A stretch of 61,774 nucleotides of DNA from a virus. This document shows, piece by piece, positions 1-61,774 of the stretch. The position numbers were made by a program, and so were the translations under genes. The notes under the pieces were generated by a model. It worked only from the letters and a program-made list of their open reading frames with translations, did not search any database and was not told the origin of the DNA. How positions within the stretch are numbered: position 1 is the first letter of the stretch; each line of letters starts with the position of its first letter. The DNA lies in the IMG/VR virus record IMGVR_UViG_3300045988_126226, positions 131,035 through 192,808 of that record, one strand, 5' to 3'.

Positions 1-306
1 AAATTATTCTATAATTTTTCTAAGTTTAAATTACTCTATCTTAAAGACTAAGAGAACTTAGTCAAATCCATTTTTCCAGTTTTTATATTTACTGTTTGAG
101 ATAAAATAGTCTATAACTTAGAAGCGGCTATTTGTGCTTCTGTCAATTCTTTTGTTATAGGTAATTTTTGAGTTTGAACTTCATTTACTGAAGACTTCAA
201 TAAATTATCTAACTAAAATTGCAAATCTCTAATTTGATTCTGAGCAGATTTAGAATCAGCAGTAAATTGTAAATTAACCTAATAACTATTTAATTGTTTA
301 GCCATA
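1..306 (-). CDS. late structural protein, N-terminal part (gene continues beyond window start); coiled-coil-like, several in-frame TAG
   Basis: ATG at 306-304 with SD aaggag upstream on minus strand; frame stays open to position 1 only if TAG is read as sense. Confidence 0.4.
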
Positions 307-349
307 GAAATCTCCTTTCTCTCCAAGTTTTATCTTTATATAAAAATAA

Positions 350-392
350 AACGGGGATAAGAGCAATTACACTCTTATCCCCATCACTCTAT
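350..392 (-). terminator. intrinsic terminator after gene 428..961
   Basis: GC hairpin ggggataagag...ctcttatcccc followed by T-run on minus strand. Confidence 0.5.
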
Positions 393-427
393 TATTTTTC
401 AAAAAATAATATTATTAACTAATTTAA

Positions 428-961
428 TTAGCCCAATTTAGTAAGTACATCTTTCAACAAAGCCATATTATCTGGATCATTCAATTTCTTTTGAATATCT
501 GTTGCGTCCAAATCTAAATTACTATAATCCGCGGAAATTGCTTCCATAATACCCATCGCGGAATTGCGATATGACACAATATTATTAGCCATTTCGTGAG
601 TCGTTTTATTTAAATAATAAAATTCTCCATCGGGCACAAGACCAATAATAAGATTAAGCACTTTAGAAGCATTAAGCATATCATAAAGCTTCATTGGATC
701 TTCTTTTTGCTTTTCAGTAAATGAAATATTACTATAAGCATAAACAATCTCTAAGCCAAGATTCATATCTAGCTTTAAAAGATTATAATATCCAGTATTT
801 TCATCTACTGAATTATTCAATACACGAGTAATTAATTCACTCTTTTCCGCAATAGGAAGATATTGCTTTACTTCAATGGTCTAATCATTATATTCAACAG
901 TTTGAACTTTATTAAATTCATCCTTAGTAATTCCTAATTTATTATATGAAATTTTAGCCAT
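428..961 (-). CDS. late structural protein (177 aa, 1 in-frame TAG)
   Basis: ATG 961-959 with SD ggagg; ORF 428..820 extends in frame through TAG; stop TAA. Confidence 0.5.
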
Positions 962-1021
962 AATTAGCCTCCTTTTACTCTTTATTAAATTATACAAAAA
1001 ATTTTTTATTTAGTCAATTTT

Positions 1022-2125
1022 TTAGAGATTCTAAAATTTACTTTGATTAATTCTAATACGTCCATACAAAGCTTTTTCCCAACTTATATCCCCATTAAAA
1101 TAATCATCGTCAATATTATCAATAAGTTCTTTTACTACAGTTATAGTTGGAATAACTTTAATTACTCCATTTAAATTCAATACTAAAAATTTAGTATAAT
1201 TACCACCAATCAATTTATTCAATACAGTATCTACATAATTAGATTTTCCGCCTGTTAATTCATAAATTGCTCTTAATCTATAAAAATATTTAGGAGCGTC
1301 AGGGTGTTCTTTAGGATAGTGTCTCTATTTACAACCTAACATACGATAATATCTTTGTATTTTACTAGAAGCCCCACCAAGAGGAATCATAGTCATAAAA
1401 ACGCGGAAAGGATTTGTTGATCCTAGCTCAATCTAAGTATTGGACATATAATTTTTTGCAGTAAAAGTAGCATTTAATAAAGCATCATAAAGATCCTCGT
1501 CTATTTGATAATGAGAATTCTACTATATAGTATAAGTTTGCTATATTCCTATAATATCAGTTTTACCTGACACTCCTCTCATTGTTGAAATAGAATTCTA
1601 AACGTCTTTTTTAATCTAATCTCCTGCTTTCTTATATATATCACCCATTAAATTCTTAATATCATCATCAATATTTTTAGATAAATCAATAACATTAACT
1701 TGCCCTGTTCCAGCTTTTTTACTTGCACTTGTAATAGTCATGCCTCTATTACCTGCAAAATAATTCTCCGCTGTTGCCACTGCTTCAGCCACTACATTTT
1801 CAAAATATTTGCCACGAGAATCATTATTATCCAAATTTTTAGGAATATTAAACAAAAAATTCATTGAAGAAAATAAATCTGGATTAATCTATTCTAAAGA
1901 ATCTAATAATTCTGCCATTTGAGCGTCTTGAATTACATTTCCTTGTTGCCGGTTTTGAATACTTCTAAAAAATTCTTCCAACTTCTTTGCTTGCTTTTCC
2001 TAAGTTCCTCTCGCATGTAGCTTCTAACTCATACTTCTTTTTGTATAATCATAAGATTTTTTTAAAAAATCCTAAGTGTTCATTTCTCGCGGACTCATTT
2101 TAATACTTCTCTATAATGAATTCAT
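1022..2125 (-). CDS. late structural protein (367 aa, >=8 in-frame TAG)
   Basis: ATG 2125-2123 with SD ggaaaaggagg; fragments 1616..1864 and 1031..1222 lie in one frame joined only by TAG codons; TAA stop at 1022. Confidence 0.5.
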
Positions 2126-2186
2126 AAATCCTCCTTTTCCACATAACGAAAAAATGGGAGAGAATATTTCTATTCTCTCCCATTAA

Positions 2187-2375
2187 TTAATCTTTTTTAT
2201 CTAATTCAGATAAAATCTTACTTACCTCATCTTCCTCTTGAAGAACTACTTCCTCAACAGGTTTAATAGGCTCTTTCTTTACTACAGCCTTTTCTACTTT
2301 TGGCTGCTTTTTAGTAGACTTTTTATCAGGCTGTTTCGGCTGTATATCAATTTTTACAGGACCTTTTACAACCAT
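2187..2375 (-). CDS. small Lys/Glu-rich protein (62 aa)
   Basis: ORF with SD aaggac, TAA stop. Confidence 0.5.
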   Translation of the reverse strand: MVVKGPVKIDIQPKQPDKKSTKKQPKVEKAVVKKEPIKPVEEVVLQEEDEVSKILSELDKKD

Positions 2376-2381
2376 AATTAA

Positions 2382-3449
2382 TTAGTCCTTACTAGCGCTA
2401 TAAGCGTTGGTCTTTCTACGAATATCGTTGTCAACAGTTTCGTCTTCTTCAATGATCTGAATAGCAGCCAAAACCTTCTTACTATGATCGAAACGAGTAT
2501 AATCAGGGAACGCATCCATAGTAAAGGTGAAGGTAGAAGGATCACCAGAAGAAGCCATTGCAAAGTTGAAGTTAGACTGAATCTTACAGTTAGGAATAAT
2601 AAATTCAGCAGGCATATCTACACCATCTTGATTACGGAATAAAGTAGAAGCCTCAAGATAATAGTTACCACCAAATTTATCAGCAGTGATTTCAATCTAC
2701 TTAGCGCCAGAAGCACGAGTAGTATAATAATCAACCATTACAGAGTCAAAATCACTCAAGCAATCAGCAAAATCTTCCGCGACAATATCGTATCCATTTT
2801 TGTCAGATCTTTCAAAAGCAATTACTTGAACGCTCTTTAGTTCATCAGCAGTATCTTTTACAATAGAGCCATCGCTTTCTTTAATTTTCTTAGCAACATT
2901 ATGTGAAAGATAAGCTTCGGAAATAATTTCTCCGTTTTTCATAAAGAAAACATAGACATAATCTTCATCAGCAGAAGTCTTATCAAAATAAGGCTCATAA
3001 TTAAGAGGAATATCGACAGAAGTAATTGCCTTTAAAGCCGTCATTTTTTCATCATTGCTTGTATAAGACTTTTCTAAAGCAGCCTTAAGAGCAGGATCAA
3101 ATTTTAAAACATCTTTCTTATCAATAGTTTGAGTTACATGCTGTTGAATTTTATTATTGGCGGAAGCCTCAGTAAGACCAGCACCGGAAAGAATCATGAA
3201 ACCTTCAGGAGAAATAAGAGCATCTTCCATTGTGAAGGTAACAGTACGCTCGCCTTCCCATGCGACTAAGTTAGTATTACCACGAGCACCTTGTGCGTAT
3301 ACGGTGGTAGCAGCGCCTTCCATACTGGAAGTCTTTAAAGTGTCGAAATAAATAACTGGCTCATTCTTATAAAATTGCTTATTACCAATTACTTGATTAG
3401 TCTTTGCCTTTAAAACGACATCGCAAATTTCGCGTACACCAAATTTCAT
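2382..3449 (-). CDS. major structural protein, possibly tail tube/sheath-class (355 aa, 1 TAG)
   Basis: ORFs 2697..3449 and 2382..2615 are in frame across a single TAG; strong SD; abundant-protein-like composition. Confidence 0.5.
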
Positions 3450-3473
3450 AGGTTTTTTTCCTCCTTAAAAAAT

Positions 3474-4199
3474 TTAATGGATATTTTTCATCCAGTTATC
3501 CGGCTTATTATCAGGCTTCGCGCCAGCTAATCTAGACCGGATATCAATATCCCAATTAATATAAAGTTGATATCTTTCAACAAGGTCATAGAGTTGGAAC
3601 ATTGTTAAATCCATTAAATCCTGTAAAGACATTGAATCAAGACCTACAGTAAGCATTGAAAGATACTAACTAAATATACTAGCGTTAGCCGTGCCGTTTA
3701 ATTCAGCGACACGTTGTCTACCTCGCATTAATTTATCGGCTATTTTTTTCGCGGCCGCATTTCCAGGATTAAATCCCATTTCTTGCGAAGCATTAGACTT
3801 AAAACAAAATATTTCTTTAATATATTCCTATAATATATTAAAATTACTTTCGTCAATCATTATTTGCGGGTCACCTTGTAAAACAATTGACCTAGGGGTA
3901 AATAAAACATTTTGCTTTGGAAACAATAATGTAAGAACCTACATAGATGCTTGTTTTTTATCGGCCATCTCTTTTTCTTTCATCATTGTCATAAATATCT
4001 AAAAATTATTTGTTTCTCTTAAAAGACTTTCGCCCGAATTCTCTATTATGTTTTTATCAATACATAAGCACTAAATCCCCAAGAAAAGATCTTTTTCACC
4101 TATAAAAGAAATCTCTTTTATAGATGGCTAATGAATAGTAACTTCTAATTCAGGTATCGGCAAATCAATACCAGTCATTAAACCAAGTCTAATATCCAT
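3474..4199 (-). CDS. late structural protein (241 aa, 9 in-frame TAG)
   Basis: ATG 4199-4197 overlaps upstream stop (TAATG); frame open to TAA at 3474 only with TAG as sense. Confidence 0.45.
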
Positions 4200-4780
4200 T
4201 ACTTTTCAGTTCTTTTTTTAAAATCTTCTATAAATCTTTCCTCATCATTAGGATTTGGCATAAATTTCTTATCTTCTTCACCATGGACTGCTTGATACAT
4301 AAGACACAAACCAGCATATTCATCAGTTAAAATAATTTGATTAGCACCAAGAAACTCCAACTTGCCAATACCAGTTAAATGTGTTTTATCTATCATACTG
4401 TCAATTTCAGCAGCAATGCGATAAGGGCGTAATTGATAATCTTTTAAATGCCACTAATCATAATGACACACAATATCAAATTCAATAATATTATCTCTAA
4501 ATTCTGGATTTTCACTCTAGACAAAATTATCAAAATTAATAACTATATAATTTAATACACTTCCATCAACATAAAGTTTAGGAATTATTTTAATATTTTT
4601 ATTAAATAATTGAATCATCTGTTCATCATTTAAATCCGGTTTATCAATAGCATCTTTTGTTGTATAGTATAATAAACGTTTAAGTCTTTCATTTTTACAA
4701 AGATGCTTTACAACAATTTCTAAATCTTTTTCAACAGAAAGAAAACTTGATTTAGGTAAATTTACACCATTAATTTTCAT
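4199..4780 (-). CDS. late structural protein (193 aa, 3 TAG)
   Basis: ATG 4780-4778 with SD aaggag; 4517..4780 and 4199..4396 in frame via TAG. Confidence 0.5.
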
Positions 4781-4795
4781 AACACCTTTTACTCC

Positions 4796-5860
4796 TTAAA
4801 ACAATGATTGAACTACAATTGTTTTTTTATAATCTCCATAACATAAGTCAAACTATCCACTATATCCAGAAGTCCAACTTATTTCAACTGTTGGCTTTTT
4901 AGCCTCTTTAATAACTTTTAAAGAAACTGGCAACTTTTTATTATTCTCTATTTTCCATTCTAAAGCAACTTTACCATCAAAATAATAAGTATAAGTTTTC
5001 TTTGGAAAAATAAACGTTTCCCCTATAATATCAGTTGTCATAGGATTTGGATCGACCGGTTCCGCAATTAAAGAACCAACAGTCTTATCATCTAAATTAT
5101 CTTCCTACTCATTAATATAATATTCAGTTGCATTGACTTCCAAAATGCCAGGCATGCCTATGGAATCTACAGCTTCAACGCGCCAACAAATTAAATTATC
5201 TCCTTCATCCTAACTATCTAAATAAAATTTAGTATAACGTCTAAAATAACTTAAAGTATCTTTATTTTTAGGCATTAAAATATTTAATGAATAATTAGGT
5301 CGATCCACGCTAATTTCATGTTTCTAAATATAATCAATTTTCGTTTCTACTGGACCGCGAATCGCTGCGTAAGTAGATTTTTTCTCTCCATCATCCACCC
5401 AATTTATTTTATAAGAGCATTTTCTAATATCCCCTCTAAAATAAGCTAATTCAGTCAAATCCTAAAGATAACAAATCCAATAAGTATTAGTTCCGCACCA
5501 TTCAAAAATATCTCCTGGTTTAAACTAATATTCATTTCCAACAGACAAAATCTTATCATCATAATCCTATTTTAATTTATTAGGATTAATCAAACATCTA
5601 ATAGGTTTTTTATATTCCGCGTCCTACTTAATAATTTCCGCGGCTTGGTATGAATTCCATACTGCTCTATCCAAACTTCTGCGCTTAGATAAAATCATAC
5701 GTTCTTGTTGGCGGTTTCCGCCCATTTGACCGAGCCGAACCGCTGTATAATTAACGCCTTCAACAGGGCTACCTTCAAAGGGTGGTTTATCATAAATCCC
5801 TAAACGACCTTGCTATAATCTAAAAGGTTGCTTACTACTATAATCAAACCCTGACGCCAT
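4796..5860 (-). CDS. late structural protein (354 aa, ~9 TAG)
   Basis: ATG 5860-5858 with SD aggag; continuous frame to TAA 4796 when TAG is read through; includes ORF 4853..5041. Confidence 0.5.
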
Positions 5861-6062
5861 AATTTATCTCCTATAAAAGACTGATAGTTTCAAATACAGT
5901 CTTACGATAAAAATTAAAATCAGTATCTTGATTCTACAATCCCTCAAGTTTGTTTAATAACTATAAATAAAGGGGTTCAGCGTTAAAAATCACACTAAAC
6001 CCCACAATTTCATTTATAACAGTTTCTAGCTATTTATGCCAATCTTCATTATTTTCGCGCAT
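5844..6062 (-). CDS. small late protein (72 aa, 4 TAG), overlaps next gene start
   Basis: ATG 6062-6060, TGA stop at 5844; weak. Confidence 0.25.
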
Positions 6063-6141
6063 TGGAATTAATTTCCATAATTGATTGGTTAAGCGCAAAC
6101 AATTTACTTTTATACTCTCTATTGGAATATCAAAATTATAT

Positions 6142-6720
6142 TTAGTAATCATATCGACTTTTAAATACATCCCAATTAGATTCATACTCACCTTTATTAT
6201 TTAAACGTCTGCGTTTATATAAACGCTACATATGGTGAGATTGTCTTTGGCATTCACCTAATAAATTCAATAGTTTTGATAGATGATTTGCCTAAGAAGT
6301 AAATTTAAAATCAGAGCCACTATATTTCATTCGAGTATTCTCAATTGAAGTGACTTGTCTTTGCGTCCAACCGCACATCATTAAAATAGCTAAAATATTA
6401 ATTTCTTCTTCAGTTAGATCACAATTAAAACTGGATCTATCAACTAAAACTTGAGGTTCTTCACCCGGTTCTGGAAGTTCCCCCCATACTGTTCCTACAA
6501 TAAAATCATCCGGCATAGCGTCAGATTCATTAATAGTAGCGACATCTAAATTATAATTTAAAAGATTTTTTCGCGGAAATTCAAATCCAGGAATAGCATC
6601 TATTATAAGATTCTATAAATCTCTTAAAGTATCTTCGGGGGTTAATTCCAGATACATATCATCAGTAACCTTGTTTAGAAAGCGATTATAAACAGTTGAG
6701 AATAATGTTCCCACTTAATC
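6142..6720 (-). CDS. late structural protein (~192 aa, 3 TAG)
   Basis: GTG 6720-6718 preceded by SD ggaggg; includes ORF 6292..6516; TAA stop. Confidence 0.4.
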
Positions 6721-6733
6721 GCCCTCCTATAAA

Positions 6734-7327
6734 TTATTTCTTGGAGGAAGTTTCCTCGGTTTTATTAATTACTTTATATCCAGAACCGCTTGTGCGACGA
6801 CCTTGAGTAGTAGGCTCTTCTCTTACTACACGGCGCTTAGCCGCAGGTTCTTTCTCTACAATAGTATCTTCTTCTTTACTAGCGATATCATTAGCAATAG
6901 CTTTATCAACATCAAACCCAGTTTTTTCCTTCAAAGCTCTACGCTTATTAATATCAGTAATAGGAAGGCTAACAGATAAATTCTTGATTAAGTCAATAAT
7001 TCCAATAGGAGCAAAATCAAGAGCATCTAAGAAAGCATCTAATGAGCCATTAAGAATTAAATCAGCAACTTGTTGCTCTGACATATTATATTCAGGTTCA
7101 GTATGAACATTAAGAGTATGAGTTACTTCTGGCTCTAAAATTTGTAAAAAATTAGCGATTAATTCACGGCCGCCTGCCTGGTAAGTTAATTTCTCTAGCT
7201 CACCAAATGGAATACGCTTAGTTTCACCGGGCGCAAATTCACGGCGCAAATTAGTATCAGGAATAGTATAAACAACTACACTAGTGCTTCTATTTTTTAC
7301 ATTATAAATATCTTCATTATTAATCAT
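6734..7327 (-). CDS. head-associated protein (197 aa), basic C-terminus
   Basis: complete ORF with SD aaaggag, TAA stop; lies between capsid candidate and tail genes. Confidence 0.55.
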   Translation of the reverse strand: MINNEDIYNVKNRSTSVVVYTIPDTNLRREFAPGETKRIPFGELEKLTYQAGGRELIANFLQILEPEVTHTLNVHTEPEYNMSEQQVADLILNGSLDAFLDALDFAPIGIIDLIKNLSVSLPITDINKRRALKEKTGFDVDKAIANDIASKEEDTIVEKEPAAKRRVVREEPTTQGRRTSGSGYKVINKTEETSSKK

Positions 7328-7359
7328 TATTCAATTTCTCCTTTTACCCATAAAACAAA

Positions 7360-7396
7360 AATATGGGGGGAGGGAGTTTAATCCCTTCTCCCCATG
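7360..7396 (-). terminator. intrinsic terminator downstream of capsid gene
   Basis: G/C-rich hairpin ggggggaggga...tcccttctcccc plus T-run on minus strand. Confidence 0.45.
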
Positions 7397-7413
7397 GAAT
7401 AATTTATATTAAA

Positions 7414-8520
7414 TTAGACAGTACCGTCAAGGCGACCATCATAAGTGATAACCTTACCAGTAACTCCATCATAATTCCAAGTATACATCTGACCGAGAAG
7501 TGAAGTATCAACATAAGCACAGATGTTATTAGTAAGCATACAAACTATGCCAACCTTCTTGTAAACCTGAATCTCACGAGAACGATCATAATTATTGAAC
7601 TCATCAACAATAGTGCCGCCTTCGAAAGCAATCTTTACAGGCTTACCATCAGCGCCCGTAGGAATAACCCAAGCATAACCAGGATCAATAACCTTACGAG
7701 TATTAGTTTCATCTTCAAAACCCTGCTCAAGAATAATAACCTTAATGCCCTTATAAGTAGCAAGACGACCATTATTCCAAAGCTCGTTCTTCATAGCTTC
7801 AGTATATCTCCAAGCCTCATGAGGAATCATCTTAACAGCGAACTCATAAGTACAATAAATAGTAGGAGTACCATAAGCAGAAGCAATAGTGATCAAACGA
7901 TCCATAGCAGCTTCATCAAATCCGGCAGCCGCAACGCGGTTAGCAGGAGGAAGCTGATTGATAGAAGATCTAAGAGCCGCAGCAACTTCTTTATAAATAA
8001 GTTCATCCATACCATCCATGATGATCTTGGTTACTTCACCGAAATCAACACGACCATCAAGGAACTCTTCGAAGCCAATCTGAGCAGCTCCGCCGATAGC
8101 GCTAGTACGTACCTCGAAGGCTTCATTCTCTTTAGGTCCGAGCTTGAAGACTTCGTAAATACCAGCAAGACCAACGCGAGTTACAAACTGCTTAGCACGA
8201 GCGCGGTTATTAAGAGGACGACGGAAAATAGGCTTATCACCCTGAGCGAAAGTCTTAACCTCAGCAAACTGATCGTATTGCTGAATAACTTTCTTAGGAA
8301 GAACCTCATCAAGAGTCTGCTCGATCATGGAGAAAATAAGATTCTTATTTTCACGATAAAGAGCATAAGTACCAGCCAACTCATTCATTTCATTACGAAG
8401 AGTTTCATTTAAGGCTTCATAACTAAGATTTTTTCCCTCATAACTATAAGCAACAGGAGCAGAAGGATCAGCCTTAGCAACTTGCTTCATAAGAGCAATT
8501 AAATTATTTTTATCTAACAT
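7414..8520 (-). CDS. major capsid protein candidate (368 aa, TAG-free)
   Basis: uninterrupted ORF, SD aaaggag, followed by terminator; size and position (after scaffold-like gene) fit an HK97-class MCP; absence of TAG may reflect high expression. Confidence 0.45.
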   Translation of the reverse strand: MLDKNNLIALMKQVAKADPSAPVAYSYEGKNLSYEALNETLRNEMNELAGTYALYRENKNLIFSMIEQTLDEVLPKKVIQQYDQFAEVKTFAQGDKPIFRRPLNNRARAKQFVTRVGLAGIYEVFKLGPKENEAFEVRTSAIGGAAQIGFEEFLDGRVDFGEVTKIIMDGMDELIYKEVAAALRSSINQLPPANRVAAAGFDEAAMDRLITIASAYGTPTIYCTYEFAVKMIPHEAWRYTEAMKNELWNNGRLATYKGIKVIILEQGFEDETNTRKVIDPGYAWVIPTGADGKPVKIAFEGGTIVDEFNNYDRSREIQVYKKVGIVCMLTNNICAYVDTSLLGQMYTWNYDGVTGKVITYDGRLDGTV

Positions 8521-8537
8521 TATCCTTTTCTCCTTTC

Positions 8538-9455
8538 TTACTTAATACGCATTACCTTGACGCCCTTTTGACCATCAGGCATAGTATAAACCTTAACAAC
8601 CTGCCAGGTCATTGAATCGTCGCCAGTTTTGCTAAGAATACCCTTTGTAGCAGCAGAAGGAGAAAGTTTATCTCCAACAGCAAGAGTCTCTTCATTAATC
8701 ATATTAGTAGTATAAAGATCACCAATCATGGTCTTAAATACACGAGGAACCATAGAAGTGCCAGATTCCATGAACTTCTCATGATAGATACCTAACTTAT
8801 GATATGGATCATTGGTCCAATTCATTTCATACATATCAGGAACATCAGTAAGAAGTTTATCATAATAATACTTTACAGGAACATTAGCAACCTGATGATT
8901 ACTATCAAGAGTATATTCATTACCATCATAGGTAAACTTGCCGGTTTCATCAACATCATAAACACGACCAGCAATAGTAACAGTCTTTAAACCCTGATCT
9001 GCGGAAACGGTCTGATTGATTAATTTATAGGTTTGACCCTTTTCATCAACGCCGTTCCAGAAACGACCACCATATTCAACCTCGGTATGCTCCCAATCAT
9101 AAGGACTATAAACACGAGCCTGATAGTCATCTTTAATCATAGCAAATTCGCAATCCCACTGCTTACTGCCATCATAATGATCGCGATAAAGCTTGATCTC
9201 GTTATAAACGAGCATCCATTCACCTTCGCCAGTGAAGTTGACTTCGCCAATACCATTATCATTAGCAGCATAGTCATACTTTACAAACTGACCGTTTTCA
9301 AGAATCTCAATGTCTTTATTAGCAGGAAGTTGAGCATAGATTTGAGCATTTCTTTGTGCGGAAAGGTGATTAGGCTCGACCTGACCGTAACCAAACTCAA
9401 CATACTTTGCCTGAGACTTAATAAAAAGATTCTTATTCAAAAAGTCTTTAAACAT
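8538..9455 (-). CDS. head protein (305 aa, TAG-free); alternative MCP or decoration protein
   Basis: uninterrupted ORF with SD aaggagg between scaffold-like gene and MCP candidate. Confidence 0.45.
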   Translation of the reverse strand: MFKDFLNKNLFIKSQAKYVEFGYGQVEPNHLSAQRNAQIYAQLPANKDIEILENGQFVKYDYAANDNGIGEVNFTGEGEWMLVYNEIKLYRDHYDGSKQWDCEFAMIKDDYQARVYSPYDWEHTEVEYGGRFWNGVDEKGQTYKLINQTVSADQGLKTVTIAGRVYDVDETGKFTYDGNEYTLDSNHQVANVPVKYYYDKLLTDVPDMYEMNWTNDPYHKLGIYHEKFMESGTSMVPRVFKTMIGDLYTTNMINEETLAVGDKLSPSAATKGILSKTGDDSMTWQVVKVYTMPDGQKGVKVMRIK

Positions 9456-9472
9456 TTAGTATGTCCTCCTTA

Positions 9473-11059
9473 TTAATTTTTGTTGGCGGTAGCAAAAGCC
9501 GCCTTCACCCAAGCGGGCATATCATCATCTTCTGAACCATTATCGTTCAAATTAAAAGTAGTAGCACCATTGGGCTTATTATTTTCGTCAAGGTCGAAAC
9601 TCACCTTGTTGCGAACACAAATAACAGATAATTTAGCTTCAATATCATCAAGAGAATATTTATCAATATTTTCAACAACATCAGCCTTATCTTCATCAGA
9701 AAGCATATAGAATTTAGCAATCATATCTTCTTTATCTTTCTTCTCAGCGGCATTTTTAAATTCAACAAGTGGAGCAATTTGCTCTTTCAAGCTATTATTT
9801 TCAGTTTCAAGAGCCGCGAATTTAATCTGTAATTCATCATACTGAGCTTTAAGTTCAGTATATTCAACAACGTCCTCAAGAGAATAATTTTTCTTTTTCT
9901 TTTTATCATCATCATTCTCGCCATTGTCGCCTTTATCAGACTTATTAGAGGGTTCCCCATTATCAGGGTTCTTTTTATTATCATTGCCCTCTGATTTATT
10001 ATCAGGGTTTTGGCCATTAGATTTATTATTTTTGTCCTCTTCCTCAGCCTTTTTCTTTGAAGCATAGTCAGTCTCAAAAGCTTCAACATCAGCAAGAACA
10101 AATTGAGGCTCTGCTGCCGGAGTATAAGACTTAGTTACTTCAGTTAAAGCATCAGAAGGAACAAAGCCTTCTACATCGGTAAGAGAAAAGTCCATGCGAT
10201 AATATTTTTGGTCTTGTCTATTTTGAAGAATAGCAAACTTTTGTCCAGCATCTTCATAAACGCCTTCAATGCGATAAATAGAACAATAACTACTAGGCTC
10301 GCCAGGATATTTAGTCTCAACATAAGACCAGAGAGAATTCCACAAACTATCGCCAATTTCAACAGCATATTGTGTAAACACTTTGGGTCCTCCTTCTTTC
10401 ATAAATTCTTTAAGTTCATTCATCATGGAGAACAAAGTGTTCTTAAAACCATCATCGAATGAAAAATTCACATTGATTTGGGAGCCTTCGAAACAAGGTT
10501 CATTTTCTTCTCCCAAAATACAAAGTTTAGAAATAATTGCCTTATTTATAATAAAAAACTAAGGCTTTCCATTACTATCTTTTGCCCACGTAGCATTTAA
10601 TGTTTTTTCATCAAGCTCCATAGAATGATTATTCCCTTTCTCAACTACACGTTTACACTCAGGATACTAACCAGTCCACAAATAACCTTCAGTCATTAAA
10701 TACTCACGTTCAGCAACACCATCATCCAAAAATTTCTAAAACCAAACTTTAGCTCCAAGATCAACAAAACCATAAGGGCGAGTATTATCTCTCATTCTAA
10801 ATTCGCCATTAGATAACTCAATTATCCTATTATGTTCTTCAAAATCTTCCGCATTCTCATTAAAAAAGCCAACAATAGGACTGCCAGGAAGGCTATTAGC
10901 CATCTCAGTCGCTACATCTTTAGTAATTACGCTTTTGTTACGATTAGGTTTATCATCTACATAACAAACCTTAATTTGACATTTAGAAATTAAAGGATTT
11001 ACAGGAGTTATATTTATAAACTCACAAGGTGTATTTAATTTAATACTTGTATGTTTCAT
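9473..11059 (-). CDS. prohead protease/scaffold-like fusion protein (528 aa, 3 TAG)
   Basis: ORF 10736..11059 (ATG, SD aaggagg) continues in frame through TAGs into ORF 9473..10516; C-terminal coiled coil and K/D/N-rich low-complexity tail; sits immediately upstream of capsid genes. Confidence 0.45.
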
Positions 11060-11068
11060 AAATCCTCC

Positions 11069-12631
11069 TTATTTCATCGCTTCTTTATTTTGAATAGTTT
11101 TTTCACTTTTCTAATCATCAGGTTTTTCCGGACGTCCTGCCTCGCCATTAGAAACTTTAGCAGTTCCAGAACCTGAACTTCCTGAATTATTTTGAGTTTT
11201 ATTATTAGATGATGAACCTTTTAAACCCAAAATATCTTCACTACCCATAGTAGAACTCATAAGAGGAGGAATCATAATTTCACTTAAATGTAAAATCTCA
11301 TTTTCAAAATGAGCTGCATTAAGAATAAAACTCTATGAATGTCCAAGAGCAATCTAAGACAATAGTTTTGATTGTCCCATTTGCGCTTGTTCTTTATACA
11401 TTTTAGAAAGTGTTTGATAATTATTTTGAGTAGTTTCTAATAAATAAAATCTAAAATTATATTTTTTATTACTACTCTTTTTCTCAATAATTCTATTAAA
11501 GAATATATTAAACTATAAAATTAAGCTTCTTATTGTAGATTCATCATTTAATACTGATTTTTCTAAAGCCATATTGCCATCAGTATTAAATAAATTCTAT
11601 GAAATACCTAATGAATTATAAACACTACGTTCAACTTTAGCTAAATCATCTGTCGTTGTAGTAGTATTCTTATCAGACATATCAATAGAATCTACATCAG
11701 TAAATGTAGTTAAAACATCTACTCCAATAGCCCTCTATAACATCTAAACGGCATTATTATGGATATCTCTGGCTTCATCAACATCAAATATCAAATCACC
11801 ATTTTTATCCATTGGGAGCTTTTGGACTAAAATTTTAAGCAACTTCTACATTTGTTTCTTGCGGTCAAGATCTTGCGCTGCATCTAAATCCATAATAGTA
11901 GGAATGGAATTTACAAAAATAGGAACATCACTATTATTAATATTAAATTTAATACAATTTTCTGGCTCAAGAACATACCAACTACCAGTATGCTAGCATC
12001 CAACCGCTTCTTCTAAAGCAAGTTTTCCTTGCTTATATAAAACATAACCTTTAGCAAATTCTTCTGGGAATAATTTTAATACTTTTAAGCGGTAATTCAT
12101 ATCTCTAAAAGTATCAAAAAATCGCATATCAAATTCGACAACTGGGGTATTATTTACACTATAACGTGTTCTACAATATCTAACGGGCAATTCTTGTAAA
12201 ATTAGATTTTTTTCTGAAGGAACTATATATCCATAATAGCATCCATTTTTAACGACTTGTAAAGCAATATCTCCGCAAATCTTTTTAATATAACTATTAT
12301 CAAAATAATTCAGCATTCTATAAAAATCTTTTAAAACTTTTTCTTCTTTTACATTATCATCATAAGTTTCGGCCGCAATATACCAATCATAGCGGTATAA
12401 AAAAGCAACATAATTACAAACTCGTTGATATACACCACTTATATCATAATAAAAATTAGAAATGTATCGTAAAGCATTTAAGTCCCTTTCTGCGAGCGCG
12501 CGAAGCACATCAGGTTTCGTGATAATACGAGTTTGACCTGGGTATCTAATCTTACTATAATCACCAAGTTTTAAAATAGCATCATCTAAAGTTTTTGTGC
12601 CAACTTTTATTTTTCTATTGGCATAATCCAT
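11069..12631 (-). CDS. portal protein candidate (~520 aa, several TAG)
   Basis: ORF 11993..12631 continues through TAGs to TAA at 11069, which abuts the SD of the next gene; Ser/Gly/Asn-rich C-terminus; position after terL; start could be TTG near 12718. Confidence 0.45.
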
Positions 12632-12731
12632 AGTGTCATTATAATTATATTCATAACGACTATTATAAATATCAAAACCTTTAGCGTGAATCTAATCATT
12701 ACGATCTTGCGTATCCAAAGTTCCACCTCCT

Positions 12732-13088
12732 TTAATAACCTGCCAATTTCATTATATAATCATAAGAAATAAGGTTTTCGTCGGTATATGGAATCTCTAT
12801 TAATCTAAAATCATGTAAAGCGCAAAAACGTCTTTTTTGATTATCATTATATTGCTACTGGTATAAACCGCGTTTTCCGCCAAATTTAGAACTGGCTTCA
12901 TAATGCTATTTTCCCTAATACTCAATAATGAAATCAATTTTTCCATCATCATCAAATATAACAAAATCAAAACGAAGCGGACGCCCGCTGGGGCTTTTTA
13001 AATCTGGAAAGATATATTCCATTTTAAAAGGTAGTCCTGCTTCTTCTAAGATTTCTTCAATTTTAATTTCTCCTCTTGAAGCACGCAT
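12732..13088 (-). CDS. stand-alone PD-(D/E)XK (Vsr/DUF559-like) endonuclease, HEG-like (118 aa, 3 TAG)
   Basis: ATG 13088; motif RFDFVIFDDDGKIDFIIEY-Q-GKQHY resembles the C-terminal domain of the 40346 endonuclease; inserted between terL and portal. Confidence 0.45.
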
Positions 13089-13100
13089 TTTCCACCCTCC

Positions 13101-14840
13101 TTAATTTAAAAAGCACCAATCAGCCGCATTAAACTTTTTACGTTTTTTCTTTTTATCTTCTTCAAGTTTTAAATAATATAATCCATATTCAAAAGCCGAA
13201 AATTTATCTTTACGAATTCCGCGATTCGCCTGTTTTAGAATAATATTAATACCTTCATTTTCTTCGCGTAAATTCATCATTTCTTCTTTTAATATGGAGG
13301 TTAAAGTAAATGGTTTTAAATAATCTGCCCTTTGTTCAGAAGTCATTTTTGAACCTTTTTGAGTAGCTAATAATTTTTCTTTAGCTGTTCTCTCATCTAT
13401 TAAGAATTTTATCTTGCCCGCCTGTAATTGAGTCTAAGCATTAGCATGACATTCAGTATTTATTGGAGCATTTGCTTTAATAACATACATAGCATCAAAT
13501 TGAGTATTTGGTGTGCGATATTTTTTATAATATCCATCATCATCATTCTCAACACCAAAATCAGGTAAAAATTCACCATCTTCATCATTTTGAGATTTTA
13601 CCATATAATCTAAAAGTCCAATACCTAAACCGTTACCGTCTATAACCAAAGTTTTAGCTTTATATTTATAAAATAATTTCTTTAATTTAATAGCCTAATC
13701 TTCAAAATGGTCATCTGACATAGTATACATATTTACTAAAGATTTAATAGCTGGACCTTGGGCTTGTGGTGTTACTTTAAATACGCAAACTACCGAATCG
13801 CACCCCTTACGACCTACATCTACAGAAAGCACATAATAAGCTTGCGCGCCCGCGCGTCCAGAAGCTTCATATTCAGGCTATAATAGTTTTCTATTTCTAT
13901 CAAAATGCTCTCCATTAAAGAAAGCATCTTCAACAGTTCCTGACCACTTAGATTCATATTCACGTTCAAATGAGGCCTCGTTATAAGTTCCTTCATTCTT
14001 TTGGTCAGTAATAAATGTCTTACTTTGTAATCCTACCGCAACAGGAGTTCGCCATGTTCCACCTAATACCATACAACGATCGGGCTAAGTCACCATACGA
14101 ACTAAGAAACCAATAAGTCTATCATAAGGGAACGTGCCCTTATAACCAGCAGTAGTAATATAGATTTGTGATTTATTTAATGGCTCTTGTTCATTGGTAG
14201 TGCCATCTTTAGCTCTACGAGAAATTGCCATAACAGGAATAATAACTTCACGAAGAATAGCATCATCAATACCAACACACTCTTCCATTAATCCACCATG
14301 ACGACGCTGACCACGAGTGCTTTCACGAGCTGCGAGGTTATCCAAAACTGAACCATTTTTAAATACATATCTAACTTTATCTTTTCCTTCAAGAGTTTTT
14401 CCTCGGCTCCAATCAATTTCTCGATTAAAGTTTGGAATAAGTTCACATATTTCTTGAACTTTATCATGAAGAATACTAGCACCTTGCTCTTTACCTCCAG
14501 AAGTAACGAACAAATGCGCACCAGGATATAAAATACATCTAATCATTAATGCCATAACAGACAAAAATGATTTAGAATAAGCACGAGGGAAAACCGCGTA
14601 AACATACTAATAACGCATAACAGAACGGAGAAATACTCTCTAATAAAAATAAAAATTAAATTCTCCATCTTTTATTTCAGTGCGTCTTCCTCGCACCATA
14701 AAATCTACAAATAAATCAGGATATTCTCTCCAAAAGGCAACGTATTTGCGGATAGTAGGCATTACCGCTTCTACTCGCTCCGGTGATAACCCTATTTTTC
14801 TACGGCTATCACTTAACTACAGTAAATCTTGTAATGCCAT
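13101..14840 (-). CDS. terL: terminase large subunit (579 aa, 7 in-frame TAG)
   Basis: hand translation joins ORFs 14085..14564, 13878..14072, 13434..13649, 13101..13346 in one frame through TAG; N-terminal ATPase region and C-terminal nuclease-like IDGNGLGIG/ESKWSG motifs; ATG overlaps upstream stop (TAATG). Confidence 0.6.
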
Positions 14841-16027
14841 TATTTATCCAAACCCTATAAGAACTCATTATCTTGCGCAGACTCCTATTCTTTAAATTCC
14901 TCAAAATCCGCGTAATCACTATCTTTAATAGTTTTTTCAAGTTCTTCAATACTTAAATCAGCATCATCAACGATATCGCTTTCCGCGTTCTTTGCTTTCT
15001 CTTCATCTTCTTTAGCATTTTCGCGTAAAGCCTTTTCTACCATTGTGCTAATATTAGTTTCATCTTCAATAAGAGTGCGAGTATAACGTTGCATATCTTG
15101 AATAGTTAAATCCACTTTATCATGTGGCTATTCAACATAATATCTTTCAATATATCCTTCTTTTTCACATAATTCAATTAATTCGCCAATTGAATCAACA
15201 AATTCACCTGATTCTGCTTTGTTTTGAGCAGCAGTAAATTTACCAGACTTCATTAAGCTATCGTATACTTTGCTCATCTTTTGGAAACCTTCAATATCAC
15301 CAATATCGATCAATTGATTTGCCTTTAAAGATGTCTTACATATTAATTTTAGCGTATCTTTATGTCCGGCACCTTGAATATCATAAGAAGCCATCATTTC
15401 TTCATACAACTATTCAAGCTTAACCCATTCTTCAGGCTTATAAGTCTTGCCCCATTTAAGTCTTAAATAAGTGCGGTCTTCATCAGTTAAGTCTAACTCT
15501 TGTTCAACTTTACCACTCTATTGTGCAAAATAATCTTCCGTAGGGGCATTAGGTGGTGGAGCATAAACCGGTTCTTTTAATTCTCCTCCTGGAATAGTGA
15601 TTGAACTTTTTTCAATAGCAGTTGCGATCTACTGAGCGTCATATCCTTGACGTTTCATAGTTTGCTCTAATTTATTATTCGCCATCTATTGTAAAAATTC
15701 AGTATCTTTCCAACGATAATCTTTAAACTATTTGAGTTTCATTTTTGACAAATAACGTCCAAGAATCGTCATACCGGTCATAGACTGCGGATCGCGCCCA
15801 TATTTTTCCATTAATTTATTCCATTCATCTGGAACATAAGGAACATCCGCTTCTTGTAAAATCCATAAATAAGTATCTGGATTCCAATTATCGACGTGCA
15901 TTGTCATACATTTTTTGCACACGGGAAATTTACCATCATTAGGATATTTTTCTAAATTATTAGATGAATAAAATTCCGTGCCATTCATTGTACGATTACA
16001 TTTTTCGCAATAATATGTTTCAGCCAT
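14840..16027 (-). CDS. Zn-ribbon protein upstream of terL (395 aa, 7 TAG); possible small terminase/DNA-packaging protein
   Basis: ORFs 15728..16027, 15128..15409, 14885..15115 share one frame via TAG; N-terminal CxxC...CxxC; acidic C-terminus; coupled to terL. Confidence 0.4.
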
Positions 16028-16076
16028 AAATAAAATATTCTCCTTTCAACTATTTATTATAAACAAAAGGACAATA

Positions 16077-17132
16077 TTAAGATTTTTTGGCCTTAGAATT
16101 TCGACAACTTTTACAAATACTATAAAAGCCATCTTTGCTTGTTTTATTTTTACTAAAATATTTATTATGAGCTAATTTTATTTTACCACAACGACTACAT
16201 TTTTTATATTTACCTTTTTCAACATTTAAATAATAATTATCTAAATATTCATCTTCCGCAGTCGAAGCAATTAATTTTGGAATTTTATTACGCCATAAAC
16301 TTGAAATATATTCAAGGCTGTGCTTAATACCAAATTCCATTTGTATTTTCTCTTGAATGTCAATATTTTGTAAACCATCAATTTTATATTCAACGATTCT
16401 ATCATAAAGAGGATAATTAGCTAAAGCTTTATCACAAAGCTTATCAAAATCCTCCATTAAGTACCACAAGTCTTTATCATATTCGCCCCAACTATCTTGT
16501 TTTAATCGGGAATAATTACATAAAACCGCAGAACATATTTCAGGTCTTAATAAACTAATTCCATCAGGAATGGGAAAACCATCATCATCAAAAATAAATG
16601 TTTTATCATCTAATGGAATATAAGACTTTGATCTGGTTAATTTTGTAGGCACTATTGGACGACGATAAGCATTTTTCATAACATACTAATCTTTGCGCAT
16701 TTCAATAAGAGCCTTTTTAATAACAAAAGCATCTTTGCCTTCTGTTACTTTTAATTTAGCCTCCCAAACATTAATGGCTTCTCTTAACTAATTTAAACTT
16801 GGTATCTCTTCTAAATCTTTTTTTGTAATTGTAATATGTGGTTGAAATATTGTATTTCTATTATTTGTAATTAAATTATAAATTCCATCTTCGCCATTTT
16901 CGAGTTGGGAAACAAGACCTTCAAAAGAAGTCTCACGCTTATTAACTGTAGCCATACGATTATCAGTTAATAATTTTTTCTCCTTTTTTTCTTGTTTCTC
17001 CATACAAAGAACCAAATAGTCTGCTAAAATTTCTAAATACTTTTCAGGCGGATCTGGATTATCAGCCAAAATTTGTTCGACTAATTGATTTCTTTCTTCT
17101 GGAGTTTGTAAAGAATAATCAAGTTTTATCAT
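16077..17132 (-). CDS. first gene of late operon (351 aa, 2 TAG), C-terminal CxxC Zn ribbon
   Basis: ORFs 16788..17132 and 16077..16679 in frame across TAG; ATG 17132 directly after divergent promoter region. Confidence 0.45.
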
Positions 17133-17324
17133 TTTTTACCTCCAGTCTATATTTATATTATACTCGAAAAAATTTTTTTTGTCAAGTTTCATTTAAAATT
17201 TTTTCTTTTTATATTTAAAAATTTTTTTAATAAAACAAATAACTTTTGCCCAATCACGCTCCACGATTTGACATTTCTTTATTTTTATTTTATTATTATT
17301 ATAAGAAAAAGAAAAGGAGTATTT
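17133..17324. promoter_or_regulatory. divergent AT-rich promoter region between late (minus) and early (plus) modules
   Basis: TTGACA-like boxes on both strands, A/T tracts, followed by SD aaaaggag and ATG 17325. Confidence 0.4.
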
Positions 17325-17432
17325 ATGGAAATTATTTTTATTATATTATTGAGTTGTGCGTTAGTAGCATCGTTCCTTTTTTTATGGTTATATAGAAAAG
17401 CTTTTTGGGTATTATACCAAAAAATGGCAAAT
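17325..17432 (+). CDS. small hydrophobic peptide (35 aa) ending in TAG; in frame with next ORF
   Basis: SD aaaaggag 8 nt upstream; only early ORF terminated by TAG. Confidence 0.4.
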
Positions 17433-17462
17433 TAGCAAAAAGAATTAAATAAATGGCCAATC

Positions 17463-17717
17463 GTGCAATATGAGTGTATGTTATTATTAAATATATTTTA
17501 TAATTATGATTTTGAGGGAAGAGCAGTAGATTTTTCGCGATATGAGACACAAGGATTAATTGTTTATAATTGTTTTCATGATGCGAAAAATAGTCCAAAA
17601 GGAATCGCGAATGATGGAATTGTTTCATCATTTTATAAACAGGCATTTGTATATGAATTAGATGATGGAACATTTGAATGGGAGGATATTGAAGATGAGG
17701 CGGAACCAGCCTTTTGA
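17463..17717 (+). CDS. hypothetical early protein (84 aa, GTG start) or C-terminal part of a TAG-readthrough fusion
   Basis: ORF track; same frame as 17325..17432. Confidence 0.35.
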   Translation: MQYECMLLLNIFYNYDFEGRAVDFSRYETQGLIVYNCFHDAKNSPKGIANDGIVSSFYKQAFVYELDDGTFEWEDIEDEAEPAF

Positions 17718-18090
17718 AGTAAGAGGAATAGATGCGGTAATATTTAGATTAGAACAAGAATATTTTAACGCAACAAGAGATAAAGATCCTTTTGTAAGAG
17801 ATTGGAAATTATTTAAAACAATACGTGTTGAGCAGAAGGATAATGGGTCAAGAACAATTACTTATAAACCTTTATCAAACGCGGAAAAGGCTCAATTAAG
17901 CACCAAAGAAGAACAAGAAGAATACCAGTTAAATAAATACAAATATGTATTAGAACACTTAATGGAAAAATATGATATAAATACTATTAATAGATATATT
18001 GATAGTTGTAAATATAAAGATAAATTAATCAAATATATGGAGGAAAAATTAAATGCGGAAACCACTCAGCCCCTTGAAGGCAGTTGCTAA
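17695..18090 (+). CDS. hypothetical early protein (131 aa)
   Basis: ATG 17695 with SD ggagg; TAA stop. Confidence 0.5.
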   Translation: MRRNQPFEVRGIDAVIFRLEQEYFNATRDKDPFVRDWKLFKTIRVEQKDNGSRTITYKPLSNAEKAQLSTKEEQEEYQLNKYKYVLEHLMEKYDINTINRYIDSCKYKDKLIKYMEEKLNAETTQPLEGSC

Positions 18091-18517
18091 AAAGTATCAG
18101 CAGAAAGCTACTTATTCTGCTACTTCTGGACTATACACTCTTATGTGGGGTGAGAAGCCTAAAAGAGGTAGAAAAAAGAAATCGTAATTTAAGATTATTG
18201 TTTTAACCCGTAATTTGAAATTGAAAATTGATTTAGATTGTGTTTTGACCAGGCAAAAGAAAAAACAATAAATAAAAATTTATTTTTCCCGAAATACACC
18301 CCGCCCCATGCAGGTTTTATTCATTCTTGAGTGAATAAAAATGCAAAGGTATGATGCAAGGGTGCCGCGCCCGTCAAACTGCACAAAAGCCCGCCCCGTA
18401 CAAAACAAATCTTTGTGCAATCCGTTAATTGTATTCCGTGGCTGAATCTGCTACCATGTAGCCATGCTGAACGGCGGAACATCGAATGGCAAATTACATG
18501 AAACGAGGATTTACAAA

Positions 18518-18820
18518 ATGACGAACGCCAAAATTAAAGAAATTTGTGAACTGTCTGAACAGATTAAAAAGTTGAGCGCACGGTTAGAAGAACTCAAGGC
18601 CGAATTCCGCGCCGATAGTGAGTTGACCGGCACGACGGTTTACACCGCCGAAAACAAGTACACCGTGCAGATTCGCGCCGGTGGCATGAACGCGGGCGGC
18701 CTTGATACGAAAGCCTTTAAGACTAAAGCGCCCGCTTTGTACGCGGAATGTCTGCGCAAGTATCCCAAAGCCGCGACTGCCCGCGCCGCCCAGGTGCTTC
18801 CCACTACCGCGAATAAGTGA
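18518..18820 (+). CDS. hypothetical protein (100 aa) in GC-richer island
   Basis: ATG 18518, TGA stop; composition differs from flanks. Confidence 0.45.
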   Translation: MTNAKIKEICELSEQIKKLSARLEELKAEFRADSELTGTTVYTAENKYTVQIRAGGMNAGGLDTKAFKTKAPALYAECLRKYPKAATARAAQVLPTTANK

Positions 18821-18859
18821 GGGCCTTGCGCCCTCCCCCCTTGCGGGGCAATCATCTAT

Positions 18860-18879
18860 ACACACACACACACACACAC
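18860..18879. repeat. (AC)10 dinucleotide microsatellite
   Basis: acacacacacacacacacac read directly. Confidence 0.9.
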
Positions 18880-18908
18880 GTTAGCGCGTTAGCGCAGAAA
18901 GGCACATT

Positions 18909-19070
18909 ATGTCTACTATCAAGACTCTTCTCGACGGTGTTCTTCTTGTCAAGCCCTTGTCTTATGTCCTCGGTGAGGACTGGACTTACCTCTATTCCGA
19001 CGTCTACAAGGGCGTGGAATATGACGTCCATGCTTGCATGAACGGCGAGGTTGTCGCGGTGTTATGCTGA
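18909..19070 (+). CDS. hypothetical small protein (53 aa)
   Basis: ATG 18909 after gaaagg, TGA stop, followed by hairpin gaggggattatcccctc. Confidence 0.45.
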   Translation: MSTIKTLLDGVLLVKPLSYVLGEDWTYLYSDVYKGVEYDVHACMNGEVVAVLC

Positions 19071-19134
19071 GGGGATTATCCCCTCAGCCCCTCTAAAAAC
19101 TATATGCGCGCTTTAGCGCGGGAAAGGTCATATT

Positions 19135-19611
19135 ATGCCTATCAATATCACTTCTTTCACTTGTCACACTATCAAGAACGCGGCGAGACTTTATCAAAAA
19201 TTTGCCGTTCTCAAGGCCGAGGACGTGGCGGAAAAGTTCACCGCTTATCAGAAACTCATCGGATATGCGCCCTATGCGGAAAAGGTCGCGGCGCGCCGCG
19301 CCTATCGCAATGCCAGAACTGACGCTGAAGACTGGCGTAAGCGCGCGGACATTATGTCCATGATTGCAAAGGTATGGATTGACACGCGCTTTACCGTGGT
19401 AGACTATATCATAGACGATGCCGAGTTTGGCGACATCTACAATTATAGCGGGTATTTTATGACCGCTGATGAACAGGCCAAGTTTGAGCGCGAAAACATT
19501 AGCGCAGGAAACAAGCTGACCATTCTGGACACGTACAAATGCGGGATTGATCAACTTCCCAATGACCTGCACGATGACTATATTAAGACGTTGTTTAGCG
19601 AGTGGGTTTAA
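19135..19611 (+). CDS. hypothetical protein (158 aa)
   Basis: ORF track, SD gggaaagg, TAA stop. Confidence 0.5.
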   Translation: MPINITSFTCHTIKNAARLYQKFAVLKAEDVAEKFTAYQKLIGYAPYAEKVAARRAYRNARTDAEDWRKRADIMSMIAKVWIDTRFTVVDYIIDDAEFGDIYNYSGYFMTADEQAKFERENISAGNKLTILDTYKCGIDQLPNDLHDDYIKTLFSEWV

Positions 19612-19642
19612 CCCACTCGCTCCATAGAAAGAGGTGTATATT

Positions 19643-19774
19643 ATGTCTACTATTGCTATTATCTGTCTTGCTTCTATCTGCGCTTATAATTTTGTGTATA
19701 GCGTAGACAGTAAGAAGCCCGCTCGCGCTATTGCCAGCACTATCGCCCTTGTGTCGCTCATTGCCATTCTGTGA
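19643..19774 (+). CDS. small membrane peptide (43 aa)
   Basis: SD agaggtg, hydrophobic, TGA stop. Confidence 0.45.
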   Translation: MSTIAIICLASICAYNFVYSVDSKKPARAIASTIALVSLIAIL

Positions 19775-19790
19775 AAGAGAGGAAAGAATT

Positions 19791-20150
19791 ATGAAAAACA
19801 TCATCAACTATATGCTTGCTATTGCACTTCTAATTAGTGCTACTATGTTTGTATCTCACAACCAAACTACCGAAGCGTGTGAAGAAGCACCGCAGTCATA
19901 TGACCTCACTGTTATTGACAACTGGTGCGGCGCAGGCACAGAACGCGGAAGTATTCGTTTCGTCGGCGCGGAAGTTAAATCCCGAAACGGGGACATTATC
20001 ACACTACTGGACGAACAGGGCAATCTGTGGGAAGTCGAACATATGAACATTGATGATAATGACTTCCTGTTGTTGTGGATAAATGACAACGATACATATG
20101 ATGACTTTTCAGATGATGTTATCATTAAGGTATGGAGAGAAGCTTATTAA
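19791..20150 (+). CDS. secreted/signal-peptide protein (119 aa)
   Basis: SD gagaggaaag, N-terminal hydrophobic segment, TAA stop. Confidence 0.5.
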   Translation: MKNIINYMLAIALLISATMFVSHNQTTEACEEAPQSYDLTVIDNWCGAGTERGSIRFVGAEVKSRNGDIITLLDEQGNLWEVEHMNIDDNDFLLLWINDNDTYDDFSDDVIIKVWREAY

Positions 20151-20159
20151 GCTTCTCTC

Positions 20160-20440
20160 TTTATTTTTCATTTTGATTCATAAATATTCATATGAATATT
20201 CATTGCATATTCATACATTGGCTTGGCCGGCCCGCTGACGTGCGTTGCGCAAGTCAGCGGGCCGAGTTTTGCAATAGGCAAGTTGCACAAAAATTTTCAG
20301 ACGAATTTGTGCATTATGCCAGTCGCCTTTATGCACCCGAAAATGAATATTTATACATGAATATTTATGCAGCCCTGATGAATAAATATTTTTTTCAAAA
20401 ACCTATTGACATTCAGTCCAAAAGTGGTATAATAGAGGTA
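20160..20440 (+). promoter_or_regulatory. regulatory cassette A: ATGAATATTCAT palindromes, 11-bp GC hairpin (20229-20263), TGCACAAA/TTTGTGCA inverted repeat, promoter ttgacat-N17-tataat (20406-20434)
   Basis: sequence read directly; architecture shared with cassettes B-G. Confidence 0.5.
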
Positions 20441-20465
20441 TCAAAAGAAAAGGAGATACGCCACA

Positions 20466-20762
20466 ATGACTAATACCGAATTTCTCAAGACCCTCTCGCT
20501 CGAAAAGACGCGCCTCGAACATGAGCTTGCCACTGCCACGGAAAAGGCTGATGACCTCGATGATGCGGAAACGCTTGCATGGGCGGCAGTCGTTACCATG
20601 GAGCACGCACCAGAAGAGGAATATACCCGTGAACAGTGCGAAGCCATCTATGACGCATATGAACAGGCAATGCGCGCAAGTGAGGAGCAAGCCGACTATA
20701 TAGAAGAAATTGAAAACACAATCGAAAAAATCAAATCGTTAATGGAAATGTACGAGGATTAA
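20466..20762 (+). CDS. acidic helical protein (98 aa)
   Basis: SD aaaaggag, TAA stop. Confidence 0.55.
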   Translation: MTNTEFLKTLSLEKTRLEHELATATEKADDLDDAETLAWAAVVTMEHAPEEEYTREQCEAIYDAYEQAMRASEEQADYIEEIENTIEKIKSLMEMYED

Positions 20763-20850
20763 ACCTCGTACATTTTTTTATAAATGGTATTGACAAATGC
20801 CCTGTTATCTGCTATAATGTAGATACAATAAAGAAAAGGAGATAACAACA

Positions 20851-20979
20851 ATGTATGAATTCGAGTTTATCAATAAAATCACTAATGAGCATGACATTCG
20901 ACAGTCATTATACTGCAAGGCTCCGGATCTCGGTCCGGACTGGGAGCTTGTTTTTACTGAGTATGTGGAGGAATATTAA
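20851..20979 (+). CDS. small protein (42 aa)
   Basis: promoter ttgaca/tataat upstream, SD aaaaggag, TAA. Confidence 0.45.
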   Translation: MYEFEFINKITNEHDIRQSLYCKAPDLGPDWELVFTEYVEEY

Positions 20980-20980
20980 A

Positions 20981-21085
20981 ATGAGTTTACATGATGGTTT
21001 AGTTTTACTTTTCATTTATACCGGTACAATCGGCGTGGGCGCGCTCATTGAATGGGCAGAAAAGAAACTGAAAAAGAGAAGTTGA
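20981..21085 (+). CDS. small membrane peptide (34 aa)
   Basis: ATG 2 nt after previous stop; terminator follows. Confidence 0.4.
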   Translation: MSLHDGLVLLFIYTGTIGVGALIEWAEKKLKKRS

Positions 21086-21172
21086 AAAACTTCTCTTTTT
21101 TTTCATTTTACCTATTGACAAACTCTAAAAGTGTGCTATAATGGTAGTATCAAAAGAAAAGGAGCTTTTCAA

Positions 21173-21448
21173 ATGAAAACATACAACATCATCGACGCTG
21201 AGACTAAGACTACCGCAGTTTTCCATGTCGCAAAGAATGAAAAACTTTTAGACCGGCTCGAAGAAACACTCTATATCACACAAGAATTAGAGCCGTATTT
21301 CAGAGATTGGAAATCGCATCTTGCGACTTTTGGTTGGGCTGATTTTAGTTACCATTGTGTTGAATTTTTCCGCGTGTCCTATGACTGGGCTGACTCGCCG
21401 ATTGAGGTTAAACCAATCGACTATCCGGTGAATAGATTGGAGCAGTAA
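21173..21448 (+). CDS. hypothetical protein (91 aa)
   Basis: promoter ttgacaa..tataat, SD aaaaggag, TAA. Confidence 0.55.
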   Translation: MKTYNIIDAETKTTAVFHVAKNEKLLDRLEETLYITQELEPYFRDWKSHLATFGWADFSYHCVEFFRVSYDWADSPIEVKPIDYPVNRLEQ

Positions 21449-21543
21449 TGCTCCAATCTTTTTTCAAACTTTTTTGAAAAACCTATTGATAAATCCCGAA
21501 TCTATGGTATAATAAGAGTATAAAAAGAAAGGGGATAAACCAA

Positions 21544-21738
21544 ATGTTATTTATTGTTTCTGTCAACTACTACAACTATAAGGCTGATGATAACAACCGT
21601 TATCGCTATGAAGTGTCTGTCGCGGGACAGGAAAACGCATATGCCCTCGGGCAGAAGTTCATGGACGCAGACAACGTCCTCTCGGTTGACATTATCGATG
21701 CAATGACCGGCGAAGTCATCGAGAGTTGGGAAGAATAA
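21544..21738 (+). CDS. hypothetical protein (64 aa)
   Basis: promoter ttgataa..tataat, SD aaagggg, TAA, terminator. Confidence 0.5.
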   Translation: MLFIVSVNYYNYKADDNNRYRYEVSVAGQENAYALGQKFMDADNVLSVDIIDAMTGEVIESWEE

Positions 21739-21869
21739 AAAAGCTCGGCAGGATATACAAAATCCTGCCGAGCTTTTTATTCAATTTGCCTATTGACTTT
21801 TGTTATAGCTCATGCTATACTATAATTGTTCCAAGGGAACGACATTAAAGATGAAAGAGGTTAATAAAG

Positions 21870-22109
21870 ATGACTTTGGGCATGGTTAAAAATGTGATTG
21901 GTCTGGTAAAGGGCGCGCTGATGTTCTATGAGGGGAACGGTATTGAAGTGATAAATGAAAACACTTGCGGCCGCTATCTCAAAGACCGCAAAGGTCGCAT
22001 GACTCTGAACGGCGATGTTTTGGGCGCAAGCGAGGAATGGGTGCTGGGACTGCCGGTCAGCGGTTTGAAAGCCAAAGATGACGTTCTCATTATTTATGTT
22101 GATGGTTAA
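21870..22109 (+). CDS. hypothetical protein (79 aa)
   Basis: SD agagg, TAA. Confidence 0.5.
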   Translation: MTLGMVKNVIGLVKGALMFYEGNGIEVINENTCGRYLKDRKGRMTLNGDVLGASEEWVLGLPVSGLKAKDDVLIIYVDG

Positions 22110-22124
22110 AATTAAATTTTTTGA

Positions 22125-22330
22125 ATTAAAAATCTCCCCAAAAATGGGGAGATTTTTTTGTATATTTTGCCTATTGACAATCCCAAAACTTTGTGGTATA
22201 ATCGGCCGGCCGTGCACGCCAGGCGCGGCCGGAATTTTGTGTCAATATGCAAGTTCAACAATTTTTATGGCGAAAGTTTGTGCATAATGTCAATAGACAG
22301 AATCCCGAATCGGTGCTATACTATAATCAC
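22125..22330 (+). promoter_or_regulatory. regulatory cassette B: terminator; P1 ttgaca(22174)-tggtataat; hairpin ccggccg..cggccgg (22203-22232); P2 tagaca-N17-tatact (22293-22322)
   Basis: read directly. Confidence 0.55.
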
Positions 22331-22374
22331 AGTAAGGGAAGGAAAACCTAAACAAACCGGAAAGGGATAACAAC

Positions 22375-22683
22375 ATGATTAACATTCGTTCTATTCGCAA
22401 GCTCGCTGAAAACGATGGCCTGACTCTCAAATATGGCAAGAAAATCAACTACAAGTCCGGTTGGCAAGTCGCTACCGATGGCGTAGAGTGCAAGACCGCG
22501 CGCGAGGCCATTAACGCGGTCAAGGAATATGGCGGAAACTGCGGGGTATGGCTTGCGAACGGCATCTATTATGTTGACAAGTCCAAGAGAGTGCAGACTA
22601 AGAAGCAGGCGCTTGAAATTGGCAAGGCGTGCAATCAAATCAGCGTATATGGCTGGGCGCGCGGGAATCTCGCCTATTGCTAA
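22375..22683 (+). CDS. hypothetical protein (102 aa)
   Basis: SD aaagggat, TAA. Confidence 0.55.
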   Translation: MINIRSIRKLAENDGLTLKYGKKINYKSGWQVATDGVECKTAREAINAVKEYGGNCGVWLANGIYYVDKSKRVQTKKQALEIGKACNQISVYGWARGNLAYC

Positions 22684-22761
22684 AAGAAATTGCATATAGG
22701 GCTTGACAAAAGCCCTTCCGCATGATATAATACATATACAATCAAGAAAGAGGTAAGTAAG

Positions 22762-22911
22762 ATGGATATGGTTCGAGTTTACAATAGACACACTAACGAA
22801 GTTCTTGAAAAGACCTTTGCAGACCCCGCGGACGCAGACGACTTTGAAACTATTCTCGACTTCCTTGAAGCGGAATATGAGCGCTACCACGATGGGGAAC
22901 AATGTTATTAA
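22762..22911 (+). CDS. small acidic protein (49 aa)
   Basis: promoter cttgacaa..tataat, SD aagaaagagg, TAA. Confidence 0.45.
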   Translation: MDMVRVYNRHTNEVLEKTFADPADADDFETILDFLEAEYERYHDGEQCY

Positions 22912-22983
22912 AGGGGCTTGACAAGCCCCTCCCCATATGGTATAATACAATCAATCCAAGAGGAAAAGAAAGAGGTAAAACAA

Positions 22984-23322
22984 ATGCTTATCAAAATGTC
23001 AAAACACGCCACGCAAGACCGCATTGACCGCTTGTTCTTCATCTATGACAATATCGGTATTGGTGAGCCATATATCGACAGCGCTGAGGAAGATGTTCTC
23101 TACACCATCACTACAACAGGCGTTCTTCTTGTTCGTAGTGCTACGGACGGCACACTCATTACAGCCTATATCGCGAATATTGACAAAATCACCGCGATAT
23201 GGAGAAACAAGCACGGCGAGCGCCCCATGCCTGACAACCTTTACAAGCGTGTCCTCGCAAATGCGTTCTTTGATAGAATGTGGAATAAACAGGAAAAGGA
23301 GAAAAAGAAAAATGTTCGGTAA
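22984..23322 (+). CDS. hypothetical protein (112 aa)
   Basis: promoter ttgacaa..tataat, SD aaagagg, TAA. Confidence 0.5.
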   Translation: MLIKMSKHATQDRIDRLFFIYDNIGIGEPYIDSAEEDVLYTITTTGVLLVRSATDGTLITAYIANIDKITAIWRNKHGERPMPDNLYKRVLANAFFDRMWNKQEKEKKKNVR

Positions 23323-23668
23323 GAAGAAAGAAAAGAAATTCAATCCCTATGAGAATCGCGCAGACGAAATGCTTTATAAGGTTTGGGAAGAGCGCGACCG
23401 CCTGCTTGAAAAGACAAGGCAAGCTATTACGCGCGTAGGAGTGATTAACCTCTACCCCGATGGCGCTGACCGCAAGAAAGCCGTCTCTGACGCCGAAGAA
23501 GCGAAGCACGCTTTGCTTGTAGCTATTGGAGCATACGACACCGCGCGCATGGAGTATAATAACTACATCAAAAAGTATGCGGAAAAGTTCGATAGCCCCA
23601 AAGAGGAATGGACTACCACGAGCCATGAAATTATTGAATGGGCTTACAAATACTATTATAAAGGGTGA
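23312..23668 (+). CDS. hypothetical protein (118 aa), basic N-terminus
   Basis: ATG 23312 with SD aaaaggag; overlaps previous gene end. Confidence 0.5.
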   Translation: MFGKKKEKKFNPYENRADEMLYKVWEERDRLLEKTRQAITRVGVINLYPDGADRKKAVSDAEEAKHALLVAIGAYDTARMEYNNYIKKYAEKFDSPKEEWTTTSHEIIEWAYKYYYKG

Positions 23669-23673
23669 ACGAA

Positions 23674-23913
23674 ATGAAAATTACTGTTAAGCATAGCAAC
23701 AAAATGGTTGCATTTGAAGACCTCCCCGAGGGTATGATTTTTCAAGACCCTGCTTCTGGAAACGTTTATTACATCAAAATCGCGTCTGTGGTTGATGAAG
23801 ATACCGGCGCAGAAGAATGGAACGCTCTCAATTTAGACACTTACAATCTCGACTGCTTTGGCGCGCCCTGCATGGTTCGGCCTGTCTATGACGCGGAACT
23901 GATTATCCCTTGA
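23674..23913 (+). CDS. hypothetical protein (79 aa)
   Basis: ORF with SD aagggtg, TGA. Confidence 0.5.
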   Translation: MKITVKHSNKMVAFEDLPEGMIFQDPASGNVYYIKIASVVDEDTGAEEWNALNLDTYNLDCFGAPCMVRPVYDAELIIP

Positions 23914-24009
23914 CAAAACCGAACTTTTGTTCGTGTTTTTCTCCCCCTTTCCTATGGCTTTGGCGGTTGTGCCTGAAACAACCGCCACCCTTTCCAAAAA
24001 ATAAATTGA

Positions 24010-24201
24010 ATGGAGATAAGAAAAATGAAAAATGAGAAACTGAGCGAGGTTGTTGAAACGGTGTGCAGAATGGCTCGATACGGTATTCAGAAGAGATATC
24101 CATCGGGCGGGACAGCGGCAAATGAAATGATTGAGCGTGTCGCGCTTCTTGAAGATAAGCTCGTCCCCATTCTCGTCGACCTCGAAGCCGTAGGAAACTA
24201 A
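24010..24201 (+). CDS. hypothetical protein (58-63 aa)
   Basis: two candidate ATGs (24010/24025) after ggagataag; TAA; terminator follows. Confidence 0.45.
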   Translation: MEIRKMKNEKLSEVVETVCRMARYGIQKRYPSGGTAANEMIERVALLEDKLVPILVDLEAVGN

Positions 24202-24203
24202 AT

Positions 24204-24400
24204 GAAAAATCACCCAATTTGGGTGATTTTTTTTGTTTACTTTCACTATTGACAAAGTTCCTTGAATGTGATAAAATTGGCGGCGCGCGGACGATTGTAG
24301 CGCGCCGAGTTTTTTGTCAAGAGGTAGATTCAACAAATTTTCATACGAATTTTTGTGCAAAATGCCAATAGACAAAAATCCTATAATGTGGTAAGATGTA
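24204..24400 (+). promoter_or_regulatory. regulatory cassette C: terminator; P1 ttgaca(24249)-tgtgataaaat; hairpin cggcgcgc..gcgcgccg (24279-24309); TGTCAAGAG (24314); P2 tagaca-N17-taagat
   Basis: read directly. Confidence 0.55.
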
Positions 24401-24424
24401 TACAACAAATAAAGGGGGACTAAA

Positions 24425-24772
24425 ATGATGGTTGCATGGTATTGGTTGATTCTCGCGTTTTGCGTGGGTATTGCGTTCGCTACAATCACCGATGAGTGGT
24501 GTGATTGGGAAAATACTTTAACAGATGTTCTCGCATGGATTGCTCTGATTATCGGCTTCGTTCCTTTGTCTTTCTATTGCATATTTCTCAAACTGACGGT
24601 TTTTCACCCCACAACGCCAGAGAAATTTGAAGAAGTTAAAAAGGTTAGCGGAGAGACTTGTAAAATCTATCGAGTATGCGGAAACGTGTATTTTTGGATT
24701 GACCTTAAAGCAACAAAAATCTATAACAAGGTCTTTTTTGTCCGAGTAAAGGAGACTGAAAACAATGTATGA
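24425..24772 (+). CDS. membrane protein (115 aa, 2 TM)
   Basis: SD aaaggggga, hydrophobic helices, TGA. Confidence 0.55.
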   Translation: MMVAWYWLILAFCVGIAFATITDEWCDWENTLTDVLAWIALIIGFVPLSFYCIFLKLTVFHPTTPEKFEEVKKVSGETCKIYRVCGNVYFWIDLKATKIYNKVFFVRVKETENNV

Positions 24773-24923
24773 GGAAGTTAATACTTTGCGCTTGATTGAT
24801 TGGTTGCGCGCTTGGACGGAAACCTTTAATGACTGCGCTTGTTGTCCTTTGTCCAACGAGTGCGACCGCCGAAGCATCAGCTATGAATGTGCTGATGACC
24901 TATTAGAAAAATTAAAAGAGTAA
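24765..24923 (+). CDS. Cys-rich small protein (52 aa)
   Basis: SD aaaggagac, CACCP..C..C motif, TAA. Confidence 0.45.
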   Translation: MYEEVNTLRLIDWLRAWTETFNDCACCPLSNECDRRSISYECADDLLEKLKE

Positions 24924-24996
24924 ATTAAAAACTCTCTATTGACATTTCTATTATAATATGATATTATTATAATAGAAAAAGGAAAGGGTGATAATA

Positions 24997-25470
24997 ATGA
25001 ATACAATTCTTCTGTTCGCACTTTGCACGGCGGTGAATGTGATTCTGTCAACCATCAAAAGCATTTTGACTGTCAACGGCGGAAAGATTAGCGCGTCTCT
25101 TATCAATGCCATCACTTATGGTTTTTATTCCTATGTGATTGTGCTGACTTCCGCGGACGGTATGCCTATTTGGTTAAAAATGGCTATTACTGCCGTTTGT
25201 AATTTCATAGGCGTTTACCTTGTCAAGTGGATTGAAGAGAAAGCCCGCAAAGATAAATTATGGAAAGTCGAGCTTACTGTCCCGACAAAATACACTAACA
25301 CCATTGATTTTGATTTGCATGACGTTCCACATTCTTACATTGAATTGAGCGATAAACATACGCTTTTCAATTTTTACTGCGCGACCCAAAAGGAAAGCGC
25401 AAAAGTCAAGGCTATTGCCAATCAATACGAAGCAAAATATTTTGTCGCGGAAAGCAAAAATCTTGAATAA
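24997..25470 (+). CDS. membrane protein (157 aa)
   Basis: SD aaaggaaagggtg, N-terminal TM helices, TAA. Confidence 0.55.
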   Translation: MNTILLFALCTAVNVILSTIKSILTVNGGKISASLINAITYGFYSYVIVLTSADGMPIWLKMAITAVCNFIGVYLVKWIEEKARKDKLWKVELTVPTKYTNTIDFDLHDVPHSYIELSDKHTLFNFYCATQKESAKVKAIANQYEAKYFVAESKNLE

Positions 25471-25534
25471 AGGACTTGACAAAAGCCTTTTGTTCTGCTA
25501 TACTTAATGTATCAAGTGAAAGGGGAAAATTAAA

Positions 25535-25987
25535 ATGAAAGCTACTGGTATTATCCGCAGAATTGATGACCTTGGACGTGTGGTTATTCCGAAAGAGATT
25601 CGCCGGACTTTGAAGATTCGCGAGGGCGACCCGCTTGAAATCTTCATTGAAGACAACGACTGCGTTTGCTTTAAGAGGTATTCGGTGCTTGGTTCGCTGA
25701 CCGAAGAAGCTCTGCGAACCGCTATTACAATGGCATCGAATTCCGGTCTGCGCCCTATCGCAATCTATGATACTACCGTGAAACTGCGGGGTATGGAAAA
25801 CTATCCGGCTTATGTTCCGACCCAGTGGAAATTTGAAAGAAAGCCGTTTGTTTTCAATAGCACTTATGGCGTTTATCCGATTACCGCGGACGGCGACCTT
25901 GTGGGTTATGCGGTTTGCGACCAGCAAGACATGGGTTGCGAAATGGATATGATTGTCCGCTATCTCAGCATTGTGTCTGAATGTTAA
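25535..25987 (+). CDS. AbrB/SpoVT-family transcriptional regulator (150 aa)
   Basis: N-terminus GIIRRIDDLGRVVIPKEIRRTLKIREGDPLEIF matches the swapped-hairpin AbrB/MazE/SpoVT DNA-binding domain; C-terminal extension as in SpoVT. Confidence 0.65.
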   Translation: MKATGIIRRIDDLGRVVIPKEIRRTLKIREGDPLEIFIEDNDCVCFKRYSVLGSLTEEALRTAITMASNSGLRPIAIYDTTVKLRGMENYPAYVPTQWKFERKPFVFNSTYGVYPITADGDLVGYAVCDQQDMGCEMDMIVRYLSIVSEC

Positions 25988-25992
25988 AAATA

Positions 25993-26245
25993 TTTTGAGA
26001 CGAGATAACCAAATCTCGTCTCAAAATTTTATTTATTTTGCCTATTGACAAAAATCCAATAGCGTGATAAAATGGCCGGCCGTTCGCGCATGCCACGGCC
26101 GGAAATTCCATTATACCACCATCTCAGCAATTTGTCAATAGGAAATTTAGCCAAAAGTCTAACTAATTATTTTCCCGAATTTGGGCATTTTACCAATAGA
26201 CAAGAATGTAATAATCTGCTATACTATGATTACCGTAAAGGAAAG
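25993..26245 (+). promoter_or_regulatory. regulatory cassette D: terminator; P1 ttgaca(26045)-gtgataaaat; hairpin ccggccg..cggccgg (26074-26102); conserved spacer; P2 tagaca(26197)-N17-tatact
   Basis: read directly. Confidence 0.55.
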
Positions 26246-26257
26246 GGGATATAAACA

Positions 26258-26521
26258 ATGTATTACACTCACGATTTTTCTACTGAAAAGTTCTCTACTC
26301 GCGGAGAATGTGTGGAAGAGCTTCTTTCTTCTATGGATTCTCTTGATATTTCAGAGTTTCTCGCCCACCGCGTTTCTCTTGCTGATATTATTAGTGAACG
26401 CATGGCCCGCGACCCCGAGGACTTTTACGACTGGTTAGATAGAGAAATTCAGATTGCGACTAATGCCTATCTTGAATGGCATATCAACGAACACTACGGT
26501 CATATAGAGGATTTAGAATGA
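26258..26521 (+). CDS. hypothetical protein (87 aa)
   Basis: SD aaaggaaagggg, TGA. Confidence 0.55.
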   Translation: MYYTHDFSTEKFSTRGECVEELLSSMDSLDISEFLAHRVSLADIISERMARDPEDFYDWLDREIQIATNAYLEWHINEHYGHIEDLE

Positions 26522-26661
26522 TTATTTTAATCGGCATTTTCGGCCTCGTTTTTGGCTTTATTTTTGCTTATTCCTGTGAAAGTCTCGGGTGGGACTATTT
26601 CAATATCGTATACGCTATTCCTGTGCTGATTTTGCTTAATTTCTTATCTTTCGTGTATTGA
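26518..26661 (+). CDS. small membrane peptide (47 aa)
   Basis: ATGA overlap with previous stop; hydrophobic. Confidence 0.4.
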   Translation: MIILIGIFGLVFGFIFAYSCESLGWDYFNIVYAIPVLILLNFLSFVY

Positions 26662-26752
26662 AAAAGACCGCGAAAATTTTGAAAAAAACGCTTGACAAGC
26701 AAATCCAATAGTGGTATAATACAGATACAGTAAAGGAAAGGGGTAAATACCT

Positions 26753-27253
26753 ATGAAAATCACTTACATCAAGTCTCACGTTGTAGCTACTCGACGCTCC
26801 ATCAACTTTGATATGGACGGCACTATCGCCAATCTGTATAATGTTGACAAGTGGTTAGAAAAACTTGGAGAAGAAGATGCTTCTTGTTATAGTGAAGCTG
26901 GCCCTATGTGCGATATGGCCGCGCTGAATGAAATCTGCGAACTTCTCCGCGCCGAGGGTTGGGAAATCAATATCATCACTTGGCTTGCTAAAAATTCAAC
27001 TGAGGAATATAAAAACCTCGTGCGTGAAGCAAAGCGCGAATGGCTTGAAAAATGGGGTTTCCATTACGACCATTTTTACGGCGTCCAGTATGGCGCAACC
27101 AAAGCCGACAGCGTGCGCGGTCGTTATGACGTGTCTATCCTGATTGACGATAATGAAAAGGTTCGGAATGGTTGGCACTTGGGCGCTACCATTGACCCGA
27201 CCGCAGTAAACATTATCGAAAAACTTTCGGAACTTTTGGAGAAAAGGGCTTGA
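26753..27253 (+). CDS. HAD-superfamily phosphatase, likely 5'(3')-deoxyribonucleotidase-like (166 aa)
   Basis: motif I FDMDGTIANL (DxDG[TV]) near N-terminus and ILIDDN motif IV; promoter cttgacaa..tataat; SD aaaggaaagggg. Confidence 0.6.
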   Translation: MKITYIKSHVVATRRSINFDMDGTIANLYNVDKWLEKLGEEDASCYSEAGPMCDMAALNEICELLRAEGWEINIITWLAKNSTEEYKNLVREAKREWLEKWGFHYDHFYGVQYGATKADSVRGRYDVSILIDDNEKVRNGWHLGATIDPTAVNIIEKLSELLEKRA

Positions 27254-27308
27254 CAAAGCCCTACTCCAATGGTATAATAAATACATCAAATGAAAAGGGG
27301 AAAATAAA

Positions 27309-27515
27309 ATGTTTGTTCTTTTGATTCTGCTGTCTCTCGCTGTTTCGTTCCTGCTTACCTCGGGTTTGGTTTGGCTTCTCTGTTGGCTTCTTCCCGCCCT
27401 CGGTATCACCGCAATCGGCACTTTTGTTATCGTGTTCTCGTGGAAGCTGGCGCTCGTGGTTTGGATTGTTCTCGTGCTTTTACAGTCCATCTTCTCGGTC
27501 GGCAATAAGGGGTGA
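27309..27515 (+). CDS. small membrane protein (68 aa, 2 TM)
   Basis: SD aaaagggg, hydrophobic. Confidence 0.5.
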   Translation: MFVLLILLSLAVSFLLTSGLVWLLCWLLPALGITAIGTFVIVFSWKLALVVWIVLVLLQSIFSVGNKG

Positions 27516-27520
27516 TAAAA

Positions 27521-27664
27521 ATGATGCCTTACTTTTGGCTTACTCTTGGCGTTCTCGCCAAAGTGACCGGACGAACTGCCGGTGGTAATTACCGTTATGA
27601 AACGGTTGTCTCTAAGGAAATTGGACTTGTGACCGCAGATTGGGTTAATACCCATCTGTTGTGA
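27521..27664 (+). CDS. small protein (47 aa)
   Basis: ATG 27521 after ggggtgataaaa; TGA. Confidence 0.4.
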   Translation: MMPYFWLTLGVLAKVTGRTAGGNYRYETVVSKEIGLVTADWVNTHLL

Positions 27665-27671
27665 GGTAAAA

Positions 27672-27986
27672 ATGCTGTATTTGATGATGGATAATTTAAC
27701 CAATAGCCATTTGGTTAAAGTTGGCTATTCTGACGGCACTAAGAACCTCGCAAAGCGTCGTAAAAGCTATTATAGCCACAATCCGAAAGCAATAATGCGT
27801 AGCACTTGCGCCGGAAGTCGAGACATAGAAAATTCTTGTCATCTGACTTTAAGTGAGTTAGGCAATCGCATTAGTGGCACAGAATGGTTTGAAGTGTCTG
27901 CGGATTTGTTTAATTCTCTTTATACCGAGGGAATGGCATTTTTCAGACCAAACCATAAACCGATTCATTTCTTAGAAGAATTTTGA
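27672..27986 (+). CDS. T5orf172/GIY-YIG-like domain protein (104 aa)
   Basis: VKVGYSDGTKNLAKRRKSY...TEWFEV pattern typical of the T5orf172 family. Confidence 0.45.
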   Translation: MLYLMMDNLTNSHLVKVGYSDGTKNLAKRRKSYYSHNPKAIMRSTCAGSRDIENSCHLTLSELGNRISGTEWFEVSADLFNSLYTEGMAFFRPNHKPIHFLEEF

Positions 27987-28000
27987 AAGAGGAAATAAAA

Positions 28001-28258
28001 ATGAAAGTAAATTTTGGCACTAAGGGTCAGCTTCAAATTATCAACATTCTCAGTGGTGGCACGTTCACCACCCCGCGTTCCAATGGCGTCGGCATGGGAA
28101 TGTATCTCAAAATTGACAGCAACAACAACACGCCGTTCGTTCGGTCGAGAGGTTCGCAGTATTGCTACGCGGTAAATCTTGAAACGGGTCAGGTTCGCGA
28201 GTTCTCGCGCGACAAAATGGTGACGCCGGTCAAGACCGAAGTCAATGTGATTGGCTAA
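28001..28258 (+). CDS. hypothetical protein (85 aa)
   Basis: SD agaggaaa, TAA, terminator. Confidence 0.5.
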   Translation: MKVNFGTKGQLQIINILSGGTFTTPRSNGVGMGMYLKIDSNNNTPFVRSRGSQYCYAVNLETGQVREFSRDKMVTPVKTEVNVIG

Positions 28259-28261
28259 AAG

Positions 28262-28492
28262 AAAATCTCCCCAAAAATGGGGAGATTTTTTTTGTTTACT
28301 TTAACTATTGACAAAACCATCTAAATGTGCTAAAATTGGCCGGTCGCTGACGCATGTTGCGACCGGAATTTACCATTATACACCCCACCAGCATTTTTGT
28401 CAAGAGAAATTTCGCACAAATTTCAATTTTATTTTTTCCCGTTATTTGGTTATTTTACCAATAGACAAATCATTACCAATCTGCTATACTAC
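28262..28492 (+). promoter_or_regulatory. regulatory cassette E: terminator; P1 ttgaca(28308)-tgtgctaaaat; hairpin ccggtcgc..gcgaccgg (28338-28366); TGTCAAGAG (28399); P2 tagaca(28462)-N17-tatact
   Basis: read directly. Confidence 0.55.
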
Positions 28493-28494
28493 AT

Positions 28495-28638
28495 AATGTC
28501 AGGAGGAAAGAGTAAGACCTGCGGAAAGGCAGTTCCCTTGACCATTATACCAAAATCCGACGGAATGTTCCAAGCGTGGCGTGCCGAACAAACTTTCAAA
28601 AAAAGTTTGAAAAACCCCTTGACAAACCGTTCTACGTA
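28495..28638 (+). ncRNA. promoter-proximal leaderless transcript AAUGUCAGGAGG... (sRNA or 47-aa leaderless ORF MSGGKSK.. ending in TAG)
   Basis: AUG lies 5 nt after -10 tatact; no SD; paralogous to 31032 and 31215 elements; ends at -35 of next promoter. Confidence 0.4.
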
Positions 28639-28901
28639 GGGTATAATGAATACATCAAATAAGAGAGGTAAACAAAATGATTTCTGATGCTCGTCCACCG
28701 CCTTAAAGACTGATTTGGTTTAGTAAAATGAATTGATTTATGATTATAGATAAAGGTAGGTATAAACAAGATGTATAGTAATAAACCTCGCGACCGCCCC
28801 CTAAAAAAATTGTAAAACCTATTGACAACCTGCTCCGCCTATGATATAATAACTACATCAAAGACAAGGACAGTCTTAAAAACCAGAAAGGAATTGATAC
28901 T

Positions 28902-29276
28902 ATGTCTACTTCTACTGTTAAGAAGCTCACCAAGCGCGACCGTTTCGAGGCTCTGCTCAAAATGAGCGAGGTTCAGGCGAATCCTGATATGGTGGCGTTC
29001 ATTGAGCATGAGATTGAACTGCTCGCCAAGAAGAACGCGGGCGATAAGAAGCCCACGGCCAAGCAGATGGAGAATGACGCCGTGAAGCAGGTCATTCTGG
29101 ACGAGATGACCGCAAACCCTGACAAGCTGTATACCGTGACCGACCTCATCAAGGGCGTTCCCGAGCTTGCGGAGTATACCAACCAGCGCGTTTCCGCTCT
29201 TCTGCGTCAGATGATTGATGCAGACACGGTTGTCAAGACGGTTGACAAGCGCAAGTCCTACTTCTCCCGCGCGTAA
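28902..29276 (+). CDS. paralog family protein A (124 aa)
   Basis: SD aaaggaa; about 70% identical to 31522..31899; distant paralog at 50327. Confidence 0.6.
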   Translation: MSTSTVKKLTKRDRFEALLKMSEVQANPDMVAFIEHEIELLAKKNAGDKKPTAKQMENDAVKQVILDEMTANPDKLYTVTDLIKGVPELAEYTNQRVSALLRQMIDADTVVKTVDKRKSYFSRA

Positions 29277-29419
29277 GGGTAAAGGGCAGGGGATAAAAAA
29301 AATCCCCTGCCCCACAATAAAAAACTGTTGACAAACCAATAGCAAAGTGCTATACTATTATCAGAGGTTGAGAGAACGATGGTAAACCTCAATCTACTTT
29401 TCCAATAGGAGACGATAAA

Positions 29420-30196
29420 ATGGGTATTGATAGGCGCAGAAACTACGGTATTATGCTGGACACGGAAACCGCAAACACCATTCAAGATGGTGATAAGCTG
29501 GATATGTCAAATGTTCTCCCCTACGACTTTGGCTGGGCGGTCATTGATTCCAAGGGTAATGTTTATGAGACTTATTCTTTTGTGAATCGAGACATTTTCT
29601 GCTATGAGCGCGACCTGATGCAGTCCGCATACTACGCCAATAAGATTCCCCGCTACATCGAGGACATTAAGAACGGTTCGCGCGTGATGGCTGACCTTTA
29701 CGAAATCCGCAAGGCATTTTGTGATTGCGTCGAGCGTTATAACTGTTCTTTCGTGTGCGCTCACAATATGCGGTTCGACCTTAACGCCTGCAACAACGCG
29801 CAAAGATGGGACACGAAAAGCAAGTATCGCTATTTCTTCCCCTACGATCTCGAAATCTGGGACACTCTGAAAATGGCGCGACAGGTTATGGGTAAAATGC
29901 CCACTTACCGCGACTATTGCGAAAAAAACGGCTACAAGACCAAGAACGGACAGCTCCGTTTCACCGCAGAAATTCTTTACCGCTTTATCAGCGGTGAAGA
30001 TAGCTTTGATGAATCCCACACGGGACTTGAAGATGTTCTCATTGAAGTTGAGATTCTGCGCTATTGCGTCCGACAGCACAAGGAAATGGAAAAGTCCCTT
30101 TTCAAAACTCCCACAGTGGAACGTCCCAAGCCGACCGAGTTTCAGCGCGCGCTCATGCGAAACATTAAGGAAAATCCCATGATAAACATGAGCTAA
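29420..30196 (+). CDS. DEDDh-type 3'-5' exonuclease (DnaQ/RNase T-like, 258 aa)
   Basis: Exo I MLDTETA, Exo II CAHNMRFDL, Exo III HTGLEDV motifs in correct order and spacing. Confidence 0.65.
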   Translation: MGIDRRRNYGIMLDTETANTIQDGDKLDMSNVLPYDFGWAVIDSKGNVYETYSFVNRDIFCYERDLMQSAYYANKIPRYIEDIKNGSRVMADLYEIRKAFCDCVERYNCSFVCAHNMRFDLNACNNAQRWDTKSKYRYFFPYDLEIWDTLKMARQVMGKMPTYRDYCEKNGYKTKNGQLRFTAEILYRFISGEDSFDESHTGLEDVLIEVEILRYCVRQHKEMEKSLFKTPTVERPKPTEFQRALMRNIKENPMINMS

Positions 30197-30274
30197 AAAA
30201 AAATAGGGAATGGGGCTTGACAAGTCCTATTCCCTATGGTATAATCAATGTATCAAATGAAAGAGGTGTTTTAC

Positions 30275-30553
30275 ATGACTGCTAAACAAGTCCTTTTTGT
30301 AGTCCCTGATGACAATGACCCTCACATGGGCATTTTAATCGACCATGACTATATTATCTGCGCCGAGTGCGGTGGCGTCTTTGAAGCTGACGAAGTTTTC
30401 ATTATTCAGATCTACGACTCTTGGGTAAACTTTGAAGATGAAATTGCGGACGAGCTTGACCTGCTGACCGCAAAAGACATTGGCAAGGAGCTGGATAGCA
30501 AGGAAAAGTTCGGCTGGGACGCGTGGAAAGAAGCCATTAAAGGGGAGTTCTGA
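30275..30553 (+). CDS. hypothetical protein with CxxC pair (92 aa)
   Basis: promoter cttgacaa..tataat, SD aagaggtg, TGA. Confidence 0.5.
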   Translation: MTAKQVLFVVPDDNDPHMGILIDHDYIICAECGGVFEADEVFIIQIYDSWVNFEDEIADELDLLTAKDIGKELDSKEKFGWDAWKEAIKGEF

Positions 30554-30555
30554 AA

Positions 30556-30648
30556 ATGGATTTGGATTTTACTTACATGACCAACGAAGAACTGGACGAA
30601 CTCATCGCTCAGATAAAGGAAGTCAAAGAAACCCGAGCGGAAAGCTGA
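30556..30648 (+). CDS. small acidic peptide (30 aa)
   Basis: ATG 3 nt after previous stop. Confidence 0.3.
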   Translation: MDLDFTYMTNEELDELIAQIKEVKETRAES

Positions 30649-30799
30649 AAGACTGACCTTTGGAGAAACGTTCAGCGGTCGGTTCAGAATTACGTCATGG
30701 AGTGTGGAATGATTGAACTCTTTACCGAGGACTACAATTCCACGCTGGACGCTGATTCTTTCCGTATTCCCGGCGAGATTAACCTGCTGGACTAAAATA

Positions 30800-31030
30800 A
30801 AAAACTGCCCAAAAATGGGCAGTTTTTTTTGTCTATTTTGCCTATTGACAAACGCGGATTTTTGTGATAAAATGGGCGGACCGCTGGCGCATGCGGCGGT
30901 CCGAATTTTTAATTATACCATGCCCCGCCAATTTTGTCAAGAGAAAAGCTGCACAAAAGTAAAGAAAATTTTTTCCCGTAATTTGGTTATTCTGTCAATT
31001 GTAATTTGTGGGCAATCTGCTATAATGAAT
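30800..31030 (+). promoter_or_regulatory. regulatory cassette F: terminator; P1 ttgaca(30845)-gtgataaaat; hairpin cggaccgc..gcggtccg (30875-30903); TGTCAAGAG (30935); P2 -10 tataat (31021)
   Basis: read directly. Confidence 0.55.
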
Positions 31031-31031
31031 A

Positions 31032-31175
31032 ATGTCAAGAGGGAAACCCCTGAGCCACAGGTCGGTGTGGGGCTACGGTTGGAAGTAGCAATAGACCGTT
31101 CACCTATTACGTTAAGGTCTCTTCGGAGCGGAACGCACGGGATAAAAGAAAAAATTCATGAGTTTTTTCTTGAAA
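31032..31175 (+). ncRNA. candidate sRNA 1 (starts AAUGUCAAGAGGGAAA; contains CUC-UUCG-GAG tetraloop hairpin)
   Basis: own promoter (-10 tataat 31021); no SD; only an 18-codon ORF ending in TAG; ends at -35 of next promoter. Confidence 0.45.
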
Positions 31176-31214
31176 ACCTCTTGACAAATCCCAGCGAGTG
31201 TGCTACAATAGAAA

Positions 31215-31440
31215 ATGTCAAGAGGGAGTAGCCCAAGAAATCCGAGGGCGCGCGACTTCGAGAAAGTACAGGAAGTAAACATAATATACCACGTTGTAAA
31301 GCCAAACGTTGAACGCGAAAGTGAGTTTGATTGAGCCAACTATACTCGAAGCGGTTTTCGCTGACAGATAGATTGAACCAACAAACAATAAATTATCCGT
31401 CAGGTCGGGGTAGTAATTCGTGTAAAAAGTTTGCGAAACC
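31215..31440 (+). ncRNA. candidate sRNA 2 (starts AAUGUCAAGAGGGAGU; shares CAGGUCGG motif with sRNA 1)
   Basis: own promoter ttgaca(31181)-N17-tacaat; no long ORF or SD; followed by promoter of 31522 gene. Confidence 0.45.
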
Positions 31441-31521
31441 TCTTGACAAGCACTCTAAAATGTGGTATACTCAATATATCAAAAGGGTAGCGACCTACCG
31501 CCAAAGAAAGGAATTGATACT

Positions 31522-31899
31522 ATGTCTACTTCTACTGTTAAGAAGCTCACCAAGCGCGACCGTTTCGAGGCTCTGCTCAAACTGTCCGAAGTTCAGGCTG
31601 ACCCCGCCATGGTTGAGTTTATCAATCACGAGATTGACCTGTTGGCTCGCAAGAACGCGGGAGACAAGAAGCCCACGGCGAATCAGATTGCCAACGACGG
31701 CTACAAGGACATTATCTTTGCTGAGCTGTCCGCGAATCCCGACAAGCTGTATACCGTGACCGAACTCATCAAGAACGTGGACGGTCTGGGTGACCTCACC
31801 AATCAGCGCGTTTCCGCTCTTTTGCGTCAGATGATTGACGCGAACGGCGTCGAGAAGATTGTGGACAAGCGCAAGTCCTACTTCCGTCTCGCGCGCTGA
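31522..31899 (+). CDS. paralog family protein B (125 aa)
   Basis: promoter cttgacaa(31443)..tatact, SD aaaggaa, TGA, strong terminator 31903-31935. Confidence 0.6.
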   Translation: MSTSTVKKLTKRDRFEALLKLSEVQADPAMVEFINHEIDLLARKNAGDKKPTANQIANDGYKDIIFAELSANPDKLYTVTELIKNVDGLGDLTNQRVSALLRQMIDANGVEKIVDKRKSYFRLAR

Positions 31900-31999
31900 T
31901 TCAGGGGGAGCGCCTGAAAAAAATCAGGCGCTCCCAAAAATTTCTCTTGACATTTGCTGACGGCGGTGTTATAATCATACTTGAAAGGGGGCAAAAGAA

Positions 32000-32407
32000 A
32001 TGCCTAAAATGAGTGAAAAGGACTTTCAGGCAAAGATTGATAATCTAATGAAAAAATTAGATTGTACTGCCGAGGAAGCAAAAGAAATTCTCATGGACGA
32101 TGATGACATTGACCATGGAATCGCCAAGGACTTTGACCTGTCCGCGGAAAAGCTCAAAGAAGCTAACAAGTATTCTAAGACCGGAACACGCAAAGCGCCG
32201 ACCGCTTATAAATTCGAGAAGCGACAGCGCAAGGAAAACCCCACAAAACGCTCGATTATCGCTGAACTTGCGACTTTTTTGCGTGAAAACAGCGAAAATG
32301 CGTGCGAAAATGTGGAAATTACGAATGTGGAGCGCATGATTGCGTTCCATGTGGGCGAAAATGACTACGAATTGACCCTGATTCAGAAGCGAAAGCCCAA
32401 AAACTGA
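32000..32407 (+). CDS. hypothetical protein (135 aa)
   Basis: promoter ttgacat..tataat, SD aaaggggg, TGA, terminator 32412-32452. Confidence 0.55.
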   Translation: MPKMSEKDFQAKIDNLMKKLDCTAEEAKEILMDDDDIDHGIAKDFDLSAEKLKEANKYSKTGTRKAPTAYKFEKRQRKENPTKRSIIAELATFLRENSENACENVEITNVERMIAFHVGENDYELTLIQKRKPKN

Positions 32408-32525
32408 TGAAAAAGGGTGAAAAACCGCTGAAAAATGCGGTTTTTCACCCAAAAACAAGTCAAAAAATGCAAAAAAATAATGGTTGAAAGAACGATGGTA
32501 AACCTCAATCAATAGAGAGGATTTT

Positions 32526-32942
32526 GTGCGAATGGAAGAAATTACTATTAAGCTACGCCGATTTAAGGACGGCAGACCGCCCGTTTCAATGGAGTTTATG
32601 CCCGATTGTGGCGAGAATCTGAAAGACGTTCAAGCGGTTTATTTCTTCAAGTTTTACAACAACAACAAACTTGAATTTAACAAGGTAGGCACTTCCGCAA
32701 AAGACGTTGTAGGGCGCTTACGTGATGAAATCGGCGAATACTCGAAAAAGTATTCTATCACTCGCGTTGAGATTCACCGAATCCGTTCTTGTGGGGACTA
32801 TCCCGCCGAGGGTGCGGAATCGGCATTGCGTGCGGAACTGATTAGACGCTACCCCAAAGCGTTTAGAAAGAATGACCGCTTTTTCAATGTGGACATTAAC
32901 CCCACGGTTTTCGATGAAATTGTAAACGCATTTCTTGCATAA
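32526..32942 (+). CDS. hypothetical protein (136-138 aa; GTG 32526 or ATG 32532)
   Basis: SD agagagga; preceded by conserved leader stem-loop; TAA; terminator 32950-32985. Confidence 0.5.
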   Translation: MRMEEITIKLRRFKDGRPPVSMEFMPDCGENLKDVQAVYFFKFYNNNKLEFNKVGTSAKDVVGRLRDEIGEYSKKYSITRVEIHRIRSCGDYPAEGAESALRAELIRRYPKAFRKNDRFFNVDINPTVFDEIVNAFLA

Positions 32943-32949
32943 ATATTCA

Positions 32950-33062
32950 ATCAGCAGGTTGACTAAAACCTGCTGATTTTTTTTGTGTATTTTGCCTATT
33001 GACACCGATCGGAAAATGTGGTATAATGGCCGGGCCGGGGTGGGACGTCCCGGCCCGATTTC
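32950..33062 (+). promoter_or_regulatory. regulatory cassette G: terminator; P1 ttgaca(32998)-tggtataat; GC hairpin 33028-33057; followed by ~270 bp non-coding with CCATATG inverted repeat
   Basis: read directly. Confidence 0.5.
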
Positions 33063-33336
33063 CCGATCGGTATACCCATATGCAAAATTTCTCATACTTC
33101 TAGCACCTCTCCATATGGCCCAAAAAAATCCCGAAAATTGACTTTTTATAAAAAATATGTTATAATGATAAAAAAAGACTTTTTTAAGCCCGCGTAGGAT
33201 CATATGCCTTTATAATTAATTAAAAATTGCTTCGCCCTTACATTGTTTCACGCGTATGTTTTCGTCCAAAAAAATCTTGACATTTTTAAAAAAAAAGTAT
33301 ATAATATATATAGAAAATAAGAAAAGAGGTATTCAT

Positions 33337-33714
33337 ATGGATATGAATGATATTATTGCTCGTCTAAAAAATGGTGAGGACGCTCAGGCTATTGCGGACG
33401 AAATGGCTAAGTCTCTGAATGATGCGGTTAAGCAAGTGGAGAAGGAAACTAAGCAGGCCGATCGGAAGACCGCGCTCGCGCAGGAAATCGCTGATCGGAT
33501 TAACGAGTATGCCGCTCTTAATGGCTGCAAGGATTCCGCGTTGACCGCGTCTGATGTGGAGAATATCTTTGCTGAGGTTTACGGTCTTATGACCGGGGTT
33601 ACCGATCTTCTTGACGCGCTTTTTCCCAAGAGTGAGAAGGTAAAGGTTAAGAAGGTCAAGAGAACTGATGATGATGTAATTGCCGAATTTTTGAATACTT
33701 TCATCAATAAGTGA
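33337..33714 (+). CDS. hypothetical helical protein (125 aa), first gene behind middle-type promoter
   Basis: promoter cttgacattttt..tatataat, SD aagaggt, TGA, terminator agagagac..gtctctc-T8. Confidence 0.55.
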   Translation: MDMNDIIARLKNGEDAQAIADEMAKSLNDAVKQVEKETKQADRKTALAQEIADRINEYAALNGCKDSALTASDVENIFAEVYGLMTGVTDLLDALFPKSEKVKVKKVKRTDDDVIAEFLNTFINK

Positions 33715-34011
33715 ACAATGTGTAGGGTGAGATATTTTTCATCCTAAGAATCGACAATTTCACCAAGAATTGCCTAATATGAAAAAAGAGAGACTGAAAA
33801 AAGTCTCTCTTTTTTTTAGGTCCGGAGATCGGAGACGGGAAAATGTGGTTGGTGGTTTAGTTAAACCGATCGACACCACATTTCCGCAATTTCCGCAATT
33901 TCTACGATTTCTACGATTTTTATCATCTTTTATTACTCTACATCTTCCAATTCCGAACCATCCATTAATTTAATCACTATCCAAAAGCGAATCAACCAAT
34001 ATAGGTCTATT

Positions 34012-34086
34012 AACGATCTCTTCCAGCGTTCCATAGGCAATATCCAATAGCAACACCAAGTAAAAAACAAATAACACCAGCCATAA
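34012..34086 (-). CDS. small hydrophobic peptide (24 aa)
   Basis: SD gaggaggg 7 nt upstream, coupled to previous stop. Confidence 0.35.
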
Positions 34087-34094
34087 TACCCTCC

Positions 34095-34490
34095 TCAATG
34101 AGAACACGTAGTGTTCGAATCTGTTAAAAGCTCTTCCAACTTTGTTTTAAATGCGCTATCAAGAATGTCATCAGCAAGCGTTCTCTTGCTAAGATCCACA
34201 TCATCAGATCCAGGAGCAACAGAATTAACAACCTGCGGTTTCTCCTCAATGACAGGCTTCACATAGCTATATTCATTCTCGATATATTCTACCCTACCTT
34301 GCTCAGTAATTCGACCAAGAACCTTACCATGAAAAACTAACTTATTACAGTCGTCCCAAATAAGATATGCGCCTCGCGTATCCTCCCTATTAAAGAACTC
34401 TTTCTTAGTAGTAGCAATTACATTCCAATTGCGGAAGACGCCTACCTTTTCTCCATTATTTTTCTTTAATTCTTCAATCGTAAATTTCAT
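34095..34490 (-). CDS. hypothetical protein (131 aa)
   Basis: ATG 34490 with SD aaaagga; TGA stop; structured GC-rich 5' leader. Confidence 0.5.
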   Translation of the reverse strand: MKFTIEELKKNNGEKVGVFRNWNVIATTKKEFFNREDTRGAYLIWDDCNKLVFHGKVLGRITEQGRVEYIENEYSYVKPVIEEKPQVVNSVAPGSDDVDLSKRTLADDILDSAFKTKLEELLTDSNTTCSH

Positions 34491-34669
34491 TTCATTTTTC
34501 CTTTTCAAATTTCGCGTTCGCCACGCCGGCAGGCGACTCGGATCTACGATCCTCCCTGCCTACGGGGTATTATTTTTCATTTCATTTTTTCTTTTATTAT
34601 ATATATTATAATATATTATTTATTATAAATCAAATAATACCCCTATAAACGAGGGCATTTATACCCTTA

Positions 34670-34945
34670 TCAACGAGGATACGTAGTATCCGAGTTAATT
34701 GACTCTTGTAAGAATGGATTTTCTTCTATTGATTCAGGTCTATCTTCCCTATCAACGAGGGCACTTGTGCCCGAAGTCTTATCTGGAATAACAAAATAAA
34801 TAGTATCATCTTTTAAATATAAATCAGGCTTTACCATATTTGTTTTATCCATCTTATCAAACTATTCTTGCGTTCCTCTCATAAATTTTACTATCGAAGG
34901 ATTGCCTTTTCCTCCTCTTATTACATCTTCATAACTATAACTCAT
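34670..34945 (-). CDS. hypothetical protein (91 aa, 1 TAG)
   Basis: ATG 34945 with SD ggagtaaaat; TGA stop. Confidence 0.4.
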
Positions 34946-35095
34946 ATTTTACTCCTTTTACTCTCAAAAAACACCCCAGTATATATTTATAAAACGAAGG
35001 GCGTAGCCCGGAGTTTTATAAATATATACATTTCTATTTCTATTTATAAAGGATACTAAAATTTTAACAACTGGCGTCTAAATTTTTAACATTTC

Positions 35096-35752
35096 ATTTA
35101 GAGGGGTTGTGCAATAAATTTAACAAACTAAATGAAATATTTACTCTATTACATTTGTTAACCAATCAAGTCTATAAATAGTTTTTACATTCTCAAATGA
35201 ATCATTCTCTTGCTAAAAAGTAGATAATGAATATTTAATTAAACCAATTTTTCCTAATACATATAAAATATTTATAATTATATCATTATTACTTCTTGTA
35301 GTAGTGCAAATACCAATATGAGCTTTAATACTATCTAAAGTAAACTGATAGGGTTTACATCCTTGTCTATAATATTCATTCAATAAATAAACATAAGCTG
35401 AAATACAATTTTCACTTAAAGTGTCAGTAAGTAATTTTAAAGTATTATAAGGAATCAATGAAGCGTAATCTTTATCTAATTTAATTAAAGAATAAGTATT
35501 TTTATCTACTTCAATAATTAATCCTAATTCTTTTAAATTCTTAAATTTAGTAGAAATAGTCTAACGAGTTAATCCAAATTTTTCACCTAATTTGCTAAAA
35601 TTAATATCTTTCTTATAAAATAATCTTTCACCAGTCATTTCATTAAGAACAGACACCTATTGTAAATAAGCATAAAGGATATCATAATATTTTTTATTAG
35701 AACAAATATCTATAGTTTTTGGAACCTATCTTGAATTCTTCTATATATCCAT
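35096..35752 (-). CDS. winged-helix/HTH DNA-binding protein, candidate iteron-binding replication initiator (218 aa, 5 TAG)
   Basis: HTH segment LGEKFGLTR-Q-TISTKFKNLKELGLI; ORF 35213..35458 extended both ways through TAG; adjacent to iteron array. Confidence 0.45.
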
Positions 35753-35814
35753 TTTATACCTCCTTTCTCATATATACATCAAATATCTTGTTAACTCATT
35801 AACAACATTCGTCC

Positions 35815-35965
35815 AATAAATAGATGTCTAATTTTTTAACAAAATATATAGGTGTCTAAAATTTTAACAAAATTTTTTAACATTCATATAGATGTCTAAA
35901 ATTTTAACACTTTTAATATTTTTATATAGGTGTCTAAAATTTTAACAAAAATTTTTAACACTTTT
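35815..35965. repeat. iteron array: 4 direct repeats of RRRTGTCTAAAATTTTAACA (plus a fifth copy at 35065-35082)
   Basis: repeats read directly at 35822, 35852, 35891, 35929; intergenic between divergent gene blocks. Confidence 0.7.
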
Positions 35966-36247
35966 TCTTACATTGTATTACGCGGTTTCCCTTGCCCTAA
36001 TCCGCCTCTATACTTGCTATCCGATCTCTTCATCAAAAATTTTTGACCAGAAATATAGAAAAAAAACGGACAAAAATATAGAAAATTTTGACCATTTTCA
36101 TTTAAAATGACCATTTTTGGTAAGCCGATCATTGAACCCAGTCTTTATGCTACCTTGAAGCGACAAAACCGCTTTATTGATTTTTATTAAATTTTAATAT
36201 ATAATATAAATATAAAATAAAGAAAAACTATTGAAAGGTGATAAATA

Positions 36248-36586
36248 ATGTCTGTTGATTTTGGTTCTAAGCTCGTATGCGGTTATAAAGTCCCCAAGAA
36301 CCTTCTTGAAAAATATGATAATATGACTGAGGCTATTGAACAGCTTACCGAGGAAGGTTATTGGCATCGCGCAAGCTACTATGACAACGATGAGAATCCT
36401 ATCTTCGGCTATCTTCTCGGTGAGTCTTCCGCAGGCGAGGCCGTCCGCATCGACAATATCTTCATCGCTCCGCAGGAGTATTATCGCCTTAATGATACGA
36501 TGAAAGAAGCTTACGCAAAGTTTCTTAAAATCCCCATCGAAAGCCTTGACGATCCCGAGATTTTTCTAATCTCTACAATCTCTTAA
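36248..36586 (+). CDS. hypothetical protein (112 aa)
   Basis: middle-type promoter upstream; SD gaaaggtg. Confidence 0.55.
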   Translation: MSVDFGSKLVCGYKVPKNLLEKYDNMTEAIEQLTEEGYWHRASYYDNDENPIFGYLLGESSAGEAVRIDNIFIAPQEYYRLNDTMKEAYAKFLKIPIESLDDPEIFLISTIS

Positions 36587-36602
36587 AGAAAGGAGAATAA
36601 AT

Positions 36603-36857
36603 ATGAAACAGTATCCCGTTTATTATGAAGCGCGCTATTGGGACGACTCTGACAAAATAGATAGATTTACGTGCGGTTTTATCTTCGCAGAAACCCTCGC
36701 AGAAGCCGGCCATTGGGCAGAAGAATATTTCGACGATCTTATTACTGTCGCATTTACCCCTCTTAATGATGGCCCTTTGCGCGTTAATCGCGAACTCGCC
36801 AATAAGATTCTAAAATTTGACAGCGAAGATGAACCCTATTCTGCTAAAACGCTATGA
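36603..36857 (+). CDS. hypothetical protein (84 aa)
   Basis: SD aaaggag; ATGA coupling downstream. Confidence 0.55.
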   Translation: MKQYPVYYEARYWDDSDKIDRFTCGFIFAETLAEAGHWAEEYFDDLITVAFTPLNDGPLRVNRELANKILKFDSEDEPYSAKTL

Positions 36858-37303
36858 TGACTTTTTATTGTAATAACTGCGGTTATTACCGGCCAACGAC
36901 CGGATTATGTCAAATCACAGGCAATACAATTGACCCAAATCATGCGATCTGCGATAATTTTCTTTGCGGTGAATATTACACTTGTAAAGCATGTCATACT
37001 CCAATTTTCCATAAGCAAATGATCATCGACGATCAAGGCAACACTTACTGCGATAAATGTTGGGCAAAACTTAGCACATGCGCAAATTGTGAACAAAATG
37101 TGAACTGCGCGTTTAATGATTCTCCCGACACGCCGAAAATGATCCAAAAGCGAGAAATCGTTGGAAATATGCAAACCGTTATGAATGTCCGTAATCCCGA
37201 CATTGTCCGAGACACATGCCAAAATGGTTGTTCTTGTTTCAGCGAAGAAAATGGCTGTATGAGAGATTTCAATTGTTGCAATAAACTTAAACCTATTCTT
37301 TAA
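36854..37303 (+). CDS. Cys-rich multi-zinc-finger protein (149 aa)
   Basis: at least 5 CxxC pairs. Confidence 0.55.
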   Translation: MMTFYCNNCGYYRPTTGLCQITGNTIDPNHAICDNFLCGEYYTCKACHTPIFHKQMIIDDQGNTYCDKCWAKLSTCANCEQNVNCAFNDSPDTPKMIQKREIVGNMQTVMNVRNPDIVRDTCQNGCSCFSEENGCMRDFNCCNKLKPIL

Positions 37304-37317
37304 AGGAGTTTTTAAAT

Positions 37318-37917
37318 ATGCTTATCTTCTTCTTGAAAACGCTCGTGGGCGGATTTGTTCTACCGACCTTAATTATTTTTCTGATTTTCGCCATTCATTC
37401 TGCATATTGTAGCTATGGATATTACAGCACTCTTTCCGATCCTAAGGCCAAGCGCTTCCGCAATTGGTCTCATCGCGACCGCGTTGACATTCCTCGTCAA
37501 ATTATTCCTGCCTTTTGGATCGGTGTTTGTTGGTATCTTGCTATTGGAATGTTCGGTGGAGTTATGATGTCTTCTATTAAGGAAGATTATGCCGACTATG
37601 ATTATACGATTGCGGAAGCCCAAGAGTTAACAAGTATGGATGACGATGGCTGTATCTATACTTACCGCGCGTTCGAGGGTGAAAGTGTTTACTATACTTA
37701 TCTTACGCTTAGCGCTGATGGCATTACAAGCACTAAGAATTATCCGGCAAATGACACGGTAGTTGTTTACTCTAATCAGATTCCGCACGTTGAGAAGCGA
37801 CTCCCGCGCTATGGCGATTGGAGAGAGTGGTTCTTCATTTGTTCTAAGTCAACGCGCACTTATCTCTATATTCCAGAAGGAACAGATGTAGCGAAAGATT
37901 ATATTGTGGAGAAGTAA
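37318..37917 (+). CDS. membrane protein (199 aa)
   Basis: SD aaaggag; N-terminal TM helices. Confidence 0.55.
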   Translation: MLIFFLKTLVGGFVLPTLIIFLIFAIHSAYCSYGYYSTLSDPKAKRFRNWSHRDRVDIPRQIIPAFWIGVCWYLAIGMFGGVMMSSIKEDYADYDYTIAEAQELTSMDDDGCIYTYRAFEGESVYYTYLTLSADGITSTKNYPANDTVVVYSNQIPHVEKRLPRYGDWREWFFICSKSTRTYLYIPEGTDVAKDYIVEK

Positions 37918-37918
37918 A

Positions 37919-38188
37919 ATGAATAAAGGTGAATTGATTTATTTAAAAATGTCTAACGGCGACCGCGTTTTTCTTAACGCAAATGAGATTGTCGTGGTTT
38001 TGGCTAACCGCATTACTATGGATAACTCAGATGACGATGATATCTCCACCGAGACTTCTGGAACAAAGCTTGAATTTTGTCTAAAAGATAAATCTCGCTA
38101 TGAATACACTTTTACCGATAGAGATCCCGATGGTATGGCAGTTATAAAACAGCTCAAAAAGTTTGTGTCTGAGGAGGCATTTGTATGA
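37919..38188 (+). CDS. hypothetical protein (89 aa)
   Basis: SD ggagaag; ATGA overlap with next. Confidence 0.5.
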   Translation: MNKGELIYLKMSNGDRVFLNANEIVVVLANRITMDNSDDDDISTETSGTKLEFCLKDKSRYEYTFTDRDPDGMAVIKQLKKFVSEEAFV

Positions 38189-38430
38189 TTGTAATTTTAC
38201 ACAACTTCCGCGGTTCTAAGTATCTTATTAATACTAACAATATTAATGTCGTTGAAATTCGACCCGTGAATTCTGAAACTTACGCAAAGGAAATTGCGGA
38301 AGCGGGCGGTGGTCCGCTCTCATTTATCTACATTGACTGGCAATTCAATGCTTCAACACGCATTCTTGTATCTTCTGAGACTGCCGAAGAGTTTCTCAAT
38401 CTTTTTGAAGACGCAATTGAAATCTTTTAA
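38185..38430 (+). CDS. hypothetical protein (81 aa)
   Basis: coupled ORF. Confidence 0.5.
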   Translation: MIVILHNFRGSKYLINTNNINVVEIRPVNSETYAKEIAEAGGGPLSFIYIDWQFNASTRILVSSETAEEFLNLFEDAIEIF

Positions 38431-38488
38431 TTTCTAAATATATTATAACAAAAATTTTGGGTAAAATCAATTAATGGAGGAATAATAT

Positions 38489-38704
38489 ATGAATCATATG
38501 CCTGTCGTATTCGTTTATGACGCGCCTTGTGATGAGATTTATTGCGCTACAAACGTAAGTGAGTCTGATGCTCTCGAAATCGCTATGTCCGCGATCGAAG
38601 AGAATGTTGAGAAACGATTCCACTGTCGTAAATTTGATACAAGACTTTACAAAGATGCATTGGAAAACATGATTATTTATTATAATTATGCTCCCGTTCT
38701 CTAA
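38489..38704 (+). CDS. hypothetical protein (71 aa)
   Basis: SD ggagg; terminator follows. Confidence 0.5.
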   Translation: MNHMPVVFVYDAPCDEIYCATNVSESDALEIAMSAIEENVEKRFHCRKFDTRLYKDALENMIIYYNYAPVL

Positions 38705-38801
38705 TCTTTAAAGGATTTGCGCAAACCGCAAATCCTTTTTTGATTTTTTATAAAAAATAATATATAATATATATATAAAGTAAAGAAAGGAAATAAAAAT
38801 T

Positions 38802-39122
38802 ATGATTACTTCTAATTCTAATATTAAAATTCATTCCATTGGTATTCTTTGTGATACGGCCGGAGACCATAATTTCTATTTCCTGAATGCGTCCGAAGCC
38901 GATATGCAGGAAATGTTTATGGAATATTGTCGAGATATGGTCGATGATAGCCTTATGGAGCATCAGTTCGAAGCAATTCAGAAAGATTCTGATTATGATT
39001 GGTATCTCTACCACGGCGAGATGACCGGCGATTGGACGAAAAGATTCTCTTCTTATCTCGATATGATGAATAACGTCGCCGATGATGTTTTCATTGATTT
39101 CGTTGATGCGATTGAAATGTAA
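38802..39122 (+). CDS. acidic hypothetical protein (106 aa)
   Basis: middle-type promoter; SD aaaggaaa. Confidence 0.55.
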   Translation: MITSNSNIKIHSIGILCDTAGDHNFYFLNASEADMQEMFMEYCRDMVDDSLMEHQFEAIQKDSDYDWYLYHGEMTGDWTKRFSSYLDMMNNVADDVFIDFVDAIEM

Positions 39123-39133
39123 GGAGAATAATT

Positions 39134-39409
39134 ATGAAAGAAATTACTTGTTATAAAATTGAAGATGAAATGACTGGTAAGTCTTGGACATTCGCCAACA
39201 TTTCTGAGGCAGAAGCGCAAGAACTTTACCTCGCTTTCCTTGAAGGTGCGATCGAAGAAGACATTATGGAAACTCAACGAATTGAGTATTACGATCTTCC
39301 TCTTCCTGCTCCTGATTGGTGGAAAATCGATCATCGAGAAGAGATTGATAGACTTCTTCTTATGGATGGCGAGTTCTATATGTATAAATTTAATGCTTAC
39401 GCATTTTAA
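39134..39409 (+). CDS. hypothetical protein (91 aa)
   Basis: SD aaggag. Confidence 0.55.
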   Translation: MKEITCYKIEDEMTGKSWTFANISEAEAQELYLAFLEGAIEEDIMETQRIEYYDLPLPAPDWWKIDHREEIDRLLLMDGEFYMYKFNAYAF

Positions 39410-39419
39410 GGAGGACTAA

Positions 39420-40157
39420 ATGATTCCTGGACTTTATGAAATCTTTAATACGCGCTGGGGTGGTCAGACGGTCTGGGTATCCTCTGATTGGCATTTTGGC
39501 GATTCGGATCTGCGGAACGGCCACCCCGACCGCATTTCTGATGATGACCTTGTAAAATTGCTGAATAGCAAAGCCGGTCGGAAAGATGTGCTTCTTTGTT
39601 TGGGTGACGCAGGTGCGATCTCCTATGTGCGGAAACTGCGTGCCGGTTATAAGGTTCTTATCAAGGGCAACCATGATGCGGGATCTGAAAACTATAAGCG
39701 CAAAATCATTAAGAAAAAGTTCCCTATGGATCAGTATCAAAAAGACGAAGCGCTTATGGAAATGAAACGTCTTTATCCTGATTGTAAATATTCTATTGAC
39801 TCGGGATATGATTTCCATTCTCCTTTTGAATATTGGGAGATTTCCGCGGATAACGGTCTTTTTGACGAAGTATATGATGGCGCGCTCCTTATTGGTGAGA
39901 AACTTATGCTTTCTCACGAACCGATTAAGCAGGACTGGGCTCTCGATCTTCACGGCCACGACCACAATCATAAAGAGACGGACATCTATCACAAGAATGT
40001 TTGCGTGGATGTATTTGGCCCCGCCCCTTTGAACTTAAATCAGTTCATGAAAAATGGTCCGACTGCGAAGATCGAGAGCGTCCACAGGCAAGTGATTAAC
40101 AAAGCCACGATCAAAGCCCGGAAACGCGGATACAAATTGTCCGGACAAAAATATTGA
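39420..40157 (+). CDS. calcineurin-like metallophosphoesterase (245 aa)
   Basis: motifs SDWHFGD, CLGDAG, GNHD, HGHDH in canonical order. Confidence 0.65.
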   Translation: MIPGLYEIFNTRWGGQTVWVSSDWHFGDSDLRNGHPDRISDDDLVKLLNSKAGRKDVLLCLGDAGAISYVRKLRAGYKVLIKGNHDAGSENYKRKIIKKKFPMDQYQKDEALMEMKRLYPDCKYSIDSGYDFHSPFEYWEISADNGLFDEVYDGALLIGEKLMLSHEPIKQDWALDLHGHDHNHKETDIYHKNVCVDVFGPAPLNLNQFMKNGPTAKIESVHRQVINKATIKARKRGYKLSGQKY

Positions 40158-40197
40158 ATAATCCCATCTTTGTTTTCATATTTATTGAGGTGATTAT

Positions 40198-40356
40198 ATG
40201 AAAACTAAAAATAGTAGAATTGAAATTAGATTGCCTGAATAGATTAAAAATCAATTTCAGCTTTTAGCGAATAAAAAAAATACTACTATGAGCGCTATCT
40301 TATTAGAATACATTTTATTTTTACTAAGAAAAGAAGGTAATGAAAATGGGATATAA
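40198..40356 (+). CDS. ribbon-helix-helix (Arc/CopG-like) DNA-binding protein (52 aa, 1 TAG)
   Basis: SD gaggtg; beta-strand RIEIRLPE-Q-IKNQFQ followed by helices; overlaps start of endonuclease gene. Confidence 0.45.
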
Positions 40357-41269
40357 AATTGATATGACTGGATAGAAATTCGGTCGTTGGACTGTCATAG
40401 GTTTTGATTGTAATAAAAATAGACGAACTATGTGGAAGTGTAGATGCGATTGTGGCACTGAAAGAAGTGTTGAAGGAGCTCGTTTGAGAGGTGGTCGATC
40501 AAAATCTTGCGGATGCCTTTTAAGAGAAAGCACAGCATTACGTAGTCGTAAAGACATAACAAATTAGAGGTTTGGTCGATTAGTTGCTTTATATCCAACC
40601 GAAGAGCGTCAAGGTGGAAAAATTATTTGGTTATGTAAATGCGATTGTGGTAATGAAGTAAAAGTCCCAATAGATAGATTAACTGGAAAAAATACTTAGT
40701 CTTGTGGTTGTTTATCGAAAGAAAAAACAAGTGAAAGATTTTGTATTGATTTAACGGGATAGATATTTGGAAAATTAACTGTAATAAAAAGAGATAATAC
40801 TAAAAACTATAAACGAGTGCGTTGGCTTTGTAAATGTTCTTGCGGAAATTCAGAATTAGAATCTGTTGATGGCTATTATTTAAGGTCAGGAGAAAAAACT
40901 CAATGTTCTAAATGTGTTCCTAAGTCAAAAGGAGAAGAACAAATAAAAAATATTTTAATTAAAAATAATATTTCTTTCACACAAGAAAAAAGTTTTGATG
41001 ATTGTCGTTTTCCTAAAACTAATAGACTTGCTCGTTTTGATTTTTATATAGATAATAAATATTTAATAGAATTTGATGGAAGATAGCATATTTAGAATAC
41101 CAGTAAATGGAACAGTGAATGGAATTTAGAATATGTTTAGGAGCATGATTAGATAAAAAATAATTATTGTAAAGAACATAATATTCCTTTAATTAGAATT
41201 CCATACAGTAAAATTAATTATATCAAGCTTGAAGATCTTTTATTAGAAACTTCTAAATATAAAATATAA
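40346..41269 (+). CDS. multi-repeat Zn-ribbon / PD-(D/E)XK homing-endonuclease-like protein (307 aa, ~9 TAG)
   Basis: three repeats of G[KR]W..C[KR]C.CGN..(n)..SCGCL plus C-terminal FDFYIDNKYLIEFDGR-Q-HI Vsr/DUF559-like domain; open only with TAG as sense. Confidence 0.5.
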
Positions 41270-41291
41270 ATTCGGCTTGAAGAAAGGATCA

Positions 41292-41455
41292 TTATGATTA
41301 TTATGCTATTTATTATATTAGTATTTTTCGGCTTTATGTATATTGATTTGCTGAATGATGATACTATGCCTCTCAATGAGAAGTATTATTACTGCGGTAT
41401 GGGCATGTTGCTTTGCCTGTTTGCCGGCTTCATTCAGTCAGTCTTTTATGCTTAA
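41292..41455 (+). CDS. small membrane protein (53 aa)
   Basis: SD gaaagga; hydrophobic. Confidence 0.45.
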
Positions 41456-41531
41456 AGTAATTATTCTTTGTTTTTGCGCTCTTGGCATTTTATCCGTTTT
41501 GTTCGATGACTTAGATTAAGGAGGAGGATAT

Positions 41532-41738
41532 ATGGTAGAGTTTATTGTAGAAATTATTCTTGGATTAATTATAGCAAGGCTTGCCTTATGTATCTTCAAG
41601 CTTGCTGATGGCGCTTCCCCTCCCGAAGATACGTTTTTAATTGACACTTGTGTCATTACTGGAAGTTTGCTACTTATAATCTCTACGCTCCCAATCATAT
41701 CAGGAGTGTATGGAGTAATTCAATATTTTATTCATTAA
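41532..41738 (+). CDS. small membrane protein (68 aa)
   Basis: SD aaggaggagg. Confidence 0.55.
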   Translation: MVEFIVEIILGLIIARLALCIFKLADGASPPEDTFLIDTCVITGSLLLIISTLPIISGVYGVIQYFIH

Positions 41739-41751
41739 GGAGAAAATAGTT

Positions 41752-42156
41752 ATGCTTTATGTAGTTTTTATTCTTGTGCTTGCGGGCTTTATCGCTTTTG
41801 CAATTTGGGGTTTTGATAAATATTCTGCTCTTGGTTGTCTTAGTTCGATTGTCGGCATCATTGGCACGATTATCTTTGGAATTGTAGTGGTATTTTCCAC
41901 TATTGCAGTTATCAATGAAAACGTGTATAGTGATGCTCTTTATGAGAAATATACGGCTCGTCGAGAAGCTCTTGAATGGCGACTCGAACAGGATTATACC
42001 GATAATGATAACAACCTTGGCGCAACTGAACTTTATAAAGAAATTCAGGAATATAATGAAGACCTTGCGAGCGCAAAATCTAATCGCGCAAACCCTTGGT
42101 TGAAGATCTACGCCGGAAAATATGTTGATCGGCTTGAATTTATTGAGTTGAAGTAA
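41752..42156 (+). CDS. membrane protein with C-terminal coiled coil (134 aa)
   Basis: SD aaggag; 2 TM helices. Confidence 0.55.
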   Translation: MLYVVFILVLAGFIAFAIWGFDKYSALGCLSSIVGIIGTIIFGIVVVFSTIAVINENVYSDALYEKYTARREALEWRLEQDYTDNDNNLGATELYKEIQEYNEDLASAKSNRANPWLKIYAGKYVDRLEFIELK

Positions 42157-42253
42157 ACAATAAGGGCTTATGTTAATTCATAAGTCCTTATTTTATTTTT
42201 ATAAAAAAATATAATATAATATATATATAAAGTTAAGAAAGGAAATAAAAATT

Positions 42254-42529
42254 ATGTATGTAGAGCTTTGGGATCTGATTGGTAGAAAGTATACTGATCC
42301 AGAAGATGATGAATACGCAATGCTCGTTTCTAAGGATGGCGTTCATATCGCCAACGCGGTCGAGATTCTTTTCTCTAAGGCTAAGGGCGAGGGTCGAATC
42401 CGTGAGTATAACATCGAAATCCCCTGCGTTTTCGATACAATCGGCATTGAAATGGTTTACGTGCTGATTGTTTCTTGGATTAATGCAGATGGCTCTCTTG
42501 GAACTTATTATACGGAGGTATGTCATTAA
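42254..42529 (+). CDS. hypothetical protein (91 aa)
   Basis: middle-type promoter; SD aaaggaaa. Confidence 0.55.
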   Translation: MYVELWDLIGRKYTDPEDDEYAMLVSKDGVHIANAVEILFSKAKGEGRIREYNIEIPCVFDTIGIEMVYVLIVSWINADGSLGTYYTEVCH

Positions 42530-42777
42530 TGACTGTTTATGCTCTTTGTTATCATTATGATAGTTTTGGCGGTGATGATACCGCAGTGCTTAGCCTTTAT
42601 TCTACTGAGGAAAAGGCTTTTGAAGCAGGACGAAAGAAAGAAAAGGAAGCGCAAGAACGTTGGGAAAAAAATAAGTCTATCTCATATCGTAAAAAGCCTT
42701 CGTTTGATGGGTTTTTCGTTCACGGCTATGGCGACTACTATGTAAAGATTATGGAAGTTGATAAGGAGACTATCTAA
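42520..42777 (+). CDS. hypothetical protein (85 aa)
   Basis: coupled ORF; TAATG overlap with next. Confidence 0.5.
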   Translation: MSLMTVYALCYHYDSFGGDDTAVLSLYSTEEKAFEAGRKKEKEAQERWEKNKSISYRKKPSFDGFFVHGYGDYYVKIMEVDKETI

Positions 42778-43094
42778 TGGTTGTAATGATTTATGCTTAT
42801 GAAAGCGTCTATTGCGGACTCCACGGCATCAATACTGGCGGTGTCTTTGAGGTTGATAGTGTCGCAGAAGCTGATGATATTGGCAAAGGAATGGCTTATG
42901 ATGTAATTGATGGTTATAGCCATGTCTTTGCGGATTACGACCTGGAAGAGGTAGAGGAAGGCATTGAATGGGAGGTTTGGCCCGTCCGCGATAACACTGG
43001 GCTTTCCGTTAGTGAGCTTGACTGCGAATTTGCGCGTCTCGGTAGAAGTCTCTTTATTGATGAGTATTGTTGTGTAGATATCCACAATACTTAA
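42777..43094 (+). CDS. acidic hypothetical protein (105 aa)
   Basis: coupled ORF. Confidence 0.5.
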   Translation: MVVMIYAYESVYCGLHGINTGGVFEVDSVAEADDIGKGMAYDVIDGYSHVFADYDLEEVEEGIEWEVWPVRDNTGLSVSELDCEFARLGRSLFIDEYCCVDIHNT

Positions 43095-43345
43095 TATAAA
43101 ACTCTGGAAGGGCATTCTCTTCCCCAATAGGATAAAGTTTCAGTCCATACCGCTCAGGGATGCTATTCAATAAGGTTAGATTATAAGTGGGTATGATAGT
43201 TCTGCTAACAAACTTGAATAGGCTATATTATATACGCTGAATCCTTGATTGTATGATACCTCCAAAAAAGAGTTTTATTGATTTTTTATAAAAAAATATA
43301 TTATAATATTTATAGAAAGTTAAAGAGAAGATAAAAAAAGGAGAG

Positions 43346-43624
43346 ATGCTTATGCTTGGGGCTGTTAATATTCCTTATTCTAAAATTAAAGAAGACATTG
43401 AGGACATTTGCGTTGAGTATGGTCATGGTGGTTATGACGTAATGACTTGTGATGAGAGCGCAGTTGATAAAATTATTGAATACTTTCAAGCTAAGCGCGC
43501 ATCTCAGCAATGGATTCTTTCTTGCGCTGAATGGCCTAATAAAGAAGGCGGTGCTTGCTTTGTCTCTTGGATGGAGGAAGGCCGTTTGTGTGCTTATGAA
43601 TTTGATTATTTAATGGAGAATTAA
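43346..43624 (+). CDS. hypothetical protein (92 aa)
   Basis: middle-type promoter; SD aaaggagag. Confidence 0.55.
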   Translation: MLMLGAVNIPYSKIKEDIEDICVEYGHGGYDVMTCDESAVDKIIEYFQAKRASQQWILSCAEWPNKEGGACFVSWMEEGRLCAYEFDYLMEN

Positions 43625-43625
43625 T

Positions 43626-43877
43626 ATGGAAGTTAAATTTTATCACATTCAAACATACACCTGCTATTGTGGTGAAACAATAGATCATTTCTTTAAAGGC
43701 ACGGAAAAAGAAATGGAACGATATGCAGAATCTTGTGTTGAAGATGACGCTATGGAATGGTGGGATCAGCAAAGCGAAGAAGACTTTTATGATGAGTATG
43801 ACGCTTATCTTGCCGAATGTGGGTATAATGTTTGGGAAGTCTCGGAAGAAGAATATGAAAAGTATAAGGAGTTTTAA
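43626..43877 (+). CDS. acidic hypothetical protein (83 aa)
   Basis: coupled ORF. Confidence 0.5.
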   Translation: MEVKFYHIQTYTCYCGETIDHFFKGTEKEMERYAESCVEDDAMEWWDQQSEEDFYDEYDAYLAECGYNVWEVSEEEYEKYKEF

Positions 43878-43879
43878 TT

Positions 43880-44194
43880 ATGAAAACGATTTACGCTATT
43901 AGAGACAATGAGACTGAGGAGATTGTTCTTCTTACAGAAACTATTGATGACGCTCAGGAAACAGTTCTTTCTCTCCAAGAGGAAGCAATGTATGAGCGAT
44001 TCCTTAGCGATACCGTGCGATTCACAAGTTCTTATCTTACCATTAAACCGGAAAAGTGGTGGGCGGAGGTCGCCAGCTTGAAAGATTGGTATAGCAAGCT
44101 TCAAGCTATGAAGTCTCCTTATATCACAACCGAAGGTTTCGCAATTCAGTTTAAGAGCCATGAATATTATATTGAGGAGCAGACAATCCTATGA
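43880..44194 (+). CDS. hypothetical protein (104 aa)
   Basis: coupled ORF. Confidence 0.5.
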   Translation: MKTIYAIRDNETEEIVLLTETIDDAQETVLSLQEEAMYERFLSDTVRFTSSYLTIKPEKWWAEVASLKDWYSKLQAMKSPYITTEGFAIQFKSHEYYIEEQTIL

Positions 44195-44478
44195 AAAGAG
44201 TTCACTTAGTATGTGATGAATTTCGCCCCGTTTTAGCTTGCGGTGATCTTTCAGATGCATATGAAATGCTTCTTTCTTTTTATGAAGAAAGAACTTATGA
44301 TGATTTTCTTTGGTCTTGTGTTTATCATGATTTGTCCATTGAGGATTATTTTGATAGTATGAAATGTTCTTTTGAGCTATATAATAAATATAATAACTCT
44401 AAGAAATATGAAACACTTGAAGCTTATATCTTAGAGGATGAAAAACATTTTAGCATAGTTAGTTTGTGGGAGGTGTAA
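44191..44478 (+). CDS. hypothetical protein (95 aa)
   Basis: ATGA coupling. Confidence 0.5.
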   Translation: MKRVHLVCDEFRPVLACGDLSDAYEMLLSFYEERTYDDFLWSCVYHDLSIEDYFDSMKCSFELYNKYNNSKKYETLEAYILEDEKHFSIVSLWEV

Positions 44479-44481
44479 AGC

Positions 44482-45201
44482 ATGGTAGCTCCGAGTTTTC
44501 AGTCGTATAAAGTAATCGGTGATGTTTATATTTCCGGTGGTAAAAAGTATATTCAAGTTCAGCATCCCCGAACTCTTAATGTGAGACAGGTTAGGTGGTA
44601 TGAAGACGCGGAGTATGCTAAGCTTTACCCTGAAAAATCCCAAGAGGTAGCAACTAAGATGGCTCCGCATCGTCAGGTTCTTGGGTTTGGCGATGCGGGC
44701 TACATCACGATTTTCAAAGGTAATTGTGATGAAGAGAATGATTGGTTTAAGATGAGTCCCGCACGTTATACGCGGTTGTGGGGTTGGTATTTCCGCTCGT
44801 GTGATGAAATTCCTGCCCTTCCCGCGGACGTTGAACCGATTCGTCTTGATTGGGATAAGGTCGGCGGAGCGGATGGCGAACTTTATCGTGAAGAAGTGGT
44901 AAAGCACGCGGTTGATGCCCTTGTGTATGACGAAAGTTTGGCTCAGTGGATCGGCAACATCGGCGACCGCCTTGACATTACTGTAAAAGTTGATGATAAG
45001 CACGCTCTTGAAAGCAAATATGGTCATACCATTGCTTATTCTATGAGCGATGCTGATGGTAATCAGTTTATGTGGATTACTTCTTCCAAGAGTGATTGGA
45101 CTGTTGGAAATACTTATCATATCCGCGGAACGGTGAAATCGCAAGATGTTCGTAAGAATGTAAAGATTAACACGTTAACAAGATGTAGTGAGGTAAAATA
45201 A
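44482..45201 (+). CDS. hypothetical protein (239 aa)
   Basis: SD ggaggtg; TAATG coupling downstream. Confidence 0.55.
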   Translation: MVAPSFQSYKVIGDVYISGGKKYIQVQHPRTLNVRQVRWYEDAEYAKLYPEKSQEVATKMAPHRQVLGFGDAGYITIFKGNCDEENDWFKMSPARYTRLWGWYFRSCDEIPALPADVEPIRLDWDKVGGADGELYREEVVKHAVDALVYDESLAQWIGNIGDRLDITVKVDDKHALESKYGHTIAYSMSDADGNQFMWITSSKSDWTVGNTYHIRGTVKSQDVRKNVKINTLTRCSEVK

Positions 45202-45377
45202 TGGAAATGGAACCTATTTATTGTGCGTATGATACGCTAAATCCTACTCTGAATCCTGATGGGACAGAGAAGCACTGGTGCGACTATTATAATAGTTATA
45301 TTTGTCTCAAATGTCCCTCTCGATTCAATGGTGAACGTATCAAGAAGTATATGGAAAATAATCCGAAGGAGCATTAA
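45201..45377 (+). CDS. small Cys-containing protein (58 aa)
   Basis: coupled ORF. Confidence 0.4.
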   Translation: MEMEPIYCAYDTLNPTLNPDGTEKHWCDYYNSYICLKCPSRFNGERIKKYMENNPKEH

Positions 45378-45380
45378 ATT

Positions 45381-46052
45381 ATGAAGAGATTTATTTGTGG
45401 TATTATTGCGATTATCCTTTGCCTTTCGTTGACTGCGTGCGGTGGTCCAGAAGCAACTACAATTACCGCCGAGCCGGAGGATGGCGATGTTAAGCTTTCT
45501 TTCCTTGCTACCTTTTATGATAACTACGGTACTCAGTGGCTTCAATGTGAAGGTGAAACCTTTGACATTAAGCCTAACAAGGTAAAGGAATGGGCTTATA
45601 GCACGGACGGTCATTGGGTTAGTTCTTATTCTCTTTCGTCTATTGTAAGCGTCAATATTGATGGTAAGAGTATTGAGAGTTGCGGTTCTACTATTGTTTT
45701 TGCTAATAGCCGTCTCACTCAGTATGATGTAGATATTCCCGCGGAAGCCTCGACTAATAGTGGCAATGGAGCTAGCATTTCCGCGCCTACCGACCGCCGT
45801 TGGAATGATTATTGGGATCTTTCTTGGTGGTATTTGAAGTCTAAGAATTTGAATAATGCGGATTCCGGCAGTAAGATTGTAGTGATTCAGTCTCAGATGG
45901 GCGACCCCATTTGTATGTTTGTAGGAGATGACGTCTCTTGGGACATTCCAAAGAATCTTCCTAAGACTACTCAGTTGATGATTGATGGTAAGGCAGTATA
46001 TATTCATCGCGCGAATTTCGCCATCATTGATACTGAATTATTCAATAATTAA
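45381..46052 (+). CDS. lipoprotein (223 aa)
   Basis: signal peptide with lipobox LSLTAC; SD aaggag. Confidence 0.6.
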   Translation: MKRFICGIIAIILCLSLTACGGPEATTITAEPEDGDVKLSFLATFYDNYGTQWLQCEGETFDIKPNKVKEWAYSTDGHWVSSYSLSSIVSVNIDGKSIESCGSTIVFANSRLTQYDVDIPAEASTNSGNGASISAPTDRRWNDYWDLSWWYLKSKNLNNADSGSKIVVIQSQMGDPICMFVGDDVSWDIPKNLPKTTQLMIDGKAVYIHRANFAIIDTELFNN

Positions 46053-46131
46053 ATAAATAAAAAGTCCTTTTTTGATTTTTTATAAATATTATTATATAAT
46101 ATTTATAGAAAGTTAAGAAAGGACTTTTTTT

Positions 46132-46416
46132 ATGGATTATACTTTGAAACCTATTGTATATGGAAGTCAATTTAGGATTTGGCTTCATGATACTTTCCCT
46201 GAGTGGTCAGAGAATGATATTGATGATGTTTTAGATATTATTCTTGGTGATTGGAGTTATACCGAAGTTTATTTCATTAACAATGATGAAGATTTATCTC
46301 TTGTTGATGAAGATGAGCGCGAAATCTTCGCTAACGTGAATCGTGTTTATGCCGAACTTCGTAATGCCTTTTGTGATACTGACTATGTAAGTATACTCGT
46401 GTGTCGTAGTTGGTAA
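46132..46416 (+). CDS. acidic hypothetical protein (94 aa)
   Basis: middle-type promoter; SD aaaggac. Confidence 0.5.
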   Translation: MDYTLKPIVYGSQFRIWLHDTFPEWSENDIDDVLDIILGDWSYTEVYFINNDEDLSLVDEDEREIFANVNRVYAELRNAFCDTDYVSILVCRSW

Positions 46417-46485
46417 GATCTTTTTGACATTTTTAAAAAAATAATATATAATATATATAGAAAATAAGAAAAGAGGTTATTTGTT

Positions 46486-46728
46486 ATGGAGTATCACTAC
46501 ATAGCTCATGTTAATGCAGTAGACCCAGGAAAGGAAGATTTTCAGGGTGTAATAGTAGCCTCTGATTATTTGGAAGCAATTAAGCGTATTGTATATTTCT
46601 ATAAATATGATATTGCTTTTGTTGAAATTATTATCGCTGATGATAAAACAGTTCCTTACCTTGGAGCAAAGATTACTTTTAGTCATCAGGCAATTTGTGA
46701 TATATTAGGAGAAGATAACAATGATTGA
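46486..46728 (+). CDS. hypothetical protein (80 aa)
   Basis: middle-type promoter ttgacattttt..tatataat; SD aagaggt. Confidence 0.55.
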   Translation: MEYHYIAHVNAVDPGKEDFQGVIVASDYLEAIKRIVYFYKYDIAFVEIIIADDKTVPYLGAKITFSHQAICDILGEDNND

Positions 46729-46996
46729 AAAAGTAATCGCAATTCATAGTGAGCACTATGGTTTGGTGTTCTGCACGGCTACTGAAACTTGGACTCCCGA
46801 GGAATTCATTACTCATTTAGCCATTCCGCACAAGTCTCGTTATAAGATTCGTGAAATTTGGGAAATGGATTATCCCGAAGATGGTATTCATGCTCATATG
46901 ATGGATATCCTTATTAAGAAAGATAAGGACGGTAAAGCGCATACTGAGTTTGATTTCTTTTGGGACGATAAAGATACGTTGGAGTGGATGGAGTAA
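46721..46996 (+). CDS. hypothetical protein (91 aa)
   Basis: coupled ORF. Confidence 0.5.
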   Translation: MIEKVIAIHSEHYGLVFCTATETWTPEEFITHLAIPHKSRYKIREIWEMDYPEDGIHAHMMDILIKKDKDGKAHTEFDFFWDDKDTLEWME

Positions 46997-47157
46997 TGGA
47001 TAATTTGTTTATGTGTTATGCGAATCATACTGAGGAACTTGAAAGAATTATCAAGGAAATCAGTGCGGGCGCAACAAGTTTCCAGACTGAACTCACTCTG
47101 ACGGATAGCGATATGGAATATATCCGACGAGAAGTGGAGAGGAGACTAAATGGCTGA
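46996..47157 (+). CDS. small protein (53 aa)
   Basis: TAATG coupling on both sides. Confidence 0.4.
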   Translation: MDNLFMCYANHTEELERIIKEISAGATSFQTELTLTDSDMEYIRREVERRLNG

Positions 47158-48502
47158 AACTAATGTAATGGGAACTTATAAATTCCCACCTAATGTTTTT
47201 GATAAAATCTTAGACAATTTTAGTCAAGCAGTTCAAGATAATAAGTATCATAAGCTTGATTACGTCTTTTGGCGTAAGTTAAAGACTTCTAAGAATAGTG
47301 TTAGGATTGTCGTTAAAATTGGCCTTAATGGCCAAATTTTCTTTGATGTTTTTCCTGATACTTACATTATGAATTCTTTCTTTGCTAATGCTGACGATGG
47401 TTCTTTTGGTGAATTTTTAGCTGATAATGTTTGTAATATTTTTACAAATGATTATGCGATTGAATGTTCGGAAAAGTTTCTTGAATATAAGATGCGTAGG
47501 GCAAAGAAGACTGTTGAAAAGAATAACGATATAAGCAAAACCCGCGATGACTTTGATTATATCAAAGTGTATGACAAGGGAATATGGAGCACAGAATTTT
47601 CTTGTGCGAATACTATTTCTGATGAAGAAGCCCAGAAGATTCTTGGAGAGTTAAATACTACACCTATTACGGTAGTTTCTGATAGCGATTGTATGACTGG
47701 AAAAGTTGCTTCAATTGATTCTAACACGATTTTCGCTACCTCTACTCCTGCCACAATTACACTCGGTAGTAAAATTGACGCAATTAAAGATAAGTGCGCC
47801 ATGCTTGATAACGATTATATTGATGATCGAATCAATAAAGTTTTGAACGAACAAAATACATTTAACAATAATGTTGATAATAAGAAAGGAAATAAGAAAA
47901 TGAAGGCGTTTAATTTTGATTTTGGCCCCTGCACCACTGATAACATTCGTATGTCTATGTATGGCCTGGCCGTAAAGAACGCGAACGGCACTTGGGTTTC
48001 TTACAACCCTGAGAGCAAGGAGATTATCGACGTCGATATCTTCAACTTTGATGGCGGTAAGTTCCTTTACAAGATGCCGGTTGCCATCAAGGACGTTAAG
48101 GTCGGCGACATTGTGATCCACAACCGCAAGGCGATGTTTGTGATCGATGTGTCTGAGACCGGTATGACTGCGATTGATCCGCAGGCTGGTGAGGAGAAGA
48201 AGATTCTGCTTACCAAGTCCCCGTTTGGTTTCAACTTCGCAACGAAGGTCGTGTCTCTCTTTAACATGACTTCTGATGCGCCCACTCCGGATGCGCCGTT
48301 CGGCAATATGCTCCCCTTCCTCATGATGAGTGAGAATAGTGGCGAGTTCGATATGAACACCATGCTGATGCTCTCTATGATGGGCGGTCAGAGTGGCATG
48401 GATTTCTCTAAGAATCCTATGATGATGTATTTCCTTATGAAGGACTCCAAGAACGCGGATGATCTTCTTCCGCTCATGTTCATGGGTAATCTTTGTAAGT
48501 AA
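47150..48502 (+). CDS. large hypothetical protein (450 aa) with Met-rich low-complexity C-terminus
   Basis: ORF track; SD ggagagg; TAA; terminator 48511-48560. Confidence 0.6.
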   Translation: MAETNVMGTYKFPPNVFDKILDNFSQAVQDNKYHKLDYVFWRKLKTSKNSVRIVVKIGLNGQIFFDVFPDTYIMNSFFANADDGSFGEFLADNVCNIFTNDYAIECSEKFLEYKMRRAKKTVEKNNDISKTRDDFDYIKVYDKGIWSTEFSCANTISDEEAQKILGELNTTPITVVSDSDCMTGKVASIDSNTIFATSTPATITLGSKIDAIKDKCAMLDNDYIDDRINKVLNEQNTFNNNVDNKKGNKKMKAFNFDFGPCTTDNIRMSMYGLAVKNANGTWVSYNPESKEIIDVDIFNFDGGKFLYKMPVAIKDVKVGDIVIHNRKAMFVIDVSETGMTAIDPQAGEEKKILLTKSPFGFNFATKVVSLFNMTSDAPTPDAPFGNMLPFLMMSENSGEFDMNTMLMLSMMGGQSGMDFSKNPMMMYFLMKDSKNADDLLPLMFMGNLCK

Positions 48503-48631
48503 ATATAATAAAACCCCTTTCGCAAGAAAGCCCTTTGATTGACCGCAAAGGGCTTTCTTTATTTTTATAAAAAAATATATTATAATATATATATAAGGTT
48601 AAGAAAGATATTAAAAAGAGGTTGATAAGAT

Positions 48632-50236
48632 ATGGCTAATTTATTTGAACTCCTTTCCAAAGAAGATTGCGAAAAGATTGAATGGTATATCCGCAATTTT
48701 GCGGGTCTTGGCGGAGATAGTTCCGATATGAAGGCATCGCTTGATTATATTCTTCGCTTTTGGTCTTATAATAAACAGAGTCTTTATAAGATGCTTGGAA
48801 ATAATCTTATCATTTCTCGCAAGGTAAATTATTCTCGCACCTATGAAGATATGAGCGATGACTATTATGATTATTTCGGTCGAAATGGCGATGGGTATGA
48901 ATTCCGAAATATTTTTTATGAGGGAGTAGAGAATCTTTATCGTGAGGGAGCTCTTACTGATAACCAATATTTTACTATGGCAAATCTTTTGAATGTTGAG
49001 GCTTTAATGTCTAACATTTATGATAGGGAGTCTTTTAAACTTACCTATAACAATAAAACTCTTATGATTAATCAGGGTATGAAGCTTAGTAAGATGCTTG
49101 GTAAGATGAGTGATATCTTGGAGATTGATCGCGATATCTATGAGAAGTTCCGTATCGCTCATTCTCAGTTCCTTAATCAGAAGAATATTTCTGGTGAGCT
49201 TTGTCTTTCTATCCATCCTCTCGATTATATCACTATGAGTGATAATAACTGCGGTTGGGACTCTTGTATGAGATGGCAAAATGGCGGTGGTGAGTATCGT
49301 CAGGGAACCGTTGAAATGATGAACTCTCCTATTATCCTTGAAGCTTATCTCAAATCTGATAAGGATATGGAACTTTGGTATAAGAACGGTCAGCCTGTTA
49401 TGTGGAATAGTAAGCGTTGGCGCGAGCTCTTCATCGTAGACGAGCACCTTATTCTTGGTATTAAGGGTTATCCTTATTGTAATGAAAATCTTGAAAGCAT
49501 TTGTCTTTCTTGGATTAAGGAACTTACTGAGAAGAATCTCGGTTTTGGTCCTTATACTCAGTATCTGAATCAGATTCATAATTATAGCATTAATTTTATT
49601 GGTGAGCTTGATGCAAGTGTATATTTCAATCTTGACACCAATTTTATGTATAATGATATCTACGGAGATCATAACGCTTATATTTCCACTAAGATCTGTA
49701 CTGATGATAATATTGACCTCAATTATTCGGGTGAATCTGAGTGTATGTGTTGCGGAGAGCTTCTTGATGATTCTCTCTTCGATGATAGAGAGAATAACGC
49801 GGAAATGGTCATTTGCACGAGTTGTTCGGGTGCAGTAAAGTGCGATAAGTGTGGCGATATTGTTTATGTCGATGACACTTATAATGTCAATGGAAAAACT
49901 TATTGTGTTTATTGTTATGATGAAAGTACAGAAGTTTGTCCTTGTTGTGAAGTCCGCAAAGATTATGATGATATGAAACAAATCCGCCTTCGATTCCAGA
50001 AGAAGTCAGTTGGATTTTATGCGGATATTTGTTGGGATTGTTGTGAAGATAAAAAAGTAAAGACTTTCTTCACTGGTGAAATTGAAGAAGACAGAGATGG
50101 TTGGCGCACCAATTATTATGTCGATGGAGAAACTCTCACTGAAAAAGGCAGAGATCTCTTTGATATTAATGAAAAGGAATTTATTTCTTGGGTTAATGGC
50201 ACTAACCCAAATCAAAGACCTTCTTTGATTTTTTAA
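48632..50236 (+). CDS. large Cys-rich protein, paralog 1 (534 aa), C-terminal Zn-ribbon cluster
   Basis: middle-type promoter; shared motifs with 52744 gene (S[IV]HPLD[YF]..S[DE]N...W.SC....GEYR.G and WNSK[RK]WR); 8+ CxxC pairs. Confidence 0.6.
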   Translation: MANLFELLSKEDCEKIEWYIRNFAGLGGDSSDMKASLDYILRFWSYNKQSLYKMLGNNLIISRKVNYSRTYEDMSDDYYDYFGRNGDGYEFRNIFYEGVENLYREGALTDNQYFTMANLLNVEALMSNIYDRESFKLTYNNKTLMINQGMKLSKMLGKMSDILEIDRDIYEKFRIAHSQFLNQKNISGELCLSIHPLDYITMSDNNCGWDSCMRWQNGGGEYRQGTVEMMNSPIILEAYLKSDKDMELWYKNGQPVMWNSKRWRELFIVDEHLILGIKGYPYCNENLESICLSWIKELTEKNLGFGPYTQYLNQIHNYSINFIGELDASVYFNLDTNFMYNDIYGDHNAYISTKICTDDNIDLNYSGESECMCCGELLDDSLFDDRENNAEMVICTSCSGAVKCDKCGDIVYVDDTYNVNGKTYCVYCYDESTEVCPCCEVRKDYDDMKQIRLRFQKKSVGFYADICWDCCEDKKVKTFFTGEIEEDRDGWRTNYYVDGETLTEKGRDLFDINEKEFISWVNGTNPNQRPSLIF

Positions 50237-50326
50237 AAAAAATAATATATAATATTTATGTAAGGTAAAGGAAGAAATACTTCCTAAAAATAAAATTGTT
50301 ATTTATGAAAGGTTAAGGTAAAAATT

Positions 50327-50743
50327 ATGACTAATGAAGTTAAGGTTTCTAAGCGCGACTATCTGACCGCGATTATCGGAGCTATGCACACTGGTGAGAT
50401 CAAGTATGATCCCAACGACGTGATCGCATTTTGCGAGCATGAGATTGAGTTGCTTGATAAGAAGACTGCCAAGGCTAAGGAGCGTGCGGCCGCCAAGCGC
50501 GCTGAGGGTGATGAGCTGACCGAGCAGATTTATGACGTTCTTTCTGGCGATGAGTTTATGACCATCCCTGAGATCGTCAAGGCTCTCGGCGATGAGGATG
50601 TCTCTGCGCAGAAGGCAAGTTATCGACTTCGCACTCTTGTGAGCGAGAATCGTGCGGAGAAGACTGAGGTCTCTGTGCCGGGCGCTGATGGCGGTAAGGC
50701 CAGCAAGAAAGTGGCTTATCGTAAGGTCGCTTTTGAGGGCTGA
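50327..50743 (+). CDS. paralog family protein C (138 aa)
   Basis: distant paralog of 28902/31522 (shared FxEHEIELLxKK core); Rho-independent terminator after. Confidence 0.55.
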   Translation: MTNEVKVSKRDYLTAIIGAMHTGEIKYDPNDVIAFCEHEIELLDKKTAKAKERAAAKRAEGDELTEQIYDVLSGDEFMTIPEIVKALGDEDVSAQKASYRLRTLVSENRAEKTEVSVPGADGGKASKKVAYRKVAFEG

Positions 50744-50914
50744 GAATTAAATGATTAAATGGACTGAAAAATTTTCAGTCCATTTTTTCTTGTTATCTGC
50801 TCCGACCGGTGCTGGCCGCATACACCGAAAGTCCAAAAGTAAAAAGCCGTTTAGAATTTTCTTGACAAAATTGGAGTTTTTTGTTATAATTATATTATAA
50901 AGGAGTGATATAAT

Positions 50915-51715
50915 TTGAAATATTGTGTTTCCGTGCGTCAACCTGATGTTGTCCGCGAGAAAGCTGATGAGCTTATGGTTAATTATAATGATATAAACAT
51001 TATGTATGATATGATTTAGAAATTCCCCAATAAGCGATATATTATCAGAATCCGCAAAAACGAAGAAGTGAATTGGGAAGAGATTGACTCCTTTAAGGAT
51101 AAAGTCGATCTTATTGTAGCATTTGAAGATATGCTTACTCGTAATGGGTGTAATATTGATGTAAAGTATTATTTCGCTTATCCTGCTACTACATGGGCGG
51201 AAGTCCGCGTTCTCCTTGATCTTAAAGTTAGCGAACTTTTCATCGGGGCACCGCTTACGTTTGATTTAAAACAATTAAATCAGCAAGCAAAAGTTCCAAT
51301 TCGTATGATTGCGAATAAATGCTATGACGATAACCTTCCAAGAGAAAATGGAATATGCGGCTCCTACGTCCGACCGGAAGATGTAGATTATTATGGAACA
51401 TATGTTTCAACGTTAGAATTCGATGAACCCGCACTCTCTAAGGAAGCCGTGCTTTTGGATATCTACCAAAGCGGTCATTGGCAAGGTAATCTAAACCTTT
51501 TATTAACTAATTTAAATTATAATGCGGATAATCGTGGAATTCCCGAAGATTTTGGCCCTAACCGCATTAATTGCGGTCAGCGCTGTCAACGACAAGGTAC
51601 TTGCCACTATTGTGAAACCGCGTTTATATTCTCTCGTGTTATAGATAAAGCAGTTCAAGCAAGCAAGCAGAATAATCCTATCTCCGAGGCGGAAGAGGAG
51701 TCAATTGACAAATAA
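50915..51715 (+). CDS. hypothetical protein (up to 266 aa if TTG 50915 and TAG readthrough; 215 aa if GTG 51068)
   Basis: SD aaaggagtg before TTG; C-terminal CGQRCQRQGTCHYCE motif. Confidence 0.4.
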
Positions 51716-51766
51716 AAAAAATAATGTTATAATATAAATATAAGATAAAAGATAGGAGAATAAACT

Positions 51767-52873
51767 GTGAGAGGTTTTAAAACTAATGAACTTTGGTTAT
51801 TTGAATATCTGGTTCGCTCGACGCAAGATGAGTTAAGAGAATATGTTGCCGATGTATTGAAAGCTAAATACACTCAAGTAATTGATACTAAAGAGTATGT
51901 TTGCGCGGTTGGGGATATTCCAATCGCATTAGTGGCTCATCTTGATACGGTGTTTGAGAAGCCGGTCAAAGATTTATATTATGATACAAGAAAAAATGTG
52001 CTTTGGTCTCCGGATGGGCTTGGCGCGGATGATAGAGCGGGAGTATATGCGATTCTTCATATTTTGAGAAATACACCTTTGCGCCCTTCTATTATTTTCA
52101 CTACCGATGAAGAGCTTGGTGGATTAGGCGCCGAAGCATTAGTATTACAGTATTTTGATTGTCCGTTTCCTGATTTGAAATATATTATTCAATTAGATAG
52201 ACAAGGTACAAATGATTGTGTGTTTTATGATCTTTACAATCCTAAGTTTATGGATTACATTGAGTCTTTTGGATTTGTAGAGGATTTTGGCACGTTTAGC
52301 GATATTAGTATTTTATGTCCCGAATGGAAAATTTGTGGTGTAAATCTTTCAGTAGGTTATAAAAACGAACATAATCGTATTGAAACATTAAATGCGGGTG
52401 CTCTTTTTGACACAATTAATAAGGTAATCCGCATGCTCCAAGAAAAAGTTATCCCTGATTTTGAGTATTATCGTGATTACCATAGTGTTTGGTTCGATAA
52501 TATGTGTAAAAATTTCCCAACTGATGGCGATGGATTCTACGTTCATTGTAGAGGATGCGGTCAGTTATTTAGTGAATATGAAACATTTCCAGTAAAGGGA
52601 TTAGATGGACATACATGTTTTTATTGCCCTGATTGTATTCCCAGTAATGTTGAATGGTGTGCGGAGTGTGAAGAGGCATTTGAGATTGACCCTGCGAACC
52701 CACACAGCGAGTATTGTAAAGATTGTATTGGAGGATTAGTCAAATGTCATATGACTTCGACATCGAAAGCATTAGAGAACAGTTCAACAAAGTCATCAGT
52801 TACTCCCAAGGAATCAGTAATCCAAAAACAGAAGAACTATTCGAAAGATTCCTCGAAGCCAAAAAAGACTTAA
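51767..52873 (+). CDS. M20/M28/M42-type Zn metallopeptidase fused to C-terminal Zn-ribbon module (368 aa, GTG start)
   Basis: metal-ligand motifs AHLDTV, GADDRAGV, TTDEELGGLGA; C-terminal C..C..C..C pairs; last 130 nt overlap next gene. Confidence 0.55.
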   Translation: MRGFKTNELWLFEYLVRSTQDELREYVADVLKAKYTQVIDTKEYVCAVGDIPIALVAHLDTVFEKPVKDLYYDTRKNVLWSPDGLGADDRAGVYAILHILRNTPLRPSIIFTTDEELGGLGAEALVLQYFDCPFPDLKYIIQLDRQGTNDCVFYDLYNPKFMDYIESFGFVEDFGTFSDISILCPEWKICGVNLSVGYKNEHNRIETLNAGALFDTINKVIRMLQEKVIPDFEYYRDYHSVWFDNMCKNFPTDGDGFYVHCRGCGQLFSEYETFPVKGLDGHTCFYCPDCIPSNVEWCAECEEAFEIDPANPHSEYCKDCIGGLVKCHMTSTSKALENSSTKSSVTPKESVIQKQKNYSKDSSKPKKT

Positions 52874-54177
52874 TTAAATTTTTTCACGGTCATTTAATTT
52901 ATGAGTGGCCGGAAAAGGTATCTTTTTCCTTAGATGATAAAACTAAAGAGCATCGTCTTGAAGAGTTTCTTGAAACAATTAATTATACTTATAATAATGA
53001 AGATTTAAAAGATTTTATTTCAGTAAATAAAGAAGGATTCTTTAATAATACAGTTATAGATACTTATTTTTATAAGGATAAAAAGATTCCAAGAGGAATG
53101 AAATTAGTTAAGGCTTTTAAGTATTTTGAAGAGAATCCGCGCTCTTTGGAAGATATCCAAAATTACGCAAGTCGCATTATCCAAGAGGATAAGATTGAGG
53201 GAACATTATGTTTCTCAGTTCATCCTTTGGATTTTTTGAGCGTAAGTGAAAATACTTACAATTGGCGCTCTTGCCATGCGCTTGACGGCGAATATAGAGC
53301 AGGAAATTTATCCTACATGGTAGATAGAAGTACTTTTATTTGCTATTTGCGCGGAGCGGAGAATCAGAAACTTCCGCATTTCCCTGAAGATGTTCTTTGG
53401 AATTCTAAGAAATGGCGTATGCTTCTTTACATGGAAGATAAACGACGCGGTCTGATGGCTGGTCGTCAATATCCTTTTATGACAACCAATGCTTTAATTA
53501 AAATTAAAGATATTATCAATACTTTTGATAAGGCTTTTCAGCTGCGTGAATGGGTAGACGGAGGTATTACTACTGTCTCTAATAGGATGAGTAGCACTCC
53601 TTTTGGAGAAGAGACTATTGGATTATCTGAAACATGGATTCCTATTTTGTCTCGTTTATATCCTATTAGTGATATCGTTGAAGATATTGGTGAGCATACT
53701 CTTCAATATAATGATTTGCTTTATTCTTCTTGCTATTTGCCTATTTATAGTTTAAAATTGTATTATTATCCATTTGACAAGACTGATCTTCCTCATTGGT
53801 CTATTGGTGGTGATGTTCCTTGTTTACAATGCGGTAAAACTATAATTGAAAGTGGAGAATATATGCGATGCGGAGATTGTGAATTCAGTTATGGAGTAAA
53901 TGAAGACGATAACTATGGTTATTGCGCTTGTTGCGGTTCTCGTATAATCCTTGATGAAGCAAATTCCGTAGGCGATGAAAATGAATTGGTTTGCGATAGT
54001 TGTGCGGATACTTATTGTAAACGATGCGAATGTTGTAATAATTTATATTATACAGAAGATATTCACTATCATAAAGGAACTGATATGTATTTATGTCCTT
54101 GGTGCTTTAGAGATGCTGGTGAAGAAAAAGTTAATAATTTTAGGTCTTTAAAAGACTTTATACATAATTTTAGTTAA
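52744..54177 (+). CDS. large Cys-rich protein, paralog 2 (477 aa)
   Basis: ATG 52744 with SD ggagga; paralog of 48632..50236 over whole length. Confidence 0.6.
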   Translation: MSYDFDIESIREQFNKVISYSQGISNPKTEELFERFLEAKKDLIKFFHGHLIYEWPEKVSFSLDDKTKEHRLEEFLETINYTYNNEDLKDFISVNKEGFFNNTVIDTYFYKDKKIPRGMKLVKAFKYFEENPRSLEDIQNYASRIIQEDKIEGTLCFSVHPLDFLSVSENTYNWRSCHALDGEYRAGNLSYMVDRSTFICYLRGAENQKLPHFPEDVLWNSKKWRMLLYMEDKRRGLMAGRQYPFMTTNALIKIKDIINTFDKAFQLREWVDGGITTVSNRMSSTPFGEETIGLSETWIPILSRLYPISDIVEDIGEHTLQYNDLLYSSCYLPIYSLKLYYYPFDKTDLPHWSIGGDVPCLQCGKTIIESGEYMRCGDCEFSYGVNEDDNYGYCACCGSRIILDEANSVGDENELVCDSCADTYCKRCECCNNLYYTEDIHYHKGTDMYLCPWCFRDAGEEKVNNFRSLKDFIHNFS

Positions 54178-54258
54178 GGAGAATTATATATGGCTAAAGG
54201 TAAAAAATGATTAATCCTTTAGCCATAAAATTCTATTTCTATAAAGGGAGTTGATTTT

Positions 54259-54996
54259 ATGATTGATGAAACTGGAAATAGATACGGTAAATTAACTGTT
54301 ATAGAATATGTTAAAATTAAACAAAAAACCGGAAAAATAAAAGGTAAATGGAAATGTTAGTGTGATTGTGGAAATATTGCTTATTGTGATGGAGCAGATT
54401 TAAGAAGAGGACATTCTACTTCTTGCGGATGTTTATAGAAAGAAAAAAGTAAAAAAAGTGTTTTTATTGATTTAACTGGATAGCAATTTGGAGGTTTAGA
54501 AGTTTTAGAGAGAGATATGAATTATTAGGGACATGGCTCTAGGACTCATTGGATTTGTAAATGTCATTTTGCGGAAATATAAAGAGTATTGGAAGTTATG
54601 CTTTAAGAAAAGGCCAAGTTGTTTCTTGCGGATGCTAGCGATCTAAAGGCGAATTAAAAATTGCTAAAATGTTAAATGAAAATAATATAAAATTTGTTTA
54701 GGAATTCAAGTTTGAAGGTCATAAAAATAGACGTTTTGATTTTGCAATATTGGATGATAATAATAAAGTAATTCGTTTAATTGAATTTGATGGAATTCAG
54801 CATTATTATAAGCCTAGAGCAAATCATTGGAGTGCTAGTTCTACTTTAGAGGAAACATAGTAGAGAGATAAAGAAAAAAATAATTTAGCTAAATAGTATA
54901 ATATTCCATTAGTTAGAATACCTTATTGGGATATAGATAAATTTACTATAAAAGATTTGATAAATAATGATAAATTTTTAATTAAGGAGAATTAAA
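54259..54996 (+). pseudogene. frameshifted paralog of the 40346 Zn-ribbon/PD-(D/E)XK endonuclease (TAG-rich)
   Basis: N-terminal repeats and C-terminal RFDFAILDDNNKVIRLIEFDGI-Q-HYY domain both present, but need a frame change near 54566 (2-nt indel relative to copy 1) plus TAG readthrough. Confidence 0.45.
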
Positions 54997-54997
54997 T

Positions 54998-55306
54998 ATG
55001 GCAAGCAAAGGTGCAGTAGCTAAGGAACAAATTGCCAAGAAGATGGCAGAAACATTTGGCGCTGACTGGATCGGCGAGAGAGATAAAAAGTATTACCTTT
55101 GGGCTAATGAGAATGGCGAGCGAATTCAGATTGCTATTAGTATGACGTGTCCCAAGACCCCGGTCGGTGAAGCAGGCGCAACCGCGGATTCAAATGTTTT
55201 GAATTTTGAAGATGGGGCAACCGCAGGCGGAGAAACACAGGTTGAAATTACTGTGGATGAAAAGAAAAATGTCGCCGACCTAATGGCAAGATTGGGATTG
55301 AATTGA
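54998..55306 (+). CDS. hypothetical protein (102 aa)
   Basis: SD aaggagaa; TGA; clean terminator 55320-55345. Confidence 0.55.
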   Translation: MASKGAVAKEQIAKKMAETFGADWIGERDKKYYLWANENGERIQIAISMTCPKTPVGEAGATADSNVLNFEDGATAGGETQVEITVDEKKNVADLMARLGLN

Positions 55307-55424
55307 TTTAAAGAGTAATGTCATTTGACATTACTCTTTTTTATTTAACCAAATTAAATTAATGACTTACCTATAAATTTTTAAATTTTATAGAAATAAT
55401 AAAATTTATAAGGAGGTCATTTAA

Positions 55425-55976
55425 ATGGCAATTCCAAAAGCTATAGAACATATGCGTAGTGGAAGTGGTAGTTTAGAAATTATTCCAATTACTTCTACTG
55501 ATGGATTAACTTACACAGGAACCGCAAGATCTATTAAAGAATATAAAGACGGAATGATTATTGGCCTTATTCCAAATATGAATAACGTTGCAACAAATCC
55601 CATTACTAATATAACAATAAATATAAATGGATTAGGTCCTTTAAAATTAACTCAATATTTTATTAAAAAAGAGCACTCTAATAATGGATTAGGGTGTTGG
55701 CATTCAAATACTGCTGTAGAAGCAAATTTTTTATATAAAGATGAAGCTTTTATTGGTCAAATACAATTACAAGAATCTAATAATTATATTTTACCTATCA
55801 ACCCAGGATTAGATTTAACTTAGATTACTAATGGCTCTATGGGGTCTAATTTATCTATTACTGCTAATTCTTCTTATTTAAATAATAATATTTTAAGAAA
55901 TATTAAAATATCTACTTCCGCACCCACTTCTTCAGATGGAAATGTTGGAGATATTTGGATTTAGTATTTCACTTAA
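55425..55976 (+). CDS. late tail-associated protein (183 aa, 2 TAG)
   Basis: SD aaggaggt; frame open to TAA only with TAG as sense. Confidence 0.45.
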
Positions 55977-55992
55977 TAAAGGAGGGATTTAA

Positions 55993-57408
55993 ATGCCAAA
56001 TACTTATAATCCTTCTGGCACTTCTATAACTGACTATTCTTCTATTAAATTTATCCCAGGAGATACTATTAATGGTAGTTATTCGGGAGCAGTAAATCCA
56101 GTAAAGCTTCCCGCAGGAAATTATCAACTAGAGTGTTGGGGTGGTTATGGTGGAATCGGCTATTCTGGTTCTTTAACTTCATCAACAATGACTTCATGGA
56201 TATATATAGGAAGTGGTAATGCAACTAGCTATTTTAACATTAATAATGATTCAAATTATTATTTTCGTCAAGATGGAAATGATTGGATAGCTACTAATGG
56301 AGGAATAAATTCAAGTACTGCTACAACTACATTAACTTGTACTTCTGGAGGAACTTATAAATTTTCATATTATTATAAAACTGAAGCGGGCTATGATGAA
56401 GTCACTTTAATAGTTGGAGGAACTACAGTTTTAAATGCTGTTTCTGGATCAAGTTCTCTTACTACCACTGGTACTTACTCTTTATCGTCAGGATCTACTA
56501 TTGTAATGACTTACTCTAAAGACAATTCAAGTTCAGTAGATAATGAAGAAGTTTATTTTTAGATTCAAAAATAGGAAAGTAGTACCACTTATACTCCTGC
56601 GAGTTCAAAAAATAGTTATTGGGGTGGGACAGGGGGATATTCTACGGGTATTCTTTCTTTATCAACCCCAACTTCTATTTATTTGTATACAGGGGGGCAA
56701 GGTAATTATTCAAGCGATAGCGAAAAAGGCAAAACGGTTGATGGTGGATTTAATGGAGGAGGTAGCTCTAAAATTAGATGGTATACTTCTGCTTATAGTT
56801 CCGGCGGTGGTGGTGGTGGAGCTTCTGATATTCGTATTGGATCAGATTCTCTTTACGCTCGTGTAATCGTTGCTGGTGGTGGTGGTGGCGGAGCAGGAGA
56901 AAGTAAATCTTCTGTTAAACAAGGTGGTGGATTAACTGGTAATTCTGCTGTTGAAGAATATAAAGCTACATAGACTAAAGCTGGTACTAATGGATCATTT
57001 GGGTAGGGAGCTAATTCTACTGGTTCTGGTAATTATAATTATGGTCCTGGTGGCGGTGGTGGCGGCTGGTATGGCGGCGGTGCTTCTACTAATGTAAGCG
57101 ATGGATCTGCTGATTATAGAACTTATAACGGTGGTGGTTCTGGTTATGTATATACTTCATCAACTGCTTCTAATTATCCCTCTGGCTGTTTATTAAATAG
57201 TAATTATTATTTAACAAATGCTTCTACTACAATAGGATATAGTAAAACTAATCCAGGAGGAAAACATGGATATATTCGTATTACTGTATTATCACCATTA
57301 AATGTAAAAATTAATTCTAATACTTATGTCCCTATTAAAGCAATATATACAAAAATAGATAATACAACTTGGAAAGGAGGTATAACCACATGGCAACCTA
57401 TGACTTAA
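55993..57408 (+). CDS. Gly-rich fibre/receptor-binding-like protein 1 (471 aa, 4 TAG)
   Basis: SD aaaggaggg; ORFs 55993..56562 and 56683..56973 co-linear via TAG; GGGGGGA and NGG repeats; motif LPAGNYQLECWGGYGG; C-terminal HGYIRITV. Confidence 0.5.
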
Positions 57409-58691
57409 CTTCTTCAATTCCTTCTTCTTCTTTTTTAAAAACGGGAGATATATTAAATTGTCCTTATAGCGGAACATATAAATCTATTACTCTCCCAAAA
57501 GGTACTTATAAATTAGAATGTTGGGGTGCTTAGGGAGGAAATGGAACTGCTTCTCCTTCTAATAATTCTCAATTATTTGGAGGAAAAGGAGGTTATTCAT
57601 ATGGAGTTTTTTCTCCTACTTCAGATACAGTTTTATACCTTTATTCTGGAGGACAAGGGGCAACTGCGACTGATACTTCATCCGGCCCAAATGGAGGATA
57701 TAATGGAGGAGGAGCTGGCAGTAAAAATGGAGATAATAATTCTAATACTCAAACTTCAGGTGGAGGAGGAGGAGCAACACATATTGCGATTACTTCAGGA
57801 TTATTAAATACTTTGTCTTCTTCTACGGCTTCAATTTTACTCATAGCTGGTGGAGGAGGAGGAGCTGGAGGTTGGTATGGTTCTTTCTCAACTCAATCTA
57901 GTGATGGCGGATATGGAGGAGGAAATTCTGGAGGATCTGCAGCGAATGGAGGAGGATATTCCGTCTCAGGAGGAACTCAATCAAGTGGATACTCTTTTGG
58001 GCAAGGGGCTAGTGCTTCGACTCATGTAGACCAAGGAGGTGGCGGAGGAGGATATTATGGAGGATATTGTTCCACTGGCACTTCAGATAGTAATATTTGT
58101 GGAGGAGGCGGGGGTTCTGGATATATAAATACTTCAAAACTTACTTCTGCTTCCACAATAGCTGGTAATACTTCATTTACATCTCCAACAGGGACAACTG
58201 AAACCGGACACAGCGGAAATGGATATATAAGAATTACTATTTAGTCTATTGTTAACTGGGCTTATTCTACTATATCAATATCTGCTCCTACTTATAATAA
58301 ATAGAATACTTCTTCTTGGACTTTGACTCCAAGTGCTTGTCGTTATTTTTCTTTTACCCCTACTATTTCAGGAGATTTTATTGTTTATTCTAATTCTTCA
58401 ATAGATACTTATGGTTATTTAACATCAAGTATTACTTCTCTTAATAATAGTGGATCGCCTTCTTCTAATATTTTAGCTAGTAGTGATGATTCCGCAAGAA
58501 AATATGGTGGATCTGGATATAATTTTGGTATTTGTTATAAAGTTACTGCCGGAACTACTTATCATATATTCGTTAAACCTTATAGCGATTCTACTACAGG
58601 TTCAGTATACTTAACTTATTATATGGCTCATCCTGATAGTAGAGTATATGTAAAAATAAATAACACTACATGGAAACTAATAACGAATTAA
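57390..58691 (+). CDS. Gly-rich fibre/receptor-binding-like protein 2 (433 aa, 3 TAG), paralog of previous
   Basis: SD ggaaaggagg; motifs LPKGTYKLECWGAQGG, LYSGGQG, NGYIRITI; includes ORFs 57813..58244 and 58323..58691 in one frame. Confidence 0.5.
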
Positions 58692-58770
58692 AAAATTTTT
58701 TGACATTTTTAAAAAAATAATATATAATATATTTATAAAATAAAGAAAGACCTTTACAGCAAAAATAACT

Positions 58771-58841
58771 TCCAGAATAGACTAAAGGTTAGGTCATAAT
58801 CATTTAAGATTAAGTTAATGGTTCAAATCCATTTTCCGGAC
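58771..58841 (+). ncRNA. tRNA-like element with non-canonical 6-nt anticodon loop
   Basis: acceptor 6/7 bp, D arm with GG, perfect T arm aatgg-ttcaaat-ccatt; anticodon stem taatc/gatta closes a 6-nt loop ATTTAA; needs tRNAscan/Infernal. Confidence 0.25.
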
Positions 58842-58863
58842 AAAGTTAAGGTCTTGTTTATAC

Positions 58864-58948
58864 AAGGGGGTCGCATAGCGGCGATTGCATCGGTCTCCAA
58901 AACCGACGGTTAATACCCACCAGGGTTCGAGTCCCTGCCCTCTTGCCA
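58864..58948 (+). tRNA. tRNA with anticodon CCA (Trp-type) but long variable arm
   Basis: acceptor aaggggg/ccctctt, G73, anticodon arm tcggt-CUCCAAA-accga, variable hairpin ggt-taat-acc, T arm caggg-ttcgagt-ccctg, encoded CCA. Confidence 0.6.
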
Positions 58949-59028
58949 AAACATTTACTTTGGAGGTCGAATTTATATAATTATATAAAAATAAATTTTA
59001 TATAATTATGAAAGGTAGATGTTTAATT

Positions 59029-59775
59029 ATGATAGGAATTTATAAAATTACAAATAAAGTAAATAATCATTGTTATATTGGATAGTCAATAAATATTTAT
59101 GATAGATGGAAGCATGAAAAAAGTGATGCTTTTCGTGAATAGAGTAAAAGTTATGATTATCCTCTTTCACGAGCATTAAGAAAATATGGAGTAGAGAATT
59201 TTACTTTTGAAATTTTAGAAGAATGTTCTCGTGAAGATTTAAATAAAAAAGAAATTGAATATGTTAAAAAATTTAATAGCTATAATGATGGATATAATTA
59301 GACATTAGGTGGCGATGGAACCAAGGGGTTTCAAATAAAATTATCTAATGAAGATATTTATGAAATATATAAATTACTATTAAATGAAGAAATTACTCAA
59401 AATGATATAGCAAAAAAATATGGCGTTGGGATAGATACCATATCAGAAATAAATCATGGGAAAACTAGAATATTAGATGGTTTTACATTTCCTTTAAGAG
59501 ATAATAGAAAAATTCATTTTTGTGTTGATTGCGGAAAAGAAATTTATCGTAGCTCTATAAGATGTAAAGATTGTGATTCAAAAAATTAGAGAAAAGTAGA
59601 ACGTCCTTCTCGTGATATTTTCAAATCTGAAATTAGAAATATTTCTTTTTTACAATTAGGTCATAAATATGGAGTTAGTGATAAATCAATATCTAAATGG
59701 TGTAAATATTATAATTTACCTAGTAAAAAATCAGATATAAAGAAAATTTCTGATGAAGATTGGAAGAATATTTAA
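59029..59775 (+). CDS. GIY-YIG homing endonuclease, I-TevI-like with Zn finger (248 aa, 4 TAG)
   Basis: N-terminus MIGIYKITNKVNNHCYIG-TAG-S (GIY...YIG); DRW; CVDCG..CKDC zinc finger; SD aaagg. Confidence 0.6.
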
Positions 59776-59861
59776 TTTATTTAAACAAAAGAACTTTTTT
59801 GATTTTATTAAAAATATATAATATAATATATATAGAAAGTTGAGAAAGGAGAAAATAAATA

Positions 59862-60044
59862 ATGAATATTGAAGTTGGTAATTCTTATTGTTTTGTCCCT
59901 TATCGCGGTCGTTGTTATCGTAGACAGTATCTTAAATGTACTGTCATTCGAGTATTAAATTATCAGATTGAAGTCCTTGATGAGCATGGTGAAAAATGGC
60001 TTCTTTCAGAAGATGATTTAATGCCAATTCAAAGACCTTATTGA
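59862..60044 (+). CDS. hypothetical small protein (60 aa)
   Basis: middle-type promoter; SD aaaggag; TGA. Confidence 0.5.
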   Translation: MNIEVGNSYCFVPYRGRCYRRQYLKCTVIRVLNYQIEVLDEHGEKWLLSEDDLMPIQRPY

Positions 60045-60197
60045 CATTTTATAAAAAATATTATATAATATTTATATAAGATGAAGAAAGAAAAAAGAAA
60101 ATAAAAAAACTTGGGTAAAAGAGAAAAGTTGATTTTTTAAAAAAAATATAATATAATAAATATATAAAGTAAGGATTTTAAAAAGTCCTTCTTTTAT

Positions 60198-60743
60198 GGG
60201 AGATTAGCTCAGCTGGTCAGAGCATTCGGCTGTTTACTTGACCTTATCATTTTCTTATAAAAAAATGAAATGAATAGTAAACAAAAAGGTAATATTACCG
60301 AGCTTGAAACAATGTTAGCATTTATGAAACTTGGTTATAATGTTCTTACTCCTTACGGAGATTGTGAGCGTTATGATTTTGTGGTTGATGTAAATGGTAA
60401 ATTTATTAGAATTCAAGCTAAAACATCGCGAACTGAAGATGATGGAGCTTCTTTTGCTTTTTCAGGTAGAAGTTCTCACAGGAAAGATGGAAAGATAGTT
60501 CATCATCAATATACTAACGAAGAAATTGATTACTTCGTAACTACTTTTAATGGAAAATGTTATTTGATTCCAGTGGAAGAGTGCGGAGCAGATAAAAGAC
60601 TTCGTATTCTTCCGCCTAAAAACAATCAAGTAAGAGGTATTACTTGGGCGAAAGATTATGAGTTGGAGGAAGTAGTAAGAAAATGGTAAGCTGATGTGTA
60701 AGCAACCGAAGTGCCATAGGTTCGAATCCTATATTTCCCGCCA
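60198..60743 (+). tRNA. tRNA gene split by a 469-bp intervening sequence (exons ~60198-60233 and ~60703-60743); anticodon after splicing depends on junction (GUC/Asp if group-I-like U|...G| junction)
   Basis: 5' half gggagat-ta-gctc-agctggtca-gagc-a-ttcgg; 3' half ccgaa-gtgcc-atagg-ttcgaat-cctat-atttccc-g-cca pairs perfectly with 5' acceptor and anticodon stem. Confidence 0.55.
60270..60689 (+). CDS. PD-(D/E)XK-type endonuclease encoded inside the tRNA intervening sequence (139 aa)
   Basis: motif YDFVVDVNGKFIRIQAK (D..D..QxK); occupies nearly the whole insertion; analogous to intron-encoded PD-(D/E)XK homing endonucleases of tRNA group I introns. Confidence 0.5.
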   Translation: MNSKQKGNITELETMLAFMKLGYNVLTPYGDCERYDFVVDVNGKFIRIQAKTSRTEDDGASFAFSGRSSHRKDGKIVHHQYTNEEIDYFVTTFNGKCYLIPVEECGADKRLRILPPKNNQVRGITWAKDYELEEVVRKW

Positions 60744-60983
60744 TTGGGGCGTTAACACGGATTTTGTAAGTTTAAACTACCACCGATCGAAAGAGTATGT
60801 GGCTTGCGGAAAACGCCCGACTAAATATAAGGAAGCGAAGTAAAACTTATTGTGAAGTAGTGGCTATACTCACATTAATCAAGGCTAAGGGTTCTGGGGA
60901 TCCAAAAGAGTAAAAGTTGGTTCGAGTCCTAACGATTGACGAAGTTCGAATCTTCGCGATGTGGGTTATAAAACTCTTTATTT

Positions 60984-61068
60984 GCCGAATTGGTGGAATG
61001 GTAGACATAGCAGAATTAGACTCTGCCGCCTTAAAGGTGTAAGAGTTCGAGTCTCTTATTCGGCACCA
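60984..61068 (+). tRNA. tRNA-Leu (anticodon UAG), class II
   Basis: acceptor gccgaat/attcggc, A73, CCA encoded, 3-bp D stem, anticodon arm gcaga-AUUAGAC-tctgc, long variable arm, T arm aagag-ttcgagt-ctctt. Confidence 0.65.
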
Positions 61069-61155
61069 GTCCCTCCCTGGGAATGCGTTAAAGGCTTGCG
61101 AACTTTGAACGCAGGTGGTTGGCGACTCCATCTATACATAAATAAGTCGCATTTC

Positions 61156-61231
61156 GGGCTTCGGGACTGCATGGCGTGGTCGTCTGTCTTGCACACAGAA
61201 AATCAGGTGAGTTCGATTCTCACGAGGTCCA
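61156..61231 (+). tRNA. tRNA-Ala (anticodon UGC)
   Basis: acceptor gggcttc/gaggtcc with G3:U70, A73; D stem gact/ggtc; anticodon arm tctgt-CUUGCAC-acaga; T arm gtgag-ttcgatt-ctcac; no CCA encoded. Confidence 0.6.
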
Positions 61232-61704
61232 GTCATCTAAAATTCACAACCGCCACGAGGTAGATGATGGGTAACGCTAATAGTGAATAGAAATGGTTAT
61301 ATGGTGTAAAGTGTAAGCACGGCGGTTAAGTAAACCGCAAGTTTGGGAGCATTGCCCAATATAACCGATTATATGACGATTATATGATTGGTGATAAAAG
61401 CAGCCAGAAATATTATCTTATTAATTAAACTTAATACAATATACTAAATGATATAATAGATAAGGTATATTAATAAAACTTATATATAATAAGATAATAT
61501 ATACAAAATGCTAATAGTGATTTTGGTTTCAGCGCTAAGAAAGTTTTTCCCACTAAGAAGAGAAAATTTGAGTAGTTAGCGTAGTCTTGATAATTATATC
61601 TTAAATAATTATCCCTTTTTGGCTCATAACCTTTTTTTGGATAAAAAATTATATTATATTTACCGTGATGCCGCGGAGGGACGGCCGCCCTAAAGTGCGA
61701 TTAA

Positions 61705-61774
61705 GATTAGAAAGAAGTTGGAAGATCTTCTTAAAACTTCCATTAGATTAGAAAGAAGTTGGAAGATCTTCTTA
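61705..61774. repeat. 29-bp direct repeat GATTAGAAAGAAGTTGGAAGATCTTCTTA x2 separated by 12 bp, at window edge
   Basis: read directly; contains palindrome AAGATCTT. Confidence 0.7.

Follow-up and report, generated by a model that had tools for sequence, protein, structure and literature searches.

In the literature on TAG-recoded gut phages (bioRxiv 10.1101/2021.08.26.457843; PMC10607447; PMC9523058; PMC10879173), structural and lysis genes hold most of the in-frame TAG codons, a standard-code module lies ahead of them, the suppressor tRNA is phage-encoded, close relatives differ in code, and recoding has been proposed to regulate late and lytic gene translation, a hypothetical timing switch. 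In crAss-like phages, code 15 has been proven by proteomics (PMC9523058). The group of human-gut, siphovirus-type phages comprising phAss-1, the proposed Phassvirus and EF1-like members (Babkin et al. 2023, PMC10607447) reads TAG as Gln in TerL, portal, tape-measure and fibre genes, carries tRNA(CUA) in large tRNA sets with no dedicated aminoacyl-tRNA synthetase, and mixes recoded and standard-code members in one clade. Theta ribozymes beside phage tRNAs have been described mostly from phages with Bacteroidota hosts (Kienbeck et al. 2024, PMC10879173).

The phage analysed here shares the genomic features listed for the recoded gut phages and for the phAss-1 group. The window, a 61,774-nt stretch of DNA, covers roughly a third of the ~193 kb genome of a tailed human-gut phage, which assembles as a circle and very probably uses genetic code 15, with UAG read as glutamine, only UAA and UGA terminating, a phage-encoded suppressor tRNA and a putative late-gene switch. 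The structural genes form an SPbeta-type module (YonB/YonD/YonG/YomU-W; Table 1), and the part from 9473 to 17132 is syntenic with Enterococcus phage VRE9_4. The relationship to phAss-1 is distant: the TerL proteins are 44% identical, with phAss-1's own TAGs aligning with Q/E, but there is no nucleotide match to the window, the phAss-1 genome is smaller (136 kb), and it has three suppressors, as against one seen here in an array visible only in part; the ORFs of phAss-1 are also fragmented in its deposited record, which uses code 11. Unlike the published recoded gut phages, this one consistently avoids TAG in its major capsid, the adjacent head gene 8538-9455 and the tail tube, and has two TAG-bearing genes behind consensus host-type promoters.

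Table 1. Features of the window and of the overlapping scaffold L008 (window positions unless marked L008; TAG, in-frame codons; Pfam names of the genes in 428..6714 were taken from sister-strain gene calls).
Feature	Position	Strand	TAG	Remarks
Tape-measure gene, 5' end	1..305	-	6	in ~100 codons; runs off window start
Eight tail and virion genes	428..6714	-		TAG as sense
Tail/virion gene	428-997	-	1	
Tail/virion gene	1022-2125	-	13	
Tail tube, YomU-like	2382-3449	-	1	
YomV-like	3474-4199	-	6	
YomW-like	4199-4780	-	2	
Tail/virion gene	4796-5860	-	9	
Tail/virion gene	5844-6191	-	4	
Tail/virion gene	6142-6714	-	3	
Head gene	6734-7327	-	0	CAG preferred
Major capsid, YonB-like	7414-8520	-	0	CAG preferred
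Head gene	8538-9455	-	0	CAG preferred
YonD-like	9473-11059	-	3	
Portal	11069-12718	-	10	
Homing-endonuclease-like	12732-13088	-	3	
TerL	13101-14840	-	7	
YonG-like	14840-16027	-	8	
Minus-strand gene	16077-17132	-	2	PHROG label 'sigma factor'
Predicted sigma-70-type promoter	17185 to 17157	-		TTGACA-17-TATAAT; points into 16077-17132; pattern match only
Predicted sigma-70-type promoter	17268-17296	+		TTGACA-17-TATTAT; points into 17325; pattern match only
First plus-strand gene	17325-17717	+	codon 37 (17433)	perfect SD
~35 small genes	17695..33714	+	0	GC ~0.44; Gln mostly CAG; all end TAA or TGA
Low-GC islet gene	34670-34945	-	1	
HTH gene	35141-35752	-	5	low-GC islet 34670..35752
~35 genes, mostly without assigned function	36248..54177	+		TAG-free save 40198-40356, 40346-41269, 50915-51715
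Small gene	40198-40356	+	1	inserted pair with 40346-41269
Endonuclease-like	40346-41269	+	8	
TAG-bearing gene	50915-51715	+	at 51017	own predicted consensus promoter
Split endonuclease	54259-54582 + 54561-54995	+	4+5	
Late-type gene	55425-55976	+	2	
Gly-rich ALK_LTK_GRD protein	55993-57408	+	4	
Gly-rich ALK_LTK_GRD protein	57369-58691	+	3	
Start of tRNA array	58771..61368	+		no CUA anticodon
tRNA-like	58771-58841	+		
tRNA(CCA)	58864-58948	+		
GIY-YIG endonuclease	59008-59775	+	4	
tRNA-Leu(UAG)	60984-61068	+		
tRNA-like	61156-61231	+		then HDV-like ribozyme 61232-61290
tRNA-like	61294-61368	+		
Suppressor tRNA(CUA)	L008 20063-20152			outside window, farther along tRNA array; Rfam tRNA 56.2 bits
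HDV-like "theta" ribozyme	L008 from 20153			directly after tRNA(CUA); RF02682, 27.7 bits, E = 0.004

With ORFs shorter than 100 aa disregarded, minus-strand coverage of 428-17132 rises from 43% under the standard code to 97% with TAG as sense, and 17 tightly coupled ORFs then run end to end from 17132 to 428. These genes hold 72 in-frame TAG codons and no TAA or TGA, while TAG makes up only 15% of out-of-frame stop triplets, which excludes chance or decay. TGA and TAA are still stops: of the window's 100 genes, 72 end in TAA, 28 in TGA and none in TAG (P ~5e-8 given the out-of-frame TAG share); the same holds for the higher-GC block taken alone (0/71, P ~3e-5). As the first-pass annotation had predicted, reading TAG as sense restores full-size proteins, with TerL at 579 aa and the portal at 549 aa (from an SD-backed TTG) or 520 aa (from the next ATG), and PHROG profiles of these and others, like Pfam profiles, align unbroken across the TAGs rather than to single fragments. 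At the tape-measure position, a PhageMin_Tail protein of 2741-2832 aa is called in sister strains (95-97% identical to the window). The further statement of the first-pass annotation that every structural gene is broken by TAG stands for most of them and fails for the major capsid and the head genes on either side; a 241-codon gene credited with nine TAGs has six (3474-4199), the nine belonging to a 354-codon gene (4796-5860), and 1022-2125 having 13. The 'sigma factor' label of 16077-17132 found no support from Pfam or PDB.

Between strains, the third, first and second codon positions hold 1270, 256 and 155 nucleotide variants, respectively, and those within 428..6714 are likewise mostly at third positions. 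Most virion genes, two lysis-type genes that lie downstream of the window in L008, and homing-endonuclease genes carry in-frame TAG under purifying selection. The idea that the fragments are true pseudogenes of a decaying phage, or assembly or sequencing artefacts, has only the fragmented look under the standard code in its favour and can be dismissed, being refuted by the interruption of frames by TAG alone, by the strong third-position variation, by the recurrence of identical TAGs across many assemblies made independently from numerous samples (1692 index blocks list the head protein), and by the same pattern in 12 of 13 distant relatives.

Opposite TAG, glutamine outnumbers every other residue by a wide margin, both in homologues from a TAG-free relative and in those from a cultured Enterococcus phage. 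Of 47 positions aligned with window TAGs in L004, the closest relative in GenBank, 21 are Gln; VRE9_4 has Gln at 11/43 and the TAG-free L030 has it at 33, the background being 3.5-4%. In each of the four comparisons, the BLOSUM sum is highest for Q. In sister strains, the codons opposite these TAGs are TAG (358), CAA (22) and CAG (14), with nothing else, and in late genes each of the 21 polymorphic TAG sites has CAA and/or CAG as its alternative. Judged from these alignments, TAG is a glutamine codon, and its reading as such in most virion, lysis-type and selfish-endonuclease genes is real and clear-cut.

Neither ARAGORN nor Rfam finds a tRNA with a CUA anticodon in the window, and the expectation of the first-pass annotation that the suppressor lies elsewhere in the genome was borne out by scaffold L008, which overlaps window positions 50273-61705 over 11.4 kb with no mismatch and one gap and carries tRNA(CUA) ~8.7 kb past the window end. 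As described for theta ribozymes in code-15 gut phages (PMC10879173), CCA is not encoded in the tRNA gene, the putative ribozyme starts at the base after the tRNA's 3' end, and one and the same ribozyme sequence accompanies different tRNAs. P1, P2, P3 and the L3 CCUCCUCG motif can be read by eye, although this is a match of sequence and structure only, below the Rfam gathering score. Members of this clade have been binned for the most part with Bacillota. All strains retrieved with sequence extending to the site keep tRNA(CUA) there despite allele replacement. All three suppressor alleles seen have U35, G73, G2:C71, G10 and an unpaired 1:72, the E. coli GlnRS identity set. The window strain's allele has a long variable arm, and since we know of no bacterial tRNA-Gln with such an arm, charging with glutamine is only predicted. 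Among E. coli amber suppressors, supE is a tRNA-Gln with anticodon CUA, and su7 is a tRNA-Trp with anticodon CUA that inserts Gln. Similarities to these include the CUA anticodon, in which U35 is kept, G73, and a 1:72 pair that is weak or open, together with the phage CUA and CCA tRNAs being each other's nearest relatives in the array, by a small margin; the differences are that the suppressor is phage-encoded, that one allele has the long arm, and that it serves >100 sense codons in the window alone instead of rescuing a mutation.

The 90-nt tRNA(CUA) with a 4-bp variable stem, found in L008 and six IMG/VR genomes, has a class-II shape and G73 and looks like a SerRS substrate, and at five strain-by-site comparisons in plus-strand genes the window has TCG/TCA where sister strains have TAG; both would suit decoding of TAG as another amino acid, such as Ser, in the window strain. 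We regard this as extremely improbable. Where window TAGs differ in sister strains, these have CAA or CAG in 36 of 36 comparisons, including TAGs common to only one other strain, and because TAG and CAA are two steps apart, the exchange passed through synonymous CAG. Ser is also rare opposite TAG in homologues, the long-arm allele retains the identity elements of the short ones, and further suppressors may exist in the partly visible array. It is also very unlikely that suppression is supplied by a host in which UAG is a sense codon or a natural suppressor is present, leaving the phage tRNA(CUA) dispensable and no code switch to be made. The binning of relatives with diverse Bacillota and 'Mollicutes' MAGs speaks for such a host, but the phage retains its tRNA at a fixed site through allele replacement in all strains with retrieved sequence extending that far, a TAG-free block would be unexpected if the host read UAG, and we know of no code 15 bacterium.

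The distribution of TAG is strongly biased toward virion and mobile genes (Fisher P = 5e-13). The first-pass annotation had it confined to late and mobile genes, which is too absolute, and the most abundant virion proteins are exempt. Over 12 recoded relatives, TAG makes up a share of 0.09 of the Gln-type codons in 6734-7327, 0.02 in the capsid and 0.00 in 8538-9455, as against 0.17-0.60 in most other late genes; the capsid, 8538-9455 and the tail tube avoid TAG clade-wide. On the plus strand, TAG was recovered as claimed in the Gly-rich genes (55425-58691), the three endonuclease loci and the small gene at 40198 (Table 1), the split-endonuclease insertion (54259-54995) being missing from sister strains. 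The supposed plus-strand Rep-like gene lies on the minus strand and has an HTH domain only. It is also correct that no plus-strand gene of 17.3-54.2 kb ends in TAG, but apart from the inserted pair at 40198-41269 two contain it, at least one of them (50915-51715) as a genuine in-frame codon. Beyond the divergent consensus promoters, 17325-17717 yields a membrane peptide of 36 aa if TAG stops translation and a 130-aa product by read-through, the length given in external gene calls; in 50915-51715, three sister strains keep the TAG, and the changes on either side of it are all synonymous. The name "early/middle" for this region had rested on strand, promoters and gene size only, with almost no function assigned.

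A late-gene timing switch would be compatible with this layout. After infection, the host ribosome and host RF1 would make only TAG-free proteins, from the small plus-strand genes with host-type promoters; the tRNA array would then be transcribed and the ribozyme would cut the 3' end of the suppressor tRNA, which, after CCA completion, a host enzyme would charge with Gln. Read-through of UAG would yield full-length TerL, portal, tail, lysis and endonuclease proteins, and would complete the products of the TAG genes behind consensus host promoters (16077-17132 and 50915-51715). Suppression is proposed to compete with RF1, which would be why the most-needed proteins (capsid, 8538-9455 and tail tube) avoid TAG.

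However, the two genes behind host-type promoters indicate that TAG does not simply track transcription class, and TAG-rich genes are also AT-rich, so mutation pressure explains part of the distribution. We consider it possible, though somewhat short of probable, that recoding has no regulatory role, TAG being Gln all through infection and its placement a by-product of AT-biased CAG-to-TAG mutation where selection allows, with highly expressed and newly imported higher-GC genes not yet affected. The TAG share correlates negatively both with gene GC (rho = -0.75) and with CAG share (rho = -0.77); the TAG-free 17.3-34 kb block has a GC of 0.44 and is strain-specific (25535-25987 is in only 3 public contigs, compared with the many blocks holding the head protein); the most abundant virion proteins are late yet avoid TAG; and TAG positions inside genes are uniform, with no 5' concentration. 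Against this, the lack of TAG terminators throughout, the higher-GC block included, amounts to genome-wide selection tied to the code, and homing endonucleases and the L008 lysis-type genes carry TAG, as in other recoded phages. The by-product account and the switch model are not mutually exclusive. TAG recoding in gut phages has already been described, and this phage is a further case of the code 15 gut phages.

Taking only TAA and TGA as stops turns the minus strand from 17132 to 428 into 17 back-to-back open reading frames (ORFs) with 1-nt overlaps and short spacers. The first-pass annotation had proposed that its fragmented late genes become whole when TAG is read as sense, and coding density agrees: counting minus-strand ORFs of 100 aa or more, coverage of this stretch rises from 43% under translation table 11 to 97% with TAG as a sense codon. 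The 17 frames contain 72 in-frame TAG codons and no in-frame TAA or TGA, while TAG accounts for only 15% of the out-of-frame stop triplets in the same genes; chance or random decay therefore cannot have produced this pattern. PHROG profiles align across the TAG codons rather than to single fragments, spanning residues 73–546 of the portal and, against phrog_2, residues 43–438 of the terminase large subunit (TerL). Among six sister strains (95–97% identical), codon positions 3, 1 and 2 carry 1270, 256 and 155 variant nucleotides, respectively, a bias from which we conclude that the late frames are translated as single units.

TAA and TGA, in turn, remain stops, as had been claimed. In a list of 100 genes, compiled from external code-aware gene calls on near-identical contigs (99.97–100% identical over their overlaps with the window) and our own late-gene ORFs, 72 genes end in TAA, 28 in TGA and none in TAG. 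Given an out-of-frame TAG share of 0.155, the probability of zero TAG terminators is ~5e-8 for all 100 genes, and ~3e-5 when the 71 plus-strand "early/middle" genes are taken by themselves. Of the larger ORFs, a single one ends in TAG (30713–31231); it was rejected as a gene, because its translation looks non-protein-like and the external callers left the stretch uncalled; no gene is called anywhere in 30650–31520. Neither a 5′ bias of TAG within genes nor the +4 nucleotide context of TAG was significant.

At 36% GC overall, the 61.8 kb window changes coding strand sharply near 17.2 kb. Its minus-strand proteins match PHROG families of the terminase large subunit, portal and virion proteins, and gene calls on near-identical public contigs bear the Pfam families YonG_N, YonD_N, YonB, YomW, YomV_2nd, YomU_Tube and PhageMin_Tail. 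The conserved order YonG, TerL, portal, YonD, YonB (capsid), YomW, YomV, YomU (Pfam, sister-strain calls) is that of an SPbeta-like module, syntenic with the cultured Enterococcus phage VRE9_4 and with Geobacillus E3. By tblastn, TerL is 60% identical to MT836163, an unannotated human-faecal contig, and 47% to the Enterococcus phages VRE9_4 and H1; identity is 45% for Geobacillus virus E3 and 44% for phage phAss-1, a member of the "Caudoviricetes code 15 clade" in the NCBI listing. No nucleotide-level match emerged when the late region was compared with GenBank phages by megablast, relatives being found only at the protein level. Public metagenome contigs with proteins of the window measure 188–199 kb, and both ends of scaffold_27 of ERZ28660502 (193,058 bp) join within the window, close to 34.9 kb; the phage genome is therefore ~193 kb in size and assembles as a circle. 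Two copies of a 29-nt direct repeat (GATTAGAAAGAAGTTGGAAGATCTTCTTA) close the window at 61705–61774, at the very point where the matching public scaffold turns into a stretch of N, and this end is an assembly break with no biological meaning. Among 13 relatives from MAG bins of human and animal origin (samples from humans, roe deer, sheep and others), 12 carry in-frame TAG in late genes and one (L030) does not. Host assignment from these bins was rejected, as their labels were inconsistent (Mollicutes, Clostridia, Lachnospiraceae, Erysipelotrichaceae, Bacilli, Muribaculaceae).

To characterise the residue encoded by TAG, window proteins with X at each TAG were aligned to related loci by tblastn. 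Glutamine had the highest BLOSUM62 sum in all four comparisons. It stands opposite TAG at 21 of 47 aligned positions in MT836163, whose aligned segments are free of in-frame stops, at 11 of 43 in the standard-code phage VRE9_4 and at 10 of 24 in phAss-1, an enrichment of more than 6-fold in every comparison over the 3.5–5% background of glutamine in the same alignments. In the TAG-free relative L030 (~63% identity), Q lies opposite 33 window TAGs, with E next at 5. Population variation was equally restricted: in nine sister-strain loci, window TAG codons align only with TAG (358), CAA (22) and CAG (14). The late block has 83 TAG sites, of which 62 are fixed; at each of the 21 polymorphic ones the alternative codon is CAA and/or CAG, and several sites show all three codons. 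As TAG and CAA differ by two changes, neutral passage through CAG is implied. Homologues and population variation are thus two independent lines of sequence comparison that point to glutamine. TAG is shown to be a glutamine-equivalent sense codon in most of the virion genes, in the lysis-type genes of locus L008 (a locus from scaffold_27 that overlaps the window end and continues past it) and in the endonuclease genes.

The first-pass annotation had reported no tRNA with anticodon CUA in the window and placed the suppressor elsewhere in the genome, and both statements held. ARAGORN and Rfam, at gathering as well as permissive thresholds, were all negative for tRNA(CUA) in the window. L008 matches positions 50273–61705 with zero mismatches and then runs into an array of ~19 tRNAs, with a tRNA(CUA) ~8.7 kb past the window end (ARAGORN; Rfam tRNA model, 56.2 bits). 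This gene is 90 nt long with a long variable arm and also occurs in six IMG/VR genomes of 159–197 kb; sister strains L007, L009 and L010 have a tRNA(CUA) of 73 nt at the same site. Comparison of the suppressor slot (L008 20063–20207; L007, L009, L010 and L020–L025) revealed three tRNA(CUA) sequences, of which one is 90 nt long and the other two 73 nt, all with identical flanks and the same ribozyme after them, which looks like cassette-style exchange. All three alleles, including the long-armed one, have an unpaired 1:72, G2:C71, G10, G73 and U35, features used by E. coli GlnRS; this is consistent with glutamine charging but no proof of it. The margin in favour of an origin of the suppressor from tRNA-Trp was too small to support such a claim (identity 0.75–0.77 versus 0.71–0.74 for unrelated tRNAs), and an ARAGORN call of "tRNA-SeC(tca)" in L021 is apparently false.

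The ribozyme candidate in L008 begins 1 nt past tRNA(CUA) and matches Rfam RF02682 (HDV-F-prausnitzii) with 27.7 bits (E = 0.004 in a 521-base search), below the gathering score of 44. Read by eye, it has P1 GGUGCUA/UAGCACU, P2 AAACAAA/UUUGUUU, P3 ACC/GGU, the L3 motif UCCUCGU, a GCUAA junction and the J4/2 C. A second candidate of the same type within the window (RF02682, 28.5 bits, likewise below 44) starts 1 nt past a tRNA-like element. The predicted fold is the HDV-like double pseudoknot, with a putative cleavage site within ±5 nt of the tRNA 3′ end, by which tRNA-associated theta ribozymes are recognised, and the order of tRNA(CUA) and ribozyme in L008 is the arrangement described for such ribozymes: in the published survey, 85% of the suppressor tRNA genes in the phages examined have one after them, and 96% of genomes with a suppressor-associated ribozyme are predicted to use code 15 (PMC10879173). 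Further tRNA-like elements lie near the window end. That at 58771–58841, with a 6-nt anticodon loop (AUUUAA), was left undecided by ARAGORN between Lys and an ochre stop, scored 42.7 bits with the Rfam tRNA model and has a counterpart at this position in each of the six sister loci covering the site. It is followed by an 85-nt tRNA(CCA) (Trp) with a long variable arm, G73 and encoded CCA, where sister strains have an ordinary tRNA-Trp of 73–75 nt; the GIY-YIG homing endonuclease gene directly after it suggests that this allele was replaced by homing.

Features of the window and of locus L008, with codon counts by gene block
Feature	Position	Strand	TAG	CAA	CAG	Mean GC	Remark
Late block	428–17132	−	72	125	33	0.33	17 genes
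Plus-strand block	17.3–34.0 kb	+	1	27	53	0.44	
Plus-strand block	36.2–54.2 kb	+	10	60	58	0.38	
Plus-strand block	54.2–60.7 kb	+	22	29	5	0.33	
Tail tube (YomU-like)	2382–3449	−					
Capsid (YonB-like)	7414–8520	−					
Portal	11069–12718	−					
DUF2726-like nuclease type	12732–13088	−					Same type as 54561–54995
TerL	13101–14840	−					
DUF2726-like nuclease gene	C-terminal half of 40346–41269	+					TAG-bearing
DUF2726-like nuclease gene	54561–54995	+					TAG-bearing
Gene	55425–55976	+					TAG-bearing
Two glycine-rich ALK_LTK_GRD-domain proteins	55993–58691	+					TAG-bearing
tRNA-like gene	58771–58841	+					
tRNA(CCA)	58864–58948	+					
GIY-YIG endonuclease	59008–59775	+					TAG-bearing
tRNA-like element	61156–61231	+					Ala-UGC by ARAGORN; below Rfam tRNA threshold
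Ribozyme candidate	61232–61290						
Odd tRNA-like element	61294–61368	+					8-bp acceptor stem; after ribozyme 61232–61290
tRNA(CUA)	L008 20063–20152						
Ribozyme candidate	L008 20153–20207						

TAG is present in 26 of the 100 genes and strongly biased towards the late block (Fisher P = 5e-13 against two plus-strand blocks), in TAG-bearing genes largely replacing CAG. Nine of the ten TAG codons at 36.2–54.2 kb sit in one inserted gene pair (40198–40356 and 40346–41269). The proposed restriction of TAG to late and mobile genes thus stands as a strong bias, with exceptions on both sides: the genes 17325–17717 and 50915–51715, which carry TAG in the plus-strand region said to have none, and the TAG-free capsid and tail tube. 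Nor is every structural gene broken, as 3 of the 17 minus-strand genes lack TAG (6734–7327, the capsid gene and 8538–9455). That these genes lack TAG is no accident of one strain: measured over the 12 recoded relatives, TAG makes up 0.02 of the Gln-type codons in the capsid, 0.00 in 8538–9455, 0.02 in the tail tube and 0.09 in 6734–7327, against 0.17–0.60 in other late genes. Smaller corrections concern a 241-codon gene, which has six rather than nine TAGs (the gene with nine has 354 codons), and a "Rep-like" plus-strand gene, which lies on the minus strand (35141–35752) and has an HTH domain alone. Since hardly any gene at 17.3–54.2 kb has an assigned function, the "early/middle" label of this region is deduced from strand, gene size and promoters.

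The mobility of the endonuclease genes is supported by a 54200–54976 insertion absent from sister strains L005, L006 and L010, and by differences between strains past the tRNA at 58.9 kb. The overlapping ORFs 54259–54582 and 54561–54995 jointly resemble the single 307-aa endonuclease-like product of 40346–41269, and so appear to be one gene split by a frameshift. The small genes of 17300–34000, with a GC content of 0.40–0.54 versus ~0.33 in late genes, form a strain-specific accessory region carried by only 3 public contigs (a head protein is listed in 1692 index blocks); two of them, 28902–29276 and 31522–31899, are paralogues with ~79% nucleotide identity. A 368-aa peptidase-like ORF (51767–52873, plus strand; phrog_34186, phrog_4191) was left out of the external gene calls and overlaps the start of 52744–54177 by 130 nt in a different frame. 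Four iteron-like direct repeats (GTTAAAATTTTAGACAYCTAT) lie at ~35760–35950, upstream of the HTH gene, with further copies near 35000–35060; one assembly has 78 bp extra in this area, and public contigs end there. Repeats and HTH gene may be an origin of replication and the gene of its initiator, and the "Rep-like" label would then make sense.

Of the two plus-strand exceptions, gene 50915–51715 comes with a terminator of its own, a TTGACA-17-TATAAT promoter, an AGGAG site and a TTG start codon; its TAG at 51017 is kept in three sister strains, and all differences on either side of it are synonymous. Gene 17325–17717, with a perfect Shine–Dalgarno sequence and TAG at codon 37, is the first behind the plus-strand member of a back-to-back pair of consensus sigma-70-type promoters at 17157–17296 (12/12 matches on the minus strand, 11/12 on the plus strand); the pair precedes the first gene on either strand, and both genes contain TAG. 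As TAG-bearing genes such as 16077–17132 (two TAGs) and 50915–51715 (one) sit behind consensus host-type promoters, gating at translation, beyond transcription alone, is suggested. A "sigma factor" PHROG label for 16077–17132 was set aside, being without support from Pfam or a PDB sequence search.

The switch described by Borges et al. calls for TAG to be concentrated in structural and lysis genes and missing from those required ahead of the code change, and this distribution is seen here apart from the exceptions named; the two and three TAGs in the lysin-like gene of L008 and the small gene upstream of it are as expected from the published model (bioRxiv 10.1101/2021.08.26.457843). Under such a switch, host ribosomes would first make TAG-free proteins only; the tRNA array would then be transcribed, processed and charged, and with UAG read as glutamine in competition with RF1, the TAG-bearing proteins would be completed. 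That the capsid, 8538–9455 and tail tube are TAG-free suggests that suppression is costly for bulk proteins. The main rival to a timing switch is that TAG placement is a passive outcome of AT pressure and expression level. This accounts for the per-gene TAG share dropping as GC (rho = −0.75) and CAG share (rho = −0.77) increase, and for the uniform position of TAG within genes, but leaves the complete absence of TAG terminators unexplained; it is also compatible with the switch. A far more speculative idea starts from the long class-II-type variable arm of both tRNA(CUA) and tRNA(CCA) in this strain, where sister strains have ordinary versions of 73–75 nt at the same sites; the flanks are identical, and the ribozyme that follows is the same. 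That the extra arm alters charging (e.g., by SerRS), or confers orthogonality or host-factor resistance, such that strains differ in UAG decoding, strikes us as very improbable. If true, the way in which UAG is decoded, or even the residue inserted, would vary between strains of a single phage species, and tRNA-cassette swapping would make the genetic code a strain-level variable.

The finding is real and the first-pass interpretation right in substance, and the phenomenon is already known. TAG-to-Gln recoding, late-gene bias and phage suppressor tRNAs are established in crAss-like, Lak and several other gut clades (bioRxiv 10.1101/2021.08.26.457843), code 15 in crAss-like phages has been shown at the protein level by metaproteomics (PMC9523058), and the recoding is established in the phAss-1 group (PMC10607447), distant kin of this phage. 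That in-frame TAG codons are gained and lost synonymously within populations is likewise reported (bioRxiv 10.1101/2023.08.07.552389), and the 12 recoded and one TAG-free MAG-bin relatives mirror the mixed-code clades of the literature. Current understanding is not overturned. Table 15 is required to annotate this phage and its clade, which is common in human-gut assemblies and also present in roe deer and sheep MAGs, as over half of the late region breaks up under table 11; little is gained in practice, because public gene calls for the lineage already read through TAG. The window offers a clean example of TAG, CAA and CAG as synonymous alleles within a population. Least ordinary are the class-II-shaped suppressor and CCA tRNAs, the clade-wide avoidance of TAG in major virion proteins, and the TAG genes behind host-type promoters. 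The second of these suggests that suppression has a cost and tempers the simple equation of late genes with recoded genes, and the third provides natural candidates for a gating of translation by code change that is independent of transcription.

Follow-up and report, generated by a model that had tools for sequence, protein, structure and literature searches.

Repeated early promoter cassettes of a gut phage carry a covarying GC hairpin and, in three copies, a predicted opposing promoter

Why should a phage place the same small control module in front of one group of early genes after another, and maintain in it a GC-rich hairpin which changes its letters yet stays paired? The question is raised by the window, i.e. 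a stretch of 61,774 nucleotides (positions 131,035 to 192,808 of IMG/VR record IMGVR_UViG_3300045988_126226). The phage is uncultivated, from the gut and stop-codon-recoded; its early region is split up by the repeated control module. A sequence-only reading had described a seven-fold cassette with the same order of parts in all copies: terminator, promoter P1, GC hairpin, conserved spacer and promoter P2. The existence of a reiterated early regulatory cassette is supported. The repeat is real in six copies, B to G, which share a terminator, CTATTGACA-N14-TGnTA(A/T)AAT and then the GC hairpin; the supposed seventh, A, has only an orphan 37-nt hairpin, without P1 or a P2 consensus. The pattern of P1 plus hairpin start was matched six times in the window (0.00 expected by chance). 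The P1 consensus of B to G is TTGACA-N17-TA(A/T)AAT with an extended -10; judged by its sequence, P1 is a strong promoter of the host sigma-A type. P2, claimed as TAGACA-N17-TATACT throughout, has this form in B, D and E, but reads TAGACA-N17-TAAGAT in C and TTGTAA-N16-TATAAT in F. A module of small early genes, ~2 kb long, begins at each cassette.

The cassettes B and C form type II. Cassette B (22128-22322) starts with a terminator T1 active in prediction on both strands (22128-22157), followed by P1 on the plus strand (TTGACA-N17-TGnTATAAT, 22174-22202), the 27-nt GC hairpin (22206-22232) and AATTTTGTGTCAA. Here a T-run and an inverted -35 box are present, and an antisense -10 is absent. 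P2 (TAGACA-N17-TGnTATACT, plus strand, 22294-22322) precedes the gene at 22375-22683. Cassette C (24204-24397) is likewise built of a bidirectional T1 (24204-24232), P1 (plus strand, TTGACA-N17-TGnTAAAAT, 24249-24277), the 27-nt hairpin (24281-24307) followed by AGTTTTTTGTCAAGAGG, and a P2-like plus-strand promoter of family D7 (24369-24397) ahead of the gene at 24425-24772. In type II the T-run abuts the hairpin: at 22 of 30 sites, six or more of the 8 nt that follow the stem are T. The B hairpin was flagged as terminator-like on the plus strand. At B and C the hairpin has the look of an additional terminator, one that would stop read-through from upstream.

Type I comprises D, E and F. Their conserved spacer had been noted earlier, and its conservation is real; yet it is not a passive spacer but contains an antisense promoter and the region upstream of P2. 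What had been missed is a perfect promoter on the minus strand, Pfar (TTGACA-N17-TGnTATAAT), with TTTGTCAAGAG as its -35 and CCATTATACC as its extended -10; 7-8 nt separate its -10 from the side of the hairpin that faces away from P1. The ~25 nt carrying this -10 are what type II lacks. In cassette D (25992-26225), a bidirectional T1 (25992-26027) and P1 (plus strand, 26045-26073) are followed by the 27-nt hairpin (26076-26102), which sits between two converging promoters, and by Pfar (minus strand, TTGACA-N17-TGGTATAAT, 26110-26138; -10 at 7 nt from the hairpin). After Pfar, type I cassettes have an inverted repeat, TGCACAAATTT...TCCCR-AAATTTGTGCA, which is degenerate in the window, and then P2, back-to-back with Pfar. 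In D the right half of this conserved Pfar-P2 element is TTTTCCCGAATTTGGG (26170-26185), and P2 (plus strand, TAGACA-N17-TGnTATACT, 26197-26225) precedes the gene at 26258-26521. Cassette E (28258-28490) has the bidirectional T1 at 28258-28293, P1 (plus strand) at 28308-28336, the 27-nt hairpin at 28340-28366, a perfect Pfar (minus strand, TTGACA-N17-TATAAT, 28375-28403; -10 at 8 nt), the motif TTTTCCCGTTATTTGG (28434-28449) and P2 (plus strand, TAGACA-N17-TGnTATACT, 28462-28490), then ATAATGTCAGGAGG and no convincing ORF. The corresponding parts of cassette F (30799-31026) are the bidirectional T1 (30799-30828), P1 (plus strand, 30845-30873), the 27-nt hairpin (30877-30903), Pfar (minus strand, TTGACA-N17-TGGTATAAT, 30912-30940; -10 at 8 nt), TTTTCCCGTAATTTGG (30971-30986) and P2 (plus strand, TTGTAA-N16-TGnTATAAT, 30999-31026), followed by ATAATGTCAAGAGG.

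Perfect TTGACA-N17-TATAAT promoters are abundant in the window, 21 against 0.03 expected, and only three of them, one each in D, E and F at an equivalent position, point against the local genes. In relatives found via P1 and the hairpin start alone Pfar is mostly kept; its hexamers are constant while the spacer varies. From the full hairpin at its 5' end, a predicted antisense RNA of ~115 nt would extend to the upstream T1. In D this putative RNA is ~120 nt long (minus strand, 25985-26106, ends deduced from promoter and terminator positions, with T1 as predicted 3' end), with a folding energy of -45.6 kcal/mol (z = -6.2). The predicted RNAs fold into a 5' hairpin, an AU-rich single strand and a terminator, with z-scores of -5 to -6. 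A search of known RNA families gave no match. An A-tract lies 5' of T1 at 22 of 37 terminators upstream of type I cassettes versus 73 of 200 other terminators.

Cassette G (32949-33166) has a T1 on the plus strand (32949-32978; its minus-strand T-run is poor), a perfect-consensus P1 (plus strand, 32999-33027) and the 27-nt hairpin (33031-33057), and is devoid of the conserved spacer. At A, a terminator-like plus-strand site of the upstream gene is read in the sequence (20134-20160). The orphan hairpin (20228-20264; 12-bp stem, 13-nt loop, -33.1 kcal/mol) has no adjacent P1, and the downstream promoter at 20406 differs from P2. The junction TACATTGGCTTGGCCGG upstream of this hairpin resembles that before H2 of the relative L051, which like H2 of L044 is an orphan hairpin with neither promoter. 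An inverted repeat before P2 had been proposed as an operator in A, C and around 18384. Exact TGCACAAA...TTTGTGCA is present in A (20284-20313, with N14 between the halves) and within 18380-18419 (two matches in the window, 0 expected); C has the right half only. The second copy is part of a degenerate partial cassette (plus strand, 18283-18460) with TTTTCCCGAAAT and the P2-like AATCTGCTACCAT, at the left edge of the higher-GC early region. The repeat in A is the same element as that between Pfar and P2 in relatives; it is kept there and positioned where an operator could sit. A factor binding to it could set the balance of P1 and Pfar.

How strictly is the hairpin itself conserved? It was said to begin 1-3 nt after the P1 -10; in B to G the distance is 2-3 nt, and every one of the six hairpins is exactly 27 nt long. 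From copy to copy the stem sequence changes while the pairing stays perfect, and compensatory change maintains the hairpin among the copies of the window and in dozens of related phage contigs. The covariation analysis across related phages, which had been suggested as a check, bore this out. Among IMG/VR relatives there are 46 distinct 5' arms, with almost all pairing strictly Watson-Crick. In the alignment of relatives 98.7% of cells were paired versus 26-46% with the 3' partner slid, a figure that is partly circular because the alignment was preselected for having the stem; in the same alignment both sides changed in seven of eight pairs. The second base pair from the stem base covaries (C-G 30, G-C 27). 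The few exceptions to Watson-Crick pairing are without strand bias (5 G-T vs 4 A-C), which fits use of the hairpin on both strands or in DNA. The length is 27 nt at 79 of 110 sites; C1, G3, C6 and G7 and their partners are invariant, and the loops are non-palindromic with an off-centre conserved CG. When convergent promoter pairs at related loci were chosen without any condition on the intervening DNA, 72 of 78 unique segments held a GC hairpin, the distance from stem to -10 being 2-4 nt for one promoter and 7-9 nt for the other. An IMG/VR-wide scan returned a GC-hairpin class of identical geometry. However, among its 97 unique face-to-face segments a stem was absent from 15 and weaker in 30; a convergent layout can thus exist without the hairpin.

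Which function would account for this architecture? We tentatively favour, at a little below an even chance, an insulated promoter cassette with a face-to-face promoter pair that presumably serves transcriptional interference or antisense control. The layout is like that of the promoter-early/stem-loop (PeSL) cassettes of T4-like phages, with convergent promoters added. Stem-loops of PeSL cassettes can closely follow a -10 and can serve both in termination and in recombination (PMC2839356). In the proposed mechanism the bidirectional T1 would end the upstream module. P1 would start inside the 5' arm, and its own RNA would escape the hairpin, which would be a barrier or terminator for transcripts crossing all of it: on the plus strand upstream read-through, clearest in type II, on the minus strand transcripts from Pfar. 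The latter would start 0-3 nt before the hairpin and be released just past it or run ~115 nt to T1, the longer product being a small antisense RNA that has a stem-loop at its 5' end. As the P1 and Pfar starts are ~24 bp apart, two polymerases could not occupy them simultaneously and Pfar should interfere with P1. P2 would stay independent of this interference, and a factor on the inverted repeat might tune it. Conserved promoter and hairpin sequences may double as recombination linkers for gain or loss of modules; in favour of this, breakpoints of homology with relatives are enriched in cassettes (27 of 99 in 12.5% of the region). Several points speak against this reading. With a strong T1 only ~45 nt upstream a second barrier looks redundant; on either strand the U-tract of type I is weak, with 4-5 T out of 8, starting 2-3 nt after the stem; the type I loop, at 11 nt, is longer than one would expect of an intrinsic terminator; hairpins occur as orphans, and homology breakpoints are clustered to the same degree at ordinary promoters.

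In the original reading the hairpin was assigned to P1 transcripts, where it might be a 5'-terminal stabiliser, a promoter-proximal attenuator or an antitermination target. For a full-length stem-loop this does not hold, as the stem begins inside the discriminator: counted from the -10 hexamer, its first base is nt 3-4 in the window and nt 3-5 across relatives. With a canonical start ~7 nt past the -10, the 5' arm loses 3-5 nt and 4-7 bp are left, at -6 to -16 kcal/mol, compared with -18 to -23 kcal/mol for full 27-nt hairpins; from this deduced start, the full hairpin cannot be in P1 RNA. The tight coupling of the hairpin to the P1 -10 in both cassette types and a P1 start at the G of stem position 3-4, which would put the shortened hairpin flush with the 5' end, where it could protect against 5' exonucleases, in keeping with what is established on RNase J1 and 5' stem-loops in Firmicutes, are in favour of such a role. 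Yet the stem's first 2-4 nucleotides are so close to the -10 hexamer (within 3-6 nt) that P1 would not transcribe them, the second stem pair covaries although it is outside P1 RNA, the type II T-run would be at least 5 nt from the truncated stem and so would not attenuate P1 RNA, and orphan hairpins lack P1. We regard a P1-transcript hairpin as distinctly unlikely. The antisense RNA might instead be the point of the cassette: an abundant Pfar RNA of ~35-115 nt, guarded against 5'-end-dependent decay by the hairpin at its own 5' end, would target sense transcripts. One option is kissing-loop antisense control, in which the hairpin shared by both RNAs would let it pair with P1 RNA at the 5' end; another is pairing that spans T1 and engages the upstream mRNA at its 3' end, in the manner of lambda oop RNA and cII. 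Alternatively, the antisense RNA might prime DNA replication. A perfect-consensus Pfar conserved in most relatives, a hairpin 0-3 nt from its predicted start, i.e. the classical position of a 5' stabiliser, the small-RNA shape of the product and the tendency of type I T1 toward bidirectionality agree with this, as does strict Watson-Crick pairing without G-U bias, expected if sense and antisense RNA both must fold. But type II and orphan hairpins are fully paired without Pfar, the RNA body is the complement of the P1 promoter, which explains its conservation, and beyond the ~24-nt overlap no target was identified. We consider the antisense RNA a rather unlikely main purpose.

Might the element work as DNA? 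Negative supercoiling or replication might extrude it as a cruciform or hairpin, and this structure could then gate the two promoters or preferentially attract recombination or a nuclease; template-switch correction of quasi-palindromes might in part keep its perfect symmetry. Nearly exclusive Watson-Crick pairing with equal, very low G-T and A-C, the fixed length and invariant positions, and AT-rich flanks are compatible with this. In relatives, deletion/insertion junctions and a homing-endonuclease gene are exactly at hairpins, and hairpins are swapped between orthologous cassettes; PeSL crossovers were mapped within stem-loops (PMC2839356). Nonetheless, the loops are non-palindromic with an off-centre CG, a dimeric protein site needs no covariation at variable positions, and breakpoints are not hairpin-specific, with equal clustering at ordinary promoters. 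Moreover, with loops of 7-13 nt cruciform extrusion is costly. A DNA element appears unlikely. That the hairpins have no dedicated function, being inherited with a duplicated promoter region while the antisense 'promoters' are accidents of AT-rich promoter-like sequence, is highly improbable. Admittedly, cassettes are paralogous and relatives close (66-96% identity), so many counts are not independent, and other phages possess hairpin-free face-to-face consensus pairs. Accident, however, would hardly produce 46 different and all complementary arms, constant Pfar hexamers beside a varying spacer, or perfect promoters at a chance expectation of 0.03 per window, and the geometry is constant in distant relatives with unrelated stems and loops, such as L040 and further loci.

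Module exchange is visible at individual cassettes. The hairpins of the orthologous B cassette differ from phage to phage. At G, relatives carry an extra hairpin and a homing-endonuclease gene, with the two hairpins 110-735 nt apart and a homology junction at 33027-33037. TAAAAT is used as P1 -10 at 37 of 55 type I, 12 of 30 type II and 3 of 21 other sites, an excess that mostly vanishes when counted by eye per hairpin family (about 9 vs 11). Next to D, the relative L017 has one more small gene unit, complete with promoter and terminator.

Six cassettes of the early region, B to G, share one architecture. They start at 22128 (B), 24204 (C), 25992 (D), 28258 (E), 30799 (F) and 32949 (G). Each is composed of a terminator (T1), the promoter P1 of the form CTATTGACA-N14-TGnTA(A/T)AAT and a GC-rich hairpin. 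The hairpin is exactly 27 nt long in all six, begins 2-3 nt 3' of the P1 -10 box and has a folding energy of -17.7 to -22.9 kcal/mol. The pattern of promoter plus hairpin start was matched six times in the window (0.00 expected). The sequence-only reading had described a seven-fold cassette. This was borne out only in part because A, G and the exact inverted repeat deviate from its description. Cassette A has an orphan 37-nt hairpin (20228-20264) and neither P1 nor the downstream promoter P2, the conserved spacer is absent from G, and the exact repeat TGCACAAA...TTTGTGCA, noted before P2 in A and C and at 18384, was found only in A and at 18380-18419. With A included, seven cassettes are spread over 13 kb in a plastic region of small genes. 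Perfect TTGACA-N17-TATAAT promoters occurred 21 times in the window (0.03 expected), and the cassette stretch is apparently an early region that relies on the host polymerase for its transcription.

In D, E and F, a layout termed type I, a minus-strand promoter is located beyond the hairpin. This promoter, Pfar (26138 to 26110, 28403 to 28375 and 30940 to 30912), was perfect in the promoter scan (12/12). No other perfect promoter of the window opposes the local genes, and the position of Pfar is identical in all three cassettes. The hairpin is thus situated between two converging promoters, at a distance of 2-3 nt from the P1 -10 box (near) and 7-8 nt from that of Pfar (far). What had been read as conserved spacer motifs turned out to be promoter parts: TTTGTCAAGAG is the reverse complement of the Pfar -35 boxes, and the second motif, CCATTATACC, is the reverse complement of TGGTATAAT in Pfar. 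Two convergent promoters with overlapping predicted transcripts are strongly indicated by the type I sequence. B and C represent a type II layout. In the alignment ~25 nt bearing the Pfar -10 box and the spacer are missing, and a T-run and an inverted -35 box abut the hairpin. At least 6 T within 8 nt (6-7 T) followed the stem on the plus strand in 22 of 30 type II sites; the U-tracts of type I began 2-3 nt away from the stem and contained 4-5 T per 8 nt whichever strand was read. The terminator scan flagged the B hairpin as terminator-like on the plus strand. The hairpin loop is 11 nt in most copies (range 3-13) and does not conform to the short loop, usually 3-8 nt, of a terminator. An Rfam scan of the whole window at gathering score returned tRNAs only (58.8-61.1 kb), and in an E-value scan of 18.2-33.4 kb the sub-threshold matches were all driven by terminators.

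The cassette is real and repeated, and uncultivated phages have conserved it in at least 61 contigs. IMG/VR was scanned with P1 and the first five hairpin bases, leaving the 3' arm out of the query. This yielded 88 stretches; the 61 contigs, many of them of 80-200 kb, are a hand count among the 80 loci listed. The identical pattern was found in 28 stretches of contigs from metagenome-assembled genomes, mainly of animal or human gut, and the commonest bin label was Clostridia or Eubacteriales. A comparison of the cassette DNA with GenBank phages gave no match. Despite a query without 3' arm, about 70 of 81 unique sites had a stem with 7 bp or more and no mismatch. Across all loci, 110 unique promoter-plus-hairpin sites contained 46 different 5' arms; the total hairpin length was 27 nt in 79 and 29 nt in 15 of them. 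The profile of 57 unique 27-mers was C-S-G-n-n-C-G-(13 nt)-C-G-n-n-C-S-G with variable pairs 2, 4, 5 and 8 and a conserved, off-centre CG in the loop. In an ungapped alignment 98.7% of the cells were paired vs 26-46% with slid partners, and seven of eight stem pairs had changed on both sides. This alignment comprised sequences chosen for having a stem, so convergent promoter pairs were also examined irrespective of the DNA between them. Among such pairs from the related loci, 72 of 78 unique ones had a GC hairpin, and the spacing was always 2-4 and 7-9 nt. Throughout IMG/VR, consensus convergent pairs 33-41 nt apart with unconstrained intervening DNA were found in 110 stretches. The 97 unique segments had a strong GC hairpin in 52 cases (27 nt in 39), a weaker stem in 30 and no stem in 15. 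Distant members kept the complete layout with unrelated stems. Because hairpin-free convergent pairs exist elsewhere, face-to-face pairs extend beyond this phage group, and those with a GC hairpin in fixed geometry are a subset. Among the scanned loci L117-L189, other phage contigs also have consensus pairs 33-41 nt apart that lack a GC hairpin, and one recurrent family carries GGGTAA...TTACCC arms. Face-to-face promoters at such short distances may represent a more general motif that has received little study.

Several other identities of the hairpin were considered and dismissed. An integron attC site or a REP-like element was rejected as the stems pair perfectly, vary in sequence and always accompany a promoter. 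An N4-type hairpin promoter for a virion RNA polymerase has a different loop and stem size, and sigma-A promoters flank the hairpin here. As a CRISPR-repeat mimic, i.e. an RNA anti-CRISPR, the stems vary too much among copies within one genome and exceed the typical repeat length. Within the loop, an apical mini-helix (positions 11-18 and 12-17) was abandoned because its first pair was broken in 26 of 57 sequences, and a small minus-strand peptide because the AUG is not kept in the loops of the relatives.

Which molecule carries the hairpin? Transcription usually starts ~7 nt after the -10 box. With this spacing P1 RNA would start at stem position 4-5, inside the 5' arm, and 4-7 bp would be left (-5.9 to -15.8 kcal/mol). 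This speaks against a full 5'-terminal stem-loop on the P1 transcripts, one of the roles suggested in the sequence-only reading. The second pair from the stem base, located within the P1 discriminator, covaries (C-G in 30, G-C in 27). Taken together, the truncated P1 stem and the covarying basal pair imply that the full stem must be selected outside the P1 RNA. The predicted Pfar start is 0-3 nt before the stem at consensus spacing and would leave the complete hairpin at the RNA 5' end. In type II the whole stem would be present only in read-through from upstream. The predicted Pfar transcript runs antisense across the P1 promoter into T1, which was listed as a terminator on both strands in B-F. 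The resulting RNAs of 118-122 nt would consist of the 5' hairpin, an AU-rich single strand and the terminator (z = -5.0 to -6.2). A 5' A-tract on T1, needed for minus-strand termination, was present in 22 of 37 type I sites vs 73 of 200 others, but the relatedness of the sequences makes this excess weak evidence. The idea that TAAAAT had been selected to serve as a U-tract in the termination of Pfar transcripts was discarded since its enrichment was largely gone when counted per hairpin family. A further promoter-like minus-strand site, TTGGAA-N18-TGGTATAAT (28544-28573), points towards P2 of cassette E, with a small hairpin, CTGCGGAAAGGCAG, between the two; therefore, the convergent layout may recur downstream of P2.

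Between Pfar and P2 we found a conserved inverted repeat, TGCACAAATTT...AAATTTGTGCA. The order 3' of the Pfar -35 box is GCACAAA, 22-24 nt, TCCCR, AAATTTGTGCA or ATTTGG, and P2. Of 73 unique type I cassettes, 38 had all three parts and 63 had the CCCR core; distant relatives have a clean inverted repeat of 11-12 bp at this site. The motifs TTTTCCCGnAATTTGG and TTTGTGCA, listed as two in the sequence-only reading, are thus one element. Flanked by the back-to-back -35 boxes of Pfar and P2, it occupies a position at which an operator or a shared upstream element is expected. Neither family searches of the early products nor a structure model allowed us to assign a binding protein to this repeat. 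An AbrB/MazE-type DNA-binding protein (SpoVT-AbrB fold) is encoded directly upstream of cassette D (25535-25987) and is a candidate early regulator or antitoxin mimic. Modules E (28262-29276) and F (30800-31899) are paralogous. Each has four tandem promoters, ~600 nt which are apparently untranslated and then a protein of 124/125 amino acids (78% nucleotide identity over 300 nt), the C-terminus of which appeared winged helix-like by eye. The 124-aa paralogue was dropped as a regulator to be identified via structure, the single-sequence model (mean pLDDT 66.7) being too poor for searching. At P2-type promoters (28485-28510, 31021-31046 and 31204-31230) the -10 box is followed by 4-6 nt, usually ending in ATA, and ATGTCARGAGG; the loci contained 52 distinct cases of this motif after a -10 box. 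Leaderless small ORFs starting there were rejected: the frames shift between orthologues, and the ORFs are probably non-coding. GGAGG or AGAGG at about +9, which no start codon follows, might act as a 5' stabiliser of the Shine-Dalgarno-like kind. Arrays of inverted AATATTCAT / ATGAATATT repeats (20170-20215 and 20340-20390) flank the orphan hairpin of cassette A and look like putative multiple binding sites for some factor.

Relatives were 66-96% identical to the window. Of 99 homology breakpoints 27 were inside cassettes, which make up 12.5% of the region (~2-fold enrichment); the remaining clusters were at ordinary promoters. At the site of cassette G, three related loci (L044, L071 and L051) each carry a pair of hairpins, separated by 110-735 nt, and the window has one, with the junction at 33027-33037. 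In L051 an AT-rich HNH homing-endonuclease gene with an in-frame TAG (4960-5690) is located between two cassette hairpins, and the window has its single hairpin (33027-33057) precisely there. Next to D, another relative, L017, has an additional small gene unit that brings its promoter and terminator along. The hairpins of orthologous B cassettes differ between phages.

Composite promoter cassettes are known from T4-like phages as PeSLs (promoter-early stem-loops; Arbiol et al., 2010, PMC2839356; Comeau et al., 2014, PMC4122927). Their stem-loop may sit just 3' of the -10 box; it terminates or attenuates transcription arriving from upstream, and crossovers take place in it (PMC2839356). Promoter activity, terminator activity and mini-circle formation have been demonstrated for PeSLs. 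The present cassettes share with PeSLs a repeated, intergenic, strong early promoter of the host sigma-70 type with an AT-rich upstream region, an adjacent stable GC-rich stem-loop, here directly downstream of the -10 box as in one PeSL subclass, the clustering among small genes of unknown function, and insertion, deletion and replacement junctions within the motifs between close relatives. However, the phage lineage is unrelated, with Firmicutes-phage terminases nearest and not those of T4-like myoviruses, the stem is CSGnnCG...CGnnCSG of fixed 27-nt length instead of GGGG...CCCC, and a separate bidirectional terminator is located upstream. The main difference is the perfect convergent promoter, the inverted repeat and the second promoter downstream. 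Because lineage and stem consensus are not those of PeSLs, the cassette is an analogue, not a member. A convergent promoter plus inverted repeat in such cassettes was not found in PMC2839356 or in literature searches. By its layout, the unit belongs to the composite promoter/stem-loop cassettes of phage early regions, to which a convergent promoter in fixed geometry and an inverted repeat appear to have been added.

Tentatively, we favor a PeSL-like insulated promoter cassette in which Pfar depresses P1. The strand-symmetric hairpin would span the P1 start; P1 RNA would escape it, and RNA entering from upstream as well as Pfar RNA would encounter it as a whole. In type I the predicted starts of P1 and Pfar are ~24 bp apart. 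RNA polymerase usually covers -55 to +20, so both promoters could not be occupied at once and Pfar should therefore depress P1. P2 would stay independent of this conflict, and the inverted repeat would be the handle for a regulator. Coliphages 186 (pR/pL) and P2 (Pe/Pc) use face-to-face promoters as switches via transcriptional interference. Common to these and the cassettes are two strong facing promoters with overlapping 5' transcript ends, here predicted, and an inverted repeat, i.e. a putative regulator site, beside one promoter. The starts in the 186 and P2 switches are farther apart than ~24 bp, and each is a single lysis-lysogeny switch, whereas the cassette is present in three copies in the early region of the window and in several per relative contig. 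In addition, a covarying GC hairpin fills the overlap here and no repressor gene is assignable. In the host-takeover module of the Bacillus phage SPO1, too, numerous small early genes are grouped into short operons, and each operon has strong sigma-A promoters and terminators; we know of no unit of convergent promoters plus hairpin in it.

That the function is centered on antisense RNA we consider unlikely. Lambda oop RNA, pIP501 RNAIII and the pT181 antisense RNAs are short, constitutive and end at a terminator shared with or near the convergent sense transcript, and in the oop and Gram-positive plasmid systems stem-loops must fold in sense and antisense RNA. The predicted Pfar RNA would be similar in these respects. 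It differs in being antisense mainly to promoter DNA and would overlap sense RNA only in the ~24-nt hairpin and the T1 hairpin, and P1 RNA has no downstream attenuator structure. A DNA-level role as a cruciform or recombination site appears less probable still. Non-Watson-Crick pairs are few (five G-T vs four A-C), a count which is uninformative about the transcribed strand; such rare, unbiased mismatches fit use on both strands or in DNA and do not identify a strand. Breakpoints are enriched in the cassettes and also cluster at ordinary promoters. The stabilizer role proposed for P1 transcripts, now with a truncated stem, is doubtful. Firmicutes mRNAs are stabilized by 5' stem-loops or Shine-Dalgarno-like elements (ermC, aprE, the SP82 stabiliser, STAB-SD). 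The predicted Pfar RNA has a stable hairpin within a few nt of its 5' end, and predicted P2-type transcripts starting with AUGUCARGAGG resemble such mRNAs in a Shine-Dalgarno-like purine run without usable start codon, but P1 mRNA would retain a truncated stem only. Absence of any dedicated function is highly improbable; the architecture is non-random, conserved and covarying. An improbable further reading is that promoter, covarying 27-nt hairpin and opposing promoter form a regulatory device not yet described, in which two transcripts begin ~24 nt apart on opposite strands and have one strand-symmetric stem-loop in common. Cassette-specific pairs of sense and antisense 5' hairpins would then act by forming kissing complexes, or the polymerases would exclude each other. 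Each early module could be timed by a factor at the inverted repeat, and with the ~115-nt antisense RNAs phages would have a small-RNA family that is new.

How uncultivated phages that reassign stop codons arrange their early transcription has hardly been described. In the present case, a conserved cassette divides the standard-code early region into ~2-kb modules, and its precise geometry gives testable predictions: transcription starts on either strand, a small RNA antisense to P1 and interference at ~24 bp. If confirmed, promoter/stem-loop linker cassettes which drive module shuffling would not be peculiar to T4-like phages and would have originated independently in a Firmicutes phage lineage; the compact convergent-promoter design might also find use as a tunable expression part with built-in insulation. 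If Pfar is silent, the finding shrinks to an ordinary promoter-terminator repeat.

The carriers of the unit are, as far as the genomes indicate, gut phages of Firmicutes, and the late genes in the window appear to need TAG as a sense codon. On the minus strand of the left arm (428-17135) contiguous long ORFs exist only with TAG as sense, as is the case at 40328-41269 and 55993-59775. TAG-as-Gln translations matched PHROG portal, large terminase, virion protein and sigma factor; among cultured phages, those of Enterococcus, Geobacillus E3, the SPbeta-like group and related Firmicutes phages have the nearest large terminases (44-47% identity). The early region (18.2-33.2 kb) has small plus-strand genes in the standard code, and the window is probably laid out like a TAG-recoded phage whose early genes keep the standard code. 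Among the ten largest early products six had no Pfam and six no PHROG family. The G+C content of the early region is 40-46% vs 28-35% in both flanks; the left junction is common to the relatives, so it is not a recent insertion. A CUA suppressor tRNA was not seen in the window, though the late genes need TAG as sense; a tRNA-like gene with an anticodon left undetermined by ARAGORN (58771-58841) is located just upstream of tRNA-Trp. An intergenic (CA)n dinucleotide run (18856-18880) follows the first gene of the early region. Four further GC-rich perfect hairpins without T-run are at gene ends (19066-19088, 19598-19620, 29284-29312 and 31906-31935) and are not typical intrinsic terminators; two of them have an A-rich loop and an A-run downstream.

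Follow-up and report, generated by a model that had tools for sequence, protein, structure and literature searches.

Phage T7 carries the tandem early promoters A1, A2 and A3, and the early polycistronic RNAs of phages contain RNase III processing hairpins, such as the R sites of T7 and the sites of SP82. The 5′-terminal stem-loops of the ompA/aprE type are known stabilisers, and in the bacterial Y RNAs (YrlA) a module is closed off by a long stem in which the 5′ and 3′ ends pair. SPO1 and the kayviruses, relatives of the Enterococcus Herelleviridae phages, have promoter-dense host-takeover regions (PMC6445280). In passages of PMC3997798 and PMC7509114, STAB-SD (Agaisse & Lereclus 1996) is described as a 5′ mRNA stabiliser of Firmicutes, and the early RNA of the Bacillus phage SP82 as having a polypurine stabiliser (Hue, Cohen & Bechhofer 1995). 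The SAS/ESAS motifs of Cluster K mycobacteriophages are found where translation starts and take in the ribosome-binding site (PMC3203893).

The DNA analysed here, referred to as the window, is a 61,774 nt stretch of IMG/VR record IMGVR_UViG_3300045988_126226. Its source is a large TAG-recoded gut phage, whose host is probably among the Oscillospiraceae, and its terminase is distantly related to the terminases of Enterococcus Herelleviridae phages. The part of the window described below is an early-type region, dense in consensus TG-extended promoters and small genes and also rich in terminator-like hairpins. Two tandem arrays were found in it: one with promoters at 28308, 28462, 28619 and 28822 followed by a gene at 28902, and one with promoters at 30845, 30999, 31181 and 31443 followed by a gene at 31522. 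As in the T7 A1-A3 type, each comprises at least three same-strand consensus host promoters within a few hundred bp of non-coding DNA before an early gene, and judging by their sequences the promoters appear to be host-type (sigma-A) early promoters. Pfam and PHROG scans of the flanking genes were empty and gave no function for the 124/125-aa paralogues.

Exactly three plus-strand copies of AATGTCARGAGG(R)A are present in the window, at 28495, 31031 and 31214, where shuffled sequence is expected to hold 0. Each copy begins 5 nt past a consensus, TG-extended −10 box (TATACT at 28485-28490, TATAAT at 31021-31026 and TACAAT at 31204-31209), and the elements that they open extend to the next TTGACA, at 28619, 31181 and 31443 respectively. 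The first-pass annotation had already placed three motif-led elements between a strong −10 and the −35 of the next promoter, and this arrangement was confirmed. It had also taken them for one family of transcripts; the three bodies are in fact unrelated and only the promoter-proximal leader is common to them. The features are as follows:

28462..28490, plus strand: promoter of element 1, with TAGACA, a 17 nt spacer and a TG-extended TATACT; kept in 14 relatives
28495..28624, plus strand: element 1, a T1-type cassette with a length of 130-136 nt in relatives, ending in CCCCTTGACA (28615-28624), the −35 of the next promoter
28495..28506, plus strand: leader of element 1, AATGTCAGGAGG, including the putative 5′ helix arm TGTCAGGAGG at 28497-28506
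28544..28573, minus strand: promoter-like site inside element 1, with TTGGAA, an 18 nt spacer and a TG-extended TATAAT
28619..28647, plus strand: promoter after element 1, whose −35 would be the 3′ arm of the closing helix of element 1
30999..31026, plus strand: promoter of element 2, with TTGTAA, a 16 nt spacer and a TG-extended TATAAT
31031..31186, plus strand: element 2, cassette type T2, 157 nt, with its leader at 31031-31042
31033-31042 with 31177-31186, plus strand: predicted closing helix of element 2, TGTCAAGAGG pairing with CCTCTTGACA
31181..31209, plus strand: promoter of element 3, whose −35 (31181-31186) would also be the 3′ arm of the closing helix of element 2
31214..31448, plus strand: element 3, a T3-type cassette whose length is 222-237 nt in close relatives and reaches 286 nt in distant relatives
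31216-31225 with 31439-31448, plus strand: predicted closing helix of element 3, TGTCAAGAGG pairing with CCTCTTGACA
31241..31263, plus strand: predicted conserved hairpin in the 5′ domain of element 3, flanked by the invariant single-stranded CCCAAGAAAU and AAGUA.AGGAAG
31290..31422, plus strand: predicted long-range helix of element 3, 31290-31303 pairing with 31409-31422, with C-G to A-U compensation in 3 sequences
31443..31471, plus strand: last promoter of the array, driving the 125-aa gene at 31522-31899; its −35 would be the 3′ arm of the closing helix of element 3

The elements had been proposed to be either sRNAs or leaderless micro-ORFs, and only the first half of this proposal stood. 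The second half takes them for leaderless mRNAs encoding MS(R/G)G peptides, or supposes that only binding of the 70S ribosome at the 5′ AUG matters. TCA is indeed invariably preceded by an NTG codon (ATG 89%, GTG 7%, TTG 4%), and the distance from the −10 box fits a start at the A of ATG, which is the 6th nucleotide after it, the G of GTC being the 8th. The frames do begin with MSGG or MSRG and two do end in TAG, as had been described, but TAG is read as sense in the late genes of this phage. Against translation, close homologues are separated by indels of 1 nt (GGGGAAT versus GGGAAT), 4 nt and 5 nt, which are not multiples of three, and the conserved CCAAGAAA block lies in a different frame in homologue L093. 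Stops occur at codon 15 or 16 in homologues L203 and L041 and across the homologues at codons 15-39, and the substitutions compensate RNA pairing and are not synonymous. The same leader is also found ahead of tRNA genes and of ordinary genes equipped with an SD and ATG of their own. The conservation of NTG is also accounted for by pairing, because its T pairs with the final A of TTGACA. The peptide version is already largely refuted, and translation in either form is very improbable. In line with the first-pass annotation, no conserved ORF was found in 31020-31480. The elements had further been said to lack SD sites; this holds in that the SD-like AGGAGG or AAGAGGG at leader nucleotides 6-12 is followed by no ATG, GTG or TTG within the next 4-12 nt, but the motif itself is SD-like.

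All three elements are non-coding and stand directly behind consensus promoters, with strong covariation in element 3 and some in element 2. They are not classical sRNA genes, for they have their own promoters but no intrinsic terminator of their own: on the plus strand, terminator-like sites were absent from 31020-31480, from 30903-32949 and after element 1. With terminators absent after every cassette, the cassettes could be segments of one long 5′ leader instead of discrete small RNAs.

Searches of IMG/VR found at least 119 stretches that match the −10 box, N4 and the leader, compared with 1 for a reversed-leader control. A −35-like hexamer lies at the correct distance in 217 of 239 leader matches, and the G of GTCA is the 8th nucleotide after the −10 box in 90% of leaders. 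What follows the leader may be an mRNA, a tRNA or one of over 40 short cassettes that are unrelated to one another. The motif is a generic promoter-proximal leader common to many related phages and does not define one RNA family. A general host promoter feature was rejected, with only 33 exact matches in 185,579 genomes and at most 1 per genome; the matches fall mostly in Oscillospiraceae and other Clostridia, often in a phage-like context. In Flavonifractor genomes the leader is found at a promoter with an operator-like palindrome, and a start motif akin to it, (A/G)T(A/G)TCAA(A/G), occurs at other early promoters in the window. Such findings would also be expected if TGTCAAGAGG, at about +1 to +12, acted as DNA, with its complementarity to the −35 a by-product. 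It could be a promoter part of the initial-transcribed or discriminator type that tunes start-site choice or escape, or an operator through which a phage or host regulator switches the promoter class. The leader is in addition conserved far beyond what a helix arm needs, at a fixed position and before unrelated products. A role as DNA is nevertheless unlikely in view of what lies at the next promoter.

The leader is the reverse complement of CCTCTTGACATT / CCTCTTGACA, that is, of a −35 box with its flank. This relation to the −35 region of the next promoter, overlooked in the first-pass annotation, is the key to the anatomy of the locus. Perfect 10 nt inverted repeats flank elements 2 and 3, and the minimum-free-energy folds of both elements use these repeats as closing helices. 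Since the leader complements the next −35, and CCTC is enriched there, the two are predicted to pair into a closing helix of 10-14 bp. CCTC was found directly 5′ of TTGACA in 62-68% of promoters after a leader versus 4-5% of others (39/63 versus 25/531 and 15/22 versus 1/28; Fisher p = 1e-27 and 1e-6), an enrichment that could partly stem from common descent of array-internal promoter units and not from selection. It holds with or without a leader of the promoter's own. Complementarity between the start region and the next −35 is bimodal, reaching at least 9/12 in 49 of 158 pairs, and permuting the partners lowered the mean stem length (z about 3.8). GGGG leaders accompany CCCC partners, and the transition mismatches, read as plus-strand RNA, comprise 15 G.U and 5 A.C, although covariation beyond the consensus is modest and the compared sequences are related to one another. 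GAGG, the part complementary to the enriched CCTC, is paired in the predicted folds and therefore would not also be free as a ribosome-binding stabiliser. For 61 leaders that have no promoter after them, the opening 55 nt are predicted to fold more stably than shuffled sequence (mean z −1.28, p = 2e-8); the leader supplies the 5′ arm of a predicted local hairpin. These data point to selection for a helix that involves the first few nucleotides, the number of unpaired 5′ nucleotides depending on the transcription start deduced from the −10 spacing.

If the leader acted as DNA, the occurrence of CCTC at the next −35, 60-250 bp away and only after a leader, would be left unexplained, and so would the bias of G.U over A.C and the local complements in mRNA leaders. 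A divergent minus-strand promoter at the leader was rejected too, as the reversed TTGACA has no −10 partner 16-18 nt from it. The helix alone, for its part, leaves the near-invariant sequence of its 5′ arm unexplained.

The cassette bodies differ in how well they are supported as RNAs. Element 3 is, on comparative grounds, a well-supported candidate for a structured RNA. In the hairpin at 31241-31263, 98% of cells are paired and 6 of 8 pairs have changed on both sides, which 0 of 500 shuffles matched. Two hairpins lie within the long-range helix, one of them small, the other long and hypervariable (about 31325-31395); the latter has been exchanged between near-identical phages and is still a hairpin. 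Element 3 is retained in distant phages, ahead of different genes.

Element 2 (fold z = −3.39) is probably also a structured RNA. Inside its closing helix are predicted a second helix, two invariant hairpins, a variable arm with a UUCG hairpin, and an AU-rich hairpin. A loose pattern scan for T2 returned mostly chance matches, and only one distant homologue, L325, was useful. In L325 the closing helix (GUCAAGGGG pairing with CCCCUUGAC) has changed from A-U to G-C and the second helix from C-G to U-A. The CTC-TTCG-GAG hairpin noted in the first-pass annotation is present at 31117-31126, in the arm of element 2 that is replaced in L325. The shared CAGGUCGGKGU that it had pointed out is likewise present, at 31058-31068 and 31401-31411, but at chance level (by our estimate about 0.3 expected for two elements of such size); it was ruled out as a functional signature, being absent as a conserved block in L325 and in the distant T3 members.

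For element 1 a role as structured RNA is doubtful. Its closing helix is imperfect, with 9 of 10 positions paired, including one G.U, and one A.C mismatch, and it shows no covariation among relatives. The body aligns with the neighbouring P1-hairpin-P2 module, of which element 1 looks like a decayed copy. The minus-strand promoter-like site within it resembles the convergent P2 promoters, and its −10 is kept in relatives (TACAAT in homologue L012).

At this locus the number of different cassettes in close relatives ranges from one to three, and even phages with 93-98% identity in the flanking genes do not have the same set; in other phages, cassettes precede different genes. Internal covariation is seen in several cassette families (e.g. 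cluster 5), and one family of the relatives bears a tRNA-like T-arm, GGGUUCAAAUCCC. Cassettes whose number varies, seemingly by recombination between conserved promoter units, might be functionless spacers between tandem strong early promoters, their repeats reflecting a duplicated or recombined promoter unit with no role as RNA. The position of the arrays before a gene and without terminators, the decayed look of element 1 and the mutual relatedness of the sequences in the enrichment test all agree with this. It is improbable, however, given the clear compensatory evolution of element 3 and its retention in distant phages before different genes, the more than 40 unrelated bodies with the same ends, and the internal covariation of several families; moreover, CCTC follows the rule "after a leader" and not "array promoter with a leader".

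No known RNA was recognised in the elements. With Rfam at gathering score the whole window gave only two tRNAs, outside the element region, and at E up to 10 the region 28250-31520 and homologue L012 gave only terminator-driven noise. ARAGORN found no tRNA or tmRNA in the element region, its five tRNA calls all being at 58771-61368. BLAST of the region, and of the 5′ domain of element 3, against cultured phages gave no match, and a full-text literature search for the motif as a word returned unrelated primers only. A search of the window for antisense targets of the three bodies gave matches at chance level only. The Spo0A box, CsrA site and LexA box do not match the motif in their core bases, and retrons, type III antitoxins and CRISPR-like repeats were rejected in the absence of a reverse transcriptase, a toxin or identical direct repeats.

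The explanation that we favour, with moderate confidence, is that the elements are non-coding cassettes in two sigma-A promoter arrays, closed by pairing of leader and −35, with a helix that likely protects or processes early RNAs. Each cassette would be transcribed from its own consensus promoter, and (A)AUGUCARGAGG, the generic leader, would open its RNA. Once transcription runs into the next promoter, the RNA would gain CCUCUUGACA, the −35 box with its 5′ flank, which could pair with the leader and close the cassette by a helix of 10-14 bp lying no more than 1-2 nt from the 5′ end. Where the leader opens an mRNA or a tRNA precursor in related phages, a nearby complement would close it into a small 5′-terminal hairpin. 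The helix would shield the 5′ end, and in the cassettes also the 3′ end, from 5′-end-dependent decay and/or mark a processing site; 5′-end protection or processing of early RNAs appears to be the most likely role. The bodies would then be independent small structured RNAs in the case of element 3 and probably of element 2, and doubtfully of element 1.

The leader, with or without the hairpin, might instead act in cis on polymerase, through a sigma-dependent pause or nut/put-like antitermination. A conserved promoter-proximal linear block followed by a variable hairpin is compatible with either; (T/A)AATGT resembles a −10, whose A2 and T6 are kept in all variants seen, and the region is rich in terminator-like hairpins to be passed. 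This is quite improbable: inside the arrays no terminator lies downstream, no N- or Q-like protein was found among the neighbouring genes, the 12 nt leader is much smaller than put, and the pairing with the next −35 is unexplained. A tentative reading, possible rather than probable, is that large phages of Clostridia have here a fast-evolving RNA accessory locus, in which self-promoted structured RNAs on one scaffold would act in trans, as decoys or regulators during host takeover or counter-defence. The universal leader/−35 scaffold would be recognised by a factor that processes or protects the RNAs; the families number more than 40 to date, and tRNA-like arms or swappable hairpins occur in some of them.

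In the favoured explanation, the helix would act like the 5′ stabilisers already known from Firmicutes and from early RNAs of phages. As in these, early phage transcripts made by host polymerase would have an SD-like polypurine, ARGAGGRA, at their very 5′ end, followed by no start codon, and a helix would lie at or next to that end. In contrast to them, the leader is a fixed 12-mer common to many phages and usually paired, not free for 16S rRNA, and its partner in the cassettes, at a distance of 60-250 nt, doubles as a promoter −35. With T7 A1/A2/A3 and the host-takeover regions of SPO1 and the kayviruses (PMC6445280, PMC7414437) the locus shares same-facing promoters, non-coding gaps, small early genes, variability between close relatives and, through its terminase, a distant likeness to Herelleviridae. 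It departs from them in that inverted repeats flank the segments between promoters, which are predicted to be conserved structured RNAs, and the −35 would serve as an RNA helix arm as well. To our knowledge neither inter-promoter structured RNAs nor a dual-role −35 has been described for T7, SPO1 or the kayviruses. Like SAS, the leader is a short one-orientation motif before many unrelated phage genes, often with inverted repeats, but it lies at the predicted transcription start, tRNAs and non-coding cassettes are among what follows it, and neither the phages nor their hosts are related to those of SAS. The closing stem with a variable module and the tRNA-like T-arm of one cassette family recall YrlA, as does the 3′ strand CUUGAC, whose likeness to the Ro-binding helix is due to the −35 box; however, there is no bulged-C helix and no Rfam match even at E = 10. 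Like RNase III sites, helices between the units of an early multi-promoter transcript could free discrete RNAs, but the helices predicted here, of 10-14 bp, are shorter, and each would enclose a whole cassette instead of forming a local hairpin.

If the favoured explanation is true, a −35 box would double as one strand of an RNA helix, and a single 12 nt leader would give the same protected 5′ end to hundreds of mRNAs, tRNA precursors and small RNAs of uncultivated gut phages. The −10 box, N4 and AATGTCARGAGG ... CCTCTTGACA would together form a searchable signature in metagenomes for phage non-coding RNA cassettes, a product class that is almost unannotated. For annotation, 130-240 nt gaps like these should not be filled with small ORFs. 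Different cassettes amid flanking genes as similar as those of the relatives compared here are the pattern expected of host-interaction loci.

The sequence AATGTCARGAGG(R)A was found exactly three times in the 61.8-kb window, always on the + strand (28495, 31031 and 31214), where chance would be expected to give none. Each copy begins an element (E1, E2 and E3) and lies 5 nt downstream of a TG-extended -10. We refer to this AAUGUCARGAGG-type motif, placed at the inferred transcript start, as the leader, and to the stretch from it to the next promoter as a cassette. The promoters and elements are:

28485-28490 (+), -10 of the E1 promoter, TG-extended TATACT
28495-28624 (+), E1, from the leader to the next TTGACA at 28619
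31021-31026 (+), -10 of the E2 promoter, TG-extended TATAAT
31031-31186 (+), E2, from the leader to the next TTGACA at 31181
31204-31209 (+), -10 of the E3 promoter, TG-extended TACAAT
31214-31448 (+), E3, from the leader to the next TTGACA at 31443

All three have consensus promoters with the fixed leader at the expected start, and no terminator-like site was found between leader and next TTGACA in any of them. The first-pass annotation, which had the motif just past a -10 and the element extending to the next promoter's -35, described 3/3 elements accurately. Classical terminator-bounded sRNA genes were considered, and the elements do not qualify as such.

Comparison of the two ends revealed that AATGTCAAGAGG is the reverse complement of CCTCTTGACATT, the -35 hexamer of the phage's promoters plus 4 bases of 5′ flank. 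The elements are bracketed as follows:

TGTCAAGAGG 31033-31042 / CCTCTTGACA 31177-31186 (+), E2 bracket, inverted repeat
TGTCAAGAGG 31216-31225 / CCTCTTGACA 31439-31448 (+), E3 bracket, a pair identical to that of E2
TGTCAGGAGG / CCCCTTGACA (+), E1 bracket, imperfect inverted repeat

In E1, 9/10 positions pair (one G.U counted) and the remaining one is an A.C mismatch. The bracket arms form closing helices in single-sequence folds (fold z-scores: E2 -3.39, E3 -1.87, E1 -2.43), with the E1 fold favouring a local partner over the bracket arm. A divergent promoter at the reversed -35 was rejected, as no minus-strand -10 lies at promoter distance.

TG-extended promoters with a perfect TTGACA were then scored for CCTC immediately 5′ of the hexamer. 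After a leader-bearing promoter, CCTC was present at 39/63 promoters without a leader of their own and at 15/22 with one; elsewhere the counts were 25/531 and 1/28, respectively (Fisher p = 1e-27 and 1e-6). The complement thus tracks the upstream leader and not the promoter's own, and its enrichment at the next -35 (in mRNAs, close by) lies far above background. Complementarity between the start region and the next -35 region was bimodal, with a background mode at 4-5/12 and a second mode at 9-12/12 comprising 49/158 promoter pairs. In further support of selected complementarity, the arms extend jointly past the consensus (GAGGGAA with TTCCCTC, GAGGGG with CCCCTC), CCCC partners were found for 3/4 GGGG leaders, the mean stem was shorter when partners were permuted (z about 3.8), and in L325, the sole distant E2 homologue, GUCAAGGGG pairs with CCCCUUGAC. 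Many of the sequences are related, so part of the CCTC enrichment could be descent of one promoter unit. In layout the arrays resemble the early promoter clusters of T7 or SPO1; that the elements are functionless spacers in such a tandem-promoter cluster, repeated by descent, is improbable. A promoter or operator element acting at the DNA level is slightly less improbable, though still unlikely; transition mismatches in the + strand reading comprised 15 G.U versus 5 A.C, a bias expected of RNA rather than DNA pairing.

E1, E2 and E3 are non-coding. Leaderless micro-ORFs had been proposed, and an NTG is indeed kept in the leader (ATG in 89% of cases, GTG in 7%, TTG in 4%), its T pairing with the terminal A of TTGACA. 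Homologues, however, carry indels that are not multiples of 3, shifted frames and early stops. These include a 1-nt indel immediately past the leader (L002 versus L013), E1 indels of 4 and 5 nt among close homologues (L007, L011) and E3 lengths of 222 to 237 nt. The invariant CCAAGAAA block of the E3 family lies in another reading frame in L093, and the stop codon of the putative E3 ORF falls at position 15 (L203), 16 (L041), 29 (L044) or 39 (window). The same leader precedes tRNA genes (L015, L043, L120, L157) and also ordinary genes whose own SD and ATG lie 30-60 nt further on. Leaderless translation is therefore very hard to credit. Of the supporting details, the elements do lack a start codon at SD distance, although the motif itself is SD-like; the TAG said to end two peptides is there, but it would not even be a reliable stop late in infection, since late genes read TAG as sense.

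Fourteen close relatives were collected via the adjacent 124-aa gene, and many further loci via DNA patterns. Flanking proteins of the 14 are 87-98% identical (93-98% without L012). All 14 keep E1 (130-136 nt), and between one and three cassettes, four further types (T4 to T7) among them, occupy the E2/E3 locus:

Cassettes at the E2/E3 locus
E3-type only: L006, L008
E2 + E3: window, L001, L003, L004, L009-L011
T4 + E2 + E3: L002, L013
T5 + E3: L007
T5 + E2 + E3: L014
T5 + T6 + E3: L005
T7 + E3: L012

Across all fetched loci, 104 unique leader-to-next-promoter cassettes fell into more than 40 unrelated body clusters, to all of which both ends are common. One cluster (L012 5882-5986; L029; L145) carries a tRNA-like T-arm, GGGUUCAAAUCCC, and a GACG-loop hairpin with a covarying stem (UUAAG/CUUAA, UUCAAU/AUUGAA, CAGAG/CUCUG).

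Sequence comparison points clearly to E3 being a structured RNA. Distant phages conserve its 5′ domain (about 31226-31280), by itself (L203) or joined to other 3′ domains (L187, L189, L225), and before different genes. The hairpin at 31241-31263 has 98% of its cells paired and changes on both sides in 6/8 pairs, a level that 0/500 shuffles and no slid register came near. RNAalifold gave a long-range helix (31290-31303 / 31409-31422) with C-G to A-U compensation, enclosing a long hairpin (about 31325-31395) whose sequence is exchanged between phages that are otherwise near-identical, its hairpin form being retained. E2 is probably structured as well: close copies are almost invariant, and in L325 the closing helix survives with an A-U to G-C change and a second helix with a C-G to U-A change; two invariant hairpins are also retained, and the variable arm is replaced. 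The previously described UUCG hairpin exists (31117-31126) but sits in this replaceable arm, and the supposedly shared CAGGUCGGKGU is at chance level and not kept in distant homologues. A structured E1 is doubtful; no covariation was found among its homologues, its body can be aligned with the adjacent module of P1, GC hairpin and convergent P2, and it holds a minus-strand promoter-like site (28573..28544). None of the three matched Rfam.

The pattern TAYAMT-N4-AATGTCARGAGG was found in at least 119 IMG/VR stretches, versus 1 for a reversed-leader control, and a -35-like hexamer lies 16-18 bp upstream in 217/239 matches of the fetched loci. About 60% of unique leader-bearing promoters have another promoter within 280 nt, forming cassettes; the remainder drive mRNAs or tRNAs. 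For 61 unique non-cassette leaders, the first 55 nt were more stable than shuffles in which the leader was held fixed (mean fold z -1.28, p = 2e-8; 36% below -2), the leader typically being the 5′ arm of a hairpin beginning at nt 2. That the leader is a cis-acting pause or antitermination signal seems quite remote. In 185,579 reference genomes the strict pattern occurred only 33 times, at most once per genome, mostly in Oscillospiraceae and other Clostridia. This rarity and clade indicate a phage or mobile-element signature and not a host promoter feature, and the matches likely indicate the phage's host clade. Several of them represent one conserved mobile-element-like locus of Flavonifractor and Pseudoflavonifractor (L135, L141, L143, L147, L164); its promoter has a ATCTACCGGTAGAT palindrome between -35 and -10 and has the look of a regulated promoter from a prophage or some other mobile element.

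The phage's relatives are contigs of about 100-197 kb. Its late genes (428-17135 (-), also 55993-58691 (+)) form long ORFs only with TAG as sense, and the large terminase (13101-14843 (-)) and portal (11069-12748 (-)) genes give full-length family matches only with TAG = Q; no suppressor tRNA(CUA) was found in the window. ARAGORN predicted a tRNA at 58771-58841 (+), with its anticodon undetermined, and, within 58771-58948 (+), an 85-nt 'tRNA-Trp(CCA)' whose long variable arm is unusual for tRNA-Trp. At the DNA level the terminase shares 65-70% identity with its counterparts in 134-142-kb Enterococcus phages, which we take to be Herelleviridae. The 20-33-kb stretch is dense in consensus TG-extended promoters, small genes and terminators. 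In this it is similar to the host-takeover regions of SPO1-like phages and kayviruses, which are likewise promoter-dense (PMC6445280, PMC7414437).

E1 and E2/E3 sit in two copies of one duplicated unit: terminator, P1, GC hairpin, convergent P2 and weak-35 promoter, then cassette(s), further promoter(s) and a 124/125-aa paralogue terminating the array. The paralogues (28902-29276 and 31522-31899, both +; 78% nt identity over 300 nt) gave no match and no function in Pfam and PHROG searches. A six-copy module (22174, 24249, 26045, 28308, 30845 and 32999, all +) consists of a terminator and a consensus promoter (TTGACA, 17 nt spacer, TAAAAT or TATAAT) with a terminator-like hairpin immediately downstream: an 8-bp GC stem, loop of about 12 nt and short T run, 1-3 nt past the -10. 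Its stems vary between copies and relatives with complementarity retained. Perfect-consensus minus-strand promoters (28403..28375, 30940..30912, 26138..26110) oppose P1 across the GC hairpin; their transcripts would carry the full hairpin first, run antisense through P1 and end at the upstream gene's bidirectional terminator, a unit with the appearance of an sRNA gene, about 110 nt long. Behind the promoter at 28619, a micro-ORF with a strong SD (28677-28706 (+)) encodes MISDARPPP-stop. In relatives the peptide is kept as M(I/T)(S/T)(D/N/E)(A/V)RPPP and the CGT/CGC changes are synonymous, which makes it a candidate polyproline-stop leader peptide, possibly ribosome-stalling. A second micro-ORF, MYSNKPRDRP.., follows at about 28771, and in L004 and L012 about 110 nt are deleted between two CCGCC repeats, fusing both. 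At 30556-30648 (+) an ORF stops at TGA, and the same frame leads on into the ORF at 30697-30795; 30556-30795 could involve read-through or recoding, or be nothing more than two small ORFs. Promoters of a second class, AT-rich (33138-60160 (+), e.g. 33277, 38740, 46424, 58700, 60041), vary little in spacer and start, TTGA(C/T)(A/T)-TTTT(T/A)AAAAAA(A/T)ATAATA-TATAAT-ATATATAGAAA, which suggests a separate temporal class.

We favour, at somewhat better than even confidence, a model of helix and RNA cassette. Transcription would start at A(6) or G(8) after the -10, and the nascent RNA would fold into the helix with 0-2 5′ nucleotides left unpaired, guarding it against 5′-end-dependent decay (RppH, RNase J1 or RNase Y in Firmicutes). 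In cassettes the helix would also tie down the 3′ side or give a double-strand processing site, and stable stem-closed RNAs would accumulate from a read-through early transcript. The helix alone leaves the near-invariance of the 5′ arm unaccounted for. One candidate constraint is a partner that must stay a -35; another is that a factor, or RNA polymerase itself, reads the arm's sequence. The two may act together.

The ompA and aprE stem-loops are known 5′ stabilisers, and by analogy the leader helix may act as they do, and as the STAB-SD and the SP82 polypurine element do. The latter two are likewise known stabilisers (PMC3997798, PMC7509114). The elements differ from the STAB-SD in that the SD-like block is predicted to be paired here, and they lack the defining features of Y RNAs. 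As a repeated phage motif associated with starts, the leader recalls SAS/ESAS, the repeated start-associated motifs of Cluster K mycobacteriophages (PMC3203893). A full-text literature search for the motif returned nothing relevant. Three features appear to be new: a promoter -35 that doubles as the 3′ arm of an RNA closing helix; a single 12-nt leader common to many uncultivated Clostridia phages; and a bracket that carries numerous unrelated small structured RNAs, in arrays whose make-up varies from one near-identical genome to the next.

What the first reader, a model, noticed from the sequence alone, without database searches (positions are those of the whole stretch)
29362..29419. Conserved 5' leader stem-loop with TAG-terminated MVNLN micro-ORF upstream of two genes
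Upstream of the DEDDh exonuclease (29365-29408) and of gene 32526 (32482-32515) there is an identical element, GGTTGA(G/A)AGAACGATGGTAAACCTCAATC. It forms a hairpin (gaggtt...aacctc) whose loop contains ATG GTA AAC CTC AAT (MVNLN...). Each micro-ORF is closed by TAG, the recoded codon. If amber suppression turns on late, ribosomes would read through into or over the downstream SD and start codon in a different frame. This would be a plausible translational timer coupling early-gene shutoff to suppressor-tRNA appearance. Alternatively it is a protein-binding operator.
Basis: inference. Interest (0 to 1): 0.65.

Follow-up and report, generated by a model that had tools for sequence, protein, structure and literature searches.

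The report
Phage early-mRNA leader hairpin family

Summary
The 29-nt element is present at 29366-29394 and 32482-32510 (28/29 identical; 0 expected by chance). It belongs to an undescribed family (no Rfam match) found only in the 5' leaders of two early genes of a clade of large, uncultured phages whose closest cultured relatives infect Firmicutes. The genes are a DEDDh exonuclease and a 136-aa protein whose relatives often carry an HTH. Seventeen distinct variants, including seven different lower-stem versions, share one architecture: a 7-8 bp lower stem, an internal loop, a 2-bp apical helix (R-Y, C-G), a G-A-(U/A)-G tetraloop and a 3' A-rich bulge. On a hand-made alignment, 92% of cells pair, 9 of 10 pairs change on both sides, and 0/500 shuffles reach this. 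The "ATG" is tetraloop positions 2-4 and is AAG in three lineages. The micro-ORF peptide, length and SD are not conserved. Best reading: a post-transcriptional RNA operator/5' stabiliser whose conserved apex is recognised by an unidentified factor. It is a new member of a known kind of element, of moderate interest.

The parts
29328..29356 (+). Sigma70-type early promoter of the exonuclease gene (TTGACA-17-TATACT, with TG upstream of the -10). The predicted transcription start is about 29363, 2-3 nt before the hairpin.
   Evidence: The same architecture is seen in relatives of classes A, C and D and in L184, L189 and L265. The start site is an inference.
29366..29394 (+). Hairpin copy 1. Lower stem 29366-29372 pairs with 29388-29394 (GGTTGAG/CTCAATC, with G.U at pair 2). 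Apical helix A29376-C29377 pairs with G29382-T29383. Tetraloop GATG at 29378-29381. 3' bulge AAA at 29384-29386.
   Evidence: It is 29/29 identical to the orthologous copy in the L011 phage, although fourfold-degenerate sites of the adjacent gene are only 51% identical.
29379..29408 (+). It is most likely a by-product of the tetraloop sequence rather than a conserved coding unit.
29407..30196 (+). SD (AGGAGA, 29407-29412) and DEDDh exonuclease gene (ATG 29420, TAA ending at 30196).
   Evidence: (phrog_20187; weak match to phrog_192, DNA polymerase exonuclease subunit).
31947..32407 (+). Consensus promoter (31947-31975) and upstream gene (32000-32407). Read-through from here probably carries site 2 on a bicistronic message.
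   Evidence: Co-transcription is an inference.
32415..32450 (+). 14-bp hairpin after the upstream gene, with no U-tract on the + strand, followed by a 31-nt A-rich linker (32451-32481).
   Evidence: It is conserved with compensatory changes in L060.
32482..32510 (+). Hairpin copy 2. Lower stem 32482-32488 pairs with 32504-32510. This window's copy carries a unique G-to-A change at 32488 that breaks pair 7. Apical helix 32492-32493 pairs with 32498-32499. Tetraloop at 32494-32497.
32495..32515 (+). Its SD potential is at background level.
32516..32942 (+). SD (AGAGGA) and 'gene B' (ATG 32532, alternative GTG 32526; TAA ending at 32942). The 136-aa core domain is fused to an N-terminal sigma70-region-4-like HTH in many relatives.

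Best explanation
Both copies belong to a previously undescribed family of small structured RNA elements in the 5' leaders of two early phage mRNAs, one for a DEDDh exonuclease and one for 'gene B'. The RNA folds into a 7-8 bp lower stem of free sequence, a small internal loop, a 2-bp apical helix (R-Y then C-G) capped by a G-A-(U/A)-G tetraloop, and a 3' A-rich bulge. Shown: the structure is under selection, its apex is conserved in sequence, and it is tied to these two genes. Inferred: it acts after transcription as an operator. A trans-acting factor, either a phage protein common to these lineages or a conserved host factor, would recognise the conserved apex and set the translation and/or lifetime of the two messages. 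The hairpin sits 1-6 nt from the predicted 5' end and about 3-25 nt upstream of the SD, so it would also shield the 5' end from 5'-end-dependent decay. The ATG and TAG are incidental to this function.
For: (1) Structure. Seventeen distinct variants from exonuclease and gene-B leaders, including seven different lower-stem versions, pair in 92.2% of cells. Nine of 10 pairs change on both sides, 0/500 shuffles reach any measure, and slid controls give 14-50%. Eight divergent members fold to the same shape independently, with z from -2.0 to -4.9. (2) Conserved apex with free stems. L189, L265 and L302 share the identical stretch AGCGATGGCAAA between three different lower stems: TAGGGAG/CTCCCTA, AATCAAG/CTTGATT and ATTTGGG/CCCAAGT. 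Among 30 hits to that 16-mer, only the three in exonuclease leaders have 8-bp stems; the chance hits have 2-4 bp. (3) Constraint. Site 1 is 29/29 identical between phages whose exonuclease fourfold sites are 51% identical and whose flanking non-coding DNA is 73-82% identical. Classes A and C are 27/29 identical although their proteins are 62% identical. (4) Gene specificity. Protein-anchored samples that were blind to the element found it only in front of these two genes. Both genes carry it in the window and L011 types. Only the exonuclease carries it in class C, L184, L189 and L265. Only gene B carries it in L320-L322. Neither carries it in L316/L318. A scan of 1.56 Mb of held sequence found no other context. 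(5) Position. It starts 8-12 nt after the -10 box in every promoter-linked copy. (6) The tetraloop U changes to A, and only to A, three times independently, in L166, L300 and L049. That fits a recognition motif (GAWG) rather than a start codon. (7) Precedent. The T4/RB69 gp43 operator is a leader hairpin with a conserved loop, and some relatives do not autoregulate (PMC3014915).
Against: No binding factor has been identified. Gene B cannot be the universal factor, because an invariant-motif scan finds it in none of the class C, L184, L189 or L265 contigs. The exonuclease as autoregulator is untested, and close homologs do without the element (L044/L046 are 90% identical to class C). L199-L205 keep an L184-like stem but lack the apical core, and many other exonuclease leaders start with unrelated hairpins. 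A plain protective hairpin may therefore be the ancestral or sufficient function. Predicted effects on RBS accessibility are small, below 1.7 kcal/mol. At site 2 of this window there is no good promoter, so the hairpin is 5'-terminal there only if the message is processed. Promoters and start sites are predictions. The structural alignment was made by hand and is fitted to the structure, and the number of independent lineages is small (about 7).
Confidence: 0.5

Rival explanations
1. A purely cis-acting 5' protective hairpin. It would sit at the native 5' end of the exonuclease mRNA, and at the processed 5' end of the gene-B mRNA after cleavage in the A-rich linker. It would block RppH/RNase J1-type 5'-end-dependent decay and need no sequence-specific binder.
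For: The hairpin starts 1-6 nt from the predicted start site in all promoter-linked copies. Many exonuclease leaders in related phages begin with unrelated hairpins, and L199-L205 keep the stem without the apical core. The site-2 layout (upstream gene, 3' hairpin, AU-rich linker, hairpin, SD) matches the cggR/gapA and glnRA RNase Y sites, which have a downstream stabilising hairpin (PMC11780869). The aprE leader combines a 5' stem-loop with ribosome binding (PMC7509114).
Against: It does not explain why the apical 10-12 nt stay nearly invariant while the lower stem is rebuilt seven times. It also does not explain why only these two of about 25 early genes with consensus promoters carry it.
Confidence: 0.25
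2. A translated micro-ORF or ribosome decoy. Ribosomes would start at the AUG and either couple translation to the main gene, because the stop lies next to its SD, or simply occupy and stabilise the leader.
For: AUG is present in 14 of the 17 aligned variants. A purine-rich SD-like run often precedes it (-6.5 kcal/mol in classes A and C). The micro-ORF always ends 5-24 nt before the main AUG. Ribosome binding without productive translation stabilises ermC and aprE mRNAs (PMC7509114).
Against: AUG is AAG in L166, L300 and L049. The SD is at background level in about 60 site-2 copies. The AUG is buried in a closed tetraloop. Peptide and length are not conserved (5-11 codons). Codon-2 and codon-3 changes are non-synonymous and track base-pairing instead. 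An early in-frame stop is expected by chance in AT-rich leaders, by my estimate about 50% within 9 codons.
Confidence: 0.1
3. Late expression of an amber suppressor would make ribosomes read through the micro-ORF TAG and run over the main start in another frame, shutting off the early gene.
For: In this window both micro-ORFs end in TAG, although early genes almost never do (TAA 17, TGA 14, TAG 1 among 32 SD-supported ORFs). Read-through would cover the main starts, giving a 68-aa product ending at 29583 and an 18-aa product ending at 32549. Late genes are TAG-recoded.
Against: Close relatives close the same element with TGA (L011 type; there the micro-ORF is in frame with the main ORF) or TAA (L079 type). 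Distant members use TAA or TGA. Some lack the AUG. Site 2 lacks an SD. No CTA-anticodon tRNA was found in the window. TAG-like triplets before the SD occur in leaders without any upstream ATG, for example TAGGAGA after the promoter at 51705.
Confidence: 0.03
4. A double-stranded DNA site: an operator for a repressor (inverted repeat GGTTGAG-N15-CTCAATC overlapping +1 to +30) or a phage-specific promoter.
For: It lies immediately downstream of a strong promoter, a classic operator position. An AbrB/MazE-type DNA-binding protein is encoded nearby at 25535-25987. Gene-B relatives carry an HTH.
Against: The half-site sequences are not conserved. They are replaced by unrelated but still complementary sequences, including G.U pairs that are mismatches in DNA. 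The inner A-U to G-C covariation has no meaning for a duplex site. There is no sigma70-like spacing inside the element. One or two copies per genome is too few for a promoter class.
Confidence: 0.04
5. No function of its own. The element would be a short cassette spread by recombination among mosaic promoter/leader modules, and its identity would reflect recent exchange rather than selection.
For: Its distribution on the exonuclease tree is patchy: class C is 90% identical to L044/L046, which lack it. Leader modules are clearly mosaic, since class C copies have two different promoter spacers. Site 2 diverges at a near-neutral rate, 25/29 identical.
Against: Compensatory maintenance of pairing across seven different stem versions and two genes, and retention at the same leader position in lineages whose exonucleases are only 30-60% identical, are not expected of a neutral passenger.
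Confidence: 0.05

Closest known systems
T4/RB69 gp43 (DNA polymerase) translational operator
   Same: It is a small hairpin in the 5' leader of a phage replication-type gene, just upstream of the SD. The loop sequence is conserved between phages while the stem differs, and it is present in some relatives and absent in others (PMC3014915).
   Different: There is no sequence similarity. The apex here is a 2-bp helix plus a GAWG tetraloop with a 3' AAA bulge, not an 8-nt loop. The regulated protein is a stand-alone DEDDh exonuclease, and a second, unrelated gene carries the same element. The binder is unknown and autoregulation is untested.
5' stabiliser elements of Firmicutes mRNAs (aprE leader 5' stem-loop, ermC, the phage SP82 polypurine stabiliser, the cggR-gapA and glnRA stabilising hairpins)
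   Same: It is a hairpin within a few nucleotides of the native or processed 5' end, in a phage whose closest cultured relatives infect Firmicutes. Site 2 has the arrangement of an AU-rich linker followed by a hairpin (PMC7509114; PMC11780869).
   Different: Those elements are defined by structure or by SD-like sequence, not by a conserved apical motif. Stabilisation is not shown here.
Lambda nut boxB / N antitermination hairpins
   Same: There are one or two copies per genome in early leaders. The hairpin is small, its loop is the recognition element, and its stem covaries (from my own knowledge).
   Different: There is no boxA-like partner and no N-like protein has been identified. The element sits directly at the RBS of single genes rather than upstream of terminators. 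This was not tested further.
Regulatory leader peptides / uORFs (ermC, cat, tnaC type)
   Same: A short ORF lies in the leader and ends next to the main SD.
   Different: The start codon, the SD and the peptide are not conserved, and no alternative-pairing switch that involves the main RBS is predicted.
MS2 / Qbeta / PP7 coat-protein operator hairpins
   Same: An SD-like arm and an AUG are embedded in a small hairpin that a protein recognises through loop bases (from my own knowledge).
   Different: In those phages the AUG is the start of the regulated gene. Here it is about 40 nt upstream of the real start and is dispensable.

Membership tests
Any described RNA family (Rfam 15) | A covariance-model match at or near the gathering score | tested here: not met
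   Window 29300-29480: best hit 15.2 bits against a gathering score of 49.9 (E = 3.4). Five loci with divergent members: the only hit has E = 0.22, lies away from the hairpin and is below its gathering score.
Leader-peptide / uORF regulator | A start codon conserved across homologous leaders | tested here: not met
   ATG is replaced by AAG in L166, L300 and L049 while the rest of the element is intact.
Leader-peptide / uORF regulator | A functional SD at proper spacing | tested here: inconclusive
   -6.5 kcal/mol in classes A and C, but -2.2 to -2.9 at site 2, which is background level. The SD-like bases lie inside the stem.
Leader-peptide / uORF regulator | A conserved peptide, or synonymous-only change | tested here: not met
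   Eight different peptides of 5-11 residues. The changes are non-synonymous and preserve pairing.
   TGA in the L011 type and L265. TAA in the L079 type, L184, L189, L302 and L304.
Protein-binding RNA operator hairpin (gp43 / MS2 type) | A hairpin supported by covariation, with a sequence-conserved apex | tested here: met
   92.2% of cells paired, 9 of 10 pairs with both-sides changes, 0/500 shuffles reach this. C16, A18, G20, G21 and A23 are invariant.
Protein-binding RNA operator hairpin (gp43 / MS2 type) | It lies within or next to the ribosome-binding region of the regulated gene | tested here: met
   The 3' end of the stem lies 3-13 nt upstream of the SD in classes A-D and up to about 25 nt in distant members.
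Protein-binding RNA operator hairpin (gp43 / MS2 type) | A specific binding protein and repression on binding | not testable with these tools
   Gene B is excluded as a universal binder by its distribution. The exonuclease and host factors remain untested.
5'-terminal mRNA stabiliser hairpin | The stem begins within a few unpaired nucleotides of the 5' end | tested here: inconclusive
   It starts 8-12 nt after the predicted -10 box in all promoter-linked copies. The start sites are predicted rather than mapped, and site 2 in the window would need processing.
5'-terminal mRNA stabiliser hairpin | It increases mRNA half-life | not testable with these tools
   This needs half-life measurements.
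Intrinsic terminator / attenuator | A G+C-rich stem followed directly by a U-tract | tested here: not met
   The terminator scan does not call it. No U-run abuts the stem at site 2 or in class C.
Palindromic DNA operator | Half-site sequence conserved among homologous sites | tested here: not met
   The half-sites are replaced by different complementary sequences, and the G.U pair is kept.
Sigma70-type promoter | -35 and -10 hexamers at 16-18 nt spacing | tested here: not met
   The promoter scan does not call a promoter inside the element. Read by eye, TTGAGA has no acceptable -10 box 16-18 nt downstream.

The most novel reading that the evidence does not exclude
When the apex melts, ribosomes would start at the tetraloop AUG and stop at TAG early in infection. 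Once the phage's amber suppression turns on, they would read on across the exonuclease and gene-B start sites (68 and 18 codons), adding a genetic-code-dependent shut-off to an older RNA operator. This would be the first cis-regulatory use of stop-codon recoding outside coding genes.
Probability: 0.03. Interest if true: 0.8.

Novelty: new member of a known kind. Interest (0 to 1): 0.42.

Why it matters
The result adds a well-supported, previously uncatalogued structured RNA motif to the very small set of known cis-regulatory RNAs of uncultured gut phages. It defines a two-gene post-transcriptional unit, an exonuclease and an HTH-family protein, conserved across lineages whose proteins have diverged to 30-60% identity. 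The conserved apex provides a concrete bait for finding the RNA-binding factor. It is also a caution for work on stop-codon-recoded phages: a TAG-closed micro-ORF in a leader can be a by-product of RNA structure and of purine-rich SD context, not evidence of recoding-based regulation.

Tried and rejected
1. Rfam at a permissive threshold on the window site and on divergent members gave nothing.
2. Nucleotide search of the early region against deposited phages gave no match. Protein searches place the phage near Enterococcus, Geobacillus and Bacillus phages, and distantly near Phass-1.
3. A trans partner complementary to the loop in the window appears only at chance level. A conserved nearby CCAUC(G) partner is absent.
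4. Searches for extra or diverged copies in the window and loci, by covariance model and by structure-aware regex, found none beyond the two gene contexts.
5. Genome-collection hits were chance matches inside coding sequence, apart from one 'Mollicutes' MAG contig that is this phage.
6. The idea that the element masks or unmasks the main RBS was rejected: opening energies change by less than 1.7 kcal/mol.
7. Gene B as the trans-factor was rejected on distribution.
8. The upstream gene 32000-32407 as the split-off HTH half of gene B was rejected: no similarity.
9. A single segmental duplication creating both sites was rejected. The 300-nt paralogous repeat is offset by 2620 nt, whereas the two elements are 3116 nt apart.
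10. By eye and from memory only, not as tests, I compared the sequence with the Cheo/LexA box, cre, the PyrR binding loop, RAT, CsrA GGA loops, the preQ1-I aptamer and N4-type DNA hairpin promoters. None fits.
11. MAFFT put the divergent stems out of register. I used a hand-made structure-aware alignment with gaps written as N, which leans towards the structure.

Full report

Yes for the sequence. GGTTGA(G/A)AGAACGATGGTAAACCTCAATC occurs at 29366-29394 and 32482-32510 on the + strand, and none is expected by chance. Site 1 lies 9 nt after a near-consensus sigma70 promoter (29328-29356) and 26 nt before the ATG of a 258-aa protein. That protein is a DEDDh exonuclease: D14, E16, D120, H200 and D205 are invariant across homologs, it matches phrog_20187, and it weakly matches 'DNA polymerase exonuclease subunit'.

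Site 2 follows a 14-bp hairpin (32415-32450) and an A-rich linker. It precedes a 136-aa ORF with no good promoter of its own. Both copies contain ATG GTA AAC CTC AAT closed by TAG. The phage does recode TAG: terminase and portal are full-length only if TAG is sense.

**2. Context**

The 20-34 kb region is an early block in which nearly every small gene has a perfect TTGACA-17-TATAAT promoter. Most have a TG extension and a short generic leader (-10, N6, ATCAAA, nGAAAGAGG, N8, ATG). The exonuclease leader is the exception, with about 27 extra nucleotides. Closest cultured relatives by terminase are phages of Firmicutes (Enterococcus, Geobacillus, Bacillus; 44-47% identity), and the TAG-recoded Phass-1 is a distant relative (PMC10607447).

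**3. Relatives found by DNA pattern**

Exact and degenerate pattern scans recovered 141 copies in viral and metagenome contigs of 55-197 kb. They fall into four contexts:
- Class A: exonuclease leader, like site 1.
- Class B: like site 2.
- Class C: leader of an exonuclease that is only 62% identical.
- Class D: L011.

The stop of the micro-ORF is TAG in most copies. It is TGA in the L011 type, where the micro-ORF is in frame with the main ORF, and TAA in the L079 type (CAATAAGGAGG). These pattern scans force the core of the element to be invariant, so I did not use them to measure conservation.

**4. Unbiased, protein-anchored samples**

I fetched homologs of the exonuclease and of gene B without reference to the element, and then read their leaders.

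*Constraint.* Between the window phage and the L011 phage, exonuclease fourfold-degenerate sites are 51% identical and the flanking non-coding DNA is 73-82% identical, yet site 1 is 29/29 identical. Site 2 is 25/29 identical, and two of the four changes form a compensatory pair.

*Divergent members.* All of these lie directly after a sigma70 promoter:
- L184: GGTTGAGGG-AAACGATGGTAAG-CCCCAAC
- L189: TAGGGAG-AGCGATGGCAAA-CTCCCTA
- L265: AATCAAG-AGCGATGGCAAA-CTTGATT
- L302: ATTTGGG-AGCGATGGCAAA-CCCAAGT
- L304: GGTTGAGGG-AGCGATGGCAA-CCCTAACT
- L300: GGTTAGGG-AAACGAAGGTACC-CCCTAATC
- Point variants L163, L166, L104, L004, L021 and L060

L183 and L049 look like looser relatives and were left out of the statistics.

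*Distribution.* The element marks both genes in the window and L011 types. It marks only the exonuclease in class C, L184, L189 and L265. It marks only gene B in L320-L322. It marks neither in L316/L318 or in many other lineages. Class C exonucleases are 90% identical to homologs that lack it. No other gene context was found in 1.56 Mb of held sequence.

**5. Structure**

The conserved fold has four parts: a 7-8 bp lower stem (GGTTGAG/CTCAATC in the window, with a G.U at pair 2), an internal loop, a 2-bp apical helix, and a GAWG tetraloop with a 3' A-rich bulge.

On a hand-made alignment of 17 distinct variants, 92.2% of cells pair and 9 of 10 pairs change on both sides. The apical R-Y pair is A-U in 13 variants and G-C in 4. 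No shuffle out of 500 reaches any of the observed measures, and sliding the partner gives 14-50% pairing (earlier versions). Each divergent member folds to this shape on its own, with z from -2.0 to -4.9. As an internal control, among 30 collection hits to the 16-mer AGAGCGATGGCAAACT, only the three in exonuclease leaders have 8-bp flanking stems.

Caveats: the alignment is fitted to the structure, there are about seven independent lineages, and start sites are predicted rather than mapped.

**6. What this means for the micro-ORF**

- The ATG occupies tetraloop positions 2-4.
- The U is replaced by A, and only by A, three times independently, in L166, L300 and L049.
- Peptides differ (MVNLN.., MVHFNQ, MVTLN.., MVSPNRKGD, MANSL, MANLIDIIKRI, MANPS, MATLTE), and the changes follow base-pairing rather than codon degeneracy.
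- SD potential is at background level for the roughly 60 site-2 copies.
- Stops are TAG, TAA or TGA.
- In this window, 32 SD-supported early-region ORFs (a mechanical call, including one nested overlap) end in TAA (17), TGA (14) or TAG (1). A TAG-closed ORF is therefore atypical for a real gene here, but unremarkable for a non-coding triplet. The same purine-rich pre-SD context contains TGA, TAA or TAGGAGA in leaders that have no upstream ATG.

I conclude that the micro-ORF and its TAG are by-products. A lineage-specific co-option cannot be formally excluded (about 3%).

**7. Mechanism**

Shown: this is a selected RNA structure with a sequence-conserved apex, tied to the leaders of two specific early genes, and positioned between the predicted 5' end and the SD.

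Inferred: it acts post-transcriptionally. A double-stranded DNA site is unlikely, because the 'half-sites' are replaced by different complementary sequences, a G.U pair is retained, and the inner pair covaries. Predicted cis effects on RBS accessibility are small, and no complementary partner exists nearby.

A conserved apex on top of a free stem is the signature of a recognition hairpin. The closest precedent is the T4/RB69 gp43 operator, which likewise is missing from some relatives (PMC3014915). The binder is unknown. Gene B is excluded as the universal binder by its distribution. The exonuclease itself, another shared phage protein and a conserved host factor all remain candidates.

The main rival is a plain 5' protective hairpin. 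It is compatible with the operator model and possibly ancestral. It is supported by the 5'-terminal position, by unrelated hairpins in other exonuclease leaders, by L199-L205 (stem kept, apex lost), and by the site-2 layout, which resembles RNase Y processing sites with a downstream stabilising hairpin (PMC11780869; PMC7509114).

I put 0.5 on the operator reading, 0.25 on the pure stabiliser, 0.1 on a translated or decoy micro-ORF, and 0.05 or less each on the TAG timer, a DNA site and a neutral cassette.

**8. Novelty and verdict**

No Rfam family matches, and the full-text searches I ran turned up no description of this motif. The recoding literature discusses coding genes, suppressor tRNAs and release factors, not leaders (10.1101/2021.08.26.457843). 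It is a new member of a known kind of element, the phage mRNA leader hairpin operator/stabiliser. It is well supported by covariation and of moderate interest.

Noticed in passing
window 26045-26138, 28308-28403, 30845-30940; also + strand promoters at 22174, 24249 and 32999: Repeated palindromic modules of about 95 bp. Two convergent consensus sigma70 promoters face a central GC-rich hairpin (GGCCGGNCG...CGNCCGGCC), with no SD or ORF behind them. They could be small-RNA genes, insulators or something else.
   Followed up: no
window 58771-58841: A tRNA-like gene with a 6-nt anticodon loop (ATTTAA; ARAGORN reports anticodon 'tt') directly after a perfect promoter at 58700. No CTA-anticodon suppressor tRNA was found in the window, although late genes hold many in-frame TAGs.
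   Followed up: partly
window 17200-34000: Early-region ORFs avoid TAG as a terminator: TAA 17, TGA 14, TAG 1 among 32 SD-supported ORFs. The one exception (30713-31231) continues to 31312 if TAG is read as sense.
   Followed up: partly
window 32532-42942 is not the range; window 32532-32942, with proteins P0048, P0059, P0073 and P0080: The 136-aa 'gene B' core is fused in many relatives (221-230 aa) to an N-terminal sigma70-region-4-like HTH (PF08281, E = 6.8e-9 in P0048). This suggests a regulatory protein family of unknown function. The window carries the short form without the HTH.
   Followed up: partly
window 28885-29184 and 31505-31804: A 300-nt paralogous repeat (78% identity) covering the leaders and 5' parts of two genes (28902-29276 and 31522-31899). 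Each lies upstream of one hairpin site, but the offset (2620 nt) differs from the spacing of the hairpins (3116 nt).
   Followed up: partly
window 29279-29311 and 32415-32450; L320 and L321 upstream of gene B: Strong hairpins at gene ends that are followed by A-runs, not U-runs, on the coding strand. They may be U-tract-less terminators, 3' stabilisers, or terminators for antisense transcription.
   Followed up: no
L199-L205 (exonuclease 67% identical), about 45-65 nt upstream of the exonuclease start (locus position 401): The leader hairpin GGTGAGGG-TAAAA-CCCCACC has the same bulged stem design as L184, but the CGAUGG apical core is missing, as if deleted.
   Followed up: partly
L068 / L070 (GTDB record CAMELE010000001.1, 163,874 bp): A contig filed as an 'uncultured Mollicutes' MAG carries both hairpin sites with the same flanking genes, so it looks like this phage. 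It is either a binning artefact or a hint about the host.
   Followed up: no
window 40328-41269: An HNH/homing endonuclease gene (phrog_374, E = 6.5e-55) with 8 in-frame TAG codons. This fits the idea that recoding delays expression of such genes.
   Followed up: no
window 25535-25987: An early gene with an AbrB/MazE-type (SpoVT-AbrB) DNA-binding N-terminus (PF04014, E = 3.1e-10). It is a candidate early transcription regulator.
   Followed up: no
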